A DNA stretch of 64,000 nucleotides. It comes from Gammaproteobacteria bacterium (GTDB lineage: Bacteria; Pseudomonadota; Gammaproteobacteria; G965277405). A program made the position numbers and the translations under genes. The notes beneath the pieces are model-generated. The model was not told the origin of the DNA, searched no databases, and worked only from the letters and a program-made list of their open reading frames with translations. Shown in pieces: positions 1 through 64,000 of this stretch (its first letter is position 1; every line of letters starts with the position of its first letter). The stretch covers positions 1,792,001 through 1,856,000 of the forward strand of contig OZ255726.1 in the NCBI GenBank assembly GCA_965277405.1, read 5' to 3'.

Positions 1-208
1 CTGATATATCGTTAATAATGCAGCCAGCGCTGCGCATAATAAATGCACCTATAATGACGATGACAAACAGCGCGATATCAGGGTTACCTGCACTTGCAAC
101 CCATAATGCGTGTAAAGCTGGTAGCAACAGCAGCCATGTACCCGTTGGCTTATTAAACCGAATTAGTGCTAGCGCATTGGCGATAGATTTCAGTGGGAGT
201 ATTTTCAT
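1..208 (-). CDS. ubiA: 4-hydroxybenzoate octaprenyltransferase, N-terminal part (runs off window)
   Basis: Manual translation from ATG at 208: MKILPLKSIANALALIRFNKPTGTWLLLLPALHALW...FIMRSAGCIINDI, matching UbiA RxxKPxG and MRSAGCxxND motifs. Confidence 0.85.
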   Translation of the reverse strand, partial: MKILPLKSIANALALIRFNKPTGTWLLLLPALHALWVASAGNPDIALFVIVIIGAFIMRSAGCIINDIS

Positions 209-373
209 AATTTGCAGAAAATTCAATTGTAAAAAACAGAAACCAAGGCACGATGCTAAACATACATCGCCAGTTGGAATTTTTAATAATATTGGCAGTA
301 CCATTGCGCAAAACACCTTGGCAAAACTGCTTGGTCGCATGGTTGCGATGCTAATACAATTTTGAGTTTAGCA

Positions 374-1627
374 ATGAAACATTTACAGACAATCGCACAA
401 TTTGATACAGAACTTGCTGCGGCAATTGCGCAAGAGGACGTTAGACAACAACAGCATATCGAATTAATAGCTAGCGAAAATTATTGCAGCCCGATGGTGA
501 TGGAAGCCCAAGGCTCAATTTTGACGAATAAATATACAGAAGGGTATCCAGGCAAACGCTATTACGGCGGTTGTGAGTTTGTTGATATTGTTGAACGGTT
601 GGCGATTAGTCGAGCACAACAATTATTTGGTGCAGAATTTGTCAACGTGCAACCGCATTCAGGGAGCAGCGCAAATAGTGCAGTGTATATGGCATTGTGC
701 CAGCCGCATGACACGGTTATGGGGATGAGTTTGAGCCATGGTGGGCATTTGACCCATGGTTCGCATGTCAATTTCTCGGGGCGGATATATAACAGCGTCC
801 AGTATGAAACTGGCGAAAATGGATTGATAGATTATGCTGCGGTAATGCAGCAGGCACGCGCGCAACAACCAAAATTATTGATAGCAGGATTTAGTGCGTA
901 TTCTCAAGTTATTGATTGGCAGGAATTTCGCAAAATAGCAGATGAAGTTGGGGCATATTTGCTCGTTGATATGGCACATGTTGCTGGGCTAGTTGCTACT
1001 GGTCACTACCCAAGCCCAATTGGCATTGCTGACGTGGTGACGACAACGACCCATAAAACATTGCGTGGAGCACGTGGCGGGATGATTTTGGCGACCAATG
1101 CTGATATCGCCAAGAAAATTGATTCAGCAATTTTCCCAGGCTATCAAGGCGGACCATTGATGCATGCTGTGGCTGCAAAGGCTGTTGCATTGTACGAGGC
1201 GTTGCAGCCACAGTTTAAAGATTATCAACAGCGGGTGGTTGATAACGCTAAAGTGTTAGCACAACGGTTGATGGACAATGAAATTGATATCGTCTCCAAC
1301 GGTACTGAAAATCATTTGATGGTGTTAAATCTGTCTAAAAATGCAATAACAGGCAAAGAACTCGCAACTGCTTTGGGGGATGCATGTATTACGGTGAATA
1401 AAAACACCGTGCCGAATGACCCAAAATCACCATTTATTACCAGCGGTATTCGCATTGGCACCCCGGCGATAACAACGCGTGGATTTACAGAAGACGACTG
1501 TAAGACTGTTGCCGACTGGATCACTGAAATTATCCACAACATTGCTGATAGTCAGAAAATAGCGAGTATTCGAGAGCAAGTTATTGACCTGTGTAGTAAG
1601 CGTCCGATTTATGGCAGTTGGCAATAA
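374..1627 (+). CDS. glyA: serine hydroxymethyltransferase
   Basis: [34 protein letters not shown]-lysine motif. Confidence 0.97.
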
Positions 1628-1686
1628 GCCAGCTGTATTTATGTTTATTTGCTCACTCGCGGTTTGGCTAGCTGCAGTTGACTGAA

Positions 1687-1738
1687 CAGCGGTTTTGCTC
1701 TGGCTAGTCCATAATGAAGCGACCTAACCAGAGGCACC
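1687..1738 (-). mobile_element. degenerate MITE end fragment
   Basis: Reverse complement GGTGCCTCTGGTTAGGTC...GAGCAAAACCGCTG resembles the MITE left end GGAAGCTCTGATTAAGTC...GAGCAAAAACGCTG. Confidence 0.45.
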
Positions 1739-1778
1739 ATACATAAAAAAATTATCTGTCAACTGTGCTTGCTGCAGT

Positions 1779-1940
1779 TTACGTGCCTGAACAATGACCA
1801 CCCACACTTGCTTTGCCTGAACCGGCTGCAATTGCCGGCGCCTCAAAGCGCAAGTCAATAGCTGGAGTGTATAGCCAGTCGGTAACAAACAACACTGTCA
1901 ATACCAACCAGAATATGCCTACTCTTATATTTCTACTCAT
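1779..1940 (-). CDS. 53-aa small membrane-anchored protein ending GGHCSGT
   Basis: ATG 2 nt after the YeeE stop; N-terminal hydrophobic segment, Gly-rich tail with a single Cys. Confidence 0.6.
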   Translation of the reverse strand: MSRNIRVGIFWLVLTVLFVTDWLYTPAIDLRFEAPAIAAGSGKASVGGHCSGT

Positions 1941-1942
1941 TT

Positions 1943-3052
1943 TTATAACCGAAAGTATGTGCGAATTTTCATGCCAATCAATGACCCTGAAAAAGCAAAA
2001 ACGACCCAAATCCAACCATGCAGGCTGCCAGTTGTAATCCCACTTAACATCGCCCCGACGTTACAACCAAACGCCAGCCGTGAGCTATACCCCATCAAAA
2101 ACCCTGCGAGTAGCCCCACCAACCACTGGGTTTTGCTAAGTTCGCTTTTTCCTGCTTTATTTTTTCCTGCGATGAATAATGCGCCCGCCAATATCCCTAT
2201 ATTGGTTAACGTCGTTACATCTAACAACACACTTTGCTGCAGGATTTGTGAATGGGTTGCTGCCCCCCAAAATGGATTGCTGCTCGGTGCAAACAAGCCA
2301 GCAACAGTCGTGGCTTTTGCTACCCATAGCCCAAAGCCATATACAACGCCCCATGGCTGACCTGATACGAGCAACACCAACGTTGCCAGCACTGCCAACG
2401 CGACTGCACCGAGCAGCCAATGTTTACTCAGCCATTGTTTGCCAGCGCCGACCCATACTCTAACGGCAAGCACTATGGCAGCCAGCACGACTAATGTTAG
2501 CCAAAAGGTGCCGTTAAACCCGATTGAACCTTGGATTGCAACAGGTTCGATAGCACCAAGGTCCAACCAACTGTGTAGGTGTACGGAACCAAAAAAACTA
2601 CCAAGCGCAAACAATGGTAAAATCCCCATATTTAACGGTATCCCCAGTCCTGCTTTATACAGTGTTCCAGAGCCACACCCATCTGCGATTTGCATGGTGA
2701 TGCCAAATACAAACGCACCAACCAGCAAACTGACGCTTAACGGTCCCAAAGCACCATGGAGCTCATCAAAATTTGCCAATAATGGTAGCGCCAATGCCGT
2801 GCCGATAGCCAACAACACTACTTGGCCAAATACACCAGCTGGGTCGCGATTTTCTACAAGTATCCGCCAGCCTGTTGTAAAACCGAACCGTGCTCTAGCG
2901 AGTACTGCGCCAAGACCACACCCCAATATTAAGAGTAATGCCTGTCTTACAGAAACTTGCAAAACTAGAAATGCTGCAAATGCTACTATTGCCAGCGGCA
3001 CATATATTCGATAATTGATTGTCATATATTTCCTTATAGGTTTTTCCACCAA
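1943..3052 (-). CDS. YeeE/YedE family sulfur-compound (thiosulfate) transporter
   Basis: Multi-TM protein with IADGCGSG and RLAFGCNVG motifs typical of YeeE repeats. Confidence 0.88.
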   Translation of the reverse strand: MVEKPIRKYMTINYRIYVPLAIVAFAAFLVLQVSVRQALLLILGCGLGAVLARARFGFTTGWRILVENRDPAGVFGQVVLLAIGTALALPLLANFDELHGALGPLSVSLLVGAFVFGITMQIADGCGSGTLYKAGLGIPLNMGILPLFALGSFFGSVHLHSWLDLGAIEPVAIQGSIGFNGTFWLTLVVLAAIVLAVRVWVGAGKQWLSKHWLLGAVALAVLATLVLLVSGQPWGVVYGFGLWVAKATTVAGLFAPSSNPFWGAATHSQILQQSVLLDVTTLTNIGILAGALFIAGKNKAGKSELSKTQWLVGLLAGFLMGYSSRLAFGCNVGAMLSGITTGSLHGWIWVVFAFSGSLIGMKIRTYFRL

Positions 3053-3969
3053 ATTTTTGCGTCAACAATAAGTTGCCCCAATCTGCCTGGTCCTTGTATT
3101 GGCAATCGCTGCTCGCTGTTGGTCCAATCTACCATTGAACCTGGATATAATTTAACTGGCTGTCCCAATATTTCAGAAAACGCAAACCAGTTGGTTGAGG
3201 CCTTATGCCCAGTATTACAAAAACTAACGATTTGTTGTCCATCCTTAATTGGACCAATTGAGGCTAATAAACGTTTTGCCTTGGTAATGTCTAATACTCC
3301 TGAGCCTGGTTCAAAAAAATCTTTAAAAGTAACCCGCACTGCTCCTGGTATGGTTCCTGCGAGCGTTGCTTTGCTGCTGCGGGTTTTTCCTAAGAATGCG
3401 CCTGCTACGCGGGCGTCCATCAGCAGCAGCTTATCGTCACCAAGCTGCGCTGCTAAACCATGCCGTTTCTCAAGGTAGCGACGATTAAACCCAGTCGGGG
3501 TATATTGTGTTGGTATCACCACTGTTATGTTGTTTGTTAGCGGCAAATCATTGACTTTCCATGCGGTTAACCCACCATTCAATATTGCTAGGTTCGTCAA
3601 ACCAAGGGTTTTTAACGTCCAATACACCCGCGCAGTTGCGGAAAAGTCAACGGCGTTATGGCCTGTTGCCACGACGACTATTTTCTTATCTGCTGCAACA
3701 CCTATCCTTTGCAACAATTTGGTAAAATCATCTAATCCACGCAATTGACCGGGGTTGTTCGATGGTCCACGCCAACGTCCATACGGTGCAGACACAGCGC
3801 CGCCAATATGTTCTTTAGCAAAAGCTGCGCTTGGGCGAATATCGATAATCAGGGTGTTTTGCTTGTAGGTAAGCGCTTGCAATTCATTTGCTGTCAACAA
3901 TGGTCCAGCTGATACCGAGGCTGCGCATACAACCAATGCAATAGCGGCAATGTGCGAAATAATTTTCAT
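3034..3969 (-). CDS. exported tandem-domain rhodanese / sulfurtransferase
   Basis: Signal peptide MKIISHIAAIALVVCAASVSA; IIDIR, HIGGAVS, GTIPGA, active-site FCNTGH, LYPGSMVDW. Confidence 0.9.
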   Translation of the reverse strand: MKIISHIAAIALVVCAASVSAGPLLTANELQALTYKQNTLIIDIRPSAAFAKEHIGGAVSAPYGRWRGPSNNPGQLRGLDDFTKLLQRIGVAADKKIVVVATGHNAVDFSATARVYWTLKTLGLTNLAILNGGLTAWKVNDLPLTNNITVVIPTQYTPTGFNRRYLEKRHGLAAQLGDDKLLLMDARVAGAFLGKTRSSKATLAGTIPGAVRVTFKDFFEPGSGVLDITKAKRLLASIGPIKDGQQIVSFCNTGHKASTNWFAFSEILGQPVKLYPGSMVDWTNSEQRLPIQGPGRLGQLIVDAKIWWKNL

Positions 3970-4516
3970 GGTGTTCTCTTGACTAAAAACCGCATTACAA
4001 CATGAAGTTTTATTTACACAATACAAGTAAGTATGAATGCATTAAAAGCGCTCAACAATCACGCGGGGTATAATTTTATTTTAAGTTTGCTTAACTTTGC
4101 GCAGTATTATTTCAGCACTGCTGGCCTGATGCTGGATATAGTTGATTATTATGTTAGTTGATTATTATGTTAACAGCCGCGCTTTGATGCGGTTTTAGTC
4201 TACGTCGATACGCTGCACGCGCTTTGTAGCTTGGCATTATTTTGCTAGCCGTAGGATTGAGCACGACATCAGTTGCATCCATCCACACGACCATTTACCT
4301 GTTGTATATTTCATTAACCCTGTATTTGTAGTGTTTTGCGGTGACCAAGCGATAATACACGGGGTATCACCTAATCTTCACCATGATTTTCATCGATTTA
4401 ATACTTGAGGAATAGAGCTTGTTCATTAAGTTTTCTTACAAATAATCGTTTAAATGAACAGATATTGTTTTTTTGTTCTAATCTATACAACATGTTTATC
4501 TACCATAGGAGTTAAA

Positions 4517-5287
4517 ATGAAAAAAATTATTGCAATCATCACTATTTTATTTGCTGCGCACACGCTCACAGTGGCTGCAGAGACCGTTAAAATTGGCATA
4601 GAACCTGCCTACCCACCTTTTAGTGAAACCAAGCCAGATGGCACGTTTGCAGGCTTTGACATCGACATCACCCACGCACTCTGCGAACAGCTCAAAGTTG
4701 AATGCCAGCTCATTAAGCATGAATGGGACGGTCTTATTCCATCGTTACAAGCTAAAAAAATAGACGCAATCATTGCATCAATGTCGATTACCGCAGAACG
4801 GAAAAAAAAAATATCGTTTACCAATAAATACTATGTATCACACTCACGTTTTGTTGCGCGCAAAGGATCAAAATTCACGGCTGCAAATTTTGACTTAGCA
4901 GGAAAAACTGTTGCCGTGTTGCGTTCATCGGCAATGGACAACTTCGTGACCGACAATTTTGGTGCCTACGATATTTTAACGGTGAAGCGCTATGCTTCTC
5001 AAGAGGATGCATACTTAGATATGATTTCAGGTCGTGTCGATTTAGGTTTTCTTGAATTTGGTGTTGCCGAAGTTTTCTTAAAATCTGATGATGGTAAAAA
5101 CTTTGAAATGATTGGTCCAAGCTATGCGCAAGTTAAATGGTTTGGCAAAGGTATCGGTATTGCTGTCCGCAAACAAGATAATGATCTGCGCAAGCGTTTA
5201 AACGCTGCTATCGACGCCATTCGAGCCAGTGGTGAGTACGACGCCATTCGTGGAAAATATTTTAGTTACGATATATTTGGCGAATAG
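4517..5287 (+). CDS. polar amino acid ABC transporter substrate-binding protein (HisJ/ArgT family), copy 1
   Basis: Signal peptide, YPPF, GFDIDI, SMSITAERKK; RBS AGGAG. Confidence 0.92.
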   Translation: MKKIIAIITILFAAHTLTVAAETVKIGIEPAYPPFSETKPDGTFAGFDIDITHALCEQLKVECQLIKHEWDGLIPSLQAKKIDAIIASMSITAERKKKISFTNKYYVSHSRFVARKGSKFTAANFDLAGKTVAVLRSSAMDNFVTDNFGAYDILTVKRYASQEDAYLDMISGRVDLGFLEFGVAEVFLKSDDGKNFEMIGPSYAQVKWFGKGIGIAVRKQDNDLRKRLNAAIDAIRASGEYDAIRGKYFSYDIFGE

Positions 5288-5314
5288 CTCTCGCGTTCAA
5301 TTTTTATTGAGCAT

Positions 5315-5548
5315 ATGGTATCATGATATTTACCAACTTTGCTCATAGCAGCCGCAACAACTATTGCAATATCGATTGTTGCTGTGGTCATTGCGGCTCT
5401 GCTTGGACTGCTTGCTACTGGAGTTTGGCAAACTAGCAGCAATTGCTATTATTCACTTACCACCTATACCACCGTGATACGCGGTATTCCAGAGTTTGTA
5501 TTGCTGTTGTTGATTTTTTCGGTGGACAAATCTGCATCAACACGTTGA
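5315..5548 (+). pseudogene. truncated, frameshifted copy of the HisQ-like permease
   Basis: Near-identical to the 5' part of 6598-7281 (YTTVIRGIPEFVLLLLIF) with indels and early end. Confidence 0.85.
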
Positions 5549-5802
5549 ATCCAGCCACGCTACCATTGACCCGTTGCATATATCAGTTGCATATATCATG
5601 AACCTTGTATCTGTAGTATTTTGGGGTGACCAAGCGGCAATACATGCAGTATCACTTAATCATGCTCCATGATTTTCATCGCTTAATACTTTGGGCATAG
5701 GAATTGTTATTAAGACTTCTTACAAATTATCGCGCAAATGTACATATATTGCCTTTTTTTGTTCTAATCTATGCAACACTTGTACCTACCATGGGAGTTA
5801 AA

Positions 5803-6570
5803 ATGAAAAAAATTCTAGTAACCGTTGCGATTTTATTTGCAGCGCACGTGTTCACAGTAACTGCAGAGACCATTAAAGTTGGCATTGATGTCTACCCACC
5901 TTTTAGTGAAACAAAGCCAGATGGTACATTTGCAGGCTTTGACATCGACATCAGCTACGCACTCTGCGAACATCTGCAAGTGGAATGCCAGCTCTTTAGG
6001 CATGAATGGGATGCTCTGATTCCAGCGTTACAAGCTAGGAAAATAGACGCAATCATCGCATCTATGTCGATTACCGAGGAACGTAAACAAAAAGTATTGT
6101 TTACGAATAAATACTATGCTTCACCCGCACGTTTTGTTGCCCCCAAAGGGTCAAACTTCACGGCTGCGAATTCTGACTTAGCAGGAAAAACTGTTGCCGT
6201 GCTGCGTTCATCAGCATTGGATAACTTCATGACAGACAATTATGCCGCATACGATATTTTATCGGTGAAGCGCTATGCATCTCAAGACGATGCAAACTTA
6301 GATATGATTTCAGGCCGTGCTGATTTAGGCTTTATGGAATTTGGTGTTGCCGAATATTTTTTCAAAACGGATGTTGGTAAGAACTTTGAAATGATTGGGC
6401 CAAGCTATTCACAGCCTCAATGGTTTGGCGAAGGTATCGGTATTGCTGTCCGCAAACAAGACAATGATCTGCGCAAGCGTTTAAACGGTGCTATCGACAC
6501 CATTCGAGCCAATGGTAAGTACGACGCCATTCGTGGAAAATATTTTAGCTACGATATATTTGGTGAATAA
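5803..6570 (+). CDS. polar amino acid ABC transporter substrate-binding protein, copy 2
   Basis: Paralog of 4517-5287 with the same motifs. Confidence 0.92.
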   Translation: MKKILVTVAILFAAHVFTVTAETIKVGIDVYPPFSETKPDGTFAGFDIDISYALCEHLQVECQLFRHEWDALIPALQARKIDAIIASMSITEERKQKVLFTNKYYASPARFVAPKGSNFTAANSDLAGKTVAVLRSSALDNFMTDNYAAYDILSVKRYASQDDANLDMISGRADLGFMEFGVAEYFFKTDVGKNFEMIGPSYSQPQWFGEGIGIAVRKQDNDLRKRLNGAIDTIRANGKYDAIRGKYFSYDIFGE

Positions 6571-6597
6571 TTAGCTCGCTATATTTTTATCGAGCAC

Positions 6598-7281
6598 ATG
6601 GAATTCGGATATTTTCAATCTTTGCTCATAGGAGCCGCAACAACTATTGCAATATCAATTAGTGCGGTGGTAATTGCGGCGCTGCTTGGTCTGCTCCTAG
6701 CGTTTGGCAAACTATCTAAAGTTGCTATTATTAGCTTAGCTTGTACAACCTATACCACCGTGATACGCGGTATTCCTGAGTTTGTATTGCTGTTGTTGAT
6801 TTTCTTTGGCGGTCAAATCGGCATTAACACACTGATGGAGGAGCTTGGATCTGATTCCTACATAGACATAAATCCTTTTATCACCGGGGTGGTTACCCTG
6901 GGCTTAATTTATGCCGCGTATATGGCTGAAACATTTCGCGGCGCCATTCTTGCGATGGATGTTGGTCAAATCGAAGCTGGCCGTGCGTTTGCAATGCCTA
7001 AATCAACGTTGATTCTTAGAATCATCGTGCCGCAATTGGTGCAACACGCGCTGCCAGGGTTTACCAACAATTGGCTGGTGCTGCTCAAGGCAACTGCGTT
7101 GGTATCGTTAATTGGCTTAGAAGATATGGTGAATGTTGCTCGGTATGCGGGAGCGGCAACTAAACAGCCATTTATTTATTTTTTTGCAACAGCAATATTG
7201 TATCTCATCATGACTTGGTGTTCGCTCAAACTCCTCAACACTTGGGCGAAGCGTTTTAATTTGGAGCAACAACGGCTGTAA
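6598..7281 (+). CDS. amino acid ABC transporter permease (HisQ-like)
   Basis: RGIPE, AETFRGAI...GQIEAG EAA motif. Confidence 0.92.
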   Translation: MEFGYFQSLLIGAATTIAISISAVVIAALLGLLLAFGKLSKVAIISLACTTYTTVIRGIPEFVLLLLIFFGGQIGINTLMEELGSDSYIDINPFITGVVTLGLIYAAYMAETFRGAILAMDVGQIEAGRAFAMPKSTLILRIIVPQLVQHALPGFTNNWLVLLKATALVSLIGLEDMVNVARYAGAATKQPFIYFFATAILYLIMTWCSLKLLNTWAKRFNLEQQRL

Positions 7282-7964
7282 TGGATTTTACCGTAGTTTT
7301 TTTGCAATACCCAAAATGGTTGGAAGGTCTGTGGCTGACGTTTCAGCTTACAGTTTTATCGGTTGTCATTGGCTTTGTCATTGCGCTGTTAATCGCCATA
7401 GTGCTAGTGGGCAAAAACCGCATAGCTATAGCGCTGTGTAAAGGCTATGTTTACTTCTTTCGAGGCACGCCATTTTTGGTACAACTGTATTTAATTTACA
7501 ACGGCTTGGCAGGATTAGCGTGGGTTAGAGACTCGTTTGTATGGGTGGTATTTAAGGAAGCATATTTTTGCGCGCTGCTGGCGTTGGTTTTAAATACTGG
7601 CGCATACGGTGCAGAAATCTTGCGTGGTGCCTTTATAAATACTCCAAGAGAAGAGGTCGATGCGGCCTACTCATTTGGGATGACAAATAGACAAGCCCTC
7701 TGGCGCATTATTATACCATCGGCGTTGCGCCGCGCCTTTCCTGCATACAGCAATGAAGTGATACTGATGTTACACGCAACGTCGCTGGTCAGTGTCATCA
7801 CCTTGATGGACATAACTGGCGCAGCTCGGCTGATTTATGAGCGCTACTTTAATCCATTTGAAACATTTATTATCGCCGGTGCAATTTACTTGATTATCAC
7901 CATTGGGCTTACATGGGTATTCCGAGCATCTGAACGCAAATGGGCGCGACACCTCCAACCATAA
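7281..7964 (+). CDS. amino acid ABC transporter permease (HisM-like)
   Basis: FRGTPFLVQL, AEILRGA, PAYSNEVI. Confidence 0.92.
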   Translation: MDFTVVFLQYPKWLEGLWLTFQLTVLSVVIGFVIALLIAIVLVGKNRIAIALCKGYVYFFRGTPFLVQLYLIYNGLAGLAWVRDSFVWVVFKEAYFCALLALVLNTGAYGAEILRGAFINTPREEVDAAYSFGMTNRQALWRIIIPSALRRAFPAYSNEVILMLHATSLVSVITLMDITGAARLIYERYFNPFETFIIAGAIYLIITIGLTWVFRASERKWARHLQP

Positions 7965-8024
7965 CCATTCGCGCAACAAAGTAATAATACTATGGTTAAT
8001 GCAAAATAGATCCATCTAATAATC

Positions 8025-8615
8025 ATGGCAAAACTCTATTTCTATTACTCCGCAATGAATGCTGGTAAATCAACAACGTTGTTGCAATCAAGGTATAACT
8101 ACCATGAACGTGGCATGCAGACGTGCATATTTGCACCAAAATACGATATGCGATTTGGGAATGAGGTGCGAGTGACATCGCGGCTTGGCTGTAGTGCTGC
8201 TGCGATAGGCTATGCAAAAGAAGACTCAATATACGCCATAGTGACGCAGCTGCATGCGCAACAACCGATTAGCTGTGTCTTGATTGATGAAGGGCAGTTT
8301 TTAACCCGCGTACAAGTATGGCAATGCACGGAAATCTGTGATGTACTCCATATTCCCGTGCTGTGCTATGGATTACGCTCAGACTTTCAAGGCAATGCAT
8401 TTGCTGGCAGCCACGCGCTGCTTACTTGGGCAGATGAGCTTATCGAACTGAAAACCGTCTGTTCTTGTGGTAAAAAAGCATCAATGGTGTTACGGATTGA
8501 CGCAGACGGTAATGCCATTCGAGAAGGCTTACAAGTAGACATTGGCGGCAATGACAAATACATTTCAGTGTGTCGACAGCATTTCAAACAGCCTCTTGCA
8601 ATAAGTAATCTTTGA
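8025..8615 (+). CDS. tdk: thymidine kinase
   Basis: YSAMNAGKST, VLIDEGQF, CxCGKKA, YISVCRQH. Confidence 0.96.
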   Translation: MAKLYFYYSAMNAGKSTTLLQSRYNYHERGMQTCIFAPKYDMRFGNEVRVTSRLGCSAAAIGYAKEDSIYAIVTQLHAQQPISCVLIDEGQFLTRVQVWQCTEICDVLHIPVLCYGLRSDFQGNAFAGSHALLTWADELIELKTVCSCGKKASMVLRIDADGNAIREGLQVDIGGNDKYISVCRQHFKQPLAISNL

Positions 8616-8732
8616 TGTAATCCATATTGAGCATGCTTGTTGATACAGTGTGTATGAGATGCAATGCTGCAAAACCGCAAACACTGCTATTTCGAATCAG
8701 TCAACAAATGGACGTGGTTTGAGGCAGGGCAG

Positions 8733-9419
8733 CTAATTCAGTGCGTTTTGCTCGCTTGATGAGTTATTCACAACTTGTACTCGTTCGAAGACCTCTAAGG
8801 CAACATGGCGCACGCCTTGTTCCTGCTCTAGCTGTTGCTGTATTGCTAATAGGCGTTCGATAGTATGCGTGCCGTGAACTGTCACAAATAGCCGCCAGCC
8901 GTCTTTTTTTACCAGCAAGCCTTTTTTAAATTGTTGCTGATATTCTAGGCTGAAATCGTTTACATACTTTGCTAGCAATATATCTGCCGCTTGGTAGGCA
9001 GTAGGATCCACATCTATTCGCAAGTTTTGTAACACAATCCCAAGATTGCCATAGCGCTGATTTCTAACTACAGGATAATTACTTAGAGGCAGTCCCGCTG
9101 GTGAATAGTCGCTGTTTATGCTCGACGCCTGCCTGCTGTTCGTTGCGGTTTGGTAGATTATAAAGTTGCCTTTCTTTTCAACAAAATTTGCTGCAGTCAG
9201 TGCACTTTGAGGACTCGCAGTTGCTTGTGCTGTTGCTTGAGTTGGCGCTGCACTGGCGTTACCCGTTGCCGGTTGCTGTGCATACATATCGCGCTGTATT
9301 ACATATTCAATACCGTTATTTTCAAACGTTTGTGCAGATGACGACACGGAAAACACCACGCCCATACATGCAATGGCTACTGCGATACCAGCCGTACTAG
9401 TTTGATTAGCTCGGATCAT
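8733..9419 (-). CDS. exported hypothetical protein, candidate external chaperone of the adjacent S8 protease
   Basis: Signal peptide; overlaps the protease stop; chaperone role inferred from context only. Confidence 0.55.
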   Translation of the reverse strand: MIRANQTSTAGIAVAIACMGVVFSVSSSAQTFENNGIEYVIQRDMYAQQPATGNASAAPTQATAQATASPQSALTAANFVEKKGNFIIYQTATNSRQASSINSDYSPAGLPLSNYPVVRNQRYGNLGIVLQNLRIDVDPTAYQAADILLAKYVNDFSLEYQQQFKKGLLVKKDGWRLFVTVHGTHTIERLLAIQQQLEQEQGVRHVALEVFERVQVVNNSSSEQNALN

Positions 9420-11442
9420 ATATTAACTCTAAATTCCATTCAGTAAATGTATCGTCTGCAGTATCAGCGAAGTTATTATTTATGACTTTATTTTCTGCCG
9501 TTGAGATATCTGTTTTTGAAAATAAATCTTTCACAGTAATCATCCAATTCCCTTGAATAGGTTCATCATAAAAGGCATTTACTGCCATGGCAACATTCAT
9601 GGTAAAGGGTGTATTTTCATGCCCATTTCCTGCCGTATACACAGTATACGAAGTTCTAGAGGGAGACTGTAGCGATATTTCTATATCCTGTAAAGCGCTA
9701 GTAACTAACCCGAGTCTGATGCGCAAATGCTTGACGGTTCCAGTGTGAATGACATTGATAGTATCTGTAATTCCGTTAATGTTTTTGTTGCTTACAATAC
9801 TGTTCAATATTCCAGATGTTAACGCATCAGACTGCAACTGTTCTTTGCTAATAAAGTTGGTGTATGCACGTGCCATTGCTAATGCAGCGTCCACGTCTGC
9901 CAAACCGAAACCATACCAGTCGCTATAGTGATAGCCTGCAGCATTGGTAACCCAACCACGGTTGAATGTATAGCTCCCAAGCTGCTTATCAATGGTATAC
10001 TGGGTGGCGGTTTCATAACCTCTATCAATTTTTTTTGCTGTTTTTGCCAGAATATGACGGATGTCAAAGATCGTAAGCTCTGGGTTTTGTGACAGCAATA
10101 GCGCTACAACGCCAGATATTGTTGGCGTCGCAGCCGACGTTCCATTCGCCGTGCTCGTATAATTACAATCTGGGTTTTTATCATTGGCATGGTGCGCGCT
10201 ATTTGTAGGCCATACATAATCAAACTCGTTGAGCGAAGGGATATCAGTATGATCTTGATTTTCTCCATAATTTTCCCTGCTGTTGCCGTAGGTACAGCCC
10301 ATTAAGTCGGTAGTTATGATCGCTGGGTAACCGCTATAGGTAAAATCAGGGGAATTATCTCCTGCGCGTAATGTATAGCGGGTTTTCGCTAGCCCAAACT
10401 CACCGCCATAGCCACTGATCCATATATTGCTGCCAGCAGTCGAATAGCTCGATCGGATATTTTTCGTATTTACGGCTGCCACAACAAGAATCAGCTGACT
10501 GTTACTATCATCTTCGCCTGAATATTCACAACTAGAGCCAATTGCGATAGCACGAGTACAATTTTTTGGCTGATTATTATTATTCGAGTATCCTAGCAGG
10601 TATCCGTTACCTGCCGCCTTGACAAAAATAGTGCCGCGACCGCCGCGACCATTTTGAATTCTTTCCGCATAATTCTCATGAGATGATGAAGGAAATACCG
10701 CTGGAGCATTAAACGTATAACTTTGATTGACTACATCTGCAATTGCAAATGAAGCAATTTCATTCACAGTGCTTTGATACGACACATAGTTATAGCCAAG
10801 TAATTTTACTGATGGGGCAACGCCAAGTCCGCCTATTTGGTTATCAACCATGGCAATTATCCCTGCGACTATTGTGCCGTGTGATGCTGGTTTATCAGAG
10901 TCTGTTGCTGGCGATGGGTCAAGATTGCCACCAATTCCATCTGCAAAGTCATCTCCTATACGGGCATCAATATTCGCAGCGATATCAGGATGATGAATCT
11001 GTAACCCATTATCAACAACGGCGACTACCACACCTTGTCCTTTGCAGCCATATGTACGCCATGTTTTTGATAGATTCAATCCAAGTGGTTGCTTAAATAC
11101 ATTTGTATTCATCCCGAAATCAGTTTGTTCGGTGCTGCCACTTAAATGCCATTGATACTTTTCTAGCGGGTTGGTGTTTTCTTGAGAGACGGGATGGTGT
11201 GGCGTGCAATTACTTGTATGCAGTGATGGACTATCGACTGCATGTGTATCGGTTGCATGTGTATCGGTTGCATGTATTGTGCTGTCTGTCAGTATCGTTT
11301 TTTCTCCCTCGCATGCTGTTATTATTACCAGCATACATAGCAATACAGGCAGTTTAGTTATACTATGCAACCAACGCTCCATTCGCGGCAGAGACATACA
11401 CACACCATTCTCAAAATTGATATTAGTGATAATAACACGCAA
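9406..11442 (-). CDS. kexin/subtilisin-like S8 serine protease with C-terminal P-domain, probable lipoprotein
   Basis: Catalytic VVDNG, HGTIVAG, AAGNG, GTSAATP; YGFGLAD; P-domain (LQSPS...GNWMITVKD); IITAC lipobox-like. Start uncertain. Confidence 0.9.
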   Translation of the reverse strand: MRVIITNINFENGVCMSLPRMERWLHSITKLPVLLCMLVIITACEGEKTILTDSTIHATDTHATDTHAVDSPSLHTSNCTPHHPVSQENTNPLEKYQWHLSGSTEQTDFGMNTNVFKQPLGLNLSKTWRTYGCKGQGVVVAVVDNGLQIHHPDIAANIDARIGDDFADGIGGNLDPSPATDSDKPASHGTIVAGIIAMVDNQIGGLGVAPSVKLLGYNYVSYQSTVNEIASFAIADVVNQSYTFNAPAVFPSSSHENYAERIQNGRGGRGTIFVKAAGNGYLLGYSNNNNQPKNCTRAIAIGSSCEYSGEDDSNSQLILVVAAVNTKNIRSSYSTAGSNIWISGYGGEFGLAKTRYTLRAGDNSPDFTYSGYPAIITTDLMGCTYGNSRENYGENQDHTDIPSLNEFDYVWPTNSAHHANDKNPDCNYTSTANGTSAATPTISGVVALLLSQNPELTIFDIRHILAKTAKKIDRGYETATQYTIDKQLGSYTFNRGWVTNAAGYHYSDWYGFGLADVDAALAMARAYTNFISKEQLQSDALTSGILNSIVSNKNINGITDTINVIHTGTVKHLRIRLGLVTSALQDIEISLQSPSRTSYTVYTAGNGHENTPFTMNVAMAVNAFYDEPIQGNWMITVKDLFSKTDISTAENKVINNNFADTADDTFTEWNLELIYDPS
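11239..11275. repeat. 15-bp in-frame tandem repeat (THATD) in protease linker
   Basis: TGCATGTGTATCGGT x2 plus partial third. Confidence 0.85.
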
Positions 11443-11551
11443 TGCTGTACGTATGTGCTCATACTTGATATAAAGTTACTTTGAATATACAAACCATACA
11501 CAATGGGACGTAATCAGAGGTTACATCGGCATAATTATCGGTATCGGCAAA

Positions 11552-11841
11552 GGAAGCTCTGATTAATGCCATGACTGGCGAGACGGAGAGAAAACACTGA
11601 TGAAACTTAAGCGCAGTGTGCAGATAATACTGGTGGTCTTGTGGGTGTTGCCAAGTGCAGTAACGACGGCGCGCAGCGTTTTTTCCCGTCGTTGTGTTGA
11701 ATATACTTTGGGTTTGCGGCAATTGCTTACGCTTGCTGTGTTGCATCCCTTGGCGTATATGCTACGGCATGCGCTTAGCGGTTTGCAATCATCAGCAATT
11801 GCAGGCAAATTCGCTCCATCAGCGAGTTAATCAGAGCTTCA
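11552..11841 (+). mobile_element. MITE copy (IS5-type TIRs), 290 bp
   Basis: GGAAGCTCTGATTAA ... TTAATCAGAGCTTC; interior homologous to the other copies. Confidence 0.9.
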
Positions 11842-11958
11842 TAAAGTAACTGACGCTATCGCAGCTCGTTGCATTTAACTTGTGATTCAACTTGTGATTT
11901 AATTGGGGCGCTTGCAAATCCTTAGCACTGACCATACTATTCATTTTTTTCTCTGTTA

Positions 11959-13203
11959 TTGATATTGCCTGTGCGACTACTTATTCTCCTTACCATTATT
12001 GCCTACAGTAGCACTACTGCAGCGCAACGCATCAACAGTATCGCCATCATTATCAATGACCACGCAATTTTGCAAACCACATACGCTGCACAACTGCAAC
12101 GCAACACAACTCTTTGGCAACGGCTCAACCCTGACAAGCAAGCTGATGCATTGCTGCTCAAAGAACAAACTATACGTAATATTGTTGAAACTCAAATTCA
12201 ACTCGAAGAAGCCAAGCGGATTGGCATTCGTGTTCCAGATAGCGCCATCAACGAACAACTCAATGCAATTGCCCTACGCGAAAACCTGACTCCAGCAGAG
12301 CTGCAACAACACATTATTAAAGAGTTCGGCTCCATTTTAAATTATCGCAAAGACCTGCAAAATAGTATTGTGATACAGGAGCTGCAACGGATCCACATTC
12401 GCCAACGCATCACTATTTCAGATGCCGAAATTCGCAGTTTTTTAGCAACTACTGCTGGGCGATCTGTCGCTAATTTACAATATTCGTTTAGCTACGTGCG
12501 CATACCAAAAGCTGCCAATGATAAACAGAATATATATCAACAAATCAGTGATATCCTGCATGAAGATGCAACAGTAGCGCAACGGCAAGCAACGCTGGGC
12601 AGCCTTGATGTATTCAGCAAGTATTTTGAAAAACGCCCACTTGCCGACATCCCAACTGTTATCCAAGACATTGTTCCGCTGCAATCACTCAATACAATAT
12701 CGCCACCAATCAAGAATGACCGCGGTTGGCATATTATTCAAGTACAGGAAATCGGCGGGATTACTCCTAAATTTGAAGAACAAATACATACACGCCATAT
12801 TTTACTAATCCCAAATATCGTGCGTGATGATGCGCAAATTCGACTCCAACTTGAGGAGATTCGCAACAGTATTCAACAAGGTGGAGACTTTGCTGAAAGT
12901 GTGTATTTAAACAGCGATGATAGCCAGTCAAGGCATAATGGTGGTGATTTAGGCTGGAAGCCGTACAACGCAAAGTTTGCATCAATTACATCAACTTTAC
13001 CAATTGGCGTTATCAGTGAGCCATTTGCAACCAACATTGGCTGGCATATTGCAGAAGTACTCGGCAGAAAAAAAATAGACATTAGTGTCGATCAAGAATT
13101 TCAGAGCATTCGTGAATTATTATTCAAGCAAAAACTTGCCGACGAGTTGCCCAGGTGGATAAACGAGCTCAAAGGCCGCGCATATATTGACATCCGTGTA
13201 TAA
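11959..13203 (+). CDS. surA: periplasmic chaperone / PPIase SurA
   Basis: SurA N-domain, parvulin HTRHILL...SDDSQS..GGDLGW..GWHI; upstream of rsmA. Confidence 0.88.
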   Translation: MILPVRLLILLTIIAYSSTTAAQRINSIAIIINDHAILQTTYAAQLQRNTTLWQRLNPDKQADALLLKEQTIRNIVETQIQLEEAKRIGIRVPDSAINEQLNAIALRENLTPAELQQHIIKEFGSILNYRKDLQNSIVIQELQRIHIRQRITISDAEIRSFLATTAGRSVANLQYSFSYVRIPKAANDKQNIYQQISDILHEDATVAQRQATLGSLDVFSKYFEKRPLADIPTVIQDIVPLQSLNTISPPIKNDRGWHIIQVQEIGGITPKFEEQIHTRHILLIPNIVRDDAQIRLQLEEIRNSIQQGGDFAESVYLNSDDSQSRHNGGDLGWKPYNAKFASITSTLPIGVISEPFATNIGWHIAEVLGRKKIDISVDQEFQSIRELLFKQKLADELPRWINELKGRAYIDIRV

Positions 13204-13233
13204 CAATAGCGACTCATCAAAGCTTCCCTCTAA

Positions 13234-13524
13234 GGAACCTCTGATTAAGTCCATGATGGGCGAGACGGAGAAAAAACGCTGATGAAACTTAAGCGCAGTG
13301 CGCAGATAATACTGGTGGTCTTGTGGGTGTTGCCAAGTGCTGCAACGACGGCGCGCAGCGTTTTTTCCCAGCCTTCTGTTGAATATATAACGGTTTGCGG
13401 CAGCGGTACTTGCTGTGTTGCATCCCTTGGCGTATAGCTAGGTCATGCGCTCAGCGATTTGCGCCTTGCAATCATCAGCAATTGCTAGCAAACTCGCCCC
13501 ATCAGCGAGTTAATCAGAGCTTCC
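13234..13524 (+). mobile_element. MITE copy, 291 bp, CTAA target-site duplication
   Basis: CTAA-GGAACCTCTGATTAAG ... TTAATCAGAGCTTCC-CTAA. Confidence 0.93.
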
Positions 13525-13536
13525 CTAAGCTGGCGT

Positions 13537-14289
13537 ATGCGACCACACAAAGCATTAGGGCAACACTTTTTAATTGATACGAATGTTATAGACGATTTGG
13601 TAGCCCATATCCACCCACAACCTGAAGAACAGATATTAGAGATAGGCGCAGGTACTGGGGCGCTTACTCAAGCATTATTGCGCCAAAAAGCACATATTGT
13701 TGCAATAGAGTTTGACCAGCGCCTGGTGCAGTTACTTATCCATAAATATGCTGGTTCTCGCTGCTCAATTGTAGCTGCAAACGCCCAGACATTTGACTAT
13801 GCGCAACATCAAATCAGCCACATTGTTGGAAATTTACCGTATAATATTGCCAGCCAAATTATTTTACAAATGCTCCCAACACCACACTGGCAGCGGGCAA
13901 CATTCCTCGTTCAATATGAAATGGCAACCAGACTTTGTGCTGAGCCAAACAACAAAAATTTTGGCAGATTTACCCTGATGTGTAGATTTTGGTGCTCTGC
14001 AAAACGCATTTTTGATGTAGCTGCCGAATCATTTAACCCCGCACCAAAAGTCAATTCTTCAGTTGTAGAATTGACCGCGCAACGTGTATATGATCCAGAT
14101 TTGTATCAGCAATTTGCCTTATTGGTGAAAACTGGATTTAGTAGCCGCCGTAAGATAGTAGCTAATACTTTACGGATAATTGCATCTGTAGATCAGTTGA
14201 AATCGGTCGACATTGACCCAAGCCTCCGCGCTGAAAACATTCCATTTGAGGGTTGGTATCAACTCGCAAAACTGTTGCATAGCGCCTAA
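13537..14289 (+). CDS. rsmA: 16S rRNA adenine dimethyltransferase
   Basis: KALGQHFL, EIGAGTG, VGNLPYNI, PAPKVNS, LRAE. Confidence 0.95.
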   Translation: MRPHKALGQHFLIDTNVIDDLVAHIHPQPEEQILEIGAGTGALTQALLRQKAHIVAIEFDQRLVQLLIHKYAGSRCSIVAANAQTFDYAQHQISHIVGNLPYNIASQIILQMLPTPHWQRATFLVQYEMATRLCAEPNNKNFGRFTLMCRFWCSAKRIFDVAAESFNPAPKVNSSVVELTAQRVYDPDLYQQFALLVKTGFSSRRKIVANTLRIIASVDQLKSVDIDPSLRAENIPFEGWYQLAKLLHSA

Positions 14290-14374
14290 AACATTTTGCA
14301 TAATGCTCTGCCATACTGGCTGTTTTTAGTATAATTTATCAGCTAGTACGTACCATATATATCTGCTATCATTT

Positions 14375-15229
14375 ATGAATTTAAGCAACCAACGCCACTT
14401 CATCATCGGTGATATCCAAGGCTGTTATGACGCGATGTGCACCGCGCTTGAGGCAGTAGGCTTTTGTAAGCAAACAGACTGCCTTTGGTGCATTGGTGAT
14501 GTCGTCAACCGTGGTGGTCAATCATTACAAGTGCTTGAATACCTCTATCATTTACCCAATCGACGCTTGGTACTTGGCAACCACGATATCCACTTGCTTA
14601 GATTGTGGAAAACAGGAATAACCCCACCACATAAGGATCGTGAATTAACAGCAATCCTTGCTAGCCCAAACCGTAAAGTATTATTGAAATGGTTGTTGCA
14701 ACAACCGCTGATTCACAGCGAAGTCATCGCTGCTAAAACCCATACGATGGTGCATGCAGGTTGGCCACCAATCTGGTCACTGGAGCAAGCCCAACAGTAC
14801 GCAGCGCAACTCCAAACCCATTTGCAGCAATTATCAGCACAAGGTTGGGTCAATATTTGGGGAAATTCACCAGCGCGATTCGCCGATGCCGACAGCAAAA
14901 AAAAACAAATGCGCTACATCCTCAATGCTTTAACCAGAATTCGTTATGTACAAGCAAATGGTACATTACAGCTCAGCAGCAGACGCTACACGCTGCAATT
15001 TAGCGCGTTTCGATCATGGTTTCACTTTCCACTGCGCACCAATTGCGATTACGTGTATTTTGGACATTGGGCAGCGTTGCAACGCGCGATAGGTATTAAT
15101 AAAGAAGATGTGATTTATCATGGAGCCACCAAGTTTACTGGGACGGATAGCGGCTATGTATGGGGAGGCAAGTTAACGATCATCAATATGCAAACCCAGG
15201 AAGTATTCAACATAGCTGCAAAAAAATAA
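14375..15229 (+). CDS. apaH: symmetrical bis(5'-nucleosyl)-tetraphosphatase
   Basis: GDIQGC, GDVVNRG, LGNHD, VHAG, FGHWAAL, DSGYVWGGKLT. Confidence 0.93.
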   Translation: MNLSNQRHFIIGDIQGCYDAMCTALEAVGFCKQTDCLWCIGDVVNRGGQSLQVLEYLYHLPNRRLVLGNHDIHLLRLWKTGITPPHKDRELTAILASPNRKVLLKWLLQQPLIHSEVIAAKTHTMVHAGWPPIWSLEQAQQYAAQLQTHLQQLSAQGWVNIWGNSPARFADADSKKKQMRYILNALTRIRYVQANGTLQLSSRRYTLQFSAFRSWFHFPLRTNCDYVYFGHWAALQRAIGINKEDVIYHGATKFTGTDSGYVWGGKLTIINMQTQEVFNIAAKK

Positions 15230-15320
15230 CCCACAGTGAAGCTCTGATTAACATGTTACTGTAGCCGCGTAGATATCAATGTTGGGTGCTTGCGGCTGCA
15301 ATACAGCGGATGGTCATAGC

Positions 15321-18300
15321 TTAACTGGCTTGTTGCAATGGCAAACTAACAAATGTTGACAGCAACTGTTGCTGTGCTATTCCATGAGGACGGACAAGAA
15401 AAAAATGTGGAGAATATAGTTTAAACCGCTTCAATATATCACCAACAATTCCACACCCAGTTGCATGGTGATAGGCATGCAGTGAATCGAGTAAATATTG
15501 CTGATGTTCACCCACAGGCACTGGCTCACCAACCACATCTTGCACGTTTAGGCGTTGTTGTAAGTCCTGATTGACATCCCAAACATACGCAAAACCACCA
15601 CTCATCCCCGCGCCAAAGTTATCGCCAACACCTCCCATAACAATAACACTGCCGCCAGTCATATATTCACAGCAGTGATCACCAGCACCAAGAATAACGG
15701 CATGTGCTCCAGAATTACGCACTGCAAACCGCTCTCCAGCAAGCCCTGTTACGTATAAAGTGCCGCCAGTTGCTCCATACAGACAGGTGTTCCCTATAAT
15801 CGGTGTTTCATGGGTTTTGTCGTTTTTCAATGCAACAACAGCCACGCTACCACCAGTCATCCCCTTGCCGACATAGTCATTGGCGCAACCCGTTAAATGC
15901 AACCGCATTCCACTGACATTCCATGCGCCAAAACTCTGTCCTGCCACGCCAGTAAAGTGCAAATATAGCGGCGCATGAGCCATGCCGTGGTTGCCATGGA
16001 GTTTGGCAATATCACCTGCAAGCATTGCCCCAATCGAACGATGCGCATTGTGTATGGTGTATGAGAACGTACCTCCCAAACAATTCGCAACGGCATGTTG
16101 GGTATCTGCAGCTATTCGCTTTGCCAATAGCGCTTGATCTTTTGGTTCATTAAACGGTAATGTGTGGGGTTGATCGCAAAACTGCGGTGTTGATTTTGGG
16201 CAATAATCCTCAATTAAAAGTCGACCTAAATCAATATTGCGCTGGCTGTTGGTGTGTCCTGGAATTTGCTCTAGCAGTTCAACCTTACCGATAATTTCCT
16301 GCAAATTTGTATAGCCAAGTGCTGCCAGCCATTCCCGCGTTTCTTGCGCGATTGATTGAAATAAAAATACCACTGCGGCTACGGTACCTTTGAAGTAATC
16401 CTCGCGCAAACGCTCCTGCTGGGTGGCGATGCCCGTTGCGCAATTATTTAAATGACAAATGCGCAAGTATTTGCAACCCATTGCAATCATTGGTGCTGTC
16501 CCAAACCCAAAGCTTTCAGCACCAAGAATTGCCGCTTTAACCACATCTAGTCCTGTTTTTAGACCACCGTCGGTTTGTAAGCGGACACGGTGGCGCATCC
16601 CGTTGATTCTGAGTGCTTGGTGGGTCTCGCTCAAGCCGAGTTCCCACGGTGTTCCTGCGTGATGAATTGATGTGAGCGGACTAGCGCCAGTGCCACCATC
16701 GTAGCCTGAAATAGTAATTAAATCCGCATACGATTTTGCCACGCCACAGGCGACTGTGCCGACACCTGGCGCCGCCACAAGTTTTACCGAAACCAGCGCG
16801 CTTGGATTGACCTGTTTTAAATCAAATATAAGTTGCGCTAAATCCTCAATAGAATAAATATCATGATGCGGAGGGGGGGAAATCAATGTTATCCCCGGCA
16901 CGCTGTAGCGAAGTTTTGCTATCAGTGAATTTACTTTAGGGCCAGGGAGCTGCCCGCCTTCACCAGGCTTTGCACCTTGTGCTATTTTAATTTGAATTAC
17001 TTCTGCATTGACAAGATACGCGGCGGTAACGCCAAAACGCCCCGATGCAACTTGCTTGATTTTTGAGCGTCGCGGGCTGTTATGCCGCTGTGGGTCTTCT
17101 CCGCCTTCTCCAGAATTTGACCTGCCTCCAATAATATTCATGGCTTGTGCAAGCATTTGATGTGCTTCTGGTGATAATGCACCAAGTGACATTGCTGCTG
17201 AATCAAAGCGCCACAGAATATCTGCAATAGGCTCTACTGTGGCAATATCGATGGCTGCTGTATTGCTACGTAATTTGAGTAAATCACGCAGGAATGCTGG
17301 ATTGCGGGTGTTGACTGCGTTTGCATACTCTTGGTATAACGCTGCATCTTGCGACGCCGTAGCTTTGCGCAGCAACTCAACCACATCAGGGTTATACGCA
17401 TGGTATTCACCACCATGGATGTATTTGAGTTTGCCCCCTTGTTCTAATGGTCGGTGTTGCAAATATGCTAATGCCGCAATACTGCGAGCGTTGCGGTCTA
17501 GTTGTAACCAATGCGAACCTTGAATCCGACTCGCGCTACCTCTAAAACAATCGCTTACTACTTCTTGGTCTAACCCAATAATTTCAAATAACTGCGCACA
17601 GCGATAAGAAGCAACGCATGAAATCCCCATTTTCGACATTATTTTCAGCAGTCCCTTATTAATAGCTTTAATAAAGTTTTGCTCACCATTTGCTTCAGTT
17701 TTCTGTGTTGTGGAAATCAACCCTAAGCGCATCGAAGTAGATTGTCGCACCATTGCATACGCTAAATACGGATATATCAAACTTGCGCCATAGCCGATCA
17801 GCACTGCGCATTGATGCGGGTCACGAGCATAGCCAGTTTCTACCACAATATTGGCGTCGGCGCGCACATGTTCATCTACCAAGTGATGGTTGATCGCGCC
17901 AACTGCAAGGAGCGGATGAATCAACGCCTCAGTTTGTTTGACTTTGCGGTCACTGATAATCAGCACGACTGCCTTGTTGTGGCGAACCCTATACGCTGCT
18001 TCGTCGCGTAAATTATGCACGGCATCGCGTAGCTTCATTTTTTGTGGGTTATACGCCAAACTAAGTTTGGCAACTTTCAAATACTGTTGCCGCTTAATTG
18101 CACGGATTTGTTGTGGATTGATTATCGGAGAATCAAAAGAAATAAAATCTACAGCGTCATGAATGTCAAATACTTGCCGCATGCGCCCAAGCGTAGTATC
18201 GAGCGACATTACTTTTGTTTCGCGCAAAGAATCGATGGCAGGATTAGTGATTTGTGCAAACAATTGCCGAAAATAATCACTCAACAATTGGTTTTTTTCA

Positions 18301-19796
18301 GACATTACTGCCAGTGGGGTATCGTCACCCATCGCCCCTGTCGCTTCTTCGCCAGTGCCCACTAATGGCGTAAAGACTTGTTCAACTTCCTCATATGTAC
18401 ATTGAAATAATTTTTGATAGGCGTGCAGATTTTGTGTGACATCGTCTAGCTTGTCTGGTTTACCAAGCTTGAGCTCTTTCTTGTCTGTGTCGAGTAATTT
18501 TTGGTAGTCGTGGGCAGCAGCAAGCTGCGCATCGATGGCAGTAGTGGTCAATATCTCACCAGTTTTAGTGTCAATTGCGAGCATTTCTCCAGGACCAATG
18601 CGACCTTGTTGCACAAGGTCTGCCAATGCAAAGCGATTAACCCCAATCTCAGAAGCAATCGTCATAATATCATCGTTGGTACGTACCCAACGCGCCGGAC
18701 GCAAACCGTTGCGGTCCAATGCACACACCGCATATCTGCCATCGGTGAACACCAGCCCAGCTGGTCCATCCCACGGCTCCATTTTAAGGGAGTTAAATAC
18801 GTGGAAGGCGCGAACTGCAGGGCTATAATCTTGGTTATTTTGCCATGCTGGCGGTACAATCATGCGCACCGCTTGCAACATATTCATCCCGCCATGTACT
18901 AATAAGCGTAGTAGCTGGTCGATTGATGCTGAGTCTGAACAATCCTCGCGCACCAGCGGTTCGAGTTCTTCAATCTCACCAAGTTTGCTTGAAATAAACT
19001 TGCGTAATTTTGACTTTACCCAGTTTCTATTGCCAGTAATCGTATTAATTTCACCGTTGTGGGCAAGAAAATGAAACGGCTGTGCTAAATCCCAACTCGG
19101 CGAAGTATTCGTAGAAAACCGTTGGTGGAATAAACAAATTGCGGTCTCCATATCAGGACTTTGCAAGTCTTGATAATACAAAGGAAGATCTGCTGGCAAG
19201 GTTAGCCCTTTGTATGACAGCACTTTGGATGAAAAACTTGCAACATAGAAGTCAATATCGCGGCGTTTGCTATTTTGCCCAATAATTTTTTGCGCTTTGC
19301 GCACAATTTTGTATAACTGGCATTCAAATGCGGCGCGGTCAGTTTGTCTGGTATCCACAAATGCCTGCATCACCTTTGGCTCATTGATTTTAGCCATTGA
19401 TCCCAGCACCGATGGATCAACAGGCACTGCACGCCAGCCAACAAAGTTAATCAATGATTCCTTGGCTATTTCACGTTCAAATTGGCGTTGTGACAGGCGA
19501 AACATCGCGCCATCGCTGCTAAAAAAAATCATGCCAACAGCAAACATTGGTTGCAAGGCAACGCCAAACAAGGTTTGCGCTTGCCCACGCATAAATTTTT
19601 CAGGCATCTGCATTAATAAACCACAGCCATCGCCGGTTTTACCGTCTGCATTTACTCCACCGCGGTGGGTCACGCAGGTGAGTGAGGCCATCGAGCGCTG
19701 TAGCAACGCATTACTTGGCTGACCCTGTAAATGAACCATAACCCCAAAACCACAATTGGCTTTGGCTTGGTCGTGACTGTATAACGGATTACTCAT
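15321..19796 (-). CDS. gltB: glutamate synthase large subunit
   Basis: N-terminal CGFG, HRGG, HQRFSTNT, QGAKPGEGGQL, CHLNNC, GXGXG C-terminal domain. Confidence 0.97.
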   Translation of the reverse strand: MSNPLYSHDQAKANCGFGVMVHLQGQPSNALLQRSMASLTCVTHRGGVNADGKTGDGCGLLMQMPEKFMRGQAQTLFGVALQPMFAVGMIFFSSDGAMFRLSQRQFEREIAKESLINFVGWRAVPVDPSVLGSMAKINEPKVMQAFVDTRQTDRAAFECQLYKIVRKAQKIIGQNSKRRDIDFYVASFSSKVLSYKGLTLPADLPLYYQDLQSPDMETAICLFHQRFSTNTSPSWDLAQPFHFLAHNGEINTITGNRNWVKSKLRKFISSKLGEIEELEPLVREDCSDSASIDQLLRLLVHGGMNMLQAVRMIVPPAWQNNQDYSPAVRAFHVFNSLKMEPWDGPAGLVFTDGRYAVCALDRNGLRPARWVRTNDDIMTIASEIGVNRFALADLVQQGRIGPGEMLAIDTKTGEILTTTAIDAQLAAAHDYQKLLDTDKKELKLGKPDKLDDVTQNLHAYQKLFQCTYEEVEQVFTPLVGTGEEATGAMGDDTPLAVMSEKNQLLSDYFRQLFAQITNPAIDSLRETKVMSLDTTLGRMRQVFDIHDAVDFISFDSPIINPQQIRAIKRQQYLKVAKLSLAYNPQKMKLRDAVHNLRDEAAYRVRHNKAVVLIISDRKVKQTEALIHPLLAVGAINHHLVDEHVRADANIVVETGYARDPHQCAVLIGYGASLIYPYLAYAMVRQSTSMRLGLISTTQKTEANGEQNFIKAINKGLLKIMSKMGISCVASYRCAQLFEIIGLDQEVVSDCFRGSASRIQGSHWLQLDRNARSIAALAYLQHRPLEQGGKLKYIHGGEYHAYNPDVVELLRKATASQDAALYQEYANAVNTRNPAFLRDLLKLRSNTAAIDIATVEPIADILWRFDSAAMSLGALSPEAHQMLAQAMNIIGGRSNSGEGGEDPQRHNSPRRSKIKQVASGRFGVTAAYLVNAEVIQIKIAQGAKPGEGGQLPGPKVNSLIAKLRYSVPGITLISPPPHHDIYSIEDLAQLIFDLKQVNPSALVSVKLVAAPGVGTVACGVAKSYADLITISGYDGGTGASPLTSIHHAGTPWELGLSETHQALRINGMRHRVRLQTDGGLKTGLDVVKAAILGAESFGFGTAPMIAMGCKYLRICHLNNCATGIATQQERLREDYFKGTVAAVVFLFQSIAQETREWLAALGYTNLQEIIGKVELLEQIPGHTNSQRNIDLGRLLIEDYCPKSTPQFCDQPHTLPFNEPKDQALLAKRIAADTQHAVANCLGGTFSYTIHNAHRSIGAMLAGDIAKLHGNHGMAHAPLYLHFTGVAGQSFGAWNVSGMRLHLTGCANDYVGKGMTGGSVAVVALKNDKTHETPIIGNTCLYGATGGTLYVTGLAGERFAVRNSGAHAVILGAGDHCCEYMTGGSVIVMGGVGDNFGAGMSGGFAYVWDVNQDLQQRLNVQDVVGEPVPVGEHQQYLLDSLHAYHHATGCGIVGDILKRFKLYSPHFFLVRPHGIAQQQLLSTFVSLPLQQAS

Positions 19797-20112
19797 GTGG
19801 ATACGGACAGATTATATGAACCAATACACTAGCAATAAAAGGAAATAACGTACTCAAAGTACAGAGCATATCTAACCCCCGCACGCTGGACGCAATCTAA
19901 CATACAGTTTAACCGTGTCTTTGCAACAATAGCGCAGCTATACAGCTATTGGCGGATGTATTGGTCTTAATGGCGTTGGTTACTGCGGATATTAACTTGA
20001 ATATCGGCGACAGTAACCACCAGTTAGTGGTACGGGTTAGCCAACGCCAATATTGGAGTGTTGCCGATAATATAATAATATCAACGCCGTTGGCACAATG
20101 GTATTGAGCAGG

Positions 20113-21177
20113 TTATTGCGCGCTGCTATCTGTAGGTTTTGGTTTGGGCTTATCCTTGGTAACTTTTTCTGGTAAATTTATCAACCGTCGCACTTGATGG
20201 GCAGCAAGTTTGTATAACCACCCTGAAGTTATTGTATTCAGTTCAGCAGTTGCTGCGGTTATTCGCTCGACATTTTTTGCTATGACATCCACCGACACAT
20301 CGTCTTGGTTATCGAGCAAATCGTTATTCACGGAAACCTCAAAACTAAACCAATATTCACCAGAATCAACTTGGCGTGCTGTTGCGGTAATGAATAAACC
20401 ATCGTCGCTGGCTAACACTGTAGTTGCTGCCGCATCGGCTGTAACATCTGCAATGCGGACGACATCAACAAAGTTGAGATATTCTAAAACACGAAAATTA
20501 TCTGCCGCATCATCTTGATCAAGCTGTTGCTTCTTGCCGATGGTTACACCTGAAATTGTAATATTATCAGCAGATCTGTCTCGTTGCAGTTGCATGGTAT
20601 CGTTATACGTTATTGATGCAAGCCGCGCTGCTTTGATGTTGAGGATTTGACTAACTCTCCAGTAATTTTCGCTGATAGAAGGTTGAATTTTTTGATCGAT
20701 AATATAGCTGGTTGGTTTTTCTCCTTGTAATGCATAACTACCTTTATTTTCGTAGCTATACGAACCAAAAGCAACATTGGCGAGTTGTTTACCGTTTGCA
20801 TCATACGCAACAACAGCGGTTCTACTAGCAGCATCCAGACCTATTTTTTCGTATTTATCAGGATTTTTGGTACGTTCAGCGATAATTTTACTGCGGCTCA
20901 GTGGCACCAATAATCCGCGTATTTTTTCAATTTCAGCAATATATCCTTTGGAACCGTTTACCAACCACTTCCCGTCCACAACCGTGAGTTCAAACTTTTT
21001 ATCACCTTTGCTGATAACCAACCGTTGAATGTCGTTAATGTTTTTTTTCAACTTTGCGACAAAGCTGCCATGCAATTGTTTGTTTTCAGCAGTAAATTGT
21101 TGTTGTGATTGCAGCGACCAAATCACCAATGCTATGATGAGAATTGCGCCAAGTAAAATCCAGAGTGGTTTTTTCAT
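20113..21177 (-). CDS. DUF4340-type membrane-anchored protein
   Basis: N-terminal TM, YEKIGLD motif, position after a GldG-like gene. Confidence 0.65.
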   Translation of the reverse strand: MKKPLWILLGAILIIALVIWSLQSQQQFTAENKQLHGSFVAKLKKNINDIQRLVISKGDKKFELTVVDGKWLVNGSKGYIAEIEKIRGLLVPLSRSKIIAERTKNPDKYEKIGLDAASRTAVVAYDANGKQLANVAFGSYSYENKGSYALQGEKPTSYIIDQKIQPSISENYWRVSQILNIKAARLASITYNDTMQLQRDRSADNITISGVTIGKKQQLDQDDAADNFRVLEYLNFVDVVRIADVTADAAATTVLASDDGLFITATARQVDSGEYWFSFEVSVNNDLLDNQDDVSVDVIAKNVERITAATAELNTITSGWLYKLAAHQVRRLINLPEKVTKDKPKPKPTDSSAQ

Positions 21178-21190
21178 CTCGTTAGGCTCC

Positions 21191-23026
21191 TTATGAACGT
21201 TTAATGCCGAGGCGGCTGGGTAGGAAAAAAGCTAGCAACAATACAAGTAACGGAATCAAAGCAATATTAAAAAACTTAAGCCACGCGCCTAATGAATCTA
21301 TTTCACGATTCAAATTTAGCTGCAGTGAGCGCAATGCACTGCGCGTGCGTACTTGCTCTTTTTGAAACTTGCTAATCTCACGTTGTTGTTCAGGGCTAAT
21401 AATCAAAGCGTTTTGTTTCTCTTTGTTATTTTGCAAACTGTTAATGCGCTGCTCAGTTTGTCTGAGATTATCTTGTAGCCGTTGCTCTTCGTTGTGATAC
21501 TTAGACTCTGCATCCTGTCGCAAGCTGTTCACAATGGCAAATGGTCGCTGTTTAATGCCACGGCTGCGCAAACTGATGAGGTCATTATTGCCCACCAAAT
21601 TTTCCACTGCATTGATAACTAATGTGCCATTATCTGCAGTGCGTGTCTGCAACTGTTGACCAAGAAAGTTTTGCACATTCACCCAATACCTATCAAGTAA
21701 AAAATCAGTGTCCGCAAAAATCAACACATTAATACCAGCGTCTGTTGACTCAGCGACATCGTCAGTTTTGATACGTTCTGGGAATGCTGTACTGGCCTTG
21801 CCTTGTACTCTGGCAACAACAGCTAAGCGTTTGCCACCGGCCGTATAATTTGCAAACCAGCGGCGTGGCGGTTGTGAAAATGTTGTTGCTGGAGTCGTGT
21901 TGGCTTGGATTGTTGTTTGCACCAGTGGCGTAAATGTTGTGGTTGCGCCATCTTTAGGCTCGATGGCTCCAGCACTAATAATGCGGACTTGGTTTAAATT
22001 TGAGGTCACGATATCGCTGGTATTAAACGCATCATTAGCATAGGTTAACCAAGCGAGGTGGGTGAATCGCTGCAGGTCAGCACCAGAGGCACCTTGCAAG
22101 TTTACCGATAGCGGGTTATGCCGATCAATAACCACTTGTTGGTCGGCCATGCTGACTCCCCAAGCATCAAATAACTTGGCTAAATTTGAATATTTATGCG
22201 CTGGTAATTCATTGGCATCCAGCAGTGGGTCAACAAAGACTATAAGCTTGCCGCCTTTGAGCACAAACTGGTCAATCATAAACAATTGTTCAGCGGTGAT
22301 TGTGGTTGGATCAGGGTGCACCAACAACAAAATATTGCTGTTGTCTGGCAGTTCTTGCGCATCTGTAGCCACATCAGTCACGCTAAACTGTTGGCTTAAT
22401 TGTTGATACACAACCCAACTGTGCTGCGGTCCAGTCACAGCTGCTCCAGCAGTCTTACCGTCGATGGGCAGCCAACTCATAATTGCAACTCCTGGCTTAT
22501 CTGGGTGCTCTAATTCGTAAATCAGCTTCGTTGCATCATATTCAAAATAGGCTTCCCGTTCTAGTGAAATAAATGGAATAGACTTATATCGATCGACGCT
22601 ATTGACAGCAACCAGTCCTAAATAGATTTTTGTCGCACCATCTAATGGCACGGCTTGTAGCCCATAGCTCACAGCTTGGTCTTCTTCTGGTGAGAACGCT
22701 TCTGGATTGATGTTTTCTAACGTTACTTTACCACCGCTGCGCAGTGCATATTGACGTAACAAGCCAAGGGTGCGTTGGGCAAACGGTTGAATCCCTGGCG
22801 CGTTTTGTGCCACATCGCTTGAGTAAAAAAACTTTAATCGAACTGGTTCATCAAGCGCTGAAATAATGTTTTCAGTACCAGCGGAAAGCGTATACAAGTT
22901 ATCTTCTGTTGCATCAAACCGCAGCCCCTGCAGTAACAAGCGGCTAGCAAAATTAAAGGCGACGAACGCTATAACAACTATAATAATTGTTGCAGCAGAT
23001 AAAACACGGAATTTTTTAAATTTCAT
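21191..23026 (-). CDS. GldG-like ABC transporter auxiliary protein
   Basis: DATEDNLYTLSAGT, IDQFVLKGGKLIVFVDP, C-terminal coiled coil and TM. Confidence 0.85.
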   Translation of the reverse strand: MKFKKFRVLSAATIIIVVIAFVAFNFASRLLLQGLRFDATEDNLYTLSAGTENIISALDEPVRLKFFYSSDVAQNAPGIQPFAQRTLGLLRQYALRSGGKVTLENINPEAFSPEEDQAVSYGLQAVPLDGATKIYLGLVAVNSVDRYKSIPFISLEREAYFEYDATKLIYELEHPDKPGVAIMSWLPIDGKTAGAAVTGPQHSWVVYQQLSQQFSVTDVATDAQELPDNSNILLLVHPDPTTITAEQLFMIDQFVLKGGKLIVFVDPLLDANELPAHKYSNLAKLFDAWGVSMADQQVVIDRHNPLSVNLQGASGADLQRFTHLAWLTYANDAFNTSDIVTSNLNQVRIISAGAIEPKDGATTTFTPLVQTTIQANTTPATTFSQPPRRWFANYTAGGKRLAVVARVQGKASTAFPERIKTDDVAESTDAGINVLIFADTDFLLDRYWVNVQNFLGQQLQTRTADNGTLVINAVENLVGNNDLISLRSRGIKQRPFAIVNSLRQDAESKYHNEEQRLQDNLRQTEQRINSLQNNKEKQNALIISPEQQREISKFQKEQVRTRSALRSLQLNLNREIDSLGAWLKFFNIALIPLLVLLLAFFLPSRLGIKRS

Positions 23027-23033
23027 TTCTTCC

Positions 23034-23774
23034 TCACAAACGATTACGATCGCTCAAAACAAGCGTATTAAAGTACAACCACATTGCAGTTAATGATGCA
23101 AAAAACACCATGCTAGAAAACTCAAAAATACCTGTAGTTATTTCAGAGTAATTCGTTAAAAAGCTAAACGAGCCAATCAAATCCACAATGCCGTTAGGTA
23201 GCCACGACTTAAACGCATCGATTACTAATGGAAACCCGCTGACGCAAAACAAAAAACTCACAACCATCGACACTATAAACGCAATGACTTGATTTTTTGT
23301 CAAACTGGAAATAGCACTGCCAATTGATAAAAACGCTGCTGCCATTACTAAACTACCGATATAACTCAACGCTATCACTCCATTGTCTGGGCTACCTAAG
23401 TAGTTTACGGTAATCCAAATAGGGAATGTCAATGACAGCGTGATAGCGGTAAACAACCACGCTGCTAAAAATTTCCCCAATACCATTTGCCATAGCGGCA
23501 TTGGCAAGGTCATTAGCAATTCAAGTGTGCCACTTTTACGCTCTTCTGCCCACAATCGCATCGTTATTGCTGGAATAAAAAACAGATACAGCCACGGATG
23601 CCAAGTGAAAAATGATGTTAAATCAGCTTGTTCACGTTGGTAGAAATTTCCAAAATAAAATGTAAATGCACCAATTGCAAACAGGAACACTACAATAAAA
23701 ACATAGGCAACAGGAGTCGTGAAATACCCTGTCATTTCTCGGTTAAAAACCGCCTTTAAACCATAAAGTTTCAT
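23034..23774 (-). CDS. GldF-like ABC-2 permease
   Basis: YFTTPVAYVF, MRLWAEERKSGTLELLMT. Confidence 0.9.
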   Translation of the reverse strand: MKLYGLKAVFNREMTGYFTTPVAYVFIVVFLFAIGAFTFYFGNFYQREQADLTSFFTWHPWLYLFFIPAITMRLWAEERKSGTLELLMTLPMPLWQMVLGKFLAAWLFTAITLSLTFPIWITVNYLGSPDNGVIALSYIGSLVMAAAFLSIGSAISSLTKNQVIAFIVSMVVSFLFCVSGFPLVIDAFKSWLPNGIVDLIGSFSFLTNYSEITTGIFEFSSMVFFASLTAMWLYFNTLVLSDRNRL

Positions 23775-23786
23775 AAACCTTCCGAA

Positions 23787-24731
23787 TTAAATTTCTGAGC
23801 CAGCCTTAGCAACTGCACGAAACACTTCATCTAGATGTGTCGCAGTCCTATGCAATTGAATAACCATCCATTGATGTTGTAAACACAGCCGACCAATTTC
23901 TCCAGATATATCTTGTGATTGCCGCGGCCAAATACGAATCATACCTTCATCCACTTCTTGCACTTTTCGCACATTTGACAGCGCTTGGACTTTTGGTATT
24001 ATTTCATTCACAGGAGTACCGCTCACCTGCAATTCTATAGCCAGATGATTTTCTGATCGCTCCAGCAGATCAGTAGGCGAACCGTCTGCCACTACGCGAC
24101 CGTTGGCGATAATCAGTGTGCGCGTACAAATGGCTTCAACCTCTTCTAGCAAGTGGGTTGAAATAACGATTGATTTGTGCGCCGACATATCACGAATGAG
24201 TTGCCGAACTTCGTGCTTTTGAATAGGGTCAAGCCCGTCTGTAGGTTCGTCAAGAATCAATATGTCTGGGTCGTGTAATAGCGCTTGCGCCAAACCGACA
24301 CGGCGCTTAAACCCTTTGGAAAGCGTGTCTAGAAACTGATCTAATACTGGCTGTAAATGCAGCAGTTCAATCACTGTTTCCATCCGTTGCTTGGTGGCCG
24401 CTTTTGACATATTGCGCGCCTTAGCAATAAAATGCAAAATCTGGCGTGCTGACATGTCGTTATACAATGGGGAACCTTCTGGCAAATAACCTAGACACAT
24501 CCGTGCTTCGATTGGTTGTTGCGCCACGTCATGCCCACAAATAGCTACAGAACCTGCACTTGGCTCAAGATACCCTGTTAAAATTCGCATTGTTGTTGAT
24601 TTTCCTGCGCCATTTGGACCAAGAAAACCAAGTACATCGCCCTTATTCACCGTCAACGAGATGTTATCGACAGCTAAAAATGAGCCAAAGTGTTTATACA
24701 ACCCTTTCGCTTCTATGTGTACAACTGACAT
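23787..24731 (-). CDS. ABC transporter ATP-binding protein (GldA-like)
   Basis: GPNGAGKST, LSKGFKRRV, ILDEPTDGLDP. Confidence 0.93.
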   Translation of the reverse strand: MSVVHIEAKGLYKHFGSFLAVDNISLTVNKGDVLGFLGPNGAGKSTTMRILTGYLEPSAGSVAICGHDVAQQPIEARMCLGYLPEGSPLYNDMSARQILHFIAKARNMSKAATKQRMETVIELLHLQPVLDQFLDTLSKGFKRRVGLAQALLHDPDILILDEPTDGLDPIQKHEVRQLIRDMSAHKSIVISTHLLEEVEAICTRTLIIANGRVVADGSPTDLLERSENHLAIELQVSGTPVNEIIPKVQALSNVRKVQEVDEGMIRIWPRQSQDISGEIGRLCLQHQWMVIQLHRTATHLDEVFRAVAKAGSEI

Positions 24732-25023
24732 TTACACTCCATCAATTCATAAAAATATTTGCTACAGATTGGGGATAATCTAGCAATACTGCCGCGTGAT
24801 TCATCCACGAGGTTGTTGTAACGCGATCAGGCACAGCAGGCAACAAAACTACTAACGTGTCACGCTGAATGTGATGCCTTAGTACGGTATATTATTAGCA
24901 TTAGCATTGCAGCGGACTAAATAATACGTCGCATCATCGCGTTGCGCATCACCTCAAACATCCGCTATGATACGTTGCATTTATACCGCTGATTTATATT
25001 TTTTCTAGTACTGTATGTGATTT

Positions 25024-25860
25024 TTATTGAATATCAGCAAGTGCAGCGTGTTCTTCTGCTCGCAGCGTTAAAACCTCAACGCCATTGCTGGTGATAGTTA
25101 CTGTATGTTCCCATTGCGCAGATAGTTTATTGTCTTTGGTTAGCACGGTCCATTCATCTTGTAGTAGCCGAGTTTTCCATGTCCCGATATTGATCATTGG
25201 CTCAATAGTAAACGTCTGTCCTACTACCAATATTTCTCCCGTTCCCGCTTTGCCATAGTGCAACACTTCAGGCGATTCATGAAACTCTTTGCCAATACCG
25301 TGTCCACAATATTCGCGCACGACACTATATCCATGCGCTTGCGCAATTGTCTGAATGCAATGACCAATATCACCGAGGTGAATACCTGGTTTCACCAGCT
25401 TAATGGCGGCATACAACGCTTGTTGTGTGACCGTACACAGCTTTTTTGCAAACCCAGTAACTTCGCCAACACAATACATTTTGCTGGTATCGCCATGATA
25501 ACCACCTTGAATAAGCGTAACATCTATATTAATAATATCGCCTTTCTTGAGTGTTTTTTGTGCATCAGGAACTCCATGACAAACAACTTGGTTGACTGAT
25601 GTGCAAATCGACTTTGGAAAGCCACGGTAGTTCAGTGGCGCAGGAATGGCTTGTAACTGTTGCGTGATATAGTCATGGCAAAGCGTATTCAGGTGCTCTG
25701 TCGACACGCCTGGCACGACGAATGGCTCGATGTATTCCAACAATTGTGCCGCTTGTTGCCCAGCAATGCGCATGCCAGCTAGGTCTTGTGGAGATTGGAT
25801 AATCAATGTTGTAATATAATAAATAGACACCATACAGACTAAGGTGCTAAAATAGTGCAT
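25024..25860 (-). CDS. map: methionine aminopeptidase type I (true start probably downstream of the ORF start)
   Basis: CTSVNQVVCHG, GYHGDTS, CGHGIG..FHE, TIEPMIN, AQWEHT. Confidence 0.96.
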   Translation of the reverse strand: MHYFSTLVCMVSIYYITTLIIQSPQDLAGMRIAGQQAAQLLEYIEPFVVPGVSTEHLNTLCHDYITQQLQAIPAPLNYRGFPKSICTSVNQVVCHGVPDAQKTLKKGDIINIDVTLIQGGYHGDTSKMYCVGEVTGFAKKLCTVTQQALYAAIKLVKPGIHLGDIGHCIQTIAQAHGYSVVREYCGHGIGKEFHESPEVLHYGKAGTGEILVVGQTFTIEPMINIGTWKTRLLQDEWTVLTKDNKLSAQWEHTVTITSNGVEVLTLRAEEHAALADIQ

Positions 25861-25936
25861 TCAAATACAAAGAATAGTACACTTTGCTTTGTACAAACGC
25901 GGATGAACCACCAATAGCAATTATTTTTTTCCTCAA

Positions 25937-28345
25937 TTGTCAGATATTTTCCATCAAAGTAGTCCCGTAATGTATTGGCAATACCTTGGTTTTGCAGTTC
26001 AGCCATTTGGACTCACGCCAGATCCTAATCGCTTTTTTGTTGGCTCTGGTCATGCGGAAGCTTTGGCGCATCTCGATTTTGTGTTCCACCATCAAGGTGG
26101 ATTTATTGTCCTCACAGGCGAGGTTGGCAGCGGTAAAACCCAAGTACTCAAAACTTTTTTCAACCGTGCTCCAGCTGAGGCGCATATCGCATTCCTCATC
26201 AATGCCAATGCCTGTCCTGATGAGTTACTGCAGAATATTTGTGCAGAGTTTAAAATACCATTTTCGCATACTGATTCCACAGATAAACTCTTAGGACTGT
26301 TGCGTATCAATATGTTAGACAACTTTCGTCACGGATATACCAATATTATCGTTGTAGACGAAGCGCAACACCTCTCATTTGCAGCACTGGAATTCTTGCG
26401 GTTACTCACCAATATTGAGACCGATACGCAAAAGCTATTGCAAATCATCCTTGTTGGACAAGAGGAGCTTGCCACCACTCTAGCGGGCAACGAGCTGCGA
26501 CAATTAAACCAAAGGATAGTCGCCCGCTTCCATCTACAACGTCTTAGTTATCAGGAAACCAGTGCGTACATTGACACTCGTATTAGGCTATCTGGAGGCA
26601 TTGCAGAAATCATTCCACAAAAACTCCATAGGTACATATACAAACATAGCCACGGCATCCCGCGCTTAATTAATTTAATCTGTGACCGCGCGCTTATGGG
26701 AAGTTTCGCGCTGGGACAACCAAGTGTTAGCAAGCGAATTGTCAGTCAAGCTGTGCATGAACTTACGGAAAATTTGACCTCACCATCGCGCTACATACCA
26801 GCAACAATCAAGCCAGCAACAATCAAGCCAGCAACAATCAAGCCAGCAACAATCAAGCCAGCAGCAATCAAGCGCCCAGAGCAAGCTGCAGTTATTCCTC
26901 CAGCCCAGCCCTTACAGCTAGTTGCTCCAGAGCTTCCAGTAAACACGACTAGTACTCATATGCGTGCGGCAATAGCAGATGATATTTGCGAAAACCATGT
27001 TTCTCCTCATGATATTGAGCAGTATCACAACGTTGAGAATGATGCGTGGCCTGCATACAGGCGCAGGCAGAATCGCGTTGAGCAATTTGACTATTTTGAC
27101 TACGCACTGCCGCGTATTGATAATGAGCCAATGCTATCTCCCCCACCAAAGGATGCAACGGCGCATAATACACAGTTGAATTCATCAGAAAAAAAACGCA
27201 TGCACCACAGGATGTCACATGCCGTAACCGCGGGGTATATACTGGTGCTCGTAGCTGCGCTTGCTACTGCATCATGGGTTGGATGGCAACATCGAAATGT
27301 GCTCTATCAACAACTCATTGATGGTAGCCTGCGTCTTGCCGATTTTGTGCAACTGGAAGCGGAAAAAACCACAGAGGTCGATACTACCGCCGCTACAGTG
27401 ATAACCGAGAAAACACAACAGGTATTGACAAAGCCACAGCCACAGCACAACAACATAGCGGTCAAGAGCAGCAGCGGCGCAGCTTGGTCACAGACCATGC
27501 CAAGTGTGGTTGACACAGTAATTCAACTACAAAAAATCCCACAACACCCGCTGCTAGCAACGCAGCGTTCTAAAAAAACAACCACGAATGTCTCAGCCAC
27601 ACAGCGTATATTGCCAGCACCCAACATTGCTGCTGACGCTGTTCAACCAGTTGCATATTCTCAATTTCTGACAGAACCTGCAAATATCATCCGTCACGAT
27701 TTTGATACAGCCATCGGGGAGTTGCTCACTCTCACTAACTTTGCGCTGACGCGACGGGTGTCTTTAGCGCAGATTATCCCAGAAATGTTGTGGCTGTGGG
27801 GATACGACAAACAGCAATTGCCGCAACGCATCAATTGTCATAGTATTGATGCTTTTGGTCTGAGTTGTATCCAGCTGACGACATCACTGCAGATGATTCA
27901 AAAAATAAACCTACCAATAATATTAATTATTTATAACCAAGCCAAACAGCCAAATCATTTTTTACTCATCGGTAAAAATGACACATCTTGGATTTTAAAA
28001 CGTGGCAATACATATTATGCAGTCAGTGATGCATATTTGCGTAACAGTTGGAATAATGAAGGGTATTTTATTATTAAAGCTCCTGTAGACTCTAAGTTAA
28101 CATTAGCACCAAATCAAACAGGCAGTTCTATTGCATGGTTGATAAGTGCGCTCACAAATATTGATACGCAATACGCACTCAATACCTTCACAACCACATA
28201 TAGCATTAAAGTAGTAGCCAGCGTGAAGCGTTTTCAACGCCAGCACGGAATAGCGACAACTGGGATAGCAGGAATAGAAACAATTGCACGAATTAATCAT
28301 CTGCTATTTAAATCAACCCCAGAATTAGTTATATTTAGGTCTTAA
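25937..28345 (+). CDS. ExeA/GspA-like AAA ATPase with TM and C-terminal peptidoglycan-binding domain
   Basis: TGEVGSGKT, VDEAQHL, GIPRLINLICDRAL; VKRFQRQHGI..TGIAG. Confidence 0.88.
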   Translation: MSDIFHQSSPVMYWQYLGFAVQPFGLTPDPNRFFVGSGHAEALAHLDFVFHHQGGFIVLTGEVGSGKTQVLKTFFNRAPAEAHIAFLINANACPDELLQNICAEFKIPFSHTDSTDKLLGLLRINMLDNFRHGYTNIIVVDEAQHLSFAALEFLRLLTNIETDTQKLLQIILVGQEELATTLAGNELRQLNQRIVARFHLQRLSYQETSAYIDTRIRLSGGIAEIIPQKLHRYIYKHSHGIPRLINLICDRALMGSFALGQPSVSKRIVSQAVHELTENLTSPSRYIPATIKPATIKPATIKPATIKPAAIKRPEQAAVIPPAQPLQLVAPELPVNTTSTHMRAAIADDICENHVSPHDIEQYHNVENDAWPAYRRRQNRVEQFDYFDYALPRIDNEPMLSPPPKDATAHNTQLNSSEKKRMHHRMSHAVTAGYILVLVAALATASWVGWQHRNVLYQQLIDGSLRLADFVQLEAEKTTEVDTTAATVITEKTQQVLTKPQPQHNNIAVKSSSGAAWSQTMPSVVDTVIQLQKIPQHPLLATQRSKKTTTNVSATQRILPAPNIAADAVQPVAYSQFLTEPANIIRHDFDTAIGELLTLTNFALTRRVSLAQIIPEMLWLWGYDKQQLPQRINCHSIDAFGLSCIQLTTSLQMIQKINLPIILIIYNQAKQPNHFLLIGKNDTSWILKRGNTYYAVSDAYLRNSWNNEGYFIIKAPVDSKLTLAPNQTGSSIAWLISALTNIDTQYALNTFTTTYSIKVVASVKRFQRQHGIATTGIAGIETIARINHLLFKSTPELVIFRS
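26798..26872 (+). repeat. 15-bp in-frame tandem repeat x5 (PATIK)
   Basis: CCAGCAACAATCAAG x4 plus CCAGCAGCAATCAAG. Confidence 0.95.
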
Positions 28346-28359
28346 TTAGAGTTTCCTAA

Positions 28360-28598
28360 GGAAGCTCTGATGAATCCCATGATGGGCGAGACGGAGAAAA
28401 AACGCTGATGATAACTAGACGCAGTGCGCAGATAATACTGGTGGTACTGGTGGTACTGGTACTGGTGGTATTGTGGGTGTTGCCAAGTGCTGCAACGACG
28501 TTAGCGCAGCGTTTTTTCCCGTCCTGCTGTTGCATATACTTTGGGTTTGCGGCAATTGCAGGCAAACTCGCTCCATCAGCGACTTAATCAGAGGTTCC
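28360..28598 (+). mobile_element. MITE copy, 239 bp, CTAA TSD, internally deleted with ACTGGTGGT expansion
   Basis: CTAA-GGAAGCTCTGATGAA ... TTAATCAGAGGTTCC-CTAA. Confidence 0.93.
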
Positions 28599-28694
28599 CT
28601 AAGTGCAAACTTGCTCACCAACTCAATACATTTTACAGCGTAATTTTATAACAATTTCATGCGCTGAACCATTCAAAGCTCACTAATGTAGCCG

Positions 28695-29453
28695 ATGTCT
28701 CTGTTAATGGAGGCGCTTAAAAAAGCTGACCAACAGCGCAGCGTTCCAAGCCATCAGCCCCCCCAAGCCGAGTTATTGCTGTCGCGCCCGCATGTTGCTG
28801 CTGCTCAGCAATATTACTCTGCTCAGCCAATCCAAATGCAAACTCAGACGCATTTCCACTGGGTATTTTATGCAGGGTTCATTAATATTTTAATTGTCGC
28901 GCTAGTTTTCTTTTTTTGGACACAATATCAGCAGCAGTCCCAACAAAACTTTATCACCCTTTCCAAAATAATCAACGCACGCCCTGTATCGCAGTCGCCG
29001 CTAGCACTAGGTAACTTTGGCATAGCACCAGCAGCTAAACCTGCCATTCCACCACAGCATATTGCCGCCCAATCTGCTCCAACACCAACACCATCACCAT
29101 CACCATCACCATCACCAACACAACACGCCGTATCACTTGCCCCAGTATTGCAACAAAAAATTGTAAAACCAGCAGCAATTGTGCCTATTGATGTTGATAA
29201 AATATATCACATTAGCGAACTCCCCCGCGAGATAAGACAATCTTTTCCTAAATTGGAGTACAATGCTCATTTGTATTCTGAAAGCGTACCAGACGCTAGA
29301 ATGATTATAGCCAATAATAAACAATACGGCGAAAACGACTCAATAGGAACAGATATAACAATCGAATCGATTCAGCATGACGGGGTGATTTATAAGTATA
29401 AAGGCTTCAAAGTATATGTAGCTGTCGCCGCCAAAATTAATGGTAATCAATAG
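28695..29453 (+). CDS. ExeB/GspB-like protein
   Basis: MSLLMEALKKADQQR, TM, Pro-rich linker, ELP..I....P.LEYNAHLYS C-terminal domain; follows exeA. Confidence 0.85.
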   Translation: MSLLMEALKKADQQRSVPSHQPPQAELLLSRPHVAAAQQYYSAQPIQMQTQTHFHWVFYAGFINILIVALVFFFWTQYQQQSQQNFITLSKIINARPVSQSPLALGNFGIAPAAKPAIPPQHIAAQSAPTPTPSPSPSPSPTQHAVSLAPVLQQKIVKPAAIVPIDVDKIYHISELPREIRQSFPKLEYNAHLYSESVPDARMIIANNKQYGENDSIGTDITIESIQHDGVIYKYKGFKVYVAVAAKINGNQ

Positions 29454-29466
29454 TTTTCAGCGTAAT

Positions 29467-29613
29467 AGAAGCTCTGTTAAAGTCCATGACGGACGAGACG
29501 GAGCAACGATGATGGACCCACTAGCAAGTGCGTAGCTGCCACTGGAGGGTATTATCTAGTGCTGCAACGCTGTTAGTCGCAGCGTTTTCCGTCCTCACTT
29601 AAGCAGAGGTGTC
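29467..29613 (+). mobile_element. degenerate short MITE copy
   Basis: AGAAGCTCTGTTAAAGTCCATGACGGACGAGACGGAGC ... AGTGCTGCAACG ... CTTAAGCAGAGGTGTC. Confidence 0.75.
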
Positions 29614-29615
29614 TA

Positions 29616-30623
29616 ATGAACATGTCTCGTCTATATCAATACTGTATCCTGACCGCCATCTTTGTGCTGGTAAGTTGCACCATATTGCCTGCACATGATT
29701 CCCGACTCCACTATGCGGCACATTCAGGTGCTCTTGATATAATTCGTACAGAACTCGCCGCAGGTGCCGATGTAAACTCGCACAGTATGAGCCGCTGGAC
29801 ACCTCTCCACGCGGCGGCATCTGCTGGTTATTTTGACATTGTCAAATATCTACTGCGACATGGCGCCAACGTTGATATTCGCGCTGACGGAGGTTGGACT
29901 GCTGATCAAGAAGCCGAATTCGTTGGTAATTATGAGATTGCCGCATATCTAAAAGCCGTACGCAAGAAACAAGACACTGTCCATTTCTCTTTGATTACCA
30001 ATTTCGACACATTGACGTTTAGTCGTCGTTACAACAGGAAATACTCGCAATGGCATACAAAATACCCATTACCACATCGCCAGTTTTGGTCAAACCCACT
30101 GCAAGTTATCGACATCTATATACAACACACTGTTTCACAGTATTTAGCTGCGTTTGATTACCAAACATCAATTCCAAATATTCGTCAGGCAGATGTCACT
30201 TTGCTACAAAACGAATTTGAAAGTGATCAAGCGTTTGCAAATCGACGCAGCAACATCGAATTTCAAATATACGACCGCCGCTTAAATGTCGATAAAACGC
30301 GCAAACTCCTTATCGCAGACTCGTTGCAATGGACGCTGCGCTCATTTCGGCTTGAAAACCCATCTTTCAATCAGAAAAACAGTACTGTCGAAGTAGATGT
30401 TGTCGCCAATGGCGCAAGGTTTCAAGAACGCGTGCAAGCAATTGTCGATAATGCGGCATTAGCTAAGTCATTTGTTAACAACCCGCAACAGTCCTCATTG
30501 GATGTCTATATGCGTGTCAATCCAACCATGTACCAAATCAAACAAGTGTTAATTTACCACCAAGGGTTTCTGTTGAACGCCTTGCCACTGTTACCAACGA
30601 CATACCTCATTGCCAAGTTTTAA
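29616..30623 (+). CDS. ankyrin-repeat protein, possible lipoprotein
   Basis: LHYAA..G, WTPLHAAASAGYFDIVKYLLRHGANVD; LVSC lipobox-like. Confidence 0.85.
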   Translation: MNMSRLYQYCILTAIFVLVSCTILPAHDSRLHYAAHSGALDIIRTELAAGADVNSHSMSRWTPLHAAASAGYFDIVKYLLRHGANVDIRADGGWTADQEAEFVGNYEIAAYLKAVRKKQDTVHFSLITNFDTLTFSRRYNRKYSQWHTKYPLPHRQFWSNPLQVIDIYIQHTVSQYLAAFDYQTSIPNIRQADVTLLQNEFESDQAFANRRSNIEFQIYDRRLNVDKTRKLLIADSLQWTLRSFRLENPSFNQKNSTVEVDVVANGARFQERVQAIVDNAALAKSFVNNPQQSSLDVYMRVNPTMYQIKQVLIYHQGFLLNALPLLPTTYLIAKF

Positions 30624-30734
30624 TTAATAGCTATTCTGTCAGCTTTTCCACTTTGGTAAGAACTCAACATCACTACAGTATCTCGGGCAACGCATATTAT
30701 AGGCTTCGGACTGCTGGGCTGTGCAACACTGCTG

Positions 30735-31364
30735 TTGGCATTTGATTTATACTTGCGCGCACCGTCATTTTCTGCAATAGACGAGCAGCAGTTATGGCTG
30801 CGCTTTACTACATCACGCAGCCAGCACGACCTTGTCAGCGCAGCGCGGTTTATCGACGAGTTGATAACGCGCCGACCACGCAAGATTGAGTACTTGCGAC
30901 TCAAAGCAGCAACAGCAGAGCAAGCTGGCAATTGGCAGCTTGCGTTGGACACCAATTCAATGATATTGACTATACAGCCACAACACTTAGCCACACTGCG
31001 TAACAGGTCACGAATCGCAACACGCCTCCAACAATTCTCGATTGCCCTTGCAGACTTACAAACCCGCATTAGCATCCAGCCAACAGCTGTAGCGCCACTC
31101 ATTGAACGCGCTCAAGTGTATTATCAACAACACGCAATGTCATTAGCAATCAACGATCTCAGCGTTGCGCAACAACTCAACCCCAAAGATCCAAATGTAT
31201 ATTTTCAACGCGCCCTCGTGTATGCCACCACGCAGCAATACGCGCAAGCAGTAGCTGATTTACAACAGTTTTTACAACTTGCAGAACCATCTCCATTAGT
31301 GACAATAGCGCAAAAAAAATTGCCCCAGTGGCAGAACCTCAGCAATGCCAACACTGGCAAATAA
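30735..31364 (+). CDS. tetratricopeptide repeat protein
   Basis: TPR-like helices (AQQLNPKDPNVYFQRALVY...AVADLQQFLQL); the frame is open ~25 codons upstream. Confidence 0.8.
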   Translation: MAFDLYLRAPSFSAIDEQQLWLRFTTSRSQHDLVSAARFIDELITRRPRKIEYLRLKAATAEQAGNWQLALDTNSMILTIQPQHLATLRNRSRIATRLQQFSIALADLQTRISIQPTAVAPLIERAQVYYQQHAMSLAINDLSVAQQLNPKDPNVYFQRALVYATTQQYAQAVADLQQFLQLAEPSPLVTIAQKKLPQWQNLSNANTGK

Positions 31365-32484
31365 AGTTTATACATTGCAAACCAACGCAGCTGCTGTATT
31401 GGCTATTTGCTCTAAGCCAATATTTTCAGTGTACTGCCTAAGCTGGCTATTAGTATTGGTATCGATTGGTACCGTCGCCCAAAAATATATAGGTCTTTTC
31501 GCAGCACAACAGCTGTATTTTGCAAGTTTTATCATTTGGGTAGCGTTCATCCCATTACCAGGTGGCTACCTGACGATGGCATTCCTCAGCATTGGACTCT
31601 CAACCCGCATCTTTTCGAAACAAGTATGGAATACAAAAAAAATAGGGATAACCATCACCCATTGTGGCGTATTGACCTTACTCGTCGGTGGGCTTATCAC
31701 TGCCAGCAGCGATCAAGAAGGCAGTATTACGCTGCGACCACAGCAACAAAAATCCGTGTATACCGACTATTTTGACTACGAATTATTGATTAGCAACGGT
31801 TCACGCCAGTGGCGTTTTAGTAAATCACAGCTGGCAACATCCAAACAACTCCAGCAACAGCCATGGCCATTTACGTTGCGTATCCACCAACAGTTTGACA
31901 ACATTGATCTGCGCCAACGCAATAACGACGAAGATGTTCAAGAGTGGCATGGAATGGGAAAAATATTTGAACTGGTTAAAAAAGCCAACGAACTTGATGC
32001 GGAAAACAACCGCGCAGGTATTACCTTTTCACTCACAAGCGACCTCCCCAATGTCAACGGCAGGTATTCTATCTTCTTAGACATGCCAATCAACCAGACA
32101 ATCACCACAACACACAACACCTGGAGCATAACATTGCGCAAACAGCAATACCAACTACCATTTGCTGTGCGGCTTATTGAATTTGTCCAAGACTACTATC
32201 CGGGAACCAACATTGCTCGTGGCTTTTCATCATTGGTTGAAATCAAAGACGCCGGTATCACCCTCCGCGCACATATCTCAATGAATAACCCGCTCCGCTA
32301 TCAACACTATACCTTGTATCAGTCAGCGTTTATAGGCGGAACAACAGCTGCATCTGTTTTGGCTGTTGTAGCTAATCCAGGCTTTTTTATTCCATACATC
32401 GCCTGCTTGGTGATCGCATTGGGTTTACTCATCCACCTTGCCCTACAGGTTCCATCAATGCTTGAGCGTACCGAGCAACTATGA
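31345..32484 (+). CDS. cytochrome c biogenesis protein ResB/Ccs1 family (System II)
   Basis: GTVAQKYIG, ITHCG, LPFAVRL..F..DYYPGT, ISMNNPLRY..YTLYQS. Confidence 0.82.
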   Translation: MPTLANKVYTLQTNAAAVLAICSKPIFSVYCLSWLLVLVSIGTVAQKYIGLFAAQQLYFASFIIWVAFIPLPGGYLTMAFLSIGLSTRIFSKQVWNTKKIGITITHCGVLTLLVGGLITASSDQEGSITLRPQQQKSVYTDYFDYELLISNGSRQWRFSKSQLATSKQLQQQPWPFTLRIHQQFDNIDLRQRNNDEDVQEWHGMGKIFELVKKANELDAENNRAGITFSLTSDLPNVNGRYSIFLDMPINQTITTTHNTWSITLRKQQYQLPFAVRLIEFVQDYYPGTNIARGFSSLVEIKDAGITLRAHISMNNPLRYQHYTLYQSAFIGGTTAASVLAVVANPGFFIPYIACLVIALGLLIHLALQVPSMLERTEQL

Positions 32485-34304
32485 AAAAAATGCTGCTGAT
32501 AATAGCAGCGCTACTGATATTTCCAGCGTATGGAGGGCAATTGTCCGCAGAACAACGTAGCCAAATCGGTCAACTACCAGTGCAATACCAAGGGCGCATC
32601 CAGCCAATTGCCGTGTTTGCTGAAAACATGCTGCTGCAGTTTGCAAATTCACGCAGTATTGCTAACCAAGCTGCAGTTGACTGGCTATTGCAAACACTAT
32701 TCCAACCAGAACAGCAATACTCCATCCCATTGTTTGCTATCCGCAACCCAAATGTGGCAACATGGTTGCGTCTACCTGAGCGCAACCCCCCACTGTATAG
32801 TTTTATTGAAATTTCAACTAATGCCCAGCTACTACAACCAACGCTGAATGCAATCCAAAAAAAACCACTGTCACAACGCAGTATTATTGAAAATCAACTA
32901 TGGGAATTATATAGCGCGACATTGTTGTTCTTTGACCTTAGCCGCACGCTTTCTGCATTGCTGCCAACCCTAGTTGTCACTGATGACGAGCTAGCACAAA
33001 CACTCAATATTCAACCGCAACAACAATATAGTTATATTCAGCTCAATCGGCGCACTGCTGCAATCCAACCAAACAGGCTTGCAGCCAGCACCCGTAAATC
33101 CTTGAACCAGCTACAGGCGCAATTAGATACTTTAGCAAACGATGCACTCAGTCAAACCATGCGACTGATACCTACTGCCACAGACAGCTGGCTGTCGCCA
33201 TGGCAGATAATCCAAAGTGGTGCCGGTTCACCAATGGTTGCAAAATACATCAGCAGCTGGCAGCAATTTGCTGCTGCCTATCTTGACAATAATCAGCAAG
33301 ATATGCGCCAATCCAGCGCGGCATTGTTGGCAACGAGCACCACAGACTTTGCTAGAATGTATTCTACATTGAGAATTGTACTTGAATATTGGCAACTGCG
33401 CACCAGCCCTTTTACTTGGTTAACAGCCGGCTATGCTATCCTCGCCTGCGCATGGTTGTGGGTCGTTATCCGCCGCCTTAACAGCAATCATCGCCTGTTG
33501 TTCGCCGCAACGTGGTTGACCATTGCCGCACATGCCGCTGCGATTGCTGTCCGCGTCTATATTGTAAACCGCCCTCCAGTTGCAACATTATATGAATCGA
33601 TTATCGCCGCAGGCATGGTTGCGGCAGTGTTTGCGGTGCTGCTGGAGCAACAGCAGTACAACAGCACATTTGTCGGCACACCTGCTCTTGCGGGTACATT
33701 GATTGCTGCCACGTTGTTGTGGCTCAGCCATGGCTACGCCGCCGCAGGTGACACCATGGGGGTGTTAGTTGCCGTACTCAACAGTAATTTTTGGCTCACT
33801 ACGCATGTCATTTGCGTGATTCTTGGCTACGGTTGCGGACTATTGGCGAGTATACTCGCCCATATCTATTTATTGCGCAGATGCTTTATAGCGCACCAAC
33901 GCATCCTGCAACATTACAACGCGGCTATGGTCATCGGTCTTTTCGCCTTATTCTTTATTAGCTTTGGTACGATTTTAGGCGGTATCTGGGCAGACCAATC
34001 TTGGGGAAGGTTTTGGGGCTGGGATCCAAAAGAAAACGGCGCGCTGGCAATATCACTATGGTTATTGATCACGTTTCACAGTAAATGGGCAGCGGCTAAA
34101 CCGCTGACCGTTGCCACGTGCATGGCAGTTACCGCTGTGGTGATTATGCTCGCTTGGTTCGGGGTAAATTTACTCAATACCGGATTACATTCGTATGGAT
34201 TTACACAAAATATCGCCGCAAATTTAATACTGTTTATTGGCGCAGAAGCACTGCTGTTAAGCACAATCCATGGTTGGATACACACCCGCAAATGCGCTGG
34301 CTAA
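32481..34304 (+). CDS. ccsA: cytochrome c biogenesis protein CcsA/ResC (System II)
   Basis: RPPVATLYES, NFWLTTHV, GGIWADQSWGRFWGWDPKEN (WWD domain), GLHSYG. Confidence 0.92.
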   Translation: MKKMLLIIAALLIFPAYGGQLSAEQRSQIGQLPVQYQGRIQPIAVFAENMLLQFANSRSIANQAAVDWLLQTLFQPEQQYSIPLFAIRNPNVATWLRLPERNPPLYSFIEISTNAQLLQPTLNAIQKKPLSQRSIIENQLWELYSATLLFFDLSRTLSALLPTLVVTDDELAQTLNIQPQQQYSYIQLNRRTAAIQPNRLAASTRKSLNQLQAQLDTLANDALSQTMRLIPTATDSWLSPWQIIQSGAGSPMVAKYISSWQQFAAAYLDNNQQDMRQSSAALLATSTTDFARMYSTLRIVLEYWQLRTSPFTWLTAGYAILACAWLWVVIRRLNSNHRLLFAATWLTIAAHAAAIAVRVYIVNRPPVATLYESIIAAGMVAAVFAVLLEQQQYNSTFVGTPALAGTLIAATLLWLSHGYAAAGDTMGVLVAVLNSNFWLTTHVICVILGYGCGLLASILAHIYLLRRCFIAHQRILQHYNAAMVIGLFALFFISFGTILGGIWADQSWGRFWGWDPKENGALAISLWLLITFHSKWAAAKPLTVATCMAVTAVVIMLAWFGVNLLNTGLHSYGFTQNIAANLILFIGAEALLLSTIHGWIHTRKCAG

Positions 34305-34864
34305 TATACATATTCATCCCGTTGGCGATGGTTGCCACCAGCGTCGTTGGGCTATGGCATACTATCTGGTTGCCAACCGCTGCAACTACAGTGTATACCC
34401 ATGCAGCCGTGAGTTTAACCAAGTTACCTGAGGTCAGTTTGCCGCTACTCGACAGCCAACAAGCTGCAAGCAACACAATAGCTATAAGCGACAAAACAGG
34501 TGCGGCTACCATTATTAATTTCTGGGCTTCGTGGTGTGGTCCATGTCGCGAAGAGTTGCCGCTGCTGTTTGACTTGGTAAATCGCTATCCAAAACTCCAC
34601 TTAATCACCATCAATAATGACCTAAAAAAAACACAAGCACTCGAGTTCATGCGCACCATGTTGGCAAACAACACAATTGATGGGCAACGTGTCAGTTGGT
34701 TTTGGGATGAAACTCTCCAGGTTTCACCCCAACAATTTGGCGTATATCGCCTACCAGAAAGTTTTATTAGCGATGCTAATAACACCATCGTCACCAAAAT
34801 AGTTGGACTCAATGACTGGAATAACGGCACAGGAGAACGCGTTATTAGCAAATTATTGCCATGA
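34292..34864 (+). CDS. TlpA/ResA-family thiol-disulfide oxidoreductase
   Basis: N-terminal TM, INFWASWCGPCREE, LPES. Confidence 0.9.
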   Translation: MRWLIYIFIPLAMVATSVVGLWHTIWLPTAATTVYTHAAVSLTKLPEVSLPLLDSQQAASNTIAISDKTGAATIINFWASWCGPCREELPLLFDLVNRYPKLHLITINNDLKKTQALEFMRTMLANNTIDGQRVSWFWDETLQVSPQQFGVYRLPESFISDANNTIVTKIVGLNDWNNGTGERVISKLLP

Positions 34865-34910
34865 ATAGCGTTGCCTCGTTGGCAGCAACTGCAACCACGC
34901 ATACGCTGAT

Positions 34911-34957
34911 GGAGCCGCTGCTTAACTCGCTCCATCAGCGAGTTAAGCAGCGGCTCC
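34911..34957. repeat. perfect 21-bp-stem hairpin built from MITE end sequence
   Basis: GGAGCCGCTGCTTAACTCGCT-CCATC-AGCGAGTTAAGCAGCGGCTCC. Confidence 0.9.
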
Positions 34958-34977
34958 CTACAACACGAGCATTTTTT

Positions 34978-35598
34978 ATGAACACTATCACCACCCAAGA
35001 CGATATAGCTAATGGTTGTAAATATCTTTGCAAAAAGGAGCCTGCGTTTGCAACAGCAGTCGCGCTGATTGAGACGATTCCATTACGGTTGCGTCCCAGT
35101 GGTTTTACCACAGTGCTGCAAACTATTGTTTCCCAACAGCTCTCTGTTGCCTCAGCGGCTGCCACTTGGAAACGTCTTGTTGCATGCGGTTTAGATAACG
35201 CAGCAACATTGCTAGCGGCAGATGAGCAACAACTACGATCATGTGGACTATCGCATCAAAAAATACGCTATGCGCGCGCACTTGCAACAAGCAATATCGA
35301 CTTTGAGGCATTAAAAACATCCAGCAATGATGCGGTTATTGCCACGCTTATTCAAGTTCAAGGTATCGGGCGTTGGAGTGCTGAAATCTATGCAATGTTC
35401 GCGCTTGGTCGTGCAGACGTATTTGCTGCAGGTGACCTTGCCTTGCAAGAAAGTACGCGAATGTTGTTTGCGTTGCCAGCACGCCCAACGGTAACACAAA
35501 TGCGCGAACGCGCAGCAACATGGTCACCATGGCAGGCAGTTGCAGCGCGGATATTATGGAGCTATTACCATGTTATGAAGCAGCGTGAGGGTATTTAG
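34978..35598 (+). CDS. DNA-3-methyladenine glycosylase II (AlkA-like, HhH-GPD)
   Basis: IVSQQLSVASA, GLSHQK, GIGRWSAE, DVFAAGDL, WSPW. Confidence 0.9.
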   Translation: MNTITTQDDIANGCKYLCKKEPAFATAVALIETIPLRLRPSGFTTVLQTIVSQQLSVASAAATWKRLVACGLDNAATLLAADEQQLRSCGLSHQKIRYARALATSNIDFEALKTSSNDAVIATLIQVQGIGRWSAEIYAMFALGRADVFAAGDLALQESTRMLFALPARPTVTQMRERAATWSPWQAVAARILWSYYHVMKQREGI

Positions 35599-35664
35599 CA
35601 AGCACAACTTTATTTAATTTTTATTATTGGAAGCGCTGATTAAGTCATTGATGATGTGGATTGA

Positions 35665-35692
35665 TTGACATTCAACGCTTAATGGGTAGAAT
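35665..35692 (+). promoter_or_regulatory. candidate sigma70 promoter of ilv operon
   Basis: TTGACA-16 nt-TAGAAT upstream of ilvI. Confidence 0.6.
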
Positions 35693-35806
35693 GCTTATCC
35701 GCTGTTACTCGCAGCATTATTAATCCGATCCCACAAGGAGCGGTTTCAACAAACTATCTAGCGCGTTGGCATCTTTTTTGGGCATCTATTCATTAAGGAG
35801 ATTCAT

Positions 35807-37531
35807 ATGCCCAACCTTGCTGGCGGCGAAATGTTATTGAGGGCGCTTGCTGATGAAGGTGTTAAATACATCTTTGGCTATCCTGGCGGCGCAGTATTAC
35901 ACATCTACGATGCCATCTATACCCAAGATAAAGTAACCCATGTCTTGGTACGCCACGAACAAGCTGCAGCACATATGGCAGACGGCTATGCCCGCGCCAC
36001 GGGTAAAGCTGGGGTGGTATTGGTCACGTCTGGGCCTGGTGCGACCAATGCGATTACAGGGATTGCTACTGCGTTTATGGATTCTATTCCAATGGTAGTT
36101 ATTTCTGGGCAAGTTGCATCTGCGCTAATTGGTTCTGATGCATTCCAAGAAATCGACATGCTGGGTATTTCACGCCCTGTGGTAAAACACAACTTTACAG
36201 TTGCAAACCCTGCGCATATCCCAGAAATTGTTAAAAAAGCCTTTTATATTGCAGAAAGCGGTCGCCCAGGTCCAGTGGTCATTGACATCCCCAAAGATAT
36301 GACTGACCCAGCGTTAAAACTACCATACAGCTACCCAAAATCTGTAAGTTTGCGTACATACAACCCAACTACAATAGGCCACAGCGGGCAGATTAAAAAA
36401 GCTTGTGAACTGATTATTAAAGCACATAAGCCAATTTTGTATACCGGCGGTGGGATAATTTTAGACAAGGCAAGTGTGCCGTTGTATGAACTCGCTACGC
36501 TGTTACGCATCCCGGTAACCAACACGCTGATGGGGTTGGGAGCATTTCCAGGAACCCACGAGCAATTCTTAGGAATGCTCGGTATGCACGGCAGCCATGA
36601 AGCCAATCAAGCGATGCATAATAGTGATTTAATTATTGCCATCGGCGCGCGATTTGACGATAGGGTTACCAATAATATTGCGATGTTCTGCCCGCATGCA
36701 ACCATTATTCATGTAGACATCGACCCATCGAATATTGGTAAAACAGTCCGCGTCGACGTTCCAATCGTTGGCCCGTGTTCTCAAGTTATCAATGCAATGA
36801 TTGCAGAATTACGCCCGCTGGTTGCAGAACATGATACCACAGCGCTCGATGCATGGTGGTCTACAATCAACGCGTGGAGACAAAAAGACAGGTTCCCGTA
36901 TACAACCAACGACACATTACTCAAAGCGCAACAAGTTATAAAAGCGGTATACGATCACACCAAAGGCGACGCCTACGTCACTTCTGATGTCGGCCAACAC
37001 CAAATGTTTGCCGCGCAGCATTATATATTTGACAAGCCGAACCGCTGGATTAACTCAGGCAGCCTAGGCACCATGGGTTTTGGTCTCCCGGCGGCAATGG
37101 GTGTATTGTTTGCCGACCCAAAAGAAGCCGTGGTATGCATCACCAGTGAAGGAAGCATTCAAATGTGCATCCAAGAACTTTCTACATGCAAACAATGGGG
37201 TCTTCCTGTGAAAATCATCAACTTGAACAACCAATCTCTGGGGATGATAAAGCAGTGGCAAGACATGCAATATGATGGCCGCCATTCAAATTCGTATATG
37301 TCATCGTTGCCTGACTTTGTCATGCTAACCGAAGCCTATCAACATAAAGCCATCCAAGTCCGAACGCCAAAAGAACTGCAACCAGCACTTGATAAAGCGT
37401 TTGGTGAATGGAAAGATGAACTGGTTTTCTTAGATATTTTGGTCGACCCAGACGAGCATGTATACCCGATGCAAATCGCTAAAAGTCGCATTAATGATAT
37501 GTGGTTAAATAAATTGGAACGCACAGAATGA
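35807..37531 (+). CDS. ilvI: acetolactate synthase large subunit
   Basis: FGYPGGAVL, RHEQ, TSGPGATN, RFDDRVT, SDVGQHQM. Confidence 0.95.
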   Translation: MPNLAGGEMLLRALADEGVKYIFGYPGGAVLHIYDAIYTQDKVTHVLVRHEQAAAHMADGYARATGKAGVVLVTSGPGATNAITGIATAFMDSIPMVVISGQVASALIGSDAFQEIDMLGISRPVVKHNFTVANPAHIPEIVKKAFYIAESGRPGPVVIDIPKDMTDPALKLPYSYPKSVSLRTYNPTTIGHSGQIKKACELIIKAHKPILYTGGGIILDKASVPLYELATLLRIPVTNTLMGLGAFPGTHEQFLGMLGMHGSHEANQAMHNSDLIIAIGARFDDRVTNNIAMFCPHATIIHVDIDPSNIGKTVRVDVPIVGPCSQVINAMIAELRPLVAEHDTTALDAWWSTINAWRQKDRFPYTTNDTLLKAQQVIKAVYDHTKGDAYVTSDVGQHQMFAAQHYIFDKPNRWINSGSLGTMGFGLPAAMGVLFADPKEAVVCITSEGSIQMCIQELSTCKQWGLPVKIINLNNQSLGMIKQWQDMQYDGRHSNSYMSSLPDFVMLTEAYQHKAIQVRTPKELQPALDKAFGEWKDELVFLDILVDPDEHVYPMQIAKSRINDMWLNKLERTE

Positions 37532-38022
37532 AACATTTGATTGCTGTACTAATCGAAAATCAATCTGGCGCGCTGTCCACTGTGGCAGGGTTGTTTTCCC
37601 AACGTAGCTATAACATTGACTCGCTTACCGTAGCACCAACCCAGGATGCAACGTTATCGCGAATTACGATTGCAACACAAGGAGATGCTCATATTCTTGA
37701 ACAAATCGTCAAGCAACTCAACAAACTAGTGGTAACATTTAAAGTCATCGAACTCTCTGACCAACAGCACATAGAGCGCGAAGTAGCACTCGTCAAAGTC
37801 CGCGCCATCGGCGAACAACGAACAGAAATGCATCGTTTAGTCGAAGTATTTCGCTGCCATATTATTGATATTACTCCAAAAACATTCGTCATTCAGGTTG
37901 CAGGAAAAAGCAAAAAGATTGATGCGTTTTTGGCAGCAGTCGGTAGCAAATATTTGCTAGAACTTACCCGTAGCGGCGTATTGGGTATCTCCCGTGGAGA
38001 CAAGGCAATGGCTATTCAATAA
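37528..38022 (+). CDS. ilvH: acetolactate synthase small regulatory subunit
   Basis: ACT domain ENQSGALS..GLFSQRSYNIDSL, EQIVKQLNKL. Confidence 0.95.
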   Translation: MKHLIAVLIENQSGALSTVAGLFSQRSYNIDSLTVAPTQDATLSRITIATQGDAHILEQIVKQLNKLVVTFKVIELSDQQHIEREVALVKVRAIGEQRTEMHRLVEVFRCHIIDITPKTFVIQVAGKSKKIDAFLAAVGSKYLLELTRSGVLGISRGDKAMAIQ

Positions 38023-38030
38023 TTCAATAA

Positions 38031-39077
<1,047 letters not shown>

Positions 39078-39235
39078 TAATTAAAGGCGAGCTTCCTTAA
39101 CAAGACATGAGTTGCAATATAAATCTTGCTAATTAAGTGTTTTTTATTAATTGATACTGTTACAATCAAAAGCCAACGATAACAGTTTCACAGCATTAAT
39201 ATTTAAGCAATTATTATTTTGCTGCAGACACACCA

Positions 39236-40114
39236 ATGTTCACTTGCACTCAAGCGCAGCTATTTTTGAATATGCGTAAAGCGGTTATCGCTACCTTACT
39301 GTTTTGTTTTCCCTCCAGTATATGTGCGTATGGAGACGATAATGGCTTGAGCGGCTACGATGCGTTTGGCAACTTTACATCGTTCCAGCAACAATTACCG
39401 CAGCGGCAAAGAAACGATATTCCCAAATACTTCCCCAAGATAGCCTCACGCCAAGATTTTGAACGGCGCAAATACTACGAGCTTGTCAACAAGTATTTTT
39501 CAAATATGATTAGATTTTTTGAATCAAGGATATATATTGCATTTGATTCTTCAGTCGTCAGCGTATTTAACCAACGCTTAAATGAATACGACAAAAATTT
39601 TGGCACTTCATTATATTATTCAAAAGATCGTTTTTGGCCAACATACGTTGAGTTACTCTCTATTATCAATGAACAATTTATCTGGTCTGCTGCTCGTGTC
39701 CACTTAGTAAAGAATTATGAAACAATCGCCACAATAGTACAAACGTACCAGAATCCATATTTATCTGGCGAAGGCGAACAATATTTCCAACACGACCTAG
39801 TGTTTTTGAACCCAAAACTCATCAAGAACCCGCCAAAAGCAGGCGATTTATTATTGTTACCGCCCAAAACGTTAACTTCTAGCCCTGCGTATTTCGTCCC
39901 GATCAGTCACAATCAGAGTTTACAATTGCCATTCGTTGCGAGCATACCGCTACGTAAGGGTCGCTCATTTATAGAATATGCAGAAAACGACATAACATTA
40001 GCTAGTAGTGGGAGGGCTTTAAACGATGCGTTGTCAAAAAAAACTCCTGCACGTAGTGGTTCACTAATTCTGCGCCAATCTGCCGCCACAGACAGCACAG
40101 CGCCAACAAAATAG
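39236..40114 (+). CDS. hypothetical exported protein
   Basis: 292-aa ORF with a signal-like segment; no recognised motif. Confidence 0.55.
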   Translation: MFTCTQAQLFLNMRKAVIATLLFCFPSSICAYGDDNGLSGYDAFGNFTSFQQQLPQRQRNDIPKYFPKIASRQDFERRKYYELVNKYFSNMIRFFESRIYIAFDSSVVSVFNQRLNEYDKNFGTSLYYSKDRFWPTYVELLSIINEQFIWSAARVHLVKNYETIATIVQTYQNPYLSGEGEQYFQHDLVFLNPKLIKNPPKAGDLLLLPPKTLTSSPAYFVPISHNQSLQLPFVASIPLRKGRSFIEYAENDITLASSGRALNDALSKKTPARSGSLILRQSAATDSTAPTK

Positions 40115-40300
40115 TATTACTAGCAACACAGGTTCGCCAAGCGTTATTCAACGCAGCAGCGCCAACAACAATATAACGCGTGATACGGTCAATGTACGCC
40201 GAAATATCCAGTTCACCACTCCTCAACGTGCATTAATGCAAGCTCCTGCGACGAACAATACCGCCGCTGGTATTGCACCCAAAACATTTATTAGCTCTAA

Positions 40301-41493
40301 GGAAGCTCTGATTAAGTCCCATACAACAGCAATATCAGCTACAAAGATATACAATGGTGAATCTATTTGAATAAGCGGATAATCTTATGCAACAAACAAC
40401 TTTTGCCAGTGCTGCATACGACCACAAGAAAGTAACAACAAAACGTGAAAAATTCTTGCAGTTAATGGACAAATTAGCTCCATGGCAACAGTTGTTAGAG
40501 TTAATAGAACCGCATTATCCCAAGAAAGGGAATGGCCGCCCACCGATTAATATGCAGACCATGTTACGCATTTATTTTTTACAGCAATGGTACAACTTAT
40601 CAGACCCAGGGGTAGAAGAAGCACTATATGACATGGAAAGCATGCGGCGTTTTGCCCATATAGAGCTGATAGACGATGCCATCCCTGCTGAAACTACCAT
40701 CTTGAACTTGCCCGCAGGATCATAGAAAAACATCAACTCAGCGTCAAGATACTTGCTGTGGTGAATGAGTATTGTATGGAAAATAATATAACAATCTCAC
40801 CAGGGACAATGGTTGCTGCCACGACCATCAATGCGCCATCATCTACGAAGAATAAAGAGAAAAAACGGGATCCTGAAATGCATCAAACCCGCAAAGGCAA
40901 TCAGTGGTATTTTGGCATGAAGATTCATATAGGAACTGACGCTAATAGCAATATGATGCATAGCGCGGCAATGCCTACCACCACAGCCGCGAATGAAGCT
41001 GACATCAATGAACTCCCCAAATTGCTGCGTGAAACAGATAAGGTTATCTTTGCCGATGCAGGATATACGAGCGACAGTTATAAACGCGGCTCGCGTCACC
41101 TTGGGATAGATTGGCGCGTGAATGATAAACGTAAACCAAAGCAGCAAATGAGCGGCTCGCAGCGCAAACGCAATAGACAGAACTCTAAGGTGCGCGCCCG
41201 GATTGAGCACTGTTTTCGGGTAATCAAATGTCAGTTTGGTTATAAGAAAGCTCGCTACAAAGGACTAGAAAAGAATCGAGTACAAGTATTTTCTTTGCTG
41301 GCATTGACGAACTTATACATGCTGCGAGGACGACTAACAGGATAGAACCGCCCAAAATTCAAGAAAAACAGTAAAAAACAGTAAAAAACAGTAAAACAGC
41401 AACACGAAGATCAGCGAAATGATCAAATATTGACCATTGAAAATTATTGCTATTATTTTTTTGGAGTATATGCGAGGCTTAATCAGAGCTTCC
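40301..41493 (+). mobile_element. IS5-family insertion sequence, 1193 bp
   Basis: 16-bp perfect TIR GGAAGCTCTGATTAAG; flanks CTAA / TTAA (YTAR); IS5-group transposase inside. Confidence 0.95.
40387..41345 (+). pseudogene. IS5 transposase, frameshifted near 40710, first catalytic Asp replaced (VDAT to VAAT)
   Basis: MLRIYFLQQWYNLSDP, RDPEMHQTRKGNQWYFGMK, ADAGY, RARIEHCF split over two frames. Confidence 0.92.
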
Positions 41494-41743
41494 TTAAGCC
41501 GAAGTGCGCAGATAATACTGTTGGTCTTGTGGGTGTTGCCAAGTGCTGCAACGACGCTGCGCAGCGTTTTTGCTCCGTCGTTGTGTTGAATATACTTTGG
41601 GTTTGCGGCAGCGGTACTTGCTGTGTTGCATCCCTTGGCGTATAGCTAGGTCATGCGCCAGCGGTTTGCGTGCGGTTTGCGCCTTGCAATCATCAGCAAT
41701 TGCAGGCAAACTCGCTCCATCAGCGAGTTAATCAGAGGTTTCC
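41494..41743 (+). mobile_element. left-truncated MITE copy abutting the IS5 right end
   Basis: Begins at the MITE-internal TTAA, continues homologous to other copies, ends TTAATCAGAGGTTTCC. Confidence 0.88.
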
Positions 41744-41830
41744 TATGGAGCGTTTGCTGCATGTTCTGACACACTTACAATCACCAGGAATTCACACCGC
41801 TCGCATTGTTATGCACAACGAGAAAGCACT

Positions 41831-42757
41831 ATGAACATCTACACACAACAATCACTATTTAAGCGCATGGTTTACGTGCGTCAGCAACGTTATCCGTATC
41901 CGCTCACAAGTGTGTTGCCAGGAATGTCTGTGGTATTGCTGAGTATTGTCTTGCTCGCCGCAACCCTGACTGCCCATGCAGCAACGCCACAGCGGGTTGT
42001 TAGCATTAGCAGTGCCGTCACCGAAATAATCTATGATCTTGGCAAGCAAGATACCCTCGTCGCTAACGACACCACCAGCTATTACCCTGCTGCTGCAGCG
42101 CAACTCCCCAAAGTTGGATATATGCGGGCACTTTCTGCCGAAGGTATTCTTTCACTTAGCCCAGATTTAGTCATTCTTACCAATGAGTCAGGACCACCAA
42201 CAGTATTACACCAACTCAGCAATGCTGGTGTTGAACTACTCGTGCTGCAAGAACGCCACACCATCGCAAGCATTGTCGATAAAATAGCGCGTATTGCTGC
42301 TGCCCTCGGTGTTCCTGCCAAAGGTAATGCCCTCATTCACCGTATTCATCAGCAACATGCAGCACTTAAAAAAAGTGTCGCAAACACAGACAATATGCCA
42401 AAAGTACTGTTTATAATGCAAAATAGCGCCATACCGCTGGTCGCAGGCAGCAACACAGCAGCAGATAGTATTATTCGGCTATCAGGCGCGACAAACTCCG
42501 TGGCTACATTTAGCGGCTATAAACCACTCACTCCAGAAGCAGCCATTGTGTATGCCCCTGATATTTTATTATTTACCACGCGAGGATTAACGCAGGCAGG
42601 TGGGAGACAAGGAGTGCTCAACATACCCGGCCTAGCACTCACCCCAGCTGGAAAAAATAAACGTATTATCGCGATGGACTCGATGCTGATGCTGGGTTTT
42701 GGTCCGCGTACTGCTGCAGCTGCTACCCAATTATTATCAGCATATGCAACGCCATAA
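41831..42757 (+). CDS. hmuT: hemin ABC transporter substrate-binding protein (start probably later)
   Basis: RVVSI..AVTEIIY, DTTSYYP, VGYMRALSAEG (heme Tyr), GFGPR. Confidence 0.88.
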   Translation: MNIYTQQSLFKRMVYVRQQRYPYPLTSVLPGMSVVLLSIVLLAATLTAHAATPQRVVSISSAVTEIIYDLGKQDTLVANDTTSYYPAAAAQLPKVGYMRALSAEGILSLSPDLVILTNESGPPTVLHQLSNAGVELLVLQERHTIASIVDKIARIAAALGVPAKGNALIHRIHQQHAALKKSVANTDNMPKVLFIMQNSAIPLVAGSNTAADSIIRLSGATNSVATFSGYKPLTPEAAIVYAPDILLFTTRGLTQAGGRQGVLNIPGLALTPAGKNKRIIAMDSMLMLGFGPRTAAAATQLLSAYATP

Positions 42758-42798
42758 TATATTCTAAAATAACTGCAATCGTTGTCAAGATCGTACCC

Positions 42799-43791
42799 AT
42801 GCGCGTTTCGGTGCTCCCACTGCTCGCAATTACCTTATTATTGGTGTTAATCATTGCAGTTGCCATTGGCGCTGTAAAGATTCCCTTACTATCCTTGCTG
42901 CTCGGTGACATAACGACGCAGCAACAGGCAGTGTTGTTGTCTATTCGCTTGCCGCGGGTATTGCTTGCTGCCATTGTGGGGGTAGGCTTGGCAACTTCTG
43001 GCGCAGCTATGCAAGGTTTGTTTCGCAATCCATTAGCAGATCCTGGCTTATTTGGAATTTCATCAAGCGCAGCATTGGCTGTGGCGATTATGATTGTGAT
43101 TGTCCCTCCCGCAGCAGGAGCGTTGAGCCTATACAGTTTGAGTGCCGCAGCTTTCACGGGAGGGATGCTCTCAAGCGGCATTGTATTTACGATTGCACGG
43201 TTAACAGGTGCCTTTTCTGTTATTTACTTATTACTTGCTGGGATTGCGATTAGCGCGCTAACAGGTGCTGCCACTGGCTTTTTGATGTATATCAGCAATG
43301 ACCAACAGCTCCGCGCCCTGACCTTTTGGACTATGGGCAGTGTTGGCAATGCTCTGTGGCCTGCAGTGTTAGTTTGCGCTACAATCGTGATTCCCACATT
43401 ATTTATACTCATCCGCAATGCTCAAGCGCTCAACATATTGCTGCTAGGTGAACAGGAGGCGCAACATTTAGGCATTGATACCAAAAAACTCAAACGTATC
43501 ATCATTATCTGCGTAGCACTTGCTGTTGGTGCTGCTGTTGCTGTGAGTGGTATCATTGGCTTCGTCGGCTTGGTCGTCCCGCATATCATTCGCCTTTGCC
43601 TAGGACCAGATCACCGCCTGCTGCTGCCAGCAGCTGCAATGCTTGGCGCTATTTTGCTTATTGTTGCAGACACTTTTGCCAGAACAGTCGTTTCACCAGC
43701 CGAGATGCCAGTTGGAATTATTACCAGTTTGATTGGTGGACCATGCCTGCTATGGATGCTCATCAAGCAATATTCAGCTAGATTTAGCTAA
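42799..43791 (+). CDS. hmuU: hemin ABC transporter permease (FecCD family)
   Basis: IRLPR, QGLFRNPLADP, GIIGFVGLVVPH. Confidence 0.88.
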   Translation: MRVSVLPLLAITLLLVLIIAVAIGAVKIPLLSLLLGDITTQQQAVLLSIRLPRVLLAAIVGVGLATSGAAMQGLFRNPLADPGLFGISSSAALAVAIMIVIVPPAAGALSLYSLSAAAFTGGMLSSGIVFTIARLTGAFSVIYLLLAGIAISALTGAATGFLMYISNDQQLRALTFWTMGSVGNALWPAVLVCATIVIPTLFILIRNAQALNILLLGEQEAQHLGIDTKKLKRIIIICVALAVGAAVAVSGIIGFVGLVVPHIIRLCLGPDHRLLLPAAAMLGAILLIVADTFARTVVSPAEMPVGIITSLIGGPCLLWMLIKQYSARFS

Positions 43792-44543
43792 TGATTCAAG
43801 CACGCAAACTCAACTATGCTGTTGGCAATACCATTATCCTTCGTGATGTCAGCGCCACGATAGCCGCTGGTGTAATTACCGCGATAATTGGTCCAAATGG
43901 AGCTGGAAAATCAACCCTACTCCAGTGTCTTACAGGTACGCTCCAACCTGATAGCGGCAGTGTTACGTTGGATGATATACCAATCACCAAGTATTCACTA
44001 GGCGAGCTTGCACAAAAAAGAGCGGTGCTGGCTCAATCAACAGCCATCAGCTTTCCATTCACTGCGCAAGAAATAGTGCGCATGGGGCGCCACCCATACG
44101 GCACAGCCACCACTGCCAGCGCTGATGACATTATCCAACAAGCGATGGCAAGTGTTGAGGTATTGCATCTTAAAACCCGCATTTTTCCAACGCTATCTGG
44201 CGGGGAGCAGCAACGTGTCCAGCTAGCACGAGTACTTGCTCAGCTTTGGGGACAGCAGTATGCATGTTTGTTTCTTGACGAACCTACCGCAGCGCTTGAT
44301 TTGAAGCATCAACACCAACTATGCAATATTGCCCAGCATACAGCCAGCAACCACCATGCTGTTTGCATCATCATGCACGATATTCATCTGGCGCTGCGAT
44401 ATGCAGATGTGGTTATATTGCTAAAAGAAGGTCAGGTTATCGATGCAGGTGCAACGAGCAACACCCTGACAGCACAAGCAATCGCCGAGGTGTTTACCGT
44501 ACCGACTGCCATTGCCCATAGCTATGTGCAACATGCCAATTAG
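43791..44543 (+). CDS. hmuV: hemin ABC transporter ATP-binding protein
   Basis: GPNGAGKST, LSGGEQQRVQLARVLAQLW, LDEPT. Confidence 0.9.
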   Translation: MIQARKLNYAVGNTIILRDVSATIAAGVITAIIGPNGAGKSTLLQCLTGTLQPDSGSVTLDDIPITKYSLGELAQKRAVLAQSTAISFPFTAQEIVRMGRHPYGTATTASADDIIQQAMASVEVLHLKTRIFPTLSGGEQQRVQLARVLAQLWGQQYACLFLDEPTAALDLKHQHQLCNIAQHTASNHHAVCIIMHDIHLALRYADVVILLKEGQVIDAGATSNTLTAQAIAEVFTVPTAIAHSYVQHAN

Positions 44544-44646
44544 ACGATATCAGCCATTTAAATCCACCAATAATGGTGTGGGCGAGTTTTGTTGATAGAA
44601 AATTTAAGCAACCTTGTAAGCGACAGCGACTTAATCAGCGCTTCCA

Positions 44647-44691
44647 TTAGCATAGTTAGCATAGTTAGCATAGTTAGCATAGTTAGCATAG
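44647..44691. repeat. 9-bp tandem repeat x5 upstream of the R-M gene
   Basis: TTAGCATAG x5 directly after a solo TIR (44628-44645). Confidence 0.95.
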
Positions 44692-44749
44692 ATAGAATGT
44701 CGCCCTAGCAATTAACATCCGCCGCATTAACAGACGATATACGCATACA

Positions 44750-46834
44750 ATGACAAATACGCTACAGCCAAGTAACACAAATATCATGCAGACAATGCTC
44801 AAAGACAGCAATTATCATCTTGGTTTATTTGCAAACGAGGAAATTACCTCGCTAAGCGCACAGGTTTTTTCTAAAATGATTCGCGGCAAAGCAACGCCCT
44901 TTGTGCGCTGTATCGTGCGGGACAAGGACATCCAGCTTAAGCCCGAGGAAATTGTGCGGCAGCTGTATGCAGCAAGATTGATTCATGGCTATGGCTACCC
45001 CAAACAACGCCTTGCTTTTGAATATGCGGTAAATTTTGGGCGAGAAAAAAAGAGTGCTGATATTATTATTTTCGACAAAGACCGCGTTGATACCGCCTAT
45101 ATTGTGATTGAGCTTAAAAAGCCCAAACTCAAAGACGGCAAAAACCAACTGCGCTCGTATTGCAATGCCACTGGTGCGCCGATTGGTGTTTGGAGCAACG
45201 GTGAACAAATCTCTCACTATCACCGCAAAGACCCGAATTATTTTGAAGACATTAGCGATATACCCAAGGCGAGCCAAAGCCTCAAGGATATTCTAAGCGA
45301 GCGTTTCACCCTCAAAAACCTGCTGATCAATGATAAAATCGCCAATGAGCGCAAGTCGCTAAAAGACATTATTCTGGAAATGGAAGACGAAGTGCTGGCA
45401 AATGCGGGGGTTGATGTGTTTGAAGAGGTGTTCAAGCTCATTTTTACCAAACTGTATGACGAATTTTGCAGCAAGAAAGACAAAGGAATTATTGAACATT
45501 ATCTTGACCAGAATTTAGCCGATGAGGAGAGAGGCGATTTTGACAAACTCAAGGAAACCCTGCGCAAGGTGCATGATAACAAATTCCGCGTGATGGAATT
45601 TAGAAACAGCGGGCAGACCGATAGCGAGCTTAACAACAAAATTCAGACGCTGTTTGACAACGCCAAAAGCCAATGGTCAGGCGTTTTTCCCGAAGGCTCA
45701 GCCTTTGAATTATCTGACAGTCACTTGGCGGTGTGTATTTCCAGCTTGCAGGATGTAAAGCTGTTCAATTCAAATTTGCTCGTCGTTGATGAAGCCTTTG
45801 AATATCTGGTCAATAAATCAGCCAAAGGCGAAAAGGGGCAATATTTCACCCCGCGGCATGTGATTGATATGTGCGTGCAGATGCTCAACCCCAAGCGGGG
45901 CGAGTATATGATCGATACGGCATCTGGCAGTTGCGGGTTTCCCGTGCATACCATGTTCAAACTGACAGGGCATCTGTTTACTAATGCTGAAATTCCCGAA
46001 GAAGACAAACAGCATATCCTCAAAATTTTTGGTATCGACTTTGACGAAAAAACCGTGCGCGTTGCCAGAACCCTCAACTTGATTGCAGGGGATGGTGAAA
46101 CCAATGTTTTACACCTCAATACGCTAGACTATGAGCGCTGGAGCGATAAAACCGCAAAAGACCCGAAATGGATAAATACCTACGGCAAGGGCTTTGAGCG
46201 CTTAAAAGCTCTTAGAAGCGATAAAGGCAGTGATAAACGCTTTAATTTTGATGTGCTGATGGCTAACCCACCGTTTGCTGGGGATATCAAGGAAAGCCGC
46301 TTGCTCCACCAGTACGAGTTTGGCTTTAAGGCTGGTGGTAAGAAGGCGCAAAGCCAGGTTGGACGCGATATTTTGTTTATCGAGCGTAATCTTGATTTTT
46401 TGAAGGCAGGTGGGCGTATGGCGATTGTGTTGCCGCAGGGACGCTTTAACAACACCTCGGATAAGCATATTCGTGACTTTATCGCCGAGCAAGGGCGTAT
46501 CCTGGCTGTAGTCGGGTTGCATGGCAACACCTTTAAACCGCATACCGGCACCAAAACCAGCGTGTTATTCGTGCAGAAATGGCACGATGAACTTTGCCCC
46601 AAGGTCGAAGATTACCCGATCTTTTTTGCAGTATCTGAAAAAGCCGGCAAGAATAATTCAGGTGATTATGTGTATGTCAACAACGGCAACGGTCAATATA
46701 AACTCGATAACAACGGCCACCTGATCGTTAACCATGACCTGCATAACCACGATGGCATGCTGAAAAACGGCATCGCGGAAGGCTTTATTGAGTGGGCAAA
46801 AGCGCAAAACTTCTCCTTTTGGTCGGAGGGGTAG
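44750..46834 (+). CDS. fused restriction endonuclease / N6-adenine methyltransferase (Type IIG/IIB-like)
   Basis: N-terminal PEEIVRQ...ADI...IELK PD-(D/E)xK-like nuclease; GQYFTPR, IDTASGSCGF (motif I), NPPF (motif IV). Confidence 0.85.
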   Translation: MTNTLQPSNTNIMQTMLKDSNYHLGLFANEEITSLSAQVFSKMIRGKATPFVRCIVRDKDIQLKPEEIVRQLYAARLIHGYGYPKQRLAFEYAVNFGREKKSADIIIFDKDRVDTAYIVIELKKPKLKDGKNQLRSYCNATGAPIGVWSNGEQISHYHRKDPNYFEDISDIPKASQSLKDILSERFTLKNLLINDKIANERKSLKDIILEMEDEVLANAGVDVFEEVFKLIFTKLYDEFCSKKDKGIIEHYLDQNLADEERGDFDKLKETLRKVHDNKFRVMEFRNSGQTDSELNNKIQTLFDNAKSQWSGVFPEGSAFELSDSHLAVCISSLQDVKLFNSNLLVVDEAFEYLVNKSAKGEKGQYFTPRHVIDMCVQMLNPKRGEYMIDTASGSCGFPVHTMFKLTGHLFTNAEIPEEDKQHILKIFGIDFDEKTVRVARTLNLIAGDGETNVLHLNTLDYERWSDKTAKDPKWINTYGKGFERLKALRSDKGSDKRFNFDVLMANPPFAGDIKESRLLHQYEFGFKAGGKKAQSQVGRDILFIERNLDFLKAGGRMAIVLPQGRFNNTSDKHIRDFIAEQGRILAVVGLHGNTFKPHTGTKTSVLFVQKWHDELCPKVEDYPIFFAVSEKAGKNNSGDYVYVNNGNGQYKLDNNGHLIVNHDLHNHDGMLKNGIAEGFIEWAKAQNFSFWSEG

Positions 46835-46836
46835 GG

Positions 46837-48221
46837 GTGCAGGTTTCAATCCTTTGGAAGAGCGAATTAGAAAATGAATTTACGATTGGGGCTGAATTTT
46901 ACCACCCATATTATGTAAAGAAAGTGGATGACATAAAGGGCAAGAATAATGTGCAAATGTTAGGAGATATGTGTGAATTAATTACTGATGGTGACCATAG
47001 CACAAACAATATATCGATTACGGCGTTTTATACCTTTTGAGCGAATCAGTAAAAGAAGGCTATATAGATAAAAATATATGTAGATATATTTCTACAAAAT
47101 TACACAGCCAACTTAGCCGATCAAAATTAGAGCCAAGAAATGTAGTTCTGACAAAAACAGGTGTTTATTTCGGTAAAAGTGCAGTGGTACCAGATAATTT
47201 CCCTATCGCTAATACCAGTGCTCATGTGGGTAAATTTGTAGTAAAAGAAGATATTATCAACCCATACTATCTATCAACTTTCTTTAATTGCGAGTATGGC
47301 TATTCCCAACTTAGAAGACGAGGCACTAAAGCATCTCGCCCAGAGATCAAATTAATAGAGTTTAATGATATAAGAATTTTTGTTGCAGAAATAACTTTTC
47401 AAACAAAAATTGAGCAATTAGTTAAGAAAGCTGTTTTGTTATTATCATCATCGAGAGAAGCTTTTTCTAAAGCTCATAACCTCCTACTTACCGAGCTAGG
47501 GTTAAACGACTGGCAACCCAAACACCAGCTTACATTTATCAGGAATTATTCCGCTACCGTTGCAGCTGGTAGAATTGATGCGGAATATTTCCAGCCCAAA
47601 TATGACGAAATTATCAACGCTATCAAAGCCTATACGGGCGGCTACTCCACCATTAGTAAGGAGTTTAGGCAAAACAAATCTACATTCGAGACCGATAATG
47701 AAAAGCTATATAAGTATGTGGAAATTGGTAGCATTAATGTATCGAACGGAGAAGTTACACCTAGGGAAGTTTTAGGAGCTAACTTACCTGCAAACGCTAA
47801 AAGAACCTTGAATAAGAATGATATTATCGTTTCAAAAGTCAGGACATACAGAGGGGCAATTACCATAGTTGAAAAAGATGGTTATGTGGGCAGTGGGGCA
47901 TTTACAGCCTTAACAGAAGGTGGAAGAGTAAATAAAGAAACCTTGCTCGCCTTCCTTCACTCAAAGCCTCTTTTATATTGGTCACTTAAACCAAATACTG
48001 GTACATCATATCCAGTTATAGTTGATGACGATATTCTAAATCTATCTATCCCGATTTTACCCCAAGCCCAGCAACTGCAAATCCAGCAACAAGTCACCGA
48101 ATCGTACGCGCTACGCAAACAATCCAAGCAGCTGTTGGAAAATGCCAAACACGCGGTTGAAATCGCGATTGAGCAAAATGAAAGCCAAGCCATCGAGTGG
48201 TTAGCTGCTCAATTGGTATAA
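46837..48221 (+). pseudogene. HsdS-like specificity subunit with a frameshift near 47005
   Basis: GTG start frame (..ITDGDHST) continues in another frame as QYIDYGVLYLLSESVK; two TRD-like halves (GAEFY / RIDAEYFQPKY). Confidence 0.8.
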
Positions 48222-48382
48222 TTTAAATGAGCGACTAATTTTGTTATGTAAATTTTGTTATGTAATAGCCGCGCAGCAACATTTTAGTGTTATGTCGAAC
48301 TTGGCACAAGACATTGCTCTCAGAGGTACCTTAAGACCACAGACAGTATCCTTGCCTTGGTGCATCAATATTTTGATGACGA

Positions 48383-48947
48383 TTAACGCCTTAAACGGTC
48401 GTACACTTGGTGGTCGCCTACATCAATTAACGCGTAATGATCTTTTGTAACTAATTTTAGTACAATGCGGCAATCTAAAGATGCACGGATAGAATAATAA
48501 TCTGCGGGTTTATCAAGGAAGCTCTGATTAAGTCGCTGACGGAGCGAGTTTGCCTGCAATTGCTGATGATTGCAAGGCGCAAACCGCTAAGCGCATGCCG
48601 TAGCATATACGCCAAGGGATGTAACACAGCAAGTACCGCTTGTAGGCAAACCATCATATATTCAATAGAAGGCCGGGAAAAAACGCTGCGCTAACGTCGT
48701 TGCAGCACTTGATAATACCACCAGTATTATCTGCGCACTGCGTCTAGTTATCATCAGCGTTTTTCTCCGTCTCGCCCATCATGGACTTAATCAGAGCTTC
48801 CCTAACAATCAGTTGTTTAAAGCGCAAGGCGGGATAGTCAGGTGTTTCAATAAATCGATGTAAGCTATCAGCAATTTTTTTTTGTTGTTGTTGGGACAGT
48901 TTTTTTAATCGTTTTAAAAAGCCGCTTGATGGCGACAACTTAATCAC
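48383..48947 (-). pseudogene. RelE/ParE-superfamily toxin interrupted by a MITE
   Basis: Removing the MITE plus one 4-nt flank restores ~91 aa: MIKLSPSSGFLKRLKKL...PALRFKQLI..KPADYYSIRASLDCRIVLKL..HYALIDVGDHQVYDRLRR. Confidence 0.8.
48517..48801 (-). mobile_element. MITE copy, 285 bp, reverse orientation
   Basis: GGAAGCTCTGATTAAGTC ... GACTTAATCAGAGCTTCC; flanks TCAA / CTAA. Confidence 0.93.
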
Positions 48948-49495
48948 GCTAACAGTGCTTTTAACAACTGTTGTGGTGTCTCAACCTGCGTCGGTGTCAG
49001 CATTGGCAGCAAGGCTTTATCTGTTGATTTGGCGTAATGATGCCCAAGGGCGCGCAAATTGTCAGTTACATCAATACACGCATCAATCTGGCTGGTGGCT
49101 ATTTTAAAGAAGCGCAGTCCCGTCTGCTGAATGTGGTTAGCTTGTTGACGCGAAATACTCCTAGCTTGTTTTTCTAGGCGCTTAAAGTGTCTGCGCAGAA
49201 TATCAGCTACCTCGCAATCTTCAGCAATAAGTTCATCAAAGTAATCGAGCATTTGTTGGATAGTCTCCCTGCATTGGTGAGCAGAGTAATGGCTTAAGGT
49301 ATCTTCAATGGATCGAATCACTATGTCGCGCTCTTTAGACCAATATAAATATCGACTTTCCGCTTCTTCTAATATGAGGTTTAGCTGTTGATCAGCGCAA
49401 GATAGTATGTGGGTTTGGTTGGCTTGCACAGACGCAAACAAGCCAGCTGGGCTGGCAGCAGCATGTAAAGAGGTGATGTGATGTAATGCTTCCAT
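48944..49495 (-). CDS. hypothetical protein, candidate antitoxin
   Basis: Stop overlaps toxin GTG start (GTGA); helical; C-terminal VETPQQLLKALLA. Confidence 0.55.
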   Translation of the reverse strand: MEALHHITSLHAAASPAGLFASVQANQTHILSCADQQLNLILEEAESRYLYWSKERDIVIRSIEDTLSHYSAHQCRETIQQMLDYFDELIAEDCEVADILRRHFKRLEKQARSISRQQANHIQQTGLRFFKIATSQIDACIDVTDNLRALGHHYAKSTDKALLPMLTPTQVETPQQLLKALLA

Positions 49496-49596
49496 AGGGA
49501 TTAGTTTATCAGGCTTACATTAATAATTGAATAGGTGCCTGCTGTAATCTGAGTTGTTATAGTTAGCTGCGTTGTTGCATAAAATGTTGTTGTTGG

Positions 49597-49714
49597 GGAT
49601 CCTCTGCTTAAGGCAACGGCTGCGGGAAAAGACCAAATACGTAAGTCGCAGCTGCAGGTTTGGCTGTGCGCCAAGTCGTTGCTGCGCTCAATCACACCTT
49701 AATTCATCGCTTGC
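49597..49714 (-). mobile_element. highly degenerate MITE remnant
   Basis: GGATCCTCTGCTTAAG ... GTCGTTGCTGCGCT ... CTTAATTCATCGCTTGC. Confidence 0.45.
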
Positions 49715-49726
49715 AATGCTACTGAG

Positions 49727-50896
49727 CTATCCCAACGCGTTTTTAGCTATGATGGTGCGCAGCTTAGGGATAGTATTCAGGAGTCCGATTGCCCGACTTG
49801 TTTGACTGCGCAGTGGTGATGAGAGGATGCCAAGCAGCATTGCTGCGGCAAGCCGTTTACTTGCACGGTCGGCAAATACTTGCTGTTGCAACTGGTGTAA
49901 TGCTGGCCATAATTCATTATTGGTGGTGCCGCCAGCATAGCGGCTAAACGCTGCAACGTGTTGCAGAGCCATGTTGATCCCTTGTGCTGCCAATGGATGA
50001 ACACTTTGCGCTGCATTGCCAAAAACCGCAATATGTCGACGGACCACTTCACGGGCAATAACGCGTTGCAATGGCCAGCGCGCCAGTGGGGTGAGCATCG
50101 TGGCTATCTGCCATCCTTGACCACTGCCAATGGCGTTGAGCGCAGCTGGTTTAAGTGGTTGCTGTTGGGTTAGTTGGATTATCCCTGCTTGCGGCTTGTT
50201 GTCTAGGTCTGGCAACGGCACTAATACGACAGTAACGGCATCGGCAATTAATTGAAACGCAGCGCTGTGGTGTGGTTGCAGCAATTGTACCCGGCCGGCG
50301 TACGCTGTTTCTAAGTATGGTGAGGATTCGTATTGAATACCTAATAGCCCTGCAGTTGCCGAATGACTGCCGTCGCAGATGCATAATAAATTGGTGTGTA
50401 CTGTGGTGTTGTCGCTGAGTGTGAGTTCGACACCGTCGCTGCGCGGTGTGATTTTGCTGGTTGTTGTTGCACTGAAAACAGTTGTACGCGCTTGACAGTT
50501 TGTTATCCAGCGCTTGGTAATTGCTTGGGCAAATTGAATATTGACGACGGTTGCGCCAAATTTGTCGAGCATGCATTCCTCGCTGGTAACGCGGTATCGT
50601 TGAATATCTGCGGCATTTTGTCCGCAGACGTTGATCGCGGTAATCGGTTGTGCATACGCAAGGTCAATATCTTGCCCAGCCAATACAGCCAGCGTTGCTG
50701 TGTTGAGGACAAATGTACGTTGGTCAAAGCTGGTTTTTTCAACAGCAATACCATTTTGAACATTGGCAAGACGTTGTTGCATGTCCGCGGCATCAATAAG
50801 CGCAAATGAGTAGTTGGGGAATTGCCTGCTGAGGCTGATTGCCGTAAATAAACCAACAGGTCCTGCACCGATGATAACACAATCAAATTCTTGCAT
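49727..50896 (-). CDS. UbiH/UbiF-family FAD-dependent monooxygenase
   Basis: IIGAGPVGL, CDGSHS, GNAAQSVHPLAAQGINMAL. Confidence 0.85.
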   Translation of the reverse strand: MQEFDCVIIGAGPVGLFTAISLSRQFPNYSFALIDAADMQQRLANVQNGIAVEKTSFDQRTFVLNTATLAVLAGQDIDLAYAQPITAINVCGQNAADIQRYRVTSEECMLDKFGATVVNIQFAQAITKRWITNCQARTTVFSATTTSKITPRSDGVELTLSDNTTVHTNLLCICDGSHSATAGLLGIQYESSPYLETAYAGRVQLLQPHHSAAFQLIADAVTVVLVPLPDLDNKPQAGIIQLTQQQPLKPAALNAIGSGQGWQIATMLTPLARWPLQRVIAREVVRRHIAVFGNAAQSVHPLAAQGINMALQHVAAFSRYAGGTTNNELWPALHQLQQQVFADRASKRLAAAMLLGILSSPLRSQTSRAIGLLNTIPKLRTIIAKNALG

Positions 50897-53643
50897 TATG
50901 CGGGGGATATTGCGGCTAGGCCTTTGTGAATAACTTCGCGCAGGTCATTGCTGCACTGGGATGATTGCGCGCTTTGCAGTGCATCTTGCATTGCTTGTTG
51001 GCGTTTAAGGTCAAGTTTATTCCAACGGGTCAAGGCAACGGCCAGACGTGCTGCTATTTGTGGGTTGAAGGTGTCGATTCTGGATACTACATCGGCAATT
51101 ACACGATAGCCACTGCCATCAGCGCTATGAAATGCAACAGGGTTGTGCATGGAAAGTACCCCATATACAGCACGTACACGGTTTGGATTGCGCAGCGAAA
51201 ATGCAGGATGTTGTGCTAGCGCCGCAATATCCTGCAGCGTAGTGGGGTGCGGTCGACCTGCCTGAAGTTCAAACCATTGGTTGACCATGAGCGGGTCTTG
51301 TTGCCATTTGTTGTAAAACGCAGTGAGCAAGTCTGGAACGATCGCGGCGTTGGTAAATAAGTGCTGGTGGTGGACGAGGGCTTGGAGAGCCGCTTTGCCA
51401 TCAGTCATATTCGTTGCTGTCGTATATTGTCGTACCGCCAAAGCACTGTGGTCTGCTGTTGGATGGGAGAGCAACATCGATAACGCTAAATTTTGCAGGC
51501 GGCGTACCCCCGTTTGTTGCACACTGACGTCGTATGAACAGCTGGTGTTATACGCGTATAACTGCGTATACAGTTGCAGCCATTGGCTTGCAAATTGCTC
51601 GGCACATTCAGTGGTTAAAGTGTTTAAGTTGGCGTGCAACACAGCATAAGACTGCTGACTTTCATTGAGTAAATAGTTTAAATCTGGTAGCCGCAATATT
51701 TGTGATAGCAGGGCAAAACGTCTGCCAGAGGTGGTAATACTTGTTAAGCAATATTGTTGTGCTTGTTCCAATAGCGTGGCAAATATTTGCTGTAGGCAGC
51801 TGGCTGCAGCTGGATTATCCAAACAACCAGATTCAATCGCGCGCAGCTGTAAGATGCGCGCGGCATCCCAGCGCACAAAGTCATCGGTATCGTGTTGCGC
51901 CAACAAAACCAACCCAGCTAGTGGTTGTTGGTAGTGGATTTGTACAGGAGCAGAAAATCCGCGTAATAATGAGACAATCGGTGCTGTGTTGAGTGTATGA
52001 AACACAACCTGTTGTTGTGATGTATTACATTCAATAACACACTCTTGCTGGTTGGCAATGCCTTCACTGAATAGTGGTAATTGCTTACCTGCAGCATCGA
52101 ACAACGCGAGTCGGATTGGAATCAGCATTGGTTTGTTATCGCGCTGGCGTGGTAACGGCAAAAAAAACTGTTCAAATTGACACGTTAATGTTGCCGCAGC
52201 TGCGTCATATGTCGTGGTTATCTTTACCTGTGGTGTCCCTTCTTGGGAATACCACAACATAAACTGCTGCAAGTCTCTGCCGCTTGCTTGTTGCATACAG
52301 TCGATAAAGTTTTCAACGGTTGCCGCCTGACCGTCGAATGTTGCAAAGTAGCAGTCAGTCGCATTGCGAAATGTTGCCTTACCGAGTAATTGATACAGCA
52401 TGCGGATTAGTTCTGCCCCTTTCTCGTAGACCGTCAGGGTATAAAAATTACGAATTTCGACGTAGCTTGTTGGTCTGACAGGGTGGGCGGTAGCTGATGC
52501 GTCTTCAGCAAACTGTTGGGAGCGTAACACGATGACATCATCGATGCGCTTGAGTGCGGCAGAGTGCATAGCTGCGGTAAATTGCGAGTCTCGAAAAACC
52601 GTAAATCCTTCTTTTAAACTCAGTTGAAACCAGTCCCTGCAGGTGACACGATTTCCTGACCAATTATGAAAATATTCATGGGCAATAATCGCTTCAATTT
52701 TCTCAAAGGCAGCATCAACGCAGGTATCGCGGTGGGCAAGCACGCAACTTGTGTTAAAAATATTCAGCCCTTTATTCTCCATTGCCCCTGAATTAAAGTC
52801 GTCAGTTGCCACAATCATAAATTGGTCTAGGTCATATTCTCTGCCGTATTGTTGTTCATCCCAGCGCATGGCTTTTGCTAAAGCTTTGAGAGCAAAATCG
52901 CATTTATGGCTGTTGTGGTGCTCAACAAATATTTGCAATGGGATGATTTTGCCAGACTGGGTGGTAAACGTAGTTTGGGCACAGTGAAAATCGCCAGCAA
53001 CTAACGCAAACAGATAGCTTGGTTTGGGGTGTGGGTCATGCCATGTTGCAGTATGCCTACCACCAGCAAGCTGAGTTGATTCGATGAGATTTCCATTCGA
53101 TAATAGCTGCGGAAATAACTGCTTATCGCCGCGTAAAGTAACAGTGTATACCGCCAAGATATCTGGTCTATCCAGCATGAAGGTGATGCGGCGAAAGCCT
53201 TCAGCTTCGCATTGGGTACACAGCATTGCATTTGCTTGATACAACCCTTCAAGTGCATGGTTACTGCTGGGGTTGAGCGCGACTGTGGTTGTGAGTTGGC
53301 ATTGTGCCGGCAACGGCGCGTGGATTGTGAGGAGGGAATCTACATAGCTGTATGCCGCAGTTGGCAATGCGCCACCATCGATGGCAATTGCGCGTAATTG
53401 CAGCGACTCACCGTGAAGAATCAGCGGCGCATCATGGACGCGTTGCAGGGTGAGTGTGGCGTGGACTACGGTGTTGGCATAGTCCAAGTCAACGGTCAAT
53501 GCAACAGTGTTGACGCGCCATGGCGCGTGCGCATATTCTTTCAGTTTGCGAACGGGAAGTGTGGTCTCAGGGTTTTTCATGATATGCCTCATACGTTTGA
53601 GCGCCATAACTACGTTAGCGCCATGTTTCGACGGCGTTGCCAT
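50896..53643 (-). CDS. pepN: aminopeptidase N (start likely ~53580)
   Basis: TQCEAEGFRRI, GAMENKGLN, HEYFHNW, LKEG, NPNRVR. Confidence 0.96.
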   Translation of the reverse strand: MATPSKHGANVVMALKRMRHIMKNPETTLPVRKLKEYAHAPWRVNTVALTVDLDYANTVVHATLTLQRVHDAPLILHGESLQLRAIAIDGGALPTAAYSYVDSLLTIHAPLPAQCQLTTTVALNPSSNHALEGLYQANAMLCTQCEAEGFRRITFMLDRPDILAVYTVTLRGDKQLFPQLLSNGNLIESTQLAGGRHTATWHDPHPKPSYLFALVAGDFHCAQTTFTTQSGKIIPLQIFVEHHNSHKCDFALKALAKAMRWDEQQYGREYDLDQFMIVATDDFNSGAMENKGLNIFNTSCVLAHRDTCVDAAFEKIEAIIAHEYFHNWSGNRVTCRDWFQLSLKEGFTVFRDSQFTAAMHSAALKRIDDVIVLRSQQFAEDASATAHPVRPTSYVEIRNFYTLTVYEKGAELIRMLYQLLGKATFRNATDCYFATFDGQAATVENFIDCMQQASGRDLQQFMLWYSQEGTPQVKITTTYDAAAATLTCQFEQFFLPLPRQRDNKPMLIPIRLALFDAAGKQLPLFSEGIANQQECVIECNTSQQQVVFHTLNTAPIVSLLRGFSAPVQIHYQQPLAGLVLLAQHDTDDFVRWDAARILQLRAIESGCLDNPAAASCLQQIFATLLEQAQQYCLTSITTSGRRFALLSQILRLPDLNYLLNESQQSYAVLHANLNTLTTECAEQFASQWLQLYTQLYAYNTSCSYDVSVQQTGVRRLQNLALSMLLSHPTADHSALAVRQYTTATNMTDGKAALQALVHHQHLFTNAAIVPDLLTAFYNKWQQDPLMVNQWFELQAGRPHPTTLQDIAALAQHPAFSLRNPNRVRAVYGVLSMHNPVAFHSADGSGYRVIADVVSRIDTFNPQIAARLAVALTRWNKLDLKRQQAMQDALQSAQSSQCSNDLREVIHKGLAAISPA

Positions 53644-54196
53644 CTGATGTTACTAGCGATTGCATAGCTTGATCTGCTGCTGCAGCAAGTGTTTCTTTGT
53701 TGCAATATTCGCTTAAGTCGCGGTTGAGCTGTGCTGGATTGGTGAGAATGGAAAAACAATCAATTGGGGTGCTAAACACCCCGTAAGCCCAATCAACCAC
53801 ATTGTCTTCATCACTGACTAAAAAAGCTATTACACTGTATTGATAAGATTTTTTGGTGAGATTAAGATTATTAGGGTCGTAAATTGATTCCTTTTTGCGT
53901 AATTGGTGAAAGATAATCGACTGGTTATTATTCACATTTTCTTGCCGCCAACGATTGCGAACGTCTAATGTTAGATAGTGCAGCGGCGTGTACGCATTAT
54001 TGGTAATATTGTTGGCGATATTTAAACTCATTGGTGCGTTATAGATAGATGTATATTTTGTTCCAATCGTAGTGCGCAGCAGCAATTGGTCGGCAATTAA
54101 TTTCGAGGAAACTGGAACTCCATACCATTTTAATGGAGTTGAGCAACTGGAAAGTGATATTAGTAGGGTCAGTAATAAACAAAAACGTATGTACAT
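53615..54196 (-). CDS. hypothetical lipoprotein
   Basis: LSSC lipobox after a hydrophobic signal. Confidence 0.6.
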   Translation of the reverse strand: MYIRFCLLLTLLISLSSCSTPLKWYGVPVSSKLIADQLLLRTTIGTKYTSIYNAPMSLNIANNITNNAYTPLHYLTLDVRNRWRQENVNNNQSIIFHQLRKKESIYDPNNLNLTKKSYQYSVIAFLVSDEDNVVDWAYGVFSTPIDCFSILTNPAQLNRDLSEYCNKETLAAAADQAMQSLVTSDGNAVETWR

Positions 54197-54217
54197 AATC
54201 AGAGGTTCCGAGTTTCC

Positions 54218-55504
54218 TTAGCGTTTCAGGAACTCTTTGAGGGAATAATACCCCATACCTAGTGCCAGCAATGGCGACCGCAGCCAATGTCCACCAGGGA
54301 ATGGATGGTGATGTATTTTCATCCAATCATCAATATCATTGTTTATATTGGCTATAGCATCAGCAACAACTTGTGCAGCCACGTGGGTTACGTTGATGCC
54401 ATGACCAGAAAAAGCTTGTGCATAATACACATTTGGCTGCTCTAAGTGGCGTCCAATTTGTGGAATACGGTTCATGCCTATGCCAATTTGTCCCGACCAC
54501 GCATATTCAAACCGCGTAGCGGCAAGATAAGGGAATACTCTACGCATGTGGCTTGACAGTGTCGTACGAATATCTCCAATAACTTTGCCTGAATAATTAC
54601 AAACGCCGCCAAATAACAGTCGTTTATCTGGCGTAATGCGAAAATAATCAACCATCACCGTCATGTCTGAAAAAGCAATATTCTGTGGGTTTATCTGGGC
54701 AATTTGGGCATCACTTAATGGTTGGGTAGCAGCATTGTAGGCGCAGGCAGGCATTACTTTTGCAGCAATGTTGTTGTCGAGCCCGTGTTGCCAATAGCCA
54801 TTGCAGCACCAAACGATTGCATCGCAGGTTATGCTAGCACAGGCTGTTCTAATCTGAATTTTTTTACCGTAGTCAACTGCTATAACCTGACTGTTTTCAT
54901 AGATGCTAACTCCTGCATGTTGCGCGGCAATTGCTTCACCAAGCACCAGCTTAAGCGGATGGATATGCGCGCTGCCATAGTCGACCAATCCGCCTATGTA
55001 ACGTGGTGAATCGATATATTTTGTCAATGATTGGCTATCTAGTAATGCATATTTGTGGGGGTAGCCGTCTTGTTGCAATTGGGCATATTCAAACGCTAAA
55101 TCATCCATATGCCGTTGTTTCAGTGCAAGCTGGCAATGACCAAAATGCCAATCACAGTCAATGTTGTATTGTTGCATGCGCTGGTAGACCAGCTCCACAG
55201 AGGTAGACCCTGCGTGTTCGATGTTTTCGGCAATAGCAGGCGGAAGTCGGTCGTGCAATGCCGTGGATGGAGCGCTAAACCCGCGGATAACTTGTCCACC
55301 ATTGCGCCCTGAAGCACCCCAGCCAATTGTTTGCGCTTCAAGCAGAATTGTGTTGATATTGTGTTCGCTGAGTGACAGGGCGGTATTCACTCCAGCAAAA
55401 CCACCACCAATCACCACAACCCTGGCGTTGAGTTGACCGACACATTGTTGAAAGCTGGGAAGATCACAGCTTGCTGCGTACCATGAATTAATATGTTTAG
55501 TCAT
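54218..55504 (-). CDS. FAD-dependent oxidoreductase, gamma-glutamylputrescine oxidase (PuuB) family
   Basis: IGGGFAG, GASGRNGG, HPLKL, AFSGHG, FPGG. Confidence 0.85.
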   Translation of the reverse strand: MTKHINSWYAASCDLPSFQQCVGQLNARVVVIGGGFAGVNTALSLSEHNINTILLEAQTIGWGASGRNGGQVIRGFSAPSTALHDRLPPAIAENIEHAGSTSVELVYQRMQQYNIDCDWHFGHCQLALKQRHMDDLAFEYAQLQQDGYPHKYALLDSQSLTKYIDSPRYIGGLVDYGSAHIHPLKLVLGEAIAAQHAGVSIYENSQVIAVDYGKKIQIRTACASITCDAIVWCCNGYWQHGLDNNIAAKVMPACAYNAATQPLSDAQIAQINPQNIAFSDMTVMVDYFRITPDKRLLFGGVCNYSGKVIGDIRTTLSSHMRRVFPYLAATRFEYAWSGQIGIGMNRIPQIGRHLEQPNVYYAQAFSGHGINVTHVAAQVVADAIANINNDIDDWMKIHHHPFPGGHWLRSPLLALGMGYYSLKEFLKR

Positions 55505-55566
55505 ACTTCTTATTGTTTACAATACAATGGTTACAATATTAGCACATTACGTATTAATCACAGAAA

Positions 55567-56922
55567 ATGGATATAAACCAACTGAAGAAAGTACAAGACT
55601 GGCTATATGAACGTGATATAACAGAAGTTGAGTGTGTTATTGGCGATTTTGGCGGGGTAGCGCGTGGGAAAATTGCTCCAGTCAATAAGTTTGTTCAAGA
55701 AAAAGGCATGCGCCTACCAGAAAGCGTATTATTACAAAGCATTACGGGAGCATATGTCGAAGATAAGCTATATTATTCATTGCTCGATAAAAGTGATATT
55801 GATTTCTATTGTGAGCCAGATTGTGATGCGATGTTTGAGCTACCATGGCTAGATGAACGCAGTGCGTTAGTTATTCATAATAGTTATTACCGTGATGGGC
55901 AACCAGTAAATTTATCTCCCAGAAACGTGTTGAAACAAGTGTTATCAATGTACGAGGAAAAAGGCTGGACACCAATCATTGCCCCAGAAATGGAATTTTA
56001 TTTGACAGCCAAAAATAATGATCCTGATTATCCATTAAAACCGCCTGTTGGTAGCTCAGGGAGGTATGAAAGTGGTAGACAGTCGTTTTCTATTGCCGCA
56101 ACAAATGAATTTCAACTATTATTTGAAGACATGTATGCATGGTGTGAAAAGCAGGGGTTGAATATCGACACGCTAATCCATGAAGAGGGTACTGCGCAAA
56201 TGGAAATTAATTTTTGTCATGACAGCGCATTGTTGCTCGCTGACCACGTGTTTGTGTTTAAACGCACCCTGCGCGAAGCTGCGAAAAAACATAATATTGT
56301 TGCTACGTTTATGGCAAAGCCGATCACCAATGAACCAGGAAGTTCAATGCACATTCATCAAAGTATTGTTGACGCGGCTGGAAAAAATATTTTTATTGAC
56401 GCCGCTGGAGAAAAAACGGAGTTGTTTTTTCATTACATTGGTGGCTTGCAACAGCTCATGGTGCATATGCTGCCGTTGGTTGCCCCAAACGTGAACTCAT
56501 TTCGCAGGTTTTTGCCAAACTCATCAACGCCAATTAATACCTGCTGGGGCTATGAAAATCGGAATTGTTCAATCCGTATTCCTGAGTCAACTTTACAAGC
56601 AACGCGAGCAGAAAACCGAATTGCAGGTGCCGATGCAAATAGCTATTTGGCGATCGCGGCAAGCCTGCTCGGTGGATATATTGGCATGGTCGAACGCATC
56701 GCACCAACTGCACCGACAGAAGGTCGTGATGATATTTCTAAAAATGATTTTCCGCAAACGCTCAATGCCGCGCTGGATATTATGCAACAAAGCATAATCC
56801 TACCAAAGTACATCGATAATAGTTTCCTTAAGGCATATATCGCGACCAAGCGGGTTGAGTTGGGTGAATTTGATAAAGTAATCAGTGCTTGGGAACGTGA
56901 GTTTTTATTATTGAGCGTGTAG
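55567..56922 (+). CDS. glutamine synthetase-like gamma-glutamyl-polyamine synthetase (PuuA/SpuB type)
   Basis: ARGK, APEMEFYL, HEEGTAQMEIN, FMAKP, GSSMHIHQS, ENR, ISAWEREFLLLSV. Confidence 0.88.
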   Translation: MDINQLKKVQDWLYERDITEVECVIGDFGGVARGKIAPVNKFVQEKGMRLPESVLLQSITGAYVEDKLYYSLLDKSDIDFYCEPDCDAMFELPWLDERSALVIHNSYYRDGQPVNLSPRNVLKQVLSMYEEKGWTPIIAPEMEFYLTAKNNDPDYPLKPPVGSSGRYESGRQSFSIAATNEFQLLFEDMYAWCEKQGLNIDTLIHEEGTAQMEINFCHDSALLLADHVFVFKRTLREAAKKHNIVATFMAKPITNEPGSSMHIHQSIVDAAGKNIFIDAAGEKTELFFHYIGGLQQLMVHMLPLVAPNVNSFRRFLPNSSTPINTCWGYENRNCSIRIPESTLQATRAENRIAGADANSYLAIAASLLGGYIGMVERIAPTAPTEGRDDISKNDFPQTLNAALDIMQQSIILPKYIDNSFLKAYIATKRVELGEFDKVISAWEREFLLLSV

Positions 56923-57024
56923 TCGGGTTATCTATATTCAATCAGCATTTCAATGTCGCGTGCACCTTTGATGAGCTTGGCAACAACAATTTTACTGATT
57001 ACATCAAGCGAGAGTCGTTGTTTG

Positions 57025-57077
57025 GGAACCTCTGATCAACTCGCTGATGAAGCAAGTTTGTTGCCAATTGCTGATGC
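57025..57077 (-). mobile_element. MITE right-end fragment overlapping the NfeD C-terminus
   Basis: GGAACCTCTGATCAACTCGCTGATGAAGCAAGTTTGTTGCCAATTGCTGATG matches the reverse complement of the MITE right end. Confidence 0.8.
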
Positions 57078-57554
57078 GGTGGCGGGTATTACCTTAAACA
57101 CGCCAACTTCAACCGAGCAGACCTTGACTGTTGCCCCAGAGGGAATGCGTGCAATATTTGCATTTGGGGCGAGTTCAACGCGCCAGTTGATGCCAGAATA
57201 TTGCGTCGTGCTAGCTTGTGCTGACGTTATGTCGCTATCGATAACAAACATGTGACCGACCAAGTCGCTGCTGTTATCTTTGGCGATTGGACCCTTGCCT
57301 TGCAGGCGTTTGAATGGTATCCATAGCAACGCGGTGATGATACCTGTCCAAATGCCTGTACTGGCAATGCCGAAAACCCAAGACTCAGCAAGCACACCAG
57401 TCGTCATCAATATGCCTGTGGTCAGTGCAGCAAGCCCAGTAAATATAAACACACCTGTGCTAAAACCGCTGATGATTTCGATGATGAGCATCATGAAGCC
57501 GAAAAACAACCAAAACTGGGTTGGATGGCTTTGAATATACTCAATAATAATTAT
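57036..57554 (-). CDS. NfeD-like (YbbJ-type) protein; start uncertain
   Basis: TM segments, SSDLVG, YSGINWRV, OB-fold-like C-terminus; downstream of SPFH gene. Confidence 0.75.
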   Translation of the reverse strand: MIIIEYIQSHPTQFWLFFGFMMLIIEIISGFSTGVFIFTGLAALTTGILMTTGVLAESWVFGIASTGIWTGIITALLWIPFKRLQGKGPIAKDNSSDLVGHMFVIDSDITSAQASTTQYSGINWRVELAPNANIARIPSGATVKVCSVEVGVFKVIPATASAIGNKLASSAS

Positions 57555-57562
57555 CGTATTCC

Positions 57563-58510
57563 TTAAGAATTTTTGCTGTTTAGCGTGTTTATAATCGTCA
57601 TCGCTTCAGCAACCACATTGGCAGCATTAGATTTGCCTTCAGGCAACAGCACAACAGTTGAGTCTTTCGCAATTGCGCGTTTCGCCTCAATTGCTTTTTC
57701 GGCAAGATTGAGTTGAATCGCTTTTTGCCCTACAGGCGTATCTGCGACTTGTCCAACGGTATCTAGCGCTTTTGCTTGTGCATCGGCGACTGCAATAATT
57801 GCTTGCGCTTCACCTTCTGCGCGTAAGATTTGCTCGGTTTTATCTGCTTCTGCGGAGAGCACTTGGGCCTGCTTGGCTCCTTCTGCAACATTGATTGCCG
57901 ATTGGCGGGTTCCTTCGGATTCTAAAATAGTAGCGCGTTTTTCTCGCTCAGCTTTCATTTGGCGTTCCATCGCGTCAAGGATAGTACGTGGTGGTTCGAT
58001 GTCTTTAATTTCATAGCGCAGCACTTGGACACCCCATGGTTCTGATGCTGAGTTTATCGAAGAGACGATGTTGCTATTGAGACTCTCGCGCTCTTCAAAA
58101 GTTTTGTCTAAATCAATTTTACCAATTTCACTGCGCATCGTGGTTTGTGCGAGTTGGGTAATGGCGAAGGAATAGTTCTCCACACCATATGATGCTTTAT
58201 AGGCGTCGAGAATTTTAAGATACAACACTCCATCAACAACCAATGAGATATTATCCTTGGTGATGGCAGCTTGGCTGGGCACATCGTAGGCCTGTTCTTT
58301 TAAGGATTGGTTGTACGATACTTTGTCAATGAAAGGGACAAGCATGTTAAGACCAGCGGTCATAGTGGTGTTGTATTTACCAAACCGTTCAACTACAAGC
58401 GCGCGGTTTTGTGGCACAAACTTGATTGAAAATTTGACCATGATAATAACCAAGATGGTCAAACCCACCCAAAAGTTAAAAATAAGACCTAATAGTTGCT
58501 CAATGTTCAT
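57563..58510 (-). CDS. SPFH/band 7 (stomatin-like, QmcA-type) protein
   Basis: VERFGKY, ITKDN, AQTTMRSEIG, WGVQVLRYEIKDI, QMKAEREKRA. Confidence 0.93.
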   Translation of the reverse strand: MNIEQLLGLIFNFWVGLTILVIIMVKFSIKFVPQNRALVVERFGKYNTTMTAGLNMLVPFIDKVSYNQSLKEQAYDVPSQAAITKDNISLVVDGVLYLKILDAYKASYGVENYSFAITQLAQTTMRSEIGKIDLDKTFEERESLNSNIVSSINSASEPWGVQVLRYEIKDIEPPRTILDAMERQMKAEREKRATILESEGTRQSAINVAEGAKQAQVLSAEADKTEQILRAEGEAQAIIAVADAQAKALDTVGQVADTPVGQKAIQLNLAEKAIEAKRAIAKDSTVVLLPEGKSNAANVVAEAMTIINTLNSKNS

Positions 58511-58720
58511 TGATAGTACTCGCTGTCCTTTAAGATAAAAATTTATTATAGCGGCTCACTATGATAAATGTGAAGTGCCGTGCGTTAATCGAATCTTTGC
58601 AAATGTATCAGTTAAGACTGGCTGCAATCTTATTGTTTTTTGGAAGATATCCATGCGGCTACTATCTCAAGAAACTCACACTCATAGCACCAAACAACAC
58701 ACTCATGCTTGATTATCTAA

Positions 58721-58943
58721 GGAAGCTCTGATTAAGTCCATGACGGGCGAGACGGAGCAAAAACGCTGCTGATAAATTAAGCGCAGTGCGCAGATAATAC
58801 TGCTGGGTATTATTAAGTGCTGCAACGACGTTAGTGCAGCGGTTTTGCTCAGTTCTTCTGTTGAATATACTTTGGGTTTGCGCCGTGCAATCATCAGCAA
58901 TTGCAGGCAAACTCGCTCACTCGGCGGCTTAATCAGAGGTTCC
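58721..58943 (+). mobile_element. MITE copy, 223 bp, CTAA TSD
   Basis: CTAA-GGAAGCTCTGATTAAG ... CTTAATCAGAGGTTCC-CTAA. Confidence 0.93.
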
Positions 58944-59023
58944 CTAAGCATATGAGGCGTTATTTTTTTTAGCCCTGCCCTCTGGTAGCTGGCAGTAACT
59001 AATTTGTTGATACTATTACGGCA

Positions 59024-59229
59024 AATGAATGCTTAATGAACCTTTGATTAAGGTAATATTTGCACCCAATTGTGCTCACGATAACAGCAATGCGTCAATA
59101 TTTTCTATTGTTTATCTCCGTGTCGTCGTCACTTTTCTTCTGTATAACTTTCACTTTTCCATTCATTGCATACAGCTTGGCTATTTTCGAACCCCTATCT
59201 AGCCAATAAATTAAGCGTAGCGTTGCTAA
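59024..59229 (+). repeat. left arm of a 206-bp inverted repeat (diverged IS5 right end)
   Basis: Reverse complement of 62837-63042 with about 7 mismatches; contains TIR-like TGAACCTTTGATTAAG. Confidence 0.92.
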
Positions 59230-59374
59230 CATCTCCATGTGTTCATACCACCGTGTAATCGTTTCGATCAAATCATGCATTTCACGAATTATATTTTGCA
59301 TGTGTAGAGACCATCGCAATAACATATGTTTTCATAAAAAATATCTTTATTCCTCATTACTCAAAAATCATCCT

Positions 59375-59780
59375 ATGCGTGTATCAACAGGTCAGAATCT
59401 TAGTTTTACTGATGCTTTGGGAGGAAATCCCCTCTAGTGAACTTGATTGTTTGGAAGAGCTCATACATTGGAAAGATCTGCGCCAACACCTGCGCATTGT
59501 GGCTGGAGACTATGACAATATCAGTATGTTTAAAATACTGTTATTAACAACATGGTACACCTTAGCGGATGAAGCAGTGAGCCATGCAGTTACTCGCGAT
59601 TTAGTTTGCATGAAGTTTGGTAATTTTACTCTTGCAGGCTGCTTGTGCGGCAATGTGTGTCTGTTTGCGGAAAAGGTAGTGGAACATAATCTTTTCAAAG
59701 CCCTCCTTAGATAGCAGCAATGCTGCCATTGAACGTCAAGGCTTTAAACTTAGCAATGCCAATATGTATCGGCGGATGCA
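59375..59780 (+). pseudogene. decayed IS5-family transposase N-terminal fragment
   Basis: LIHW..L, MFKILLLTTWYTLADE..V.RDL.CMKF resembles the IS5 MFKxLLLQxWxxLSD region; frameshifts and stops. Confidence 0.7.
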
Positions 59781-59844
59781 TGGGGTGTTGCAGTGGTCTT
59801 CTAGTAGGCTTTATATGCAGGTATACAGAATAGTCAAGAAAAAA

Positions 59845-59937
59845 GTAGATAGGTAGAGAGATAAAGAATGTAAGAAAGTAGAGACGTAAATAAGTCTACT
59901 AGTAGATAGGTAAAAAAGCAGTCTAGTAATACGGGTA
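59845..59937. repeat. degenerate 8-bp-period array (GTA boxes)
   Basis: GTA or a one-base variant recurs every 8 nt (two 9-nt steps) for 12 units. Confidence 0.7.
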
Positions 59938-60146
59938 TAAAACTTGACTTTGTTTTATTTTGAATAGGATAGGGGTATCGACAAAAAATTATTATGTATA
60001 TTTTTTACATAATTTCATTTAGCGCCAAACATGGGAATAGATGAAGTTTTTTGTAGATACTAAATGACATCTGTTTCCTTTTTTGTGTATGGAAATAGGT
60101 GGTTTGTCGCTAAACAGGAAGCCCATATAAGGGGTTTTCTTTTAAT

Positions 60147-60464
60147 TTACAAGTTTTTATTTGTTATGCGTTCGTCTAAAATAGAACGCCATTGACGATG
60201 AAGCTCCGCAACGAGATAAACGGCAACTTGTTTTTTGTCTTCGTTGGGCTCGTAGGCAACAATATAATTATCCAACACAAACAATCTAATTCCGTCTTTA
60301 TAAGAAACGCCAGAAAAGGGCAGGGTAGATAATGTATTTTTTGTGAGCTCTTGGAGTTTATCAATAAATCTAAGAGCATTTTTTGGACTGTCAGTGGCTA
60401 TATAGTCAAGTATTTCATAAAAATCCTGATTAGCAATATCAGTGAAAATAACTTCATAATTCAT
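60147..60464 (-). CDS. ParE/RelE family toxin
   Basis: YEVIFTDIANQDFYEILDYIATDSP..A, P.SG, NYIVAY, RQW. Confidence 0.88.
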   Translation of the reverse strand: MNYEVIFTDIANQDFYEILDYIATDSPKNALRFIDKLQELTKNTLSTLPFSGVSYKDGIRLFVLDNYIVAYEPNEDKKQVAVYLVAELHRQWRSILDERITNKNL

Positions 60465-60467
60465 GCG

Positions 60468-60725
60468 TTAGGCAAGGTTAGACATATATTTGCCTTTGAC
60501 ATAATCACGGGCTTTATCAAAATAAGCATCATCAGCAACAGTGAATTTACCGTCCTCTACTTGTTGGCGTCCTAGAGCTATACGCTCATCAAGTTGTGAG
60601 TTTATAGACGACTTGATTTGATTTCTTAACGCTTCACGGATTACCTCACTTGCTGAGGCGTAATGCCCTGTTTCAAGTTGGCCAGCTACGTATTCTTCTA
60701 GGACTTTGGTTAGAGATATGTTCAT
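60468..60725 (-). CDS. ParD-like antitoxin (RHH, CC2985-type)
   Basis: MNISLT..LEEYV..QLETGHYASASEVIREALR; directly upstream of parE. Confidence 0.9.
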   Translation of the reverse strand: MNISLTKVLEEYVAGQLETGHYASASEVIREALRNQIKSSINSQLDERIALGRQQVEDGKFTVADDAYFDKARDYVKGKYMSNLA

Positions 60726-60907
60726 GTTTACTCTTATTAAAAAAAAATAATTTAACACTAAACAGTATATATAAATAACAAAAAATGTCAATTCTTGTTA
60801 TTTTTAGGTATAAGCCTTTAGGAGAAATTGCAAGCTATAGCAAAAAATGTTGACATTAGCACAAAATCCTATTTCATTGCTAGCATAGGTTTATTTTCTA
60901 ACGAGGT

Positions 60908-61096
60908 GTGATTATGACTACGAAATCTATAAGCGTTTCCGCTAATATTCCCGTAGAGCTAGGAGAGATGCTAGACAAAGTTTCACGGGCTGAGGAAAGG
61001 TCTAAAAGCTACTACATCAAAAAAGGGCTAGAGCAATTATTGAGAGATAGGCTAGAGGATTTAGAGGACTATCAAGACGCAAATACTGCTCGATAA
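60908..61096 (+). CDS. orphan RHH/CopG-type antitoxin (RelB-like), no toxin downstream
   Basis: ISVSANIP.EL..MLDKVS..EERSKSYYIKKGLE..LEDLEDY; SD GAGGTG; TTGACA upstream. Confidence 0.75.
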   Translation: MIMTTKSISVSANIPVELGEMLDKVSRAEERSKSYYIKKGLEQLLRDRLEDLEDYQDANTAR

Positions 61097-61099
61097 TAG

Positions 61100-61389
61100 T
61101 TATTAATACTAATTGATGTCCACGGATGAATGCCAGCAGCAGAGCGATTATAATCCCAATCCCCTCGCCTTGCCTTTTAGCTGAATCAAACCTTTGCCAT
61201 GTATAACCGTTTTGAGTTTTTCAGATATGCTCTTGTAATTTTTCATTGTTTTGACGCCCAAGACATTGTGAAGGATGCCATTGCTCCGGCAGCAGGTCAA
61301 TCTCTACTAACGTAACCGATAGCATATGCATTTGCAGTAAAAATACATGCAACAATTAATAGAAATGTAAAGTTAAAATATTTTTTCAT
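61100..61389 (-). pseudogene. remnant of a secreted-protein gene
   Basis: GGGAG SD then MKKYFNFTFLLIVACIFTANAYA signal peptide followed by an early stop. Confidence 0.4.
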
Positions 61390-61537
61390 GTGCTAAAGCT
61401 CCCTGTCTCTTAGTTATATTAGATTAACTACTTTAAGTAAACGCGATTATCATACACAGTCGAATTCAAATTATTTTCAACTTTCTGCATTATAGTTGAA
61501 GTGCAGAATGTTACAAATCAAAATCTTGGCATAACTT

Positions 61538-61574
61538 TTGACAGAATCGCACTTTCGCACTTTCGCACTATAAT
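61538..61574 (+). promoter_or_regulatory. consensus -35/-10 hexamers with a 25-nt spacer containing an 8-bp tandem repeat
   Basis: TTGACA-GAATCGCAC-TTTCGCAC-TTTCGCAC-TATAAT. Confidence 0.75.
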
Positions 61575-61615
61575 ACTGACATTACTTTCTAACCATACAA
61601 GCTATGAGGTTACAA

Positions 61616-61888
61616 ATGCCACTGGCAAAACTAAATGAGAAAAGGCAAATAACCGTCCCTATTGAGATATGTAATCAAATACACGCAGACAAAGGCGATA
61701 TTTTTAATTTTGAGGTTGAAGGCGATAAGATCATTATGACGCTGCAAAAATTAGTCCCAGCTACAAAAGAAAATTCTCGCACTAAAGGCGTTGATATATA
61801 TAAATATATAGGTTCAATGAAAGGTACGTTTGGGTCTGTTGAAGAGATAGACGAATATATTCGTAACGAACGCGCTTCATGGGATTAA
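61616..61888 (+). CDS. AbrB/MazE-type antitoxin (VapB)
   Basis: AKLNEKRQITVPIEI....GD.F.FEVEGDKII; EYIRNERASWD; overlaps vapC. Confidence 0.88.
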   Translation: MPLAKLNEKRQITVPIEICNQIHADKGDIFNFEVEGDKIIMTLQKLVPATKENSRTKGVDIYKYIGSMKGTFGSVEEIDEYIRNERASWD

Positions 61889-62328
61889 TTGAAATATTAA
61901 AAGAAAATGATGTTTATTTTGACGCTATTATATTCATCTATTTATTAGATGGCAATGAAGCATACTCTACAGCCCTTGATGATATAAGGAAGCATATAGC
62001 TACTGATCAAGTTAGGGTTTTTAGTTGTAATTTAATCTATACGGAAATACTGCCTTATCATGCAAAGCAAAATAACCAAGGTGCTATTGAACATATAATT
62101 CGCTTTCTGGATAATTTTGATATTGTTAGAATATCTAAAGACATAACAATTCACGCAGGAATTTTACGTGGAGAAACTGGAATGAAAACCCCTGATGCTC
62201 TCCATGTTGCTACAGCTATAAATCAAAGTATAAATCAAAGATGCAGTCTGTTTTTAACAAATAATGCTGGTATTCGTGTACCTAAAAATATGCAACGCAT
62301 TCTATTATCTGATTTTTGCGCTGAATAA
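61879..62328 (+). CDS. PIN-domain VapC toxin, possibly degenerate
   Basis: VYFDA.IFIY, TEIL, KTPDALHVATA, FLTNN (usually TND). Confidence 0.85.
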   Translation: MGLIEILKENDVYFDAIIFIYLLDGNEAYSTALDDIRKHIATDQVRVFSCNLIYTEILPYHAKQNNQGAIEHIIRFLDNFDIVRISKDITIHAGILRGETGMKTPDALHVATAINQSINQRCSLFLTNNAGIRVPKNMQRILLSDFCAE

Positions 62329-62369
62329 TTGGATAACAATAAAATCATAAAAAAAGACCGAGCATAGGT

Positions 62370-62528
62370 GCATATTTTGACGATGAAGAAAAAGAGATTA
62401 TTGAAGCTATTGAGCGAGATACATACTCTTTTGGCAAAAGTAACTTTAACCCTGAAAGGTTAGAGTTTTTAAGAAAGGTCGCAACAAACACTTTGAAAGA
62501 AAATGGTTTTATTGCTAATAACGCCTAG
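62370..62528 (+). pseudogene. fragment resembling the N-terminus of a CopG/BrnA-like antitoxin
   Basis: AYFDDEEKEIIEAIERD...FLRKVATNTLK; no in-frame start; resemblance judged from memory only. Confidence 0.4.
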
Positions 62529-62836
62529 TTTGACAAAGCGCGTGATTATGGTCAAAAAAAATATATGTCTGACCATGATTAGCAATGACTATTTGCACTA
62601 CGCTGTAAATGCAGAATGTGTAATTGTAAGAACGTGTCAATACGATGGTACGATACACTTAAAAATAATCTGAAAGAGCTTGGAGACGATCAAAGAATTC
62701 ATTTTTGTCTGAGATCGTTTTTTCATTGTTGCTAGCTACTCCACGCGCTTCATCGTCCGCAGTAAAATTATCAATTAACACAACATCATTAGATGTTTGA
62801 CCATCAATCAACATCAAAAAACTGTCTCCAATTTCC

Positions 62837-63042
62837 TTAGCAACGCTACGCTTAATTTATTGGCTAGATAGGGGTTCGAAAATAGCCAAGCTGTAGGCAA
62901 TGAATGGAAAATTGCAAGTTATACAGAAGAAAAGTGACGACGACACGGAGATAAACAATGGAAAATATTGACGCATTGATGTTATCGTGAGCACAATTTG
63001 GTGGAAATATTACCTTAATCAAAGGTTCATTAAGCATTCATT
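62837..63042 (-). repeat. right arm of the 206-bp inverted repeat
   Basis: Reverse complement of 59024-59229. Confidence 0.92.
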
Positions 63043-63106
63043 AGCTATTGACAAACACGCGGCGGCACAAATTGATTGTATACCACTTGTTTTCGACAGA
63101 TTTTTT

Positions 63107-63556
63107 ATGAGTAAGTATAAAAAAACAGCTGCGACCATCAAACAATTAACCCAGCAGCAATATGCAGTAACCCAGCAAAATGCGACCGAGCAGGCGTTTA
63201 CAGGGGATTATCTTGATAATAAAAAAGCAGGAATATACGTTGATATTGTCAGCGGCGAACCATTATTTGCATCAATTCACAAGTACGATTCAGGGTCTGG
63301 TTGGCCAAGTTTTACTAGGGCAATTGCCGCAGCAAATGTTGTCGAAACAACAGATGCCAGTCTGGGGAAAGTTCGCACAGAAGTTCGTTCAAAACATGGA
63401 GACAGCCACTTAGGTCATGTCTTCGCTGATGGCCCAGCGCGTGATACTGGTTTGCGGTATTGCATTAACTCTGCATCGTTACGCTTTATTGAAAAAGATC
63501 AGCTGGTAGCAGCAGGGTATGCAGATTTTCTGGTTCTTTTCCCAGATAACCAGTAA
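63107..63556 (+). CDS. msrB: peptide-methionine (R)-S-oxide reductase
   Basis: [42 protein letters not shown]. Confidence 0.95.
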
Positions 63557-64000
63557 TGGCTAGGCAACAGGCAATACTTGCAGGCGGCTGTTTTTGGGGA
63601 ATGCAGGAATTATTCCGTATACACGACGGTGTTGAGATCAGCCGTGTTGGCTATACTGGTGGTGATTGGGTCTCACCAACCTATGCAGATGTCAAGCAAG
63701 GTCGTACTGGGCATGCCGAAGCCCTCCAATTGTATTTTGACGATTCTATAATTCAGTACCGCAGTATTTTAGAGCTGTTTTTCCAAATTCACGACCCTAC
63801 AACTATTGACAGCCAAGGCAACGACCGTGGCAGCCAATATCGTTCGGCAATTTTTTATACCAATGATGCCCAGCATGCGACAGCAATACAAACTATTGCT
63901 GATATAGAAACATCAAAATTATGGCCGGGTAAAATTGCTACTCAAGTGCTTGCTGCTGGCGAGTTTTGGCCTGCTGAGCAAGAGCATCAGCATTACTTGC
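63556..64000 (+). CDS. msrA: peptide-methionine (S)-S-oxide reductase (runs off window)
   Basis: Manual translation: [17 protein letters not shown]...GYTGG...TGHAE...FFQIHDPT..QGND.GSQYRSAIF. Confidence 0.93.
   Translation, partial: MARQQAILAGGCFWGMQELFRIHDGVEISRVGYTGGDWVSPTYADVKQGRTGHAEALQLYFDDSIIQYRSILELFFQIHDPTTIDSQGNDRGSQYRSAIFYTNDAQHATAIQTIADIETSKLWPGKIATQVLAAGEFWPAEQEHQHYL

Follow-up and report, generated by a model that had tools for sequence, protein, structure and literature searches.

Repeats and insertion sequence in the window

The window, i.e., the whole stretch of 64,000 nucleotides that was analysed, contains one IS5-group insertion sequence (IS), six main copies of a MITE family and a series of decayed copies and solo ends. 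They are located as follows (window coordinates):

11552-11841, plus strand: full-length MITE copy, 290 bp (nhmmer E = 3e-94, profile 1-289)
13210-13227, plus strand: decayed right-end fragment, seen by eye, below the nhmmer and pattern-search thresholds
13234-13524, plus strand: full-length MITE copy, 291 bp (nhmmer E = 3e-100), exact CTAA duplication
15237-15252, plus strand: solo terminal repeat (pattern search, 2 mismatches)
28341-28356, minus strand: solo end (pattern search), back-to-back with the copy at 28360, 3 bp apart
28360-28598, plus strand: internally deleted MITE copy, 239 bp (nhmmer, profile 1-170 and 244-289), exact CTAA duplication
29467-29612, plus strand: short decayed MITE derivative, 146 bp (nhmmer E = 2e-16, profile 2-141)
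34911-34957, no strand: 47-bp miniature form, seen by eye, not recovered by nhmmer or pattern search
35629-35644, plus strand: solo end, variant GGAAGCGCTGATTAAG (pattern search)
40301-41493, plus strand: IS5-group insertion sequence, 1,193 bp, flanks CTAA/TTAA
41494-41742, plus strand: MITE truncated by the IS (nhmmer E = 2e-77, profile 56-289)
44630-44645, minus strand: solo end, same variant as at 35629 (pattern search)
48517-48801, minus strand: full-length MITE copy, 285 bp (nhmmer), member of a young 40-member subfamily
49597-49612, plus strand: weak solo-end candidate (pattern search only, 3 mismatches)
54194-54209, minus strand: solo end (pattern search, 2 mismatches), absent from the initial annotation
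57025-57076, minus strand: right-end fragment of about 50 nt (nhmmer E = 1e-6, profile 241-289; pattern search at 3 mismatches)
58721-58943, plus strand: internally deleted MITE copy, 223 bp (nhmmer E = 3e-62), exact CTAA duplication

The six main copies and the IS were all found where the initial annotation had placed them, and the three exact CTAA duplications that it reported, at 13234, 28360 and 58721, are real. Its list of ten decayed copies or solo ends held in part. Seven were recovered by pattern search (15237, 28341, 29467, 35629, 44630, 49597 and 57025), two of them, 49597 and 57025, only when 3 mismatches are allowed; those at 29467 and 57028 are also nhmmer matches. The ends given at 13208 and 34911 are visible by eye only, and the one near 1687 is a loose resemblance that passes neither nhmmer nor the pattern search. 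Four ends had been overlooked, at 11509 (minus), 54194 (minus), 59037 (plus) and 63014 (minus), the last two of which lie within a different 209-nt inverted repeat. The end motif GGAAGCTCTGATTAAG, with up to 3 mismatches allowed, occurs 24 times in the window compared to a mean of 0.32 and a maximum of 2 in 100 shuffles of the window, none of which reached 24 matches.

The copy at 11552 lies between a subtilase gene (minus) and surA (plus). It belongs to an old lineage, is a singleton at 8% clustering distance, and has the flanks CAAA/TAAA and thus no exact duplication. The copy at 13234, with the fragment at 13210-13227 just to its left, is situated between the stop codon of surA and the start codon of rsmA, 12 nt upstream of the latter, and has the same orientation as both genes (Pfam matches SurA_N/Rotamase and RrnaAD). 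Likewise, the copy at 28360 is oriented as the two genes that border it, a GspA-like AAA/peptidoglycan-binding gene and a GspB-like gene. The derivative at 29467 retains the first hairpin and both degraded ends, and stops 3 nt short of an ankyrin-repeat gene's start codon. The miniature form at 34911 is a head-to-head junction of two diverged ends, the sequence beyond the solo end at 15237 is unrelated to the MITE, and the end variant GGAAGCGCTGATTAAG has 5 occurrences in the genome. Between the copy at 48517 and the one at genome position 162247 there are 2 substitutions and 1 gap; the flanks of the former are TTAG/TTGA, without exact duplication. The truncated copy at 41494 directly abuts the IS, with the break at an internal TTAA/CTAG site at profile position 56, and its left 55 nt are missing from the other side of the IS. 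The IS itself is frameshifted and non-autonomous, its transposase being split into open reading frames (ORFs) of 112 and 195 amino acids, and it carries a 2-nt insertion common to about 21 of 36 aligned IS copies. Intact copies at other places in the genome must therefore be the source of any transposase.

Genome-wide extent of the MITE family

Searches of the 2.17-Mb genome with nhmmer recovered 297 non-redundant matches to the family, 172 full-length and 125 partial, which add up to 63.6 kb, i.e., 2.9% of its length. The positions of both ends were established for 154 of the 172 full-length copies; these 154 have a median length of 287 bp (range 223-329). The terminal inverted repeats are GGAAGCTCTGATTAAG...CTTAATCAGAGCTTCC, with pairing that reaches about 33 nt in the folded consensus. 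Based on gene positions from a crude ORF caller, only 9 of the 154 copies are located deep inside an open frame, compared to 58% of 2,994 random YTAR sites. The family survives almost only between genes.

The resident IS5-group element and the ends it shares with the MITE

The genome contains 38 full-length copies of the IS, whose consensus measures 1,229 bp, and 12 of the 36 aligned copies carry an intact transposase ORF of 315-319 amino acids. Elements of the IS5 group are about 1.2 kb long and carry one transposase ORF. The resident element agrees with this in its length of about 1.2 kb and the one ORF of its intact copies, and with the IS5 family in its DDE type of transposase and its 4-bp YTAR duplication. 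The protein matched the NCBIfam model NF033581 'IS5 family transposase' with 326.9 bits (cut-off 140), as well as Pfam DDE_Tnp_1 (PF01609, E = 4e-29) and DUF772. Its closest relative among species-representative genomes, with 75% identity, was found in a metagenome-assembled genome (MAG) of Candidatus Endonucleobacter bathymodioli, where the IS has 1,158 bp and a CTAG duplication; identity to ISPst7/IS1384-type plasmid proteins was about 51%. At these identities, the resident IS would be new and unnamed.

When the two consensus sequences were compared by blastn, MITE positions 1-19 aligned with IS positions 1-19 (18/19 identical) and MITE positions 267-287 with IS positions 1209-1229 (20/21), and the only further matches were the mirror-image ones between the inverted ends. 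No alignment to the IS was obtained between the ends of the MITE, in agreement with the earlier statement that the two interiors are unrelated. The proposed match of the MITE ends to the resident IS5 thus covers 19 bases at the beginning of the element and 21 at its end. The designation 'IS5-derived' is appropriate for the two ends and not for the 250-bp interior, which has no detectable IS origin; an origin from this IS by deletion is demonstrated only for the ends. The transposase would recognise the terminal 16-19 bases (GGAAGCTCTGATTAAGTCC) common to MITE and IS. The two ends are non-equivalent: the left end of the MITE copies the left end of the IS (19 nt) and its right end the right end of the IS (21 nt).

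Target sites

Identical 4-mers flank 64 of the 154 MITE copies, and in 103 of 154 the flanking 4-mers differ by at most one base, whereas an offset control gave 0 of 154 identical. The target duplication reported for the window is found genome-wide; among the exact ones, TTAG (n = 31) and CTAA (n = 20) are the most frequent. In the element's own frame TTAG is about twice as frequent as CTAA, and there is a strong preference for both over CTAG and also over TTAA, the YTAR that occurs most often in intergenic spacers. Insertion is at a YTAR 4-mer, mostly TTAG/CTAA preceded by C and followed by G, with duplication of those four bases. YTAR is the duplication motif given for IS5 in the published account (PMC10359306). 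The presence of exact duplications in only 64 of 154 copies fits the age of the family; assignment of the remaining copies rests on motif similarity.

Taken together, the family is small in size and high in copy number, lacks conserved coding capacity, has terminal inverted repeats and 4-bp YTAR duplications, and shares its ends with an autonomous IS5-group element resident in the genome. The repeats are very probably a non-autonomous MITE of about 287 bp, without a gene of its own, that is moved in trans by the resident IS5-group transposase.

Activity and history of the family

A composite element of 1,516 bp is made up of a MITE (284 bp), CTAA and, last, an IS of 1,228 bp whose transposase is intact. 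It occurs three times, with no difference between the copies over its full length:

Genome 53721-55236: MITE+IS composite
Genome 1248041-1249556: MITE+IS composite
Genome 1528045-1529560: MITE+IS composite

Their flanks are unrelated (23-29% identity), and their duplications are CTAA/CTAA, TTAG/TTAG and TTAG/TTAG. Identical composites with their own duplications at unrelated sites indicate that the left end of the MITE and the right end of the IS worked as a pair, and that the transposase accepts the MITE end and did so recently. Homogenisation of the composites by gene conversion is conceivable in principle, but is made less likely by their exact duplications, each separate and at an unrelated site. 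Other pairs of MITE copies differ by 1-3 bases and have different flanks. In addition, a young full copy is nested inside an old copy (genome 390906-391491) with a TTAG duplication, for which the uninterrupted MITE copies serve as empty site. Although indirect, the evidence that the MITE would be mobilised in trans by the partner's transposase is strong; the intact IS copies presumably supply the enzyme, and the reaction chemistry would, by analogy, be that of known DDE transposases of the IS5 family.

The family could also be a fossil, spread by an IS5-type transposase in the past but now immobile, with copies that are inert spacer DNA. Such a reading would fit the median pairwise divergence of 11.7% among MITE copies, compared to 3.3% for the IS, and the finding that only 8 of 154 MITE copies have a nearest neighbour at less than 1% divergence. 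Furthermore, 5 of the 6 main window copies are old lineages, deleted or truncated. An empty site in another strain was not seen in the contigs of the three runs found to contain the region, all from one study, which break at the repeat ends, and no polymorphic empty site was seen there either; contigs of runs X1 and X2, for example, stop or start inside both ends of the MITE at 48517. Nevertheless, a fossil is very unlikely in view of the three identical composites, each with its own duplication at an unrelated site, the MITE pairs only 1-3 bases apart with different flanks, and the intact transposase ORF in a third (12/36) of the aligned IS copies. The sequence data point to a MITE/IS system that is probably still active.

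Two young subfamilies of 40 and 37 copies have an internal divergence of 5-6% and exact duplications in 42 of 77 copies, whereas exact duplications are present in 22 of the remaining 77 copies, which are scattered and of greater age; to these are added the decayed solo ends. The several waves of spread proposed from the window are borne out by this layering, and the family would have spread in at least two recent bursts over an older decayed layer.

Coding capacity and RNA structure

The only recurrent ORF in the element, with about 30 amino acids, could be regarded as a small gene. Among the 154 copies whose two ends were located, 79 have an ORF of 30-39 codons that starts at the same ATG downstream of GGAG, and the 30-33-amino-acid form has a signal-peptide-like start (M-I-T-R-R-S-A-Q-I-I-L-V-V-L...). 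However, its changes (synonymous : non-synonymous : stop = 93:219:20, at expected proportions of 0.25:0.70:0.05) indicate neutral evolution, divergence by codon position (0.057/0.110/0.078) has no third-position excess, and the region diverges like the rest of the interior (0.082 both). The ATG context is missing in 29 of 154 copies, and a stop occurs within 10 codons in 20, including a recurring early-stop variant. These tests do not support the small-gene reading, whose probability is vanishingly small.

It is also extremely improbable that the element is a structured module which the host keeps for regulation (as terminator, promoter or RNA) and whose function, in place of selfish transposition, drives spread and retention, even though several observations are compatible with such a role. 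The consensus folds with -136.8 kcal/mol compared to -85.1 +/- 5.1 for shuffles (z = -10), and a hairpin of about 100 nt (positions 31-133), bordered by A6 and, on its opposite side, by T6, would have the look of a two-way terminator. MITEs between same-strand genes point with the genes in a ratio of 50:24 (p = 0.003), a bias that is stable across thresholds and ages, and copies are inserted in the normally operonic pairs surA-rsmA and gspA-gspB. On the other hand, any element that has long inverted repeats can be expected to be structured, and compensatory changes (29 pairs/93 cells) were not in excess of shifted controls (39-46 pairs/63-88 cells), which leaves a conserved RNA structure without support. 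A simple promoter and terminator scan gave nothing above shuffles. No Rfam family matched anywhere in the window at the gathering threshold; the best sub-threshold match on one MITE copy was Trp_leader (18.8 bits vs. 41, E = 0.22). The duplications, the nested copy and the composites show that the family spread by transposition.

Relationship to known elements

REP/BIME elements, which are mobilised by RAYT transposases, have palindromic units of 20-40 bp and no target duplication. An identity with these was rejected based on the length of about 287 bp, the 4-bp duplications and the IS5-type ends. Correia elements of Neisseria have a TA target duplication and 26-bp repeats; here the duplication is the 4-bp YTAR, and this identity was rejected as well. 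Copy numbers of Correia elements are reported in PMC10969869.

The resident IS resembles IS5 of Escherichia coli and the IS5 group (ISPst7, IS1384) in its DDE transposase of about 315 amino acids (NF033581/DDE_Tnp_1/DUF772). It also resembles them in being an element of about 1.2 kb, in its 16-bp terminal repeats that begin with GGAAG, and in its 4-bp duplication at YTAR, the motif given in PMC10359306. A comparable MITE with IS5-family ends is MITEPsy1, the partner of ISPsy2 in Pseudomonas syringae pv. phaseolicola. Its terminal repeat GGAAGGTCTGAAAAAGCC resembles the end of the MITE described here. According to the source (PMC3189936), MITEPsy1 duplicates 4 nt, either CTAG or YTAA, is presumed to be mobilised by the transposase of the IS, and often adjoins other mobile elements. 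MITEPsy1 differs in having 100 nt and 6 copies, compared to about 287 nt and 172 full plus 125 partial copies here, and the present family has an unrelated interior that is highly structured. In abundance the closest counterpart is the lineage-specific MITECca01 of the Cardinium endosymbiont of Oedothorax gibbosus, for which the respective account (PMC9769881) gives about 240 bp, 169 copies and 3.5% of the chromosome, nearly the scale of the 2.9% found here. [quoted passage not shown]

The exact 19-base terminus GGAAKCTCTGATTAAGTCC was present in at least 120 environmental metagenome stretches. In 80 of these (loci L090-L169), 58 inverted end pairs delimited 53 small elements of 54-374 bp, with common sizes of 90, 110 and 131 bp, and five IS-sized elements of 1,163-1,186 bp; identical 4-bp flanks were present in 44 of the 58. 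The MITE interior had no nhmmer match in the 80 loci (154-copy profile), and, unlike in the MITE studied here, TTAA and CTAG duplications were as common as TTAG and CTAA. That this terminus bounds many small elements unrelated to one another suggests that MITEs arise repeatedly from this IS5 clade.

The initial description of the family as lineage-specific agrees with all searches made: none of 40 genomes, all related at the class level only, contained a match, a conserved interior 20-mer had no exact match in metagenome contigs, and plasmids gave no match. That it is undescribed was also not contradicted, with no Rfam family at threshold and the end sequence not found in a literature search. 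Bacterial repeats of this kind are well known; the family is a new, unnamed member of it and is unusually abundant in this genome.

Implications

IS ends lie back-to-back with other elements in 32 of 87 cases, compared to 26 of 448 for MITE ends. If the transposase targeted its own ends, a new IS would land one target 4-mer from an existing element, which may create head-to-tail arrays and composites that move as units. Owing to the hairpin with A6/T6 and a possible internal promoter, only insertions co-directional with the genes may be well tolerated in operons such as surA-rsmA and gspA-gspB. The joint reading, in which the transposase targets its own ends and the MITE is an orientation-dependent transcription module, is rather unlikely; if it were true, this small isolated genome would be a natural system in which an IS5-type element shapes operons and assembles composite transposons. 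Possible subjects for follow-up are the clustering of IS ends against other elements, the 2:1 orientation bias in co-directional gene pairs, and the asymmetric target preference for TTAG over CTAA in the element's frame.

In genome annotation, masking as mobile DNA is advisable for about 300 MITE stretches, which make up 2.9% of the genome, and for about 47 IS pieces, which prevents them from being called as small genes or RNAs. The three identical composites are a natural record of a MITE end and an IS end working together, and the family is an abundant and clean case of an IS5-group MITE in a small genome which, among those compared, is isolated at the order level.

Copies in the window and their insertion sequence partner

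Direct reading of the sequence confirmed the main copies that the initial annotation had proposed for a gene-less repeat family of about 287 bp (MITE), the resident IS5-type insertion sequence (IS) with matching ends, and the three exact CTAA target-site duplications, at 13234, 28360, and 58721. The elements have the following window coordinates:

11552-11841, forward strand: full-length MITE
13234-13524, forward strand: full-length MITE with exact CTAA duplication
28360-28598: internally deleted MITE with exact CTAA duplication
40301-41493: IS of 1,193 bp, transposase split into open reading frames (ORFs) of 112 and 195 amino acids
41494-41742: MITE without its first 55 bases, directly abutting the IS
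48517-48801, reverse strand: full-length MITE, the only window copy in a young subfamily
58721-58943: internally deleted MITE with exact CTAA duplication

When up to three mismatches are allowed, the 16-base end GGAAGCTCTGATTAAG has 24 matches in the window, versus a mean of 0.32 in shuffled sequences; none of the 100 shuffles attained this number. Of ten further places that had been described as decayed, seven were recovered by this end-motif search and two were seen by eye only (a decayed end at 13208 and a 47-bp miniature form at 34911), whereas the place near position 1687 found no support. The solo ends at 35629 and 44630 were considered as borders of a 9-kb element; a rare variant is common to both, their flanks lack a duplication, and such an element is unlikely.

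Two other repeats were observed in the window. A 209-nt inverted repeat with 96% complementarity (59021-59229 and 62837-63045), each arm of which begins with a decayed IS5-like end TGAACCTTTGATTAAG, surrounds a 3.6-kb segment containing a weak transposase N-terminal fragment (DUF772, E = 8e-4), a ParD/ParE pair, and a MazE-like/PIN pair; this segment looks like two toxin–antitoxin modules enclosed by what is left of a second IS5-like element. At 4292-4905 and 5577-6188, the sequence is directly duplicated in tandem at a spacing of approximately 1.28 kb (300-nt blocks at 88% identity, others at 81–97%); this duplication bears no relation to the MITE and probably represents a gene present twice.

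The genome consists of a single contig of 2,174,577 bp with a G + C content of 44.8%, of which the window spans positions 1,792,001-1,856,000. A blastn search with the window's IS retrieved 47 pieces of at least 150 nt, of which 38 were full-length copies; 36 of the IS copies could be trimmed and aligned, and the consensus has a length of 1,229 bp. An intact transposase ORF (315–319 amino acids) between the same ends, for which the initial annotation had suggested a search, is present in 12 of the 36 aligned copies; an intact frame of 315 amino acids lies, for example, at contig positions 1249655-1250602. Its product matches NCBIfam NF033581 ("IS5 family transposase"; 326.9 bits, cut-off 140) as well as Pfam DDE_Tnp_1 and DUF772. 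The closest protein in species-representative genomes is encoded in a metagenome-assembled genome of "Candidatus Endonucleobacter bathymodioli" (75% identity, all others at most 58%), where the IS has a length of 1,158 bp, similar ends, and a CTAG duplication; the plasmid-borne named relatives ISPst7 and IS1384 reach only about 51% identity. The same 2-nt insertion splits the transposase in approximately 21 of the 36 aligned copies, including the one in the window, and the defective IS lineage has therefore itself been amplified, presumably through transposition in trans as for the MITE. The split transposases consist of ORFs of approximately 112 and 189–195 amino acids, the insertion lying, for example, at window positions 40700-40725, and no slippery motif is visible at this site.

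Alignment of the two consensus sequences bore out the claim that MITE and IS have common ends around unrelated interiors. Positions 1–19 of the MITE correspond to IS positions 1–19 (18 of 19 identical) and positions 267–287 to IS positions 1209–1229 (20 of 21), and no similarity to the IS consensus was detectable in the MITE interior.

Genome-wide abundance, target sites, and age

An nhmmer search of the whole genome with a profile of the six copies in the window yielded 388 matches, which were reduced to 297 non-redundant ones. These comprise 172 full-length copies (89 and 83 on the two strands) and 125 partial copies, and together amount to 63.6 kb or 2.9% of the genome. After realignment the median length was 287 bp (range 223–329). 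For 154 of the 172 full-length MITEs the position of both ends could be determined, and the remaining 18 were left out of the later counts.

The 4-mers flanking the element were identical in 64 of these 154 copies and differed by at most one base in 103, compared to none in an offset control. The commonest duplications were TTAG (31) and CTAA (20), and the wider insertion site reads C-YTAR-G. When target sites were read in the element's own frame, TTAG occurred about twice as often as CTAA (73 versus 38 elements, p = 0.001). The insertion complex is therefore not symmetric, in agreement with the two ends differing beyond base 16. TTAA is the commonest intergenic YTAR 4-mer (980 sites versus 539 and 565) and was nevertheless found in only 8 of the 154 left flanks.

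Median pairwise divergence was 11.7% among MITE copies and 3.3% among IS copies. Clustering of the MITEs at 8% distance revealed two young subfamilies (40 and 37 copies) with 5–6% internal divergence, in which 42 of 77 copies have an exact duplication. Of the remaining 77 copies, which are older and do not group together, 22 have one. These two subfamilies on a background of older copies support the earlier proposal that the family spread in several waves.

Indications of joint and recent movement of MITE and IS

A unit consisting of a MITE (284 bp), a CTAA 4-mer, and an IS with intact transposase (1,228 bp) is present three times in the genome, at the following contig positions:

53721-55236: MITE+IS composite
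1248041-1249556: MITE+IS composite
1528045-1529560: MITE+IS composite

The three composites are identical throughout the element, their flanks are unrelated (23–29% identity), and a separate duplication borders every one of them (CTAA/CTAA, TTAG/TTAG, and TTAG/TTAG). The simplest reading is that the 1,516-bp composite moved as one element through pairing of the outer MITE end with the far IS end, and that the composites thus are a natural demonstration that the transposase accepts a MITE end. Several pairs of MITEs with different flanks but only 1–3 bases of difference in sequence, and a young full MITE that is nested with a TTAG duplication in an old one (contig positions 390906-391491) and whose empty site exists as many uninterrupted copies, point in the same direction, namely that MITE and IS work together and did so recently.

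Elsewhere in the genome, at contig positions 1248041-1254752 and 1419670-1423571, a MITE and two or three IS are arranged head to tail, with exactly one YTAR 4-mer between neighbours. In a given array the IS copies differ among themselves (94–97% identity to the window's IS), so that the arrays appear to be the product of successive insertions and not of tandem duplication.

Among 639 end-like sites in the genome, 31 back-to-back junctions with another element were found (27 of them distinct); 28 have a spacing of exactly 4 bp, and in all 28 the spacer is a YTAR 4-mer. A much larger share of IS ends (32 of 87) than of MITE ends (26 of 448; Fisher p = 2e-13) takes part in these junctions, and the left IS end is the most affected (20 of 43). 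Relative to a rough expectation of about 6%, estimated from 639 flanking sites among approximately 11,000 YTAR sites not deep in genes, the MITE rate is equal and the IS rate several-fold higher. This excess of IS ends might arise from a transposase that targets element ends, from selection favouring sites at which an element of 1.2 kb does no harm, or from the younger age of the IS, which would then have met more resident ends.

Location and orientation relative to genes

Gene positions were obtained with a simple open-reading-frame caller, and the location figures are accordingly approximate. Only 9 of the 154 reconstructed MITE sites were embedded in an open frame by 50 codons or more, compared to 58% of 2,994 random YTAR sites, and 22 (15% of the non-deep sites) lay within two codons of a stop codon, compared to 8% of random sites. 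The spacers occupied were flanked by same-strand genes (n = 74), convergent genes (n = 39), or divergent genes (n = 30), and 11 copies had their nearest gene far away; of all pairs of adjacent genes, only 13% are convergent. MITEs of the window occupy the spacer separating a subtilase gene from surA, the surA–rsmA spacer, the spacer of the GspA-like and GspB-like genes, and the region before an ankyrin-repeat gene. The surA–rsmA and gspA–gspB-like gene pairs usually form operons; no pdxA lies between surA and rsmA here. The copies in these two spacers (13234-13524 and 28360-28598) have the same orientation as the genes and are only 12–30 nt away from the adjacent reading frames.

Between same-strand genes, 50 MITEs are oriented with the direction of the genes and 24 against it (p = 0.003), and this 2:1 ratio persisted when the thresholds were tightened and was seen in young as well as old copies. 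Two causes were considered and rejected: replication-strand bias (82 versus 72 copies, p = 0.47, on a very asymmetric skew curve) and target-strand composition (539 TTAG versus 565 CTAA on the sense strand of co-directional spacers). The cumulative GC skew itself has its minimum at approximately 463 kb and its maximum at approximately 2,163 kb, resulting in arms of about 1.7 and 0.47 Mb; rearrangement mediated by IS may be the cause, or the skew signal may be weak.

Folding and coding potential

The MITE consensus folds with –136.8 kcal/mol, compared to –85.1 ± 5.1 kcal/mol in shuffled sequences (z of about –10), into a terminal stem of approximately 33 bp and, at positions 31–133, a hairpin of about 100 nt that lies between A6 and T6. 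This strong fold is due to the inverted repeats. Conserved structure was rejected on the basis of covariation, as compensatory changes in pairs of the consensus fold were not above shifted controls, and RNAalifold found almost no structure in 152 distinct rows. The Rfam search, in which a match would have spoken against the proposed family, returned no RNA family at threshold. The hairpin could stop transcription in either direction, a role suggested by the predicted fold only, since promoter and terminator scans of three copies found nothing above shuffled sequences and the long hairpin lies beyond the loop limit of the scanner. A reading frame of 30–33 amino acids with a signal-peptide-like start occurs in 79 of the 154 copies; a small secreted peptide was rejected, as this frame changes neutrally.

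Distribution and affiliation to known elements

The MITE had no match in 40 other genomes, all related only at the class level, or in a distant blastn search of a plasmid collection, and a conserved interior 20-mer had no exact match in metagenome contigs. Public reads were searched for empty sites: three runs of one study cover the region, with contigs that end inside repeat ends, and the listed contig joints connect different repeat copies, none removing one element cleanly. Contigs from two of these sequencing runs follow the window to position 40174 and then depart from it, 10 different letters leading to a repeat end in place of 40175-40300, which reflects either a structural difference beside the IS or a paralogous locus.

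In narrow searches of the open-access literature, no paper was found that contains the terminal 16-mer or that names IS5 and gammaproteobacterial symbionts together with miniature inverted-repeat transposable elements, which is no proof of the family being unpublished. The family is without a name. Two described pairs come closest to it. Its terminal repeat is similar to that of the IS5-family pair MITEPsy1/ISPsy2 of Pseudomonas syringae, in which the MITE has 100 nt, 6 copies, and a 4-nt duplication at CTAG or YTAA (PMC3189936). In MITECca01/ISCca4 of a Cardinium endosymbiont, the MITE has about 240 bp, 169 copies, and 3.5% of the chromosome, but the parent belongs to the IS982 family whereas the present partner is an IS5 (PMC9769881). 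Copy numbers of the same order are listed for other bacterial MITEs in a 2024 review (PMC10969869). All tested features agree with this known kind of element, to which the present family therefore fits, and the interpretation given in the initial annotation was supported. To it the present analysis adds the composites, the overrepresentation of IS ends at junctions, the unequal use of TTAG and CTAA, and the 2:1 bias in orientation.

The terminal 19 bases GGAAKCTCTGATTAAGTCC had at least 120 exact matches in metagenome contigs. In 80 stretches fetched with this terminus, 58 inverted end pairs were identified, enclosing 53 small elements of 54–374 bp (common sizes 90, 110, and 131 bp) and 5 of IS size; 44 of the 58 pairs have identical 4-bp flanks, and nhmmer found no match to the MITE interior in any of the 80 stretches. 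What these elements and the MITE have in common is the ends and an architecture generally rich in hairpins. As one terminus occurs on many unrelated small elements, it marks a widespread IS5 clade that is probably the source of many different MITEs, and, judged by these sequence comparisons, the present family appears to be one lineage-specific member among the MITEs of this clade.
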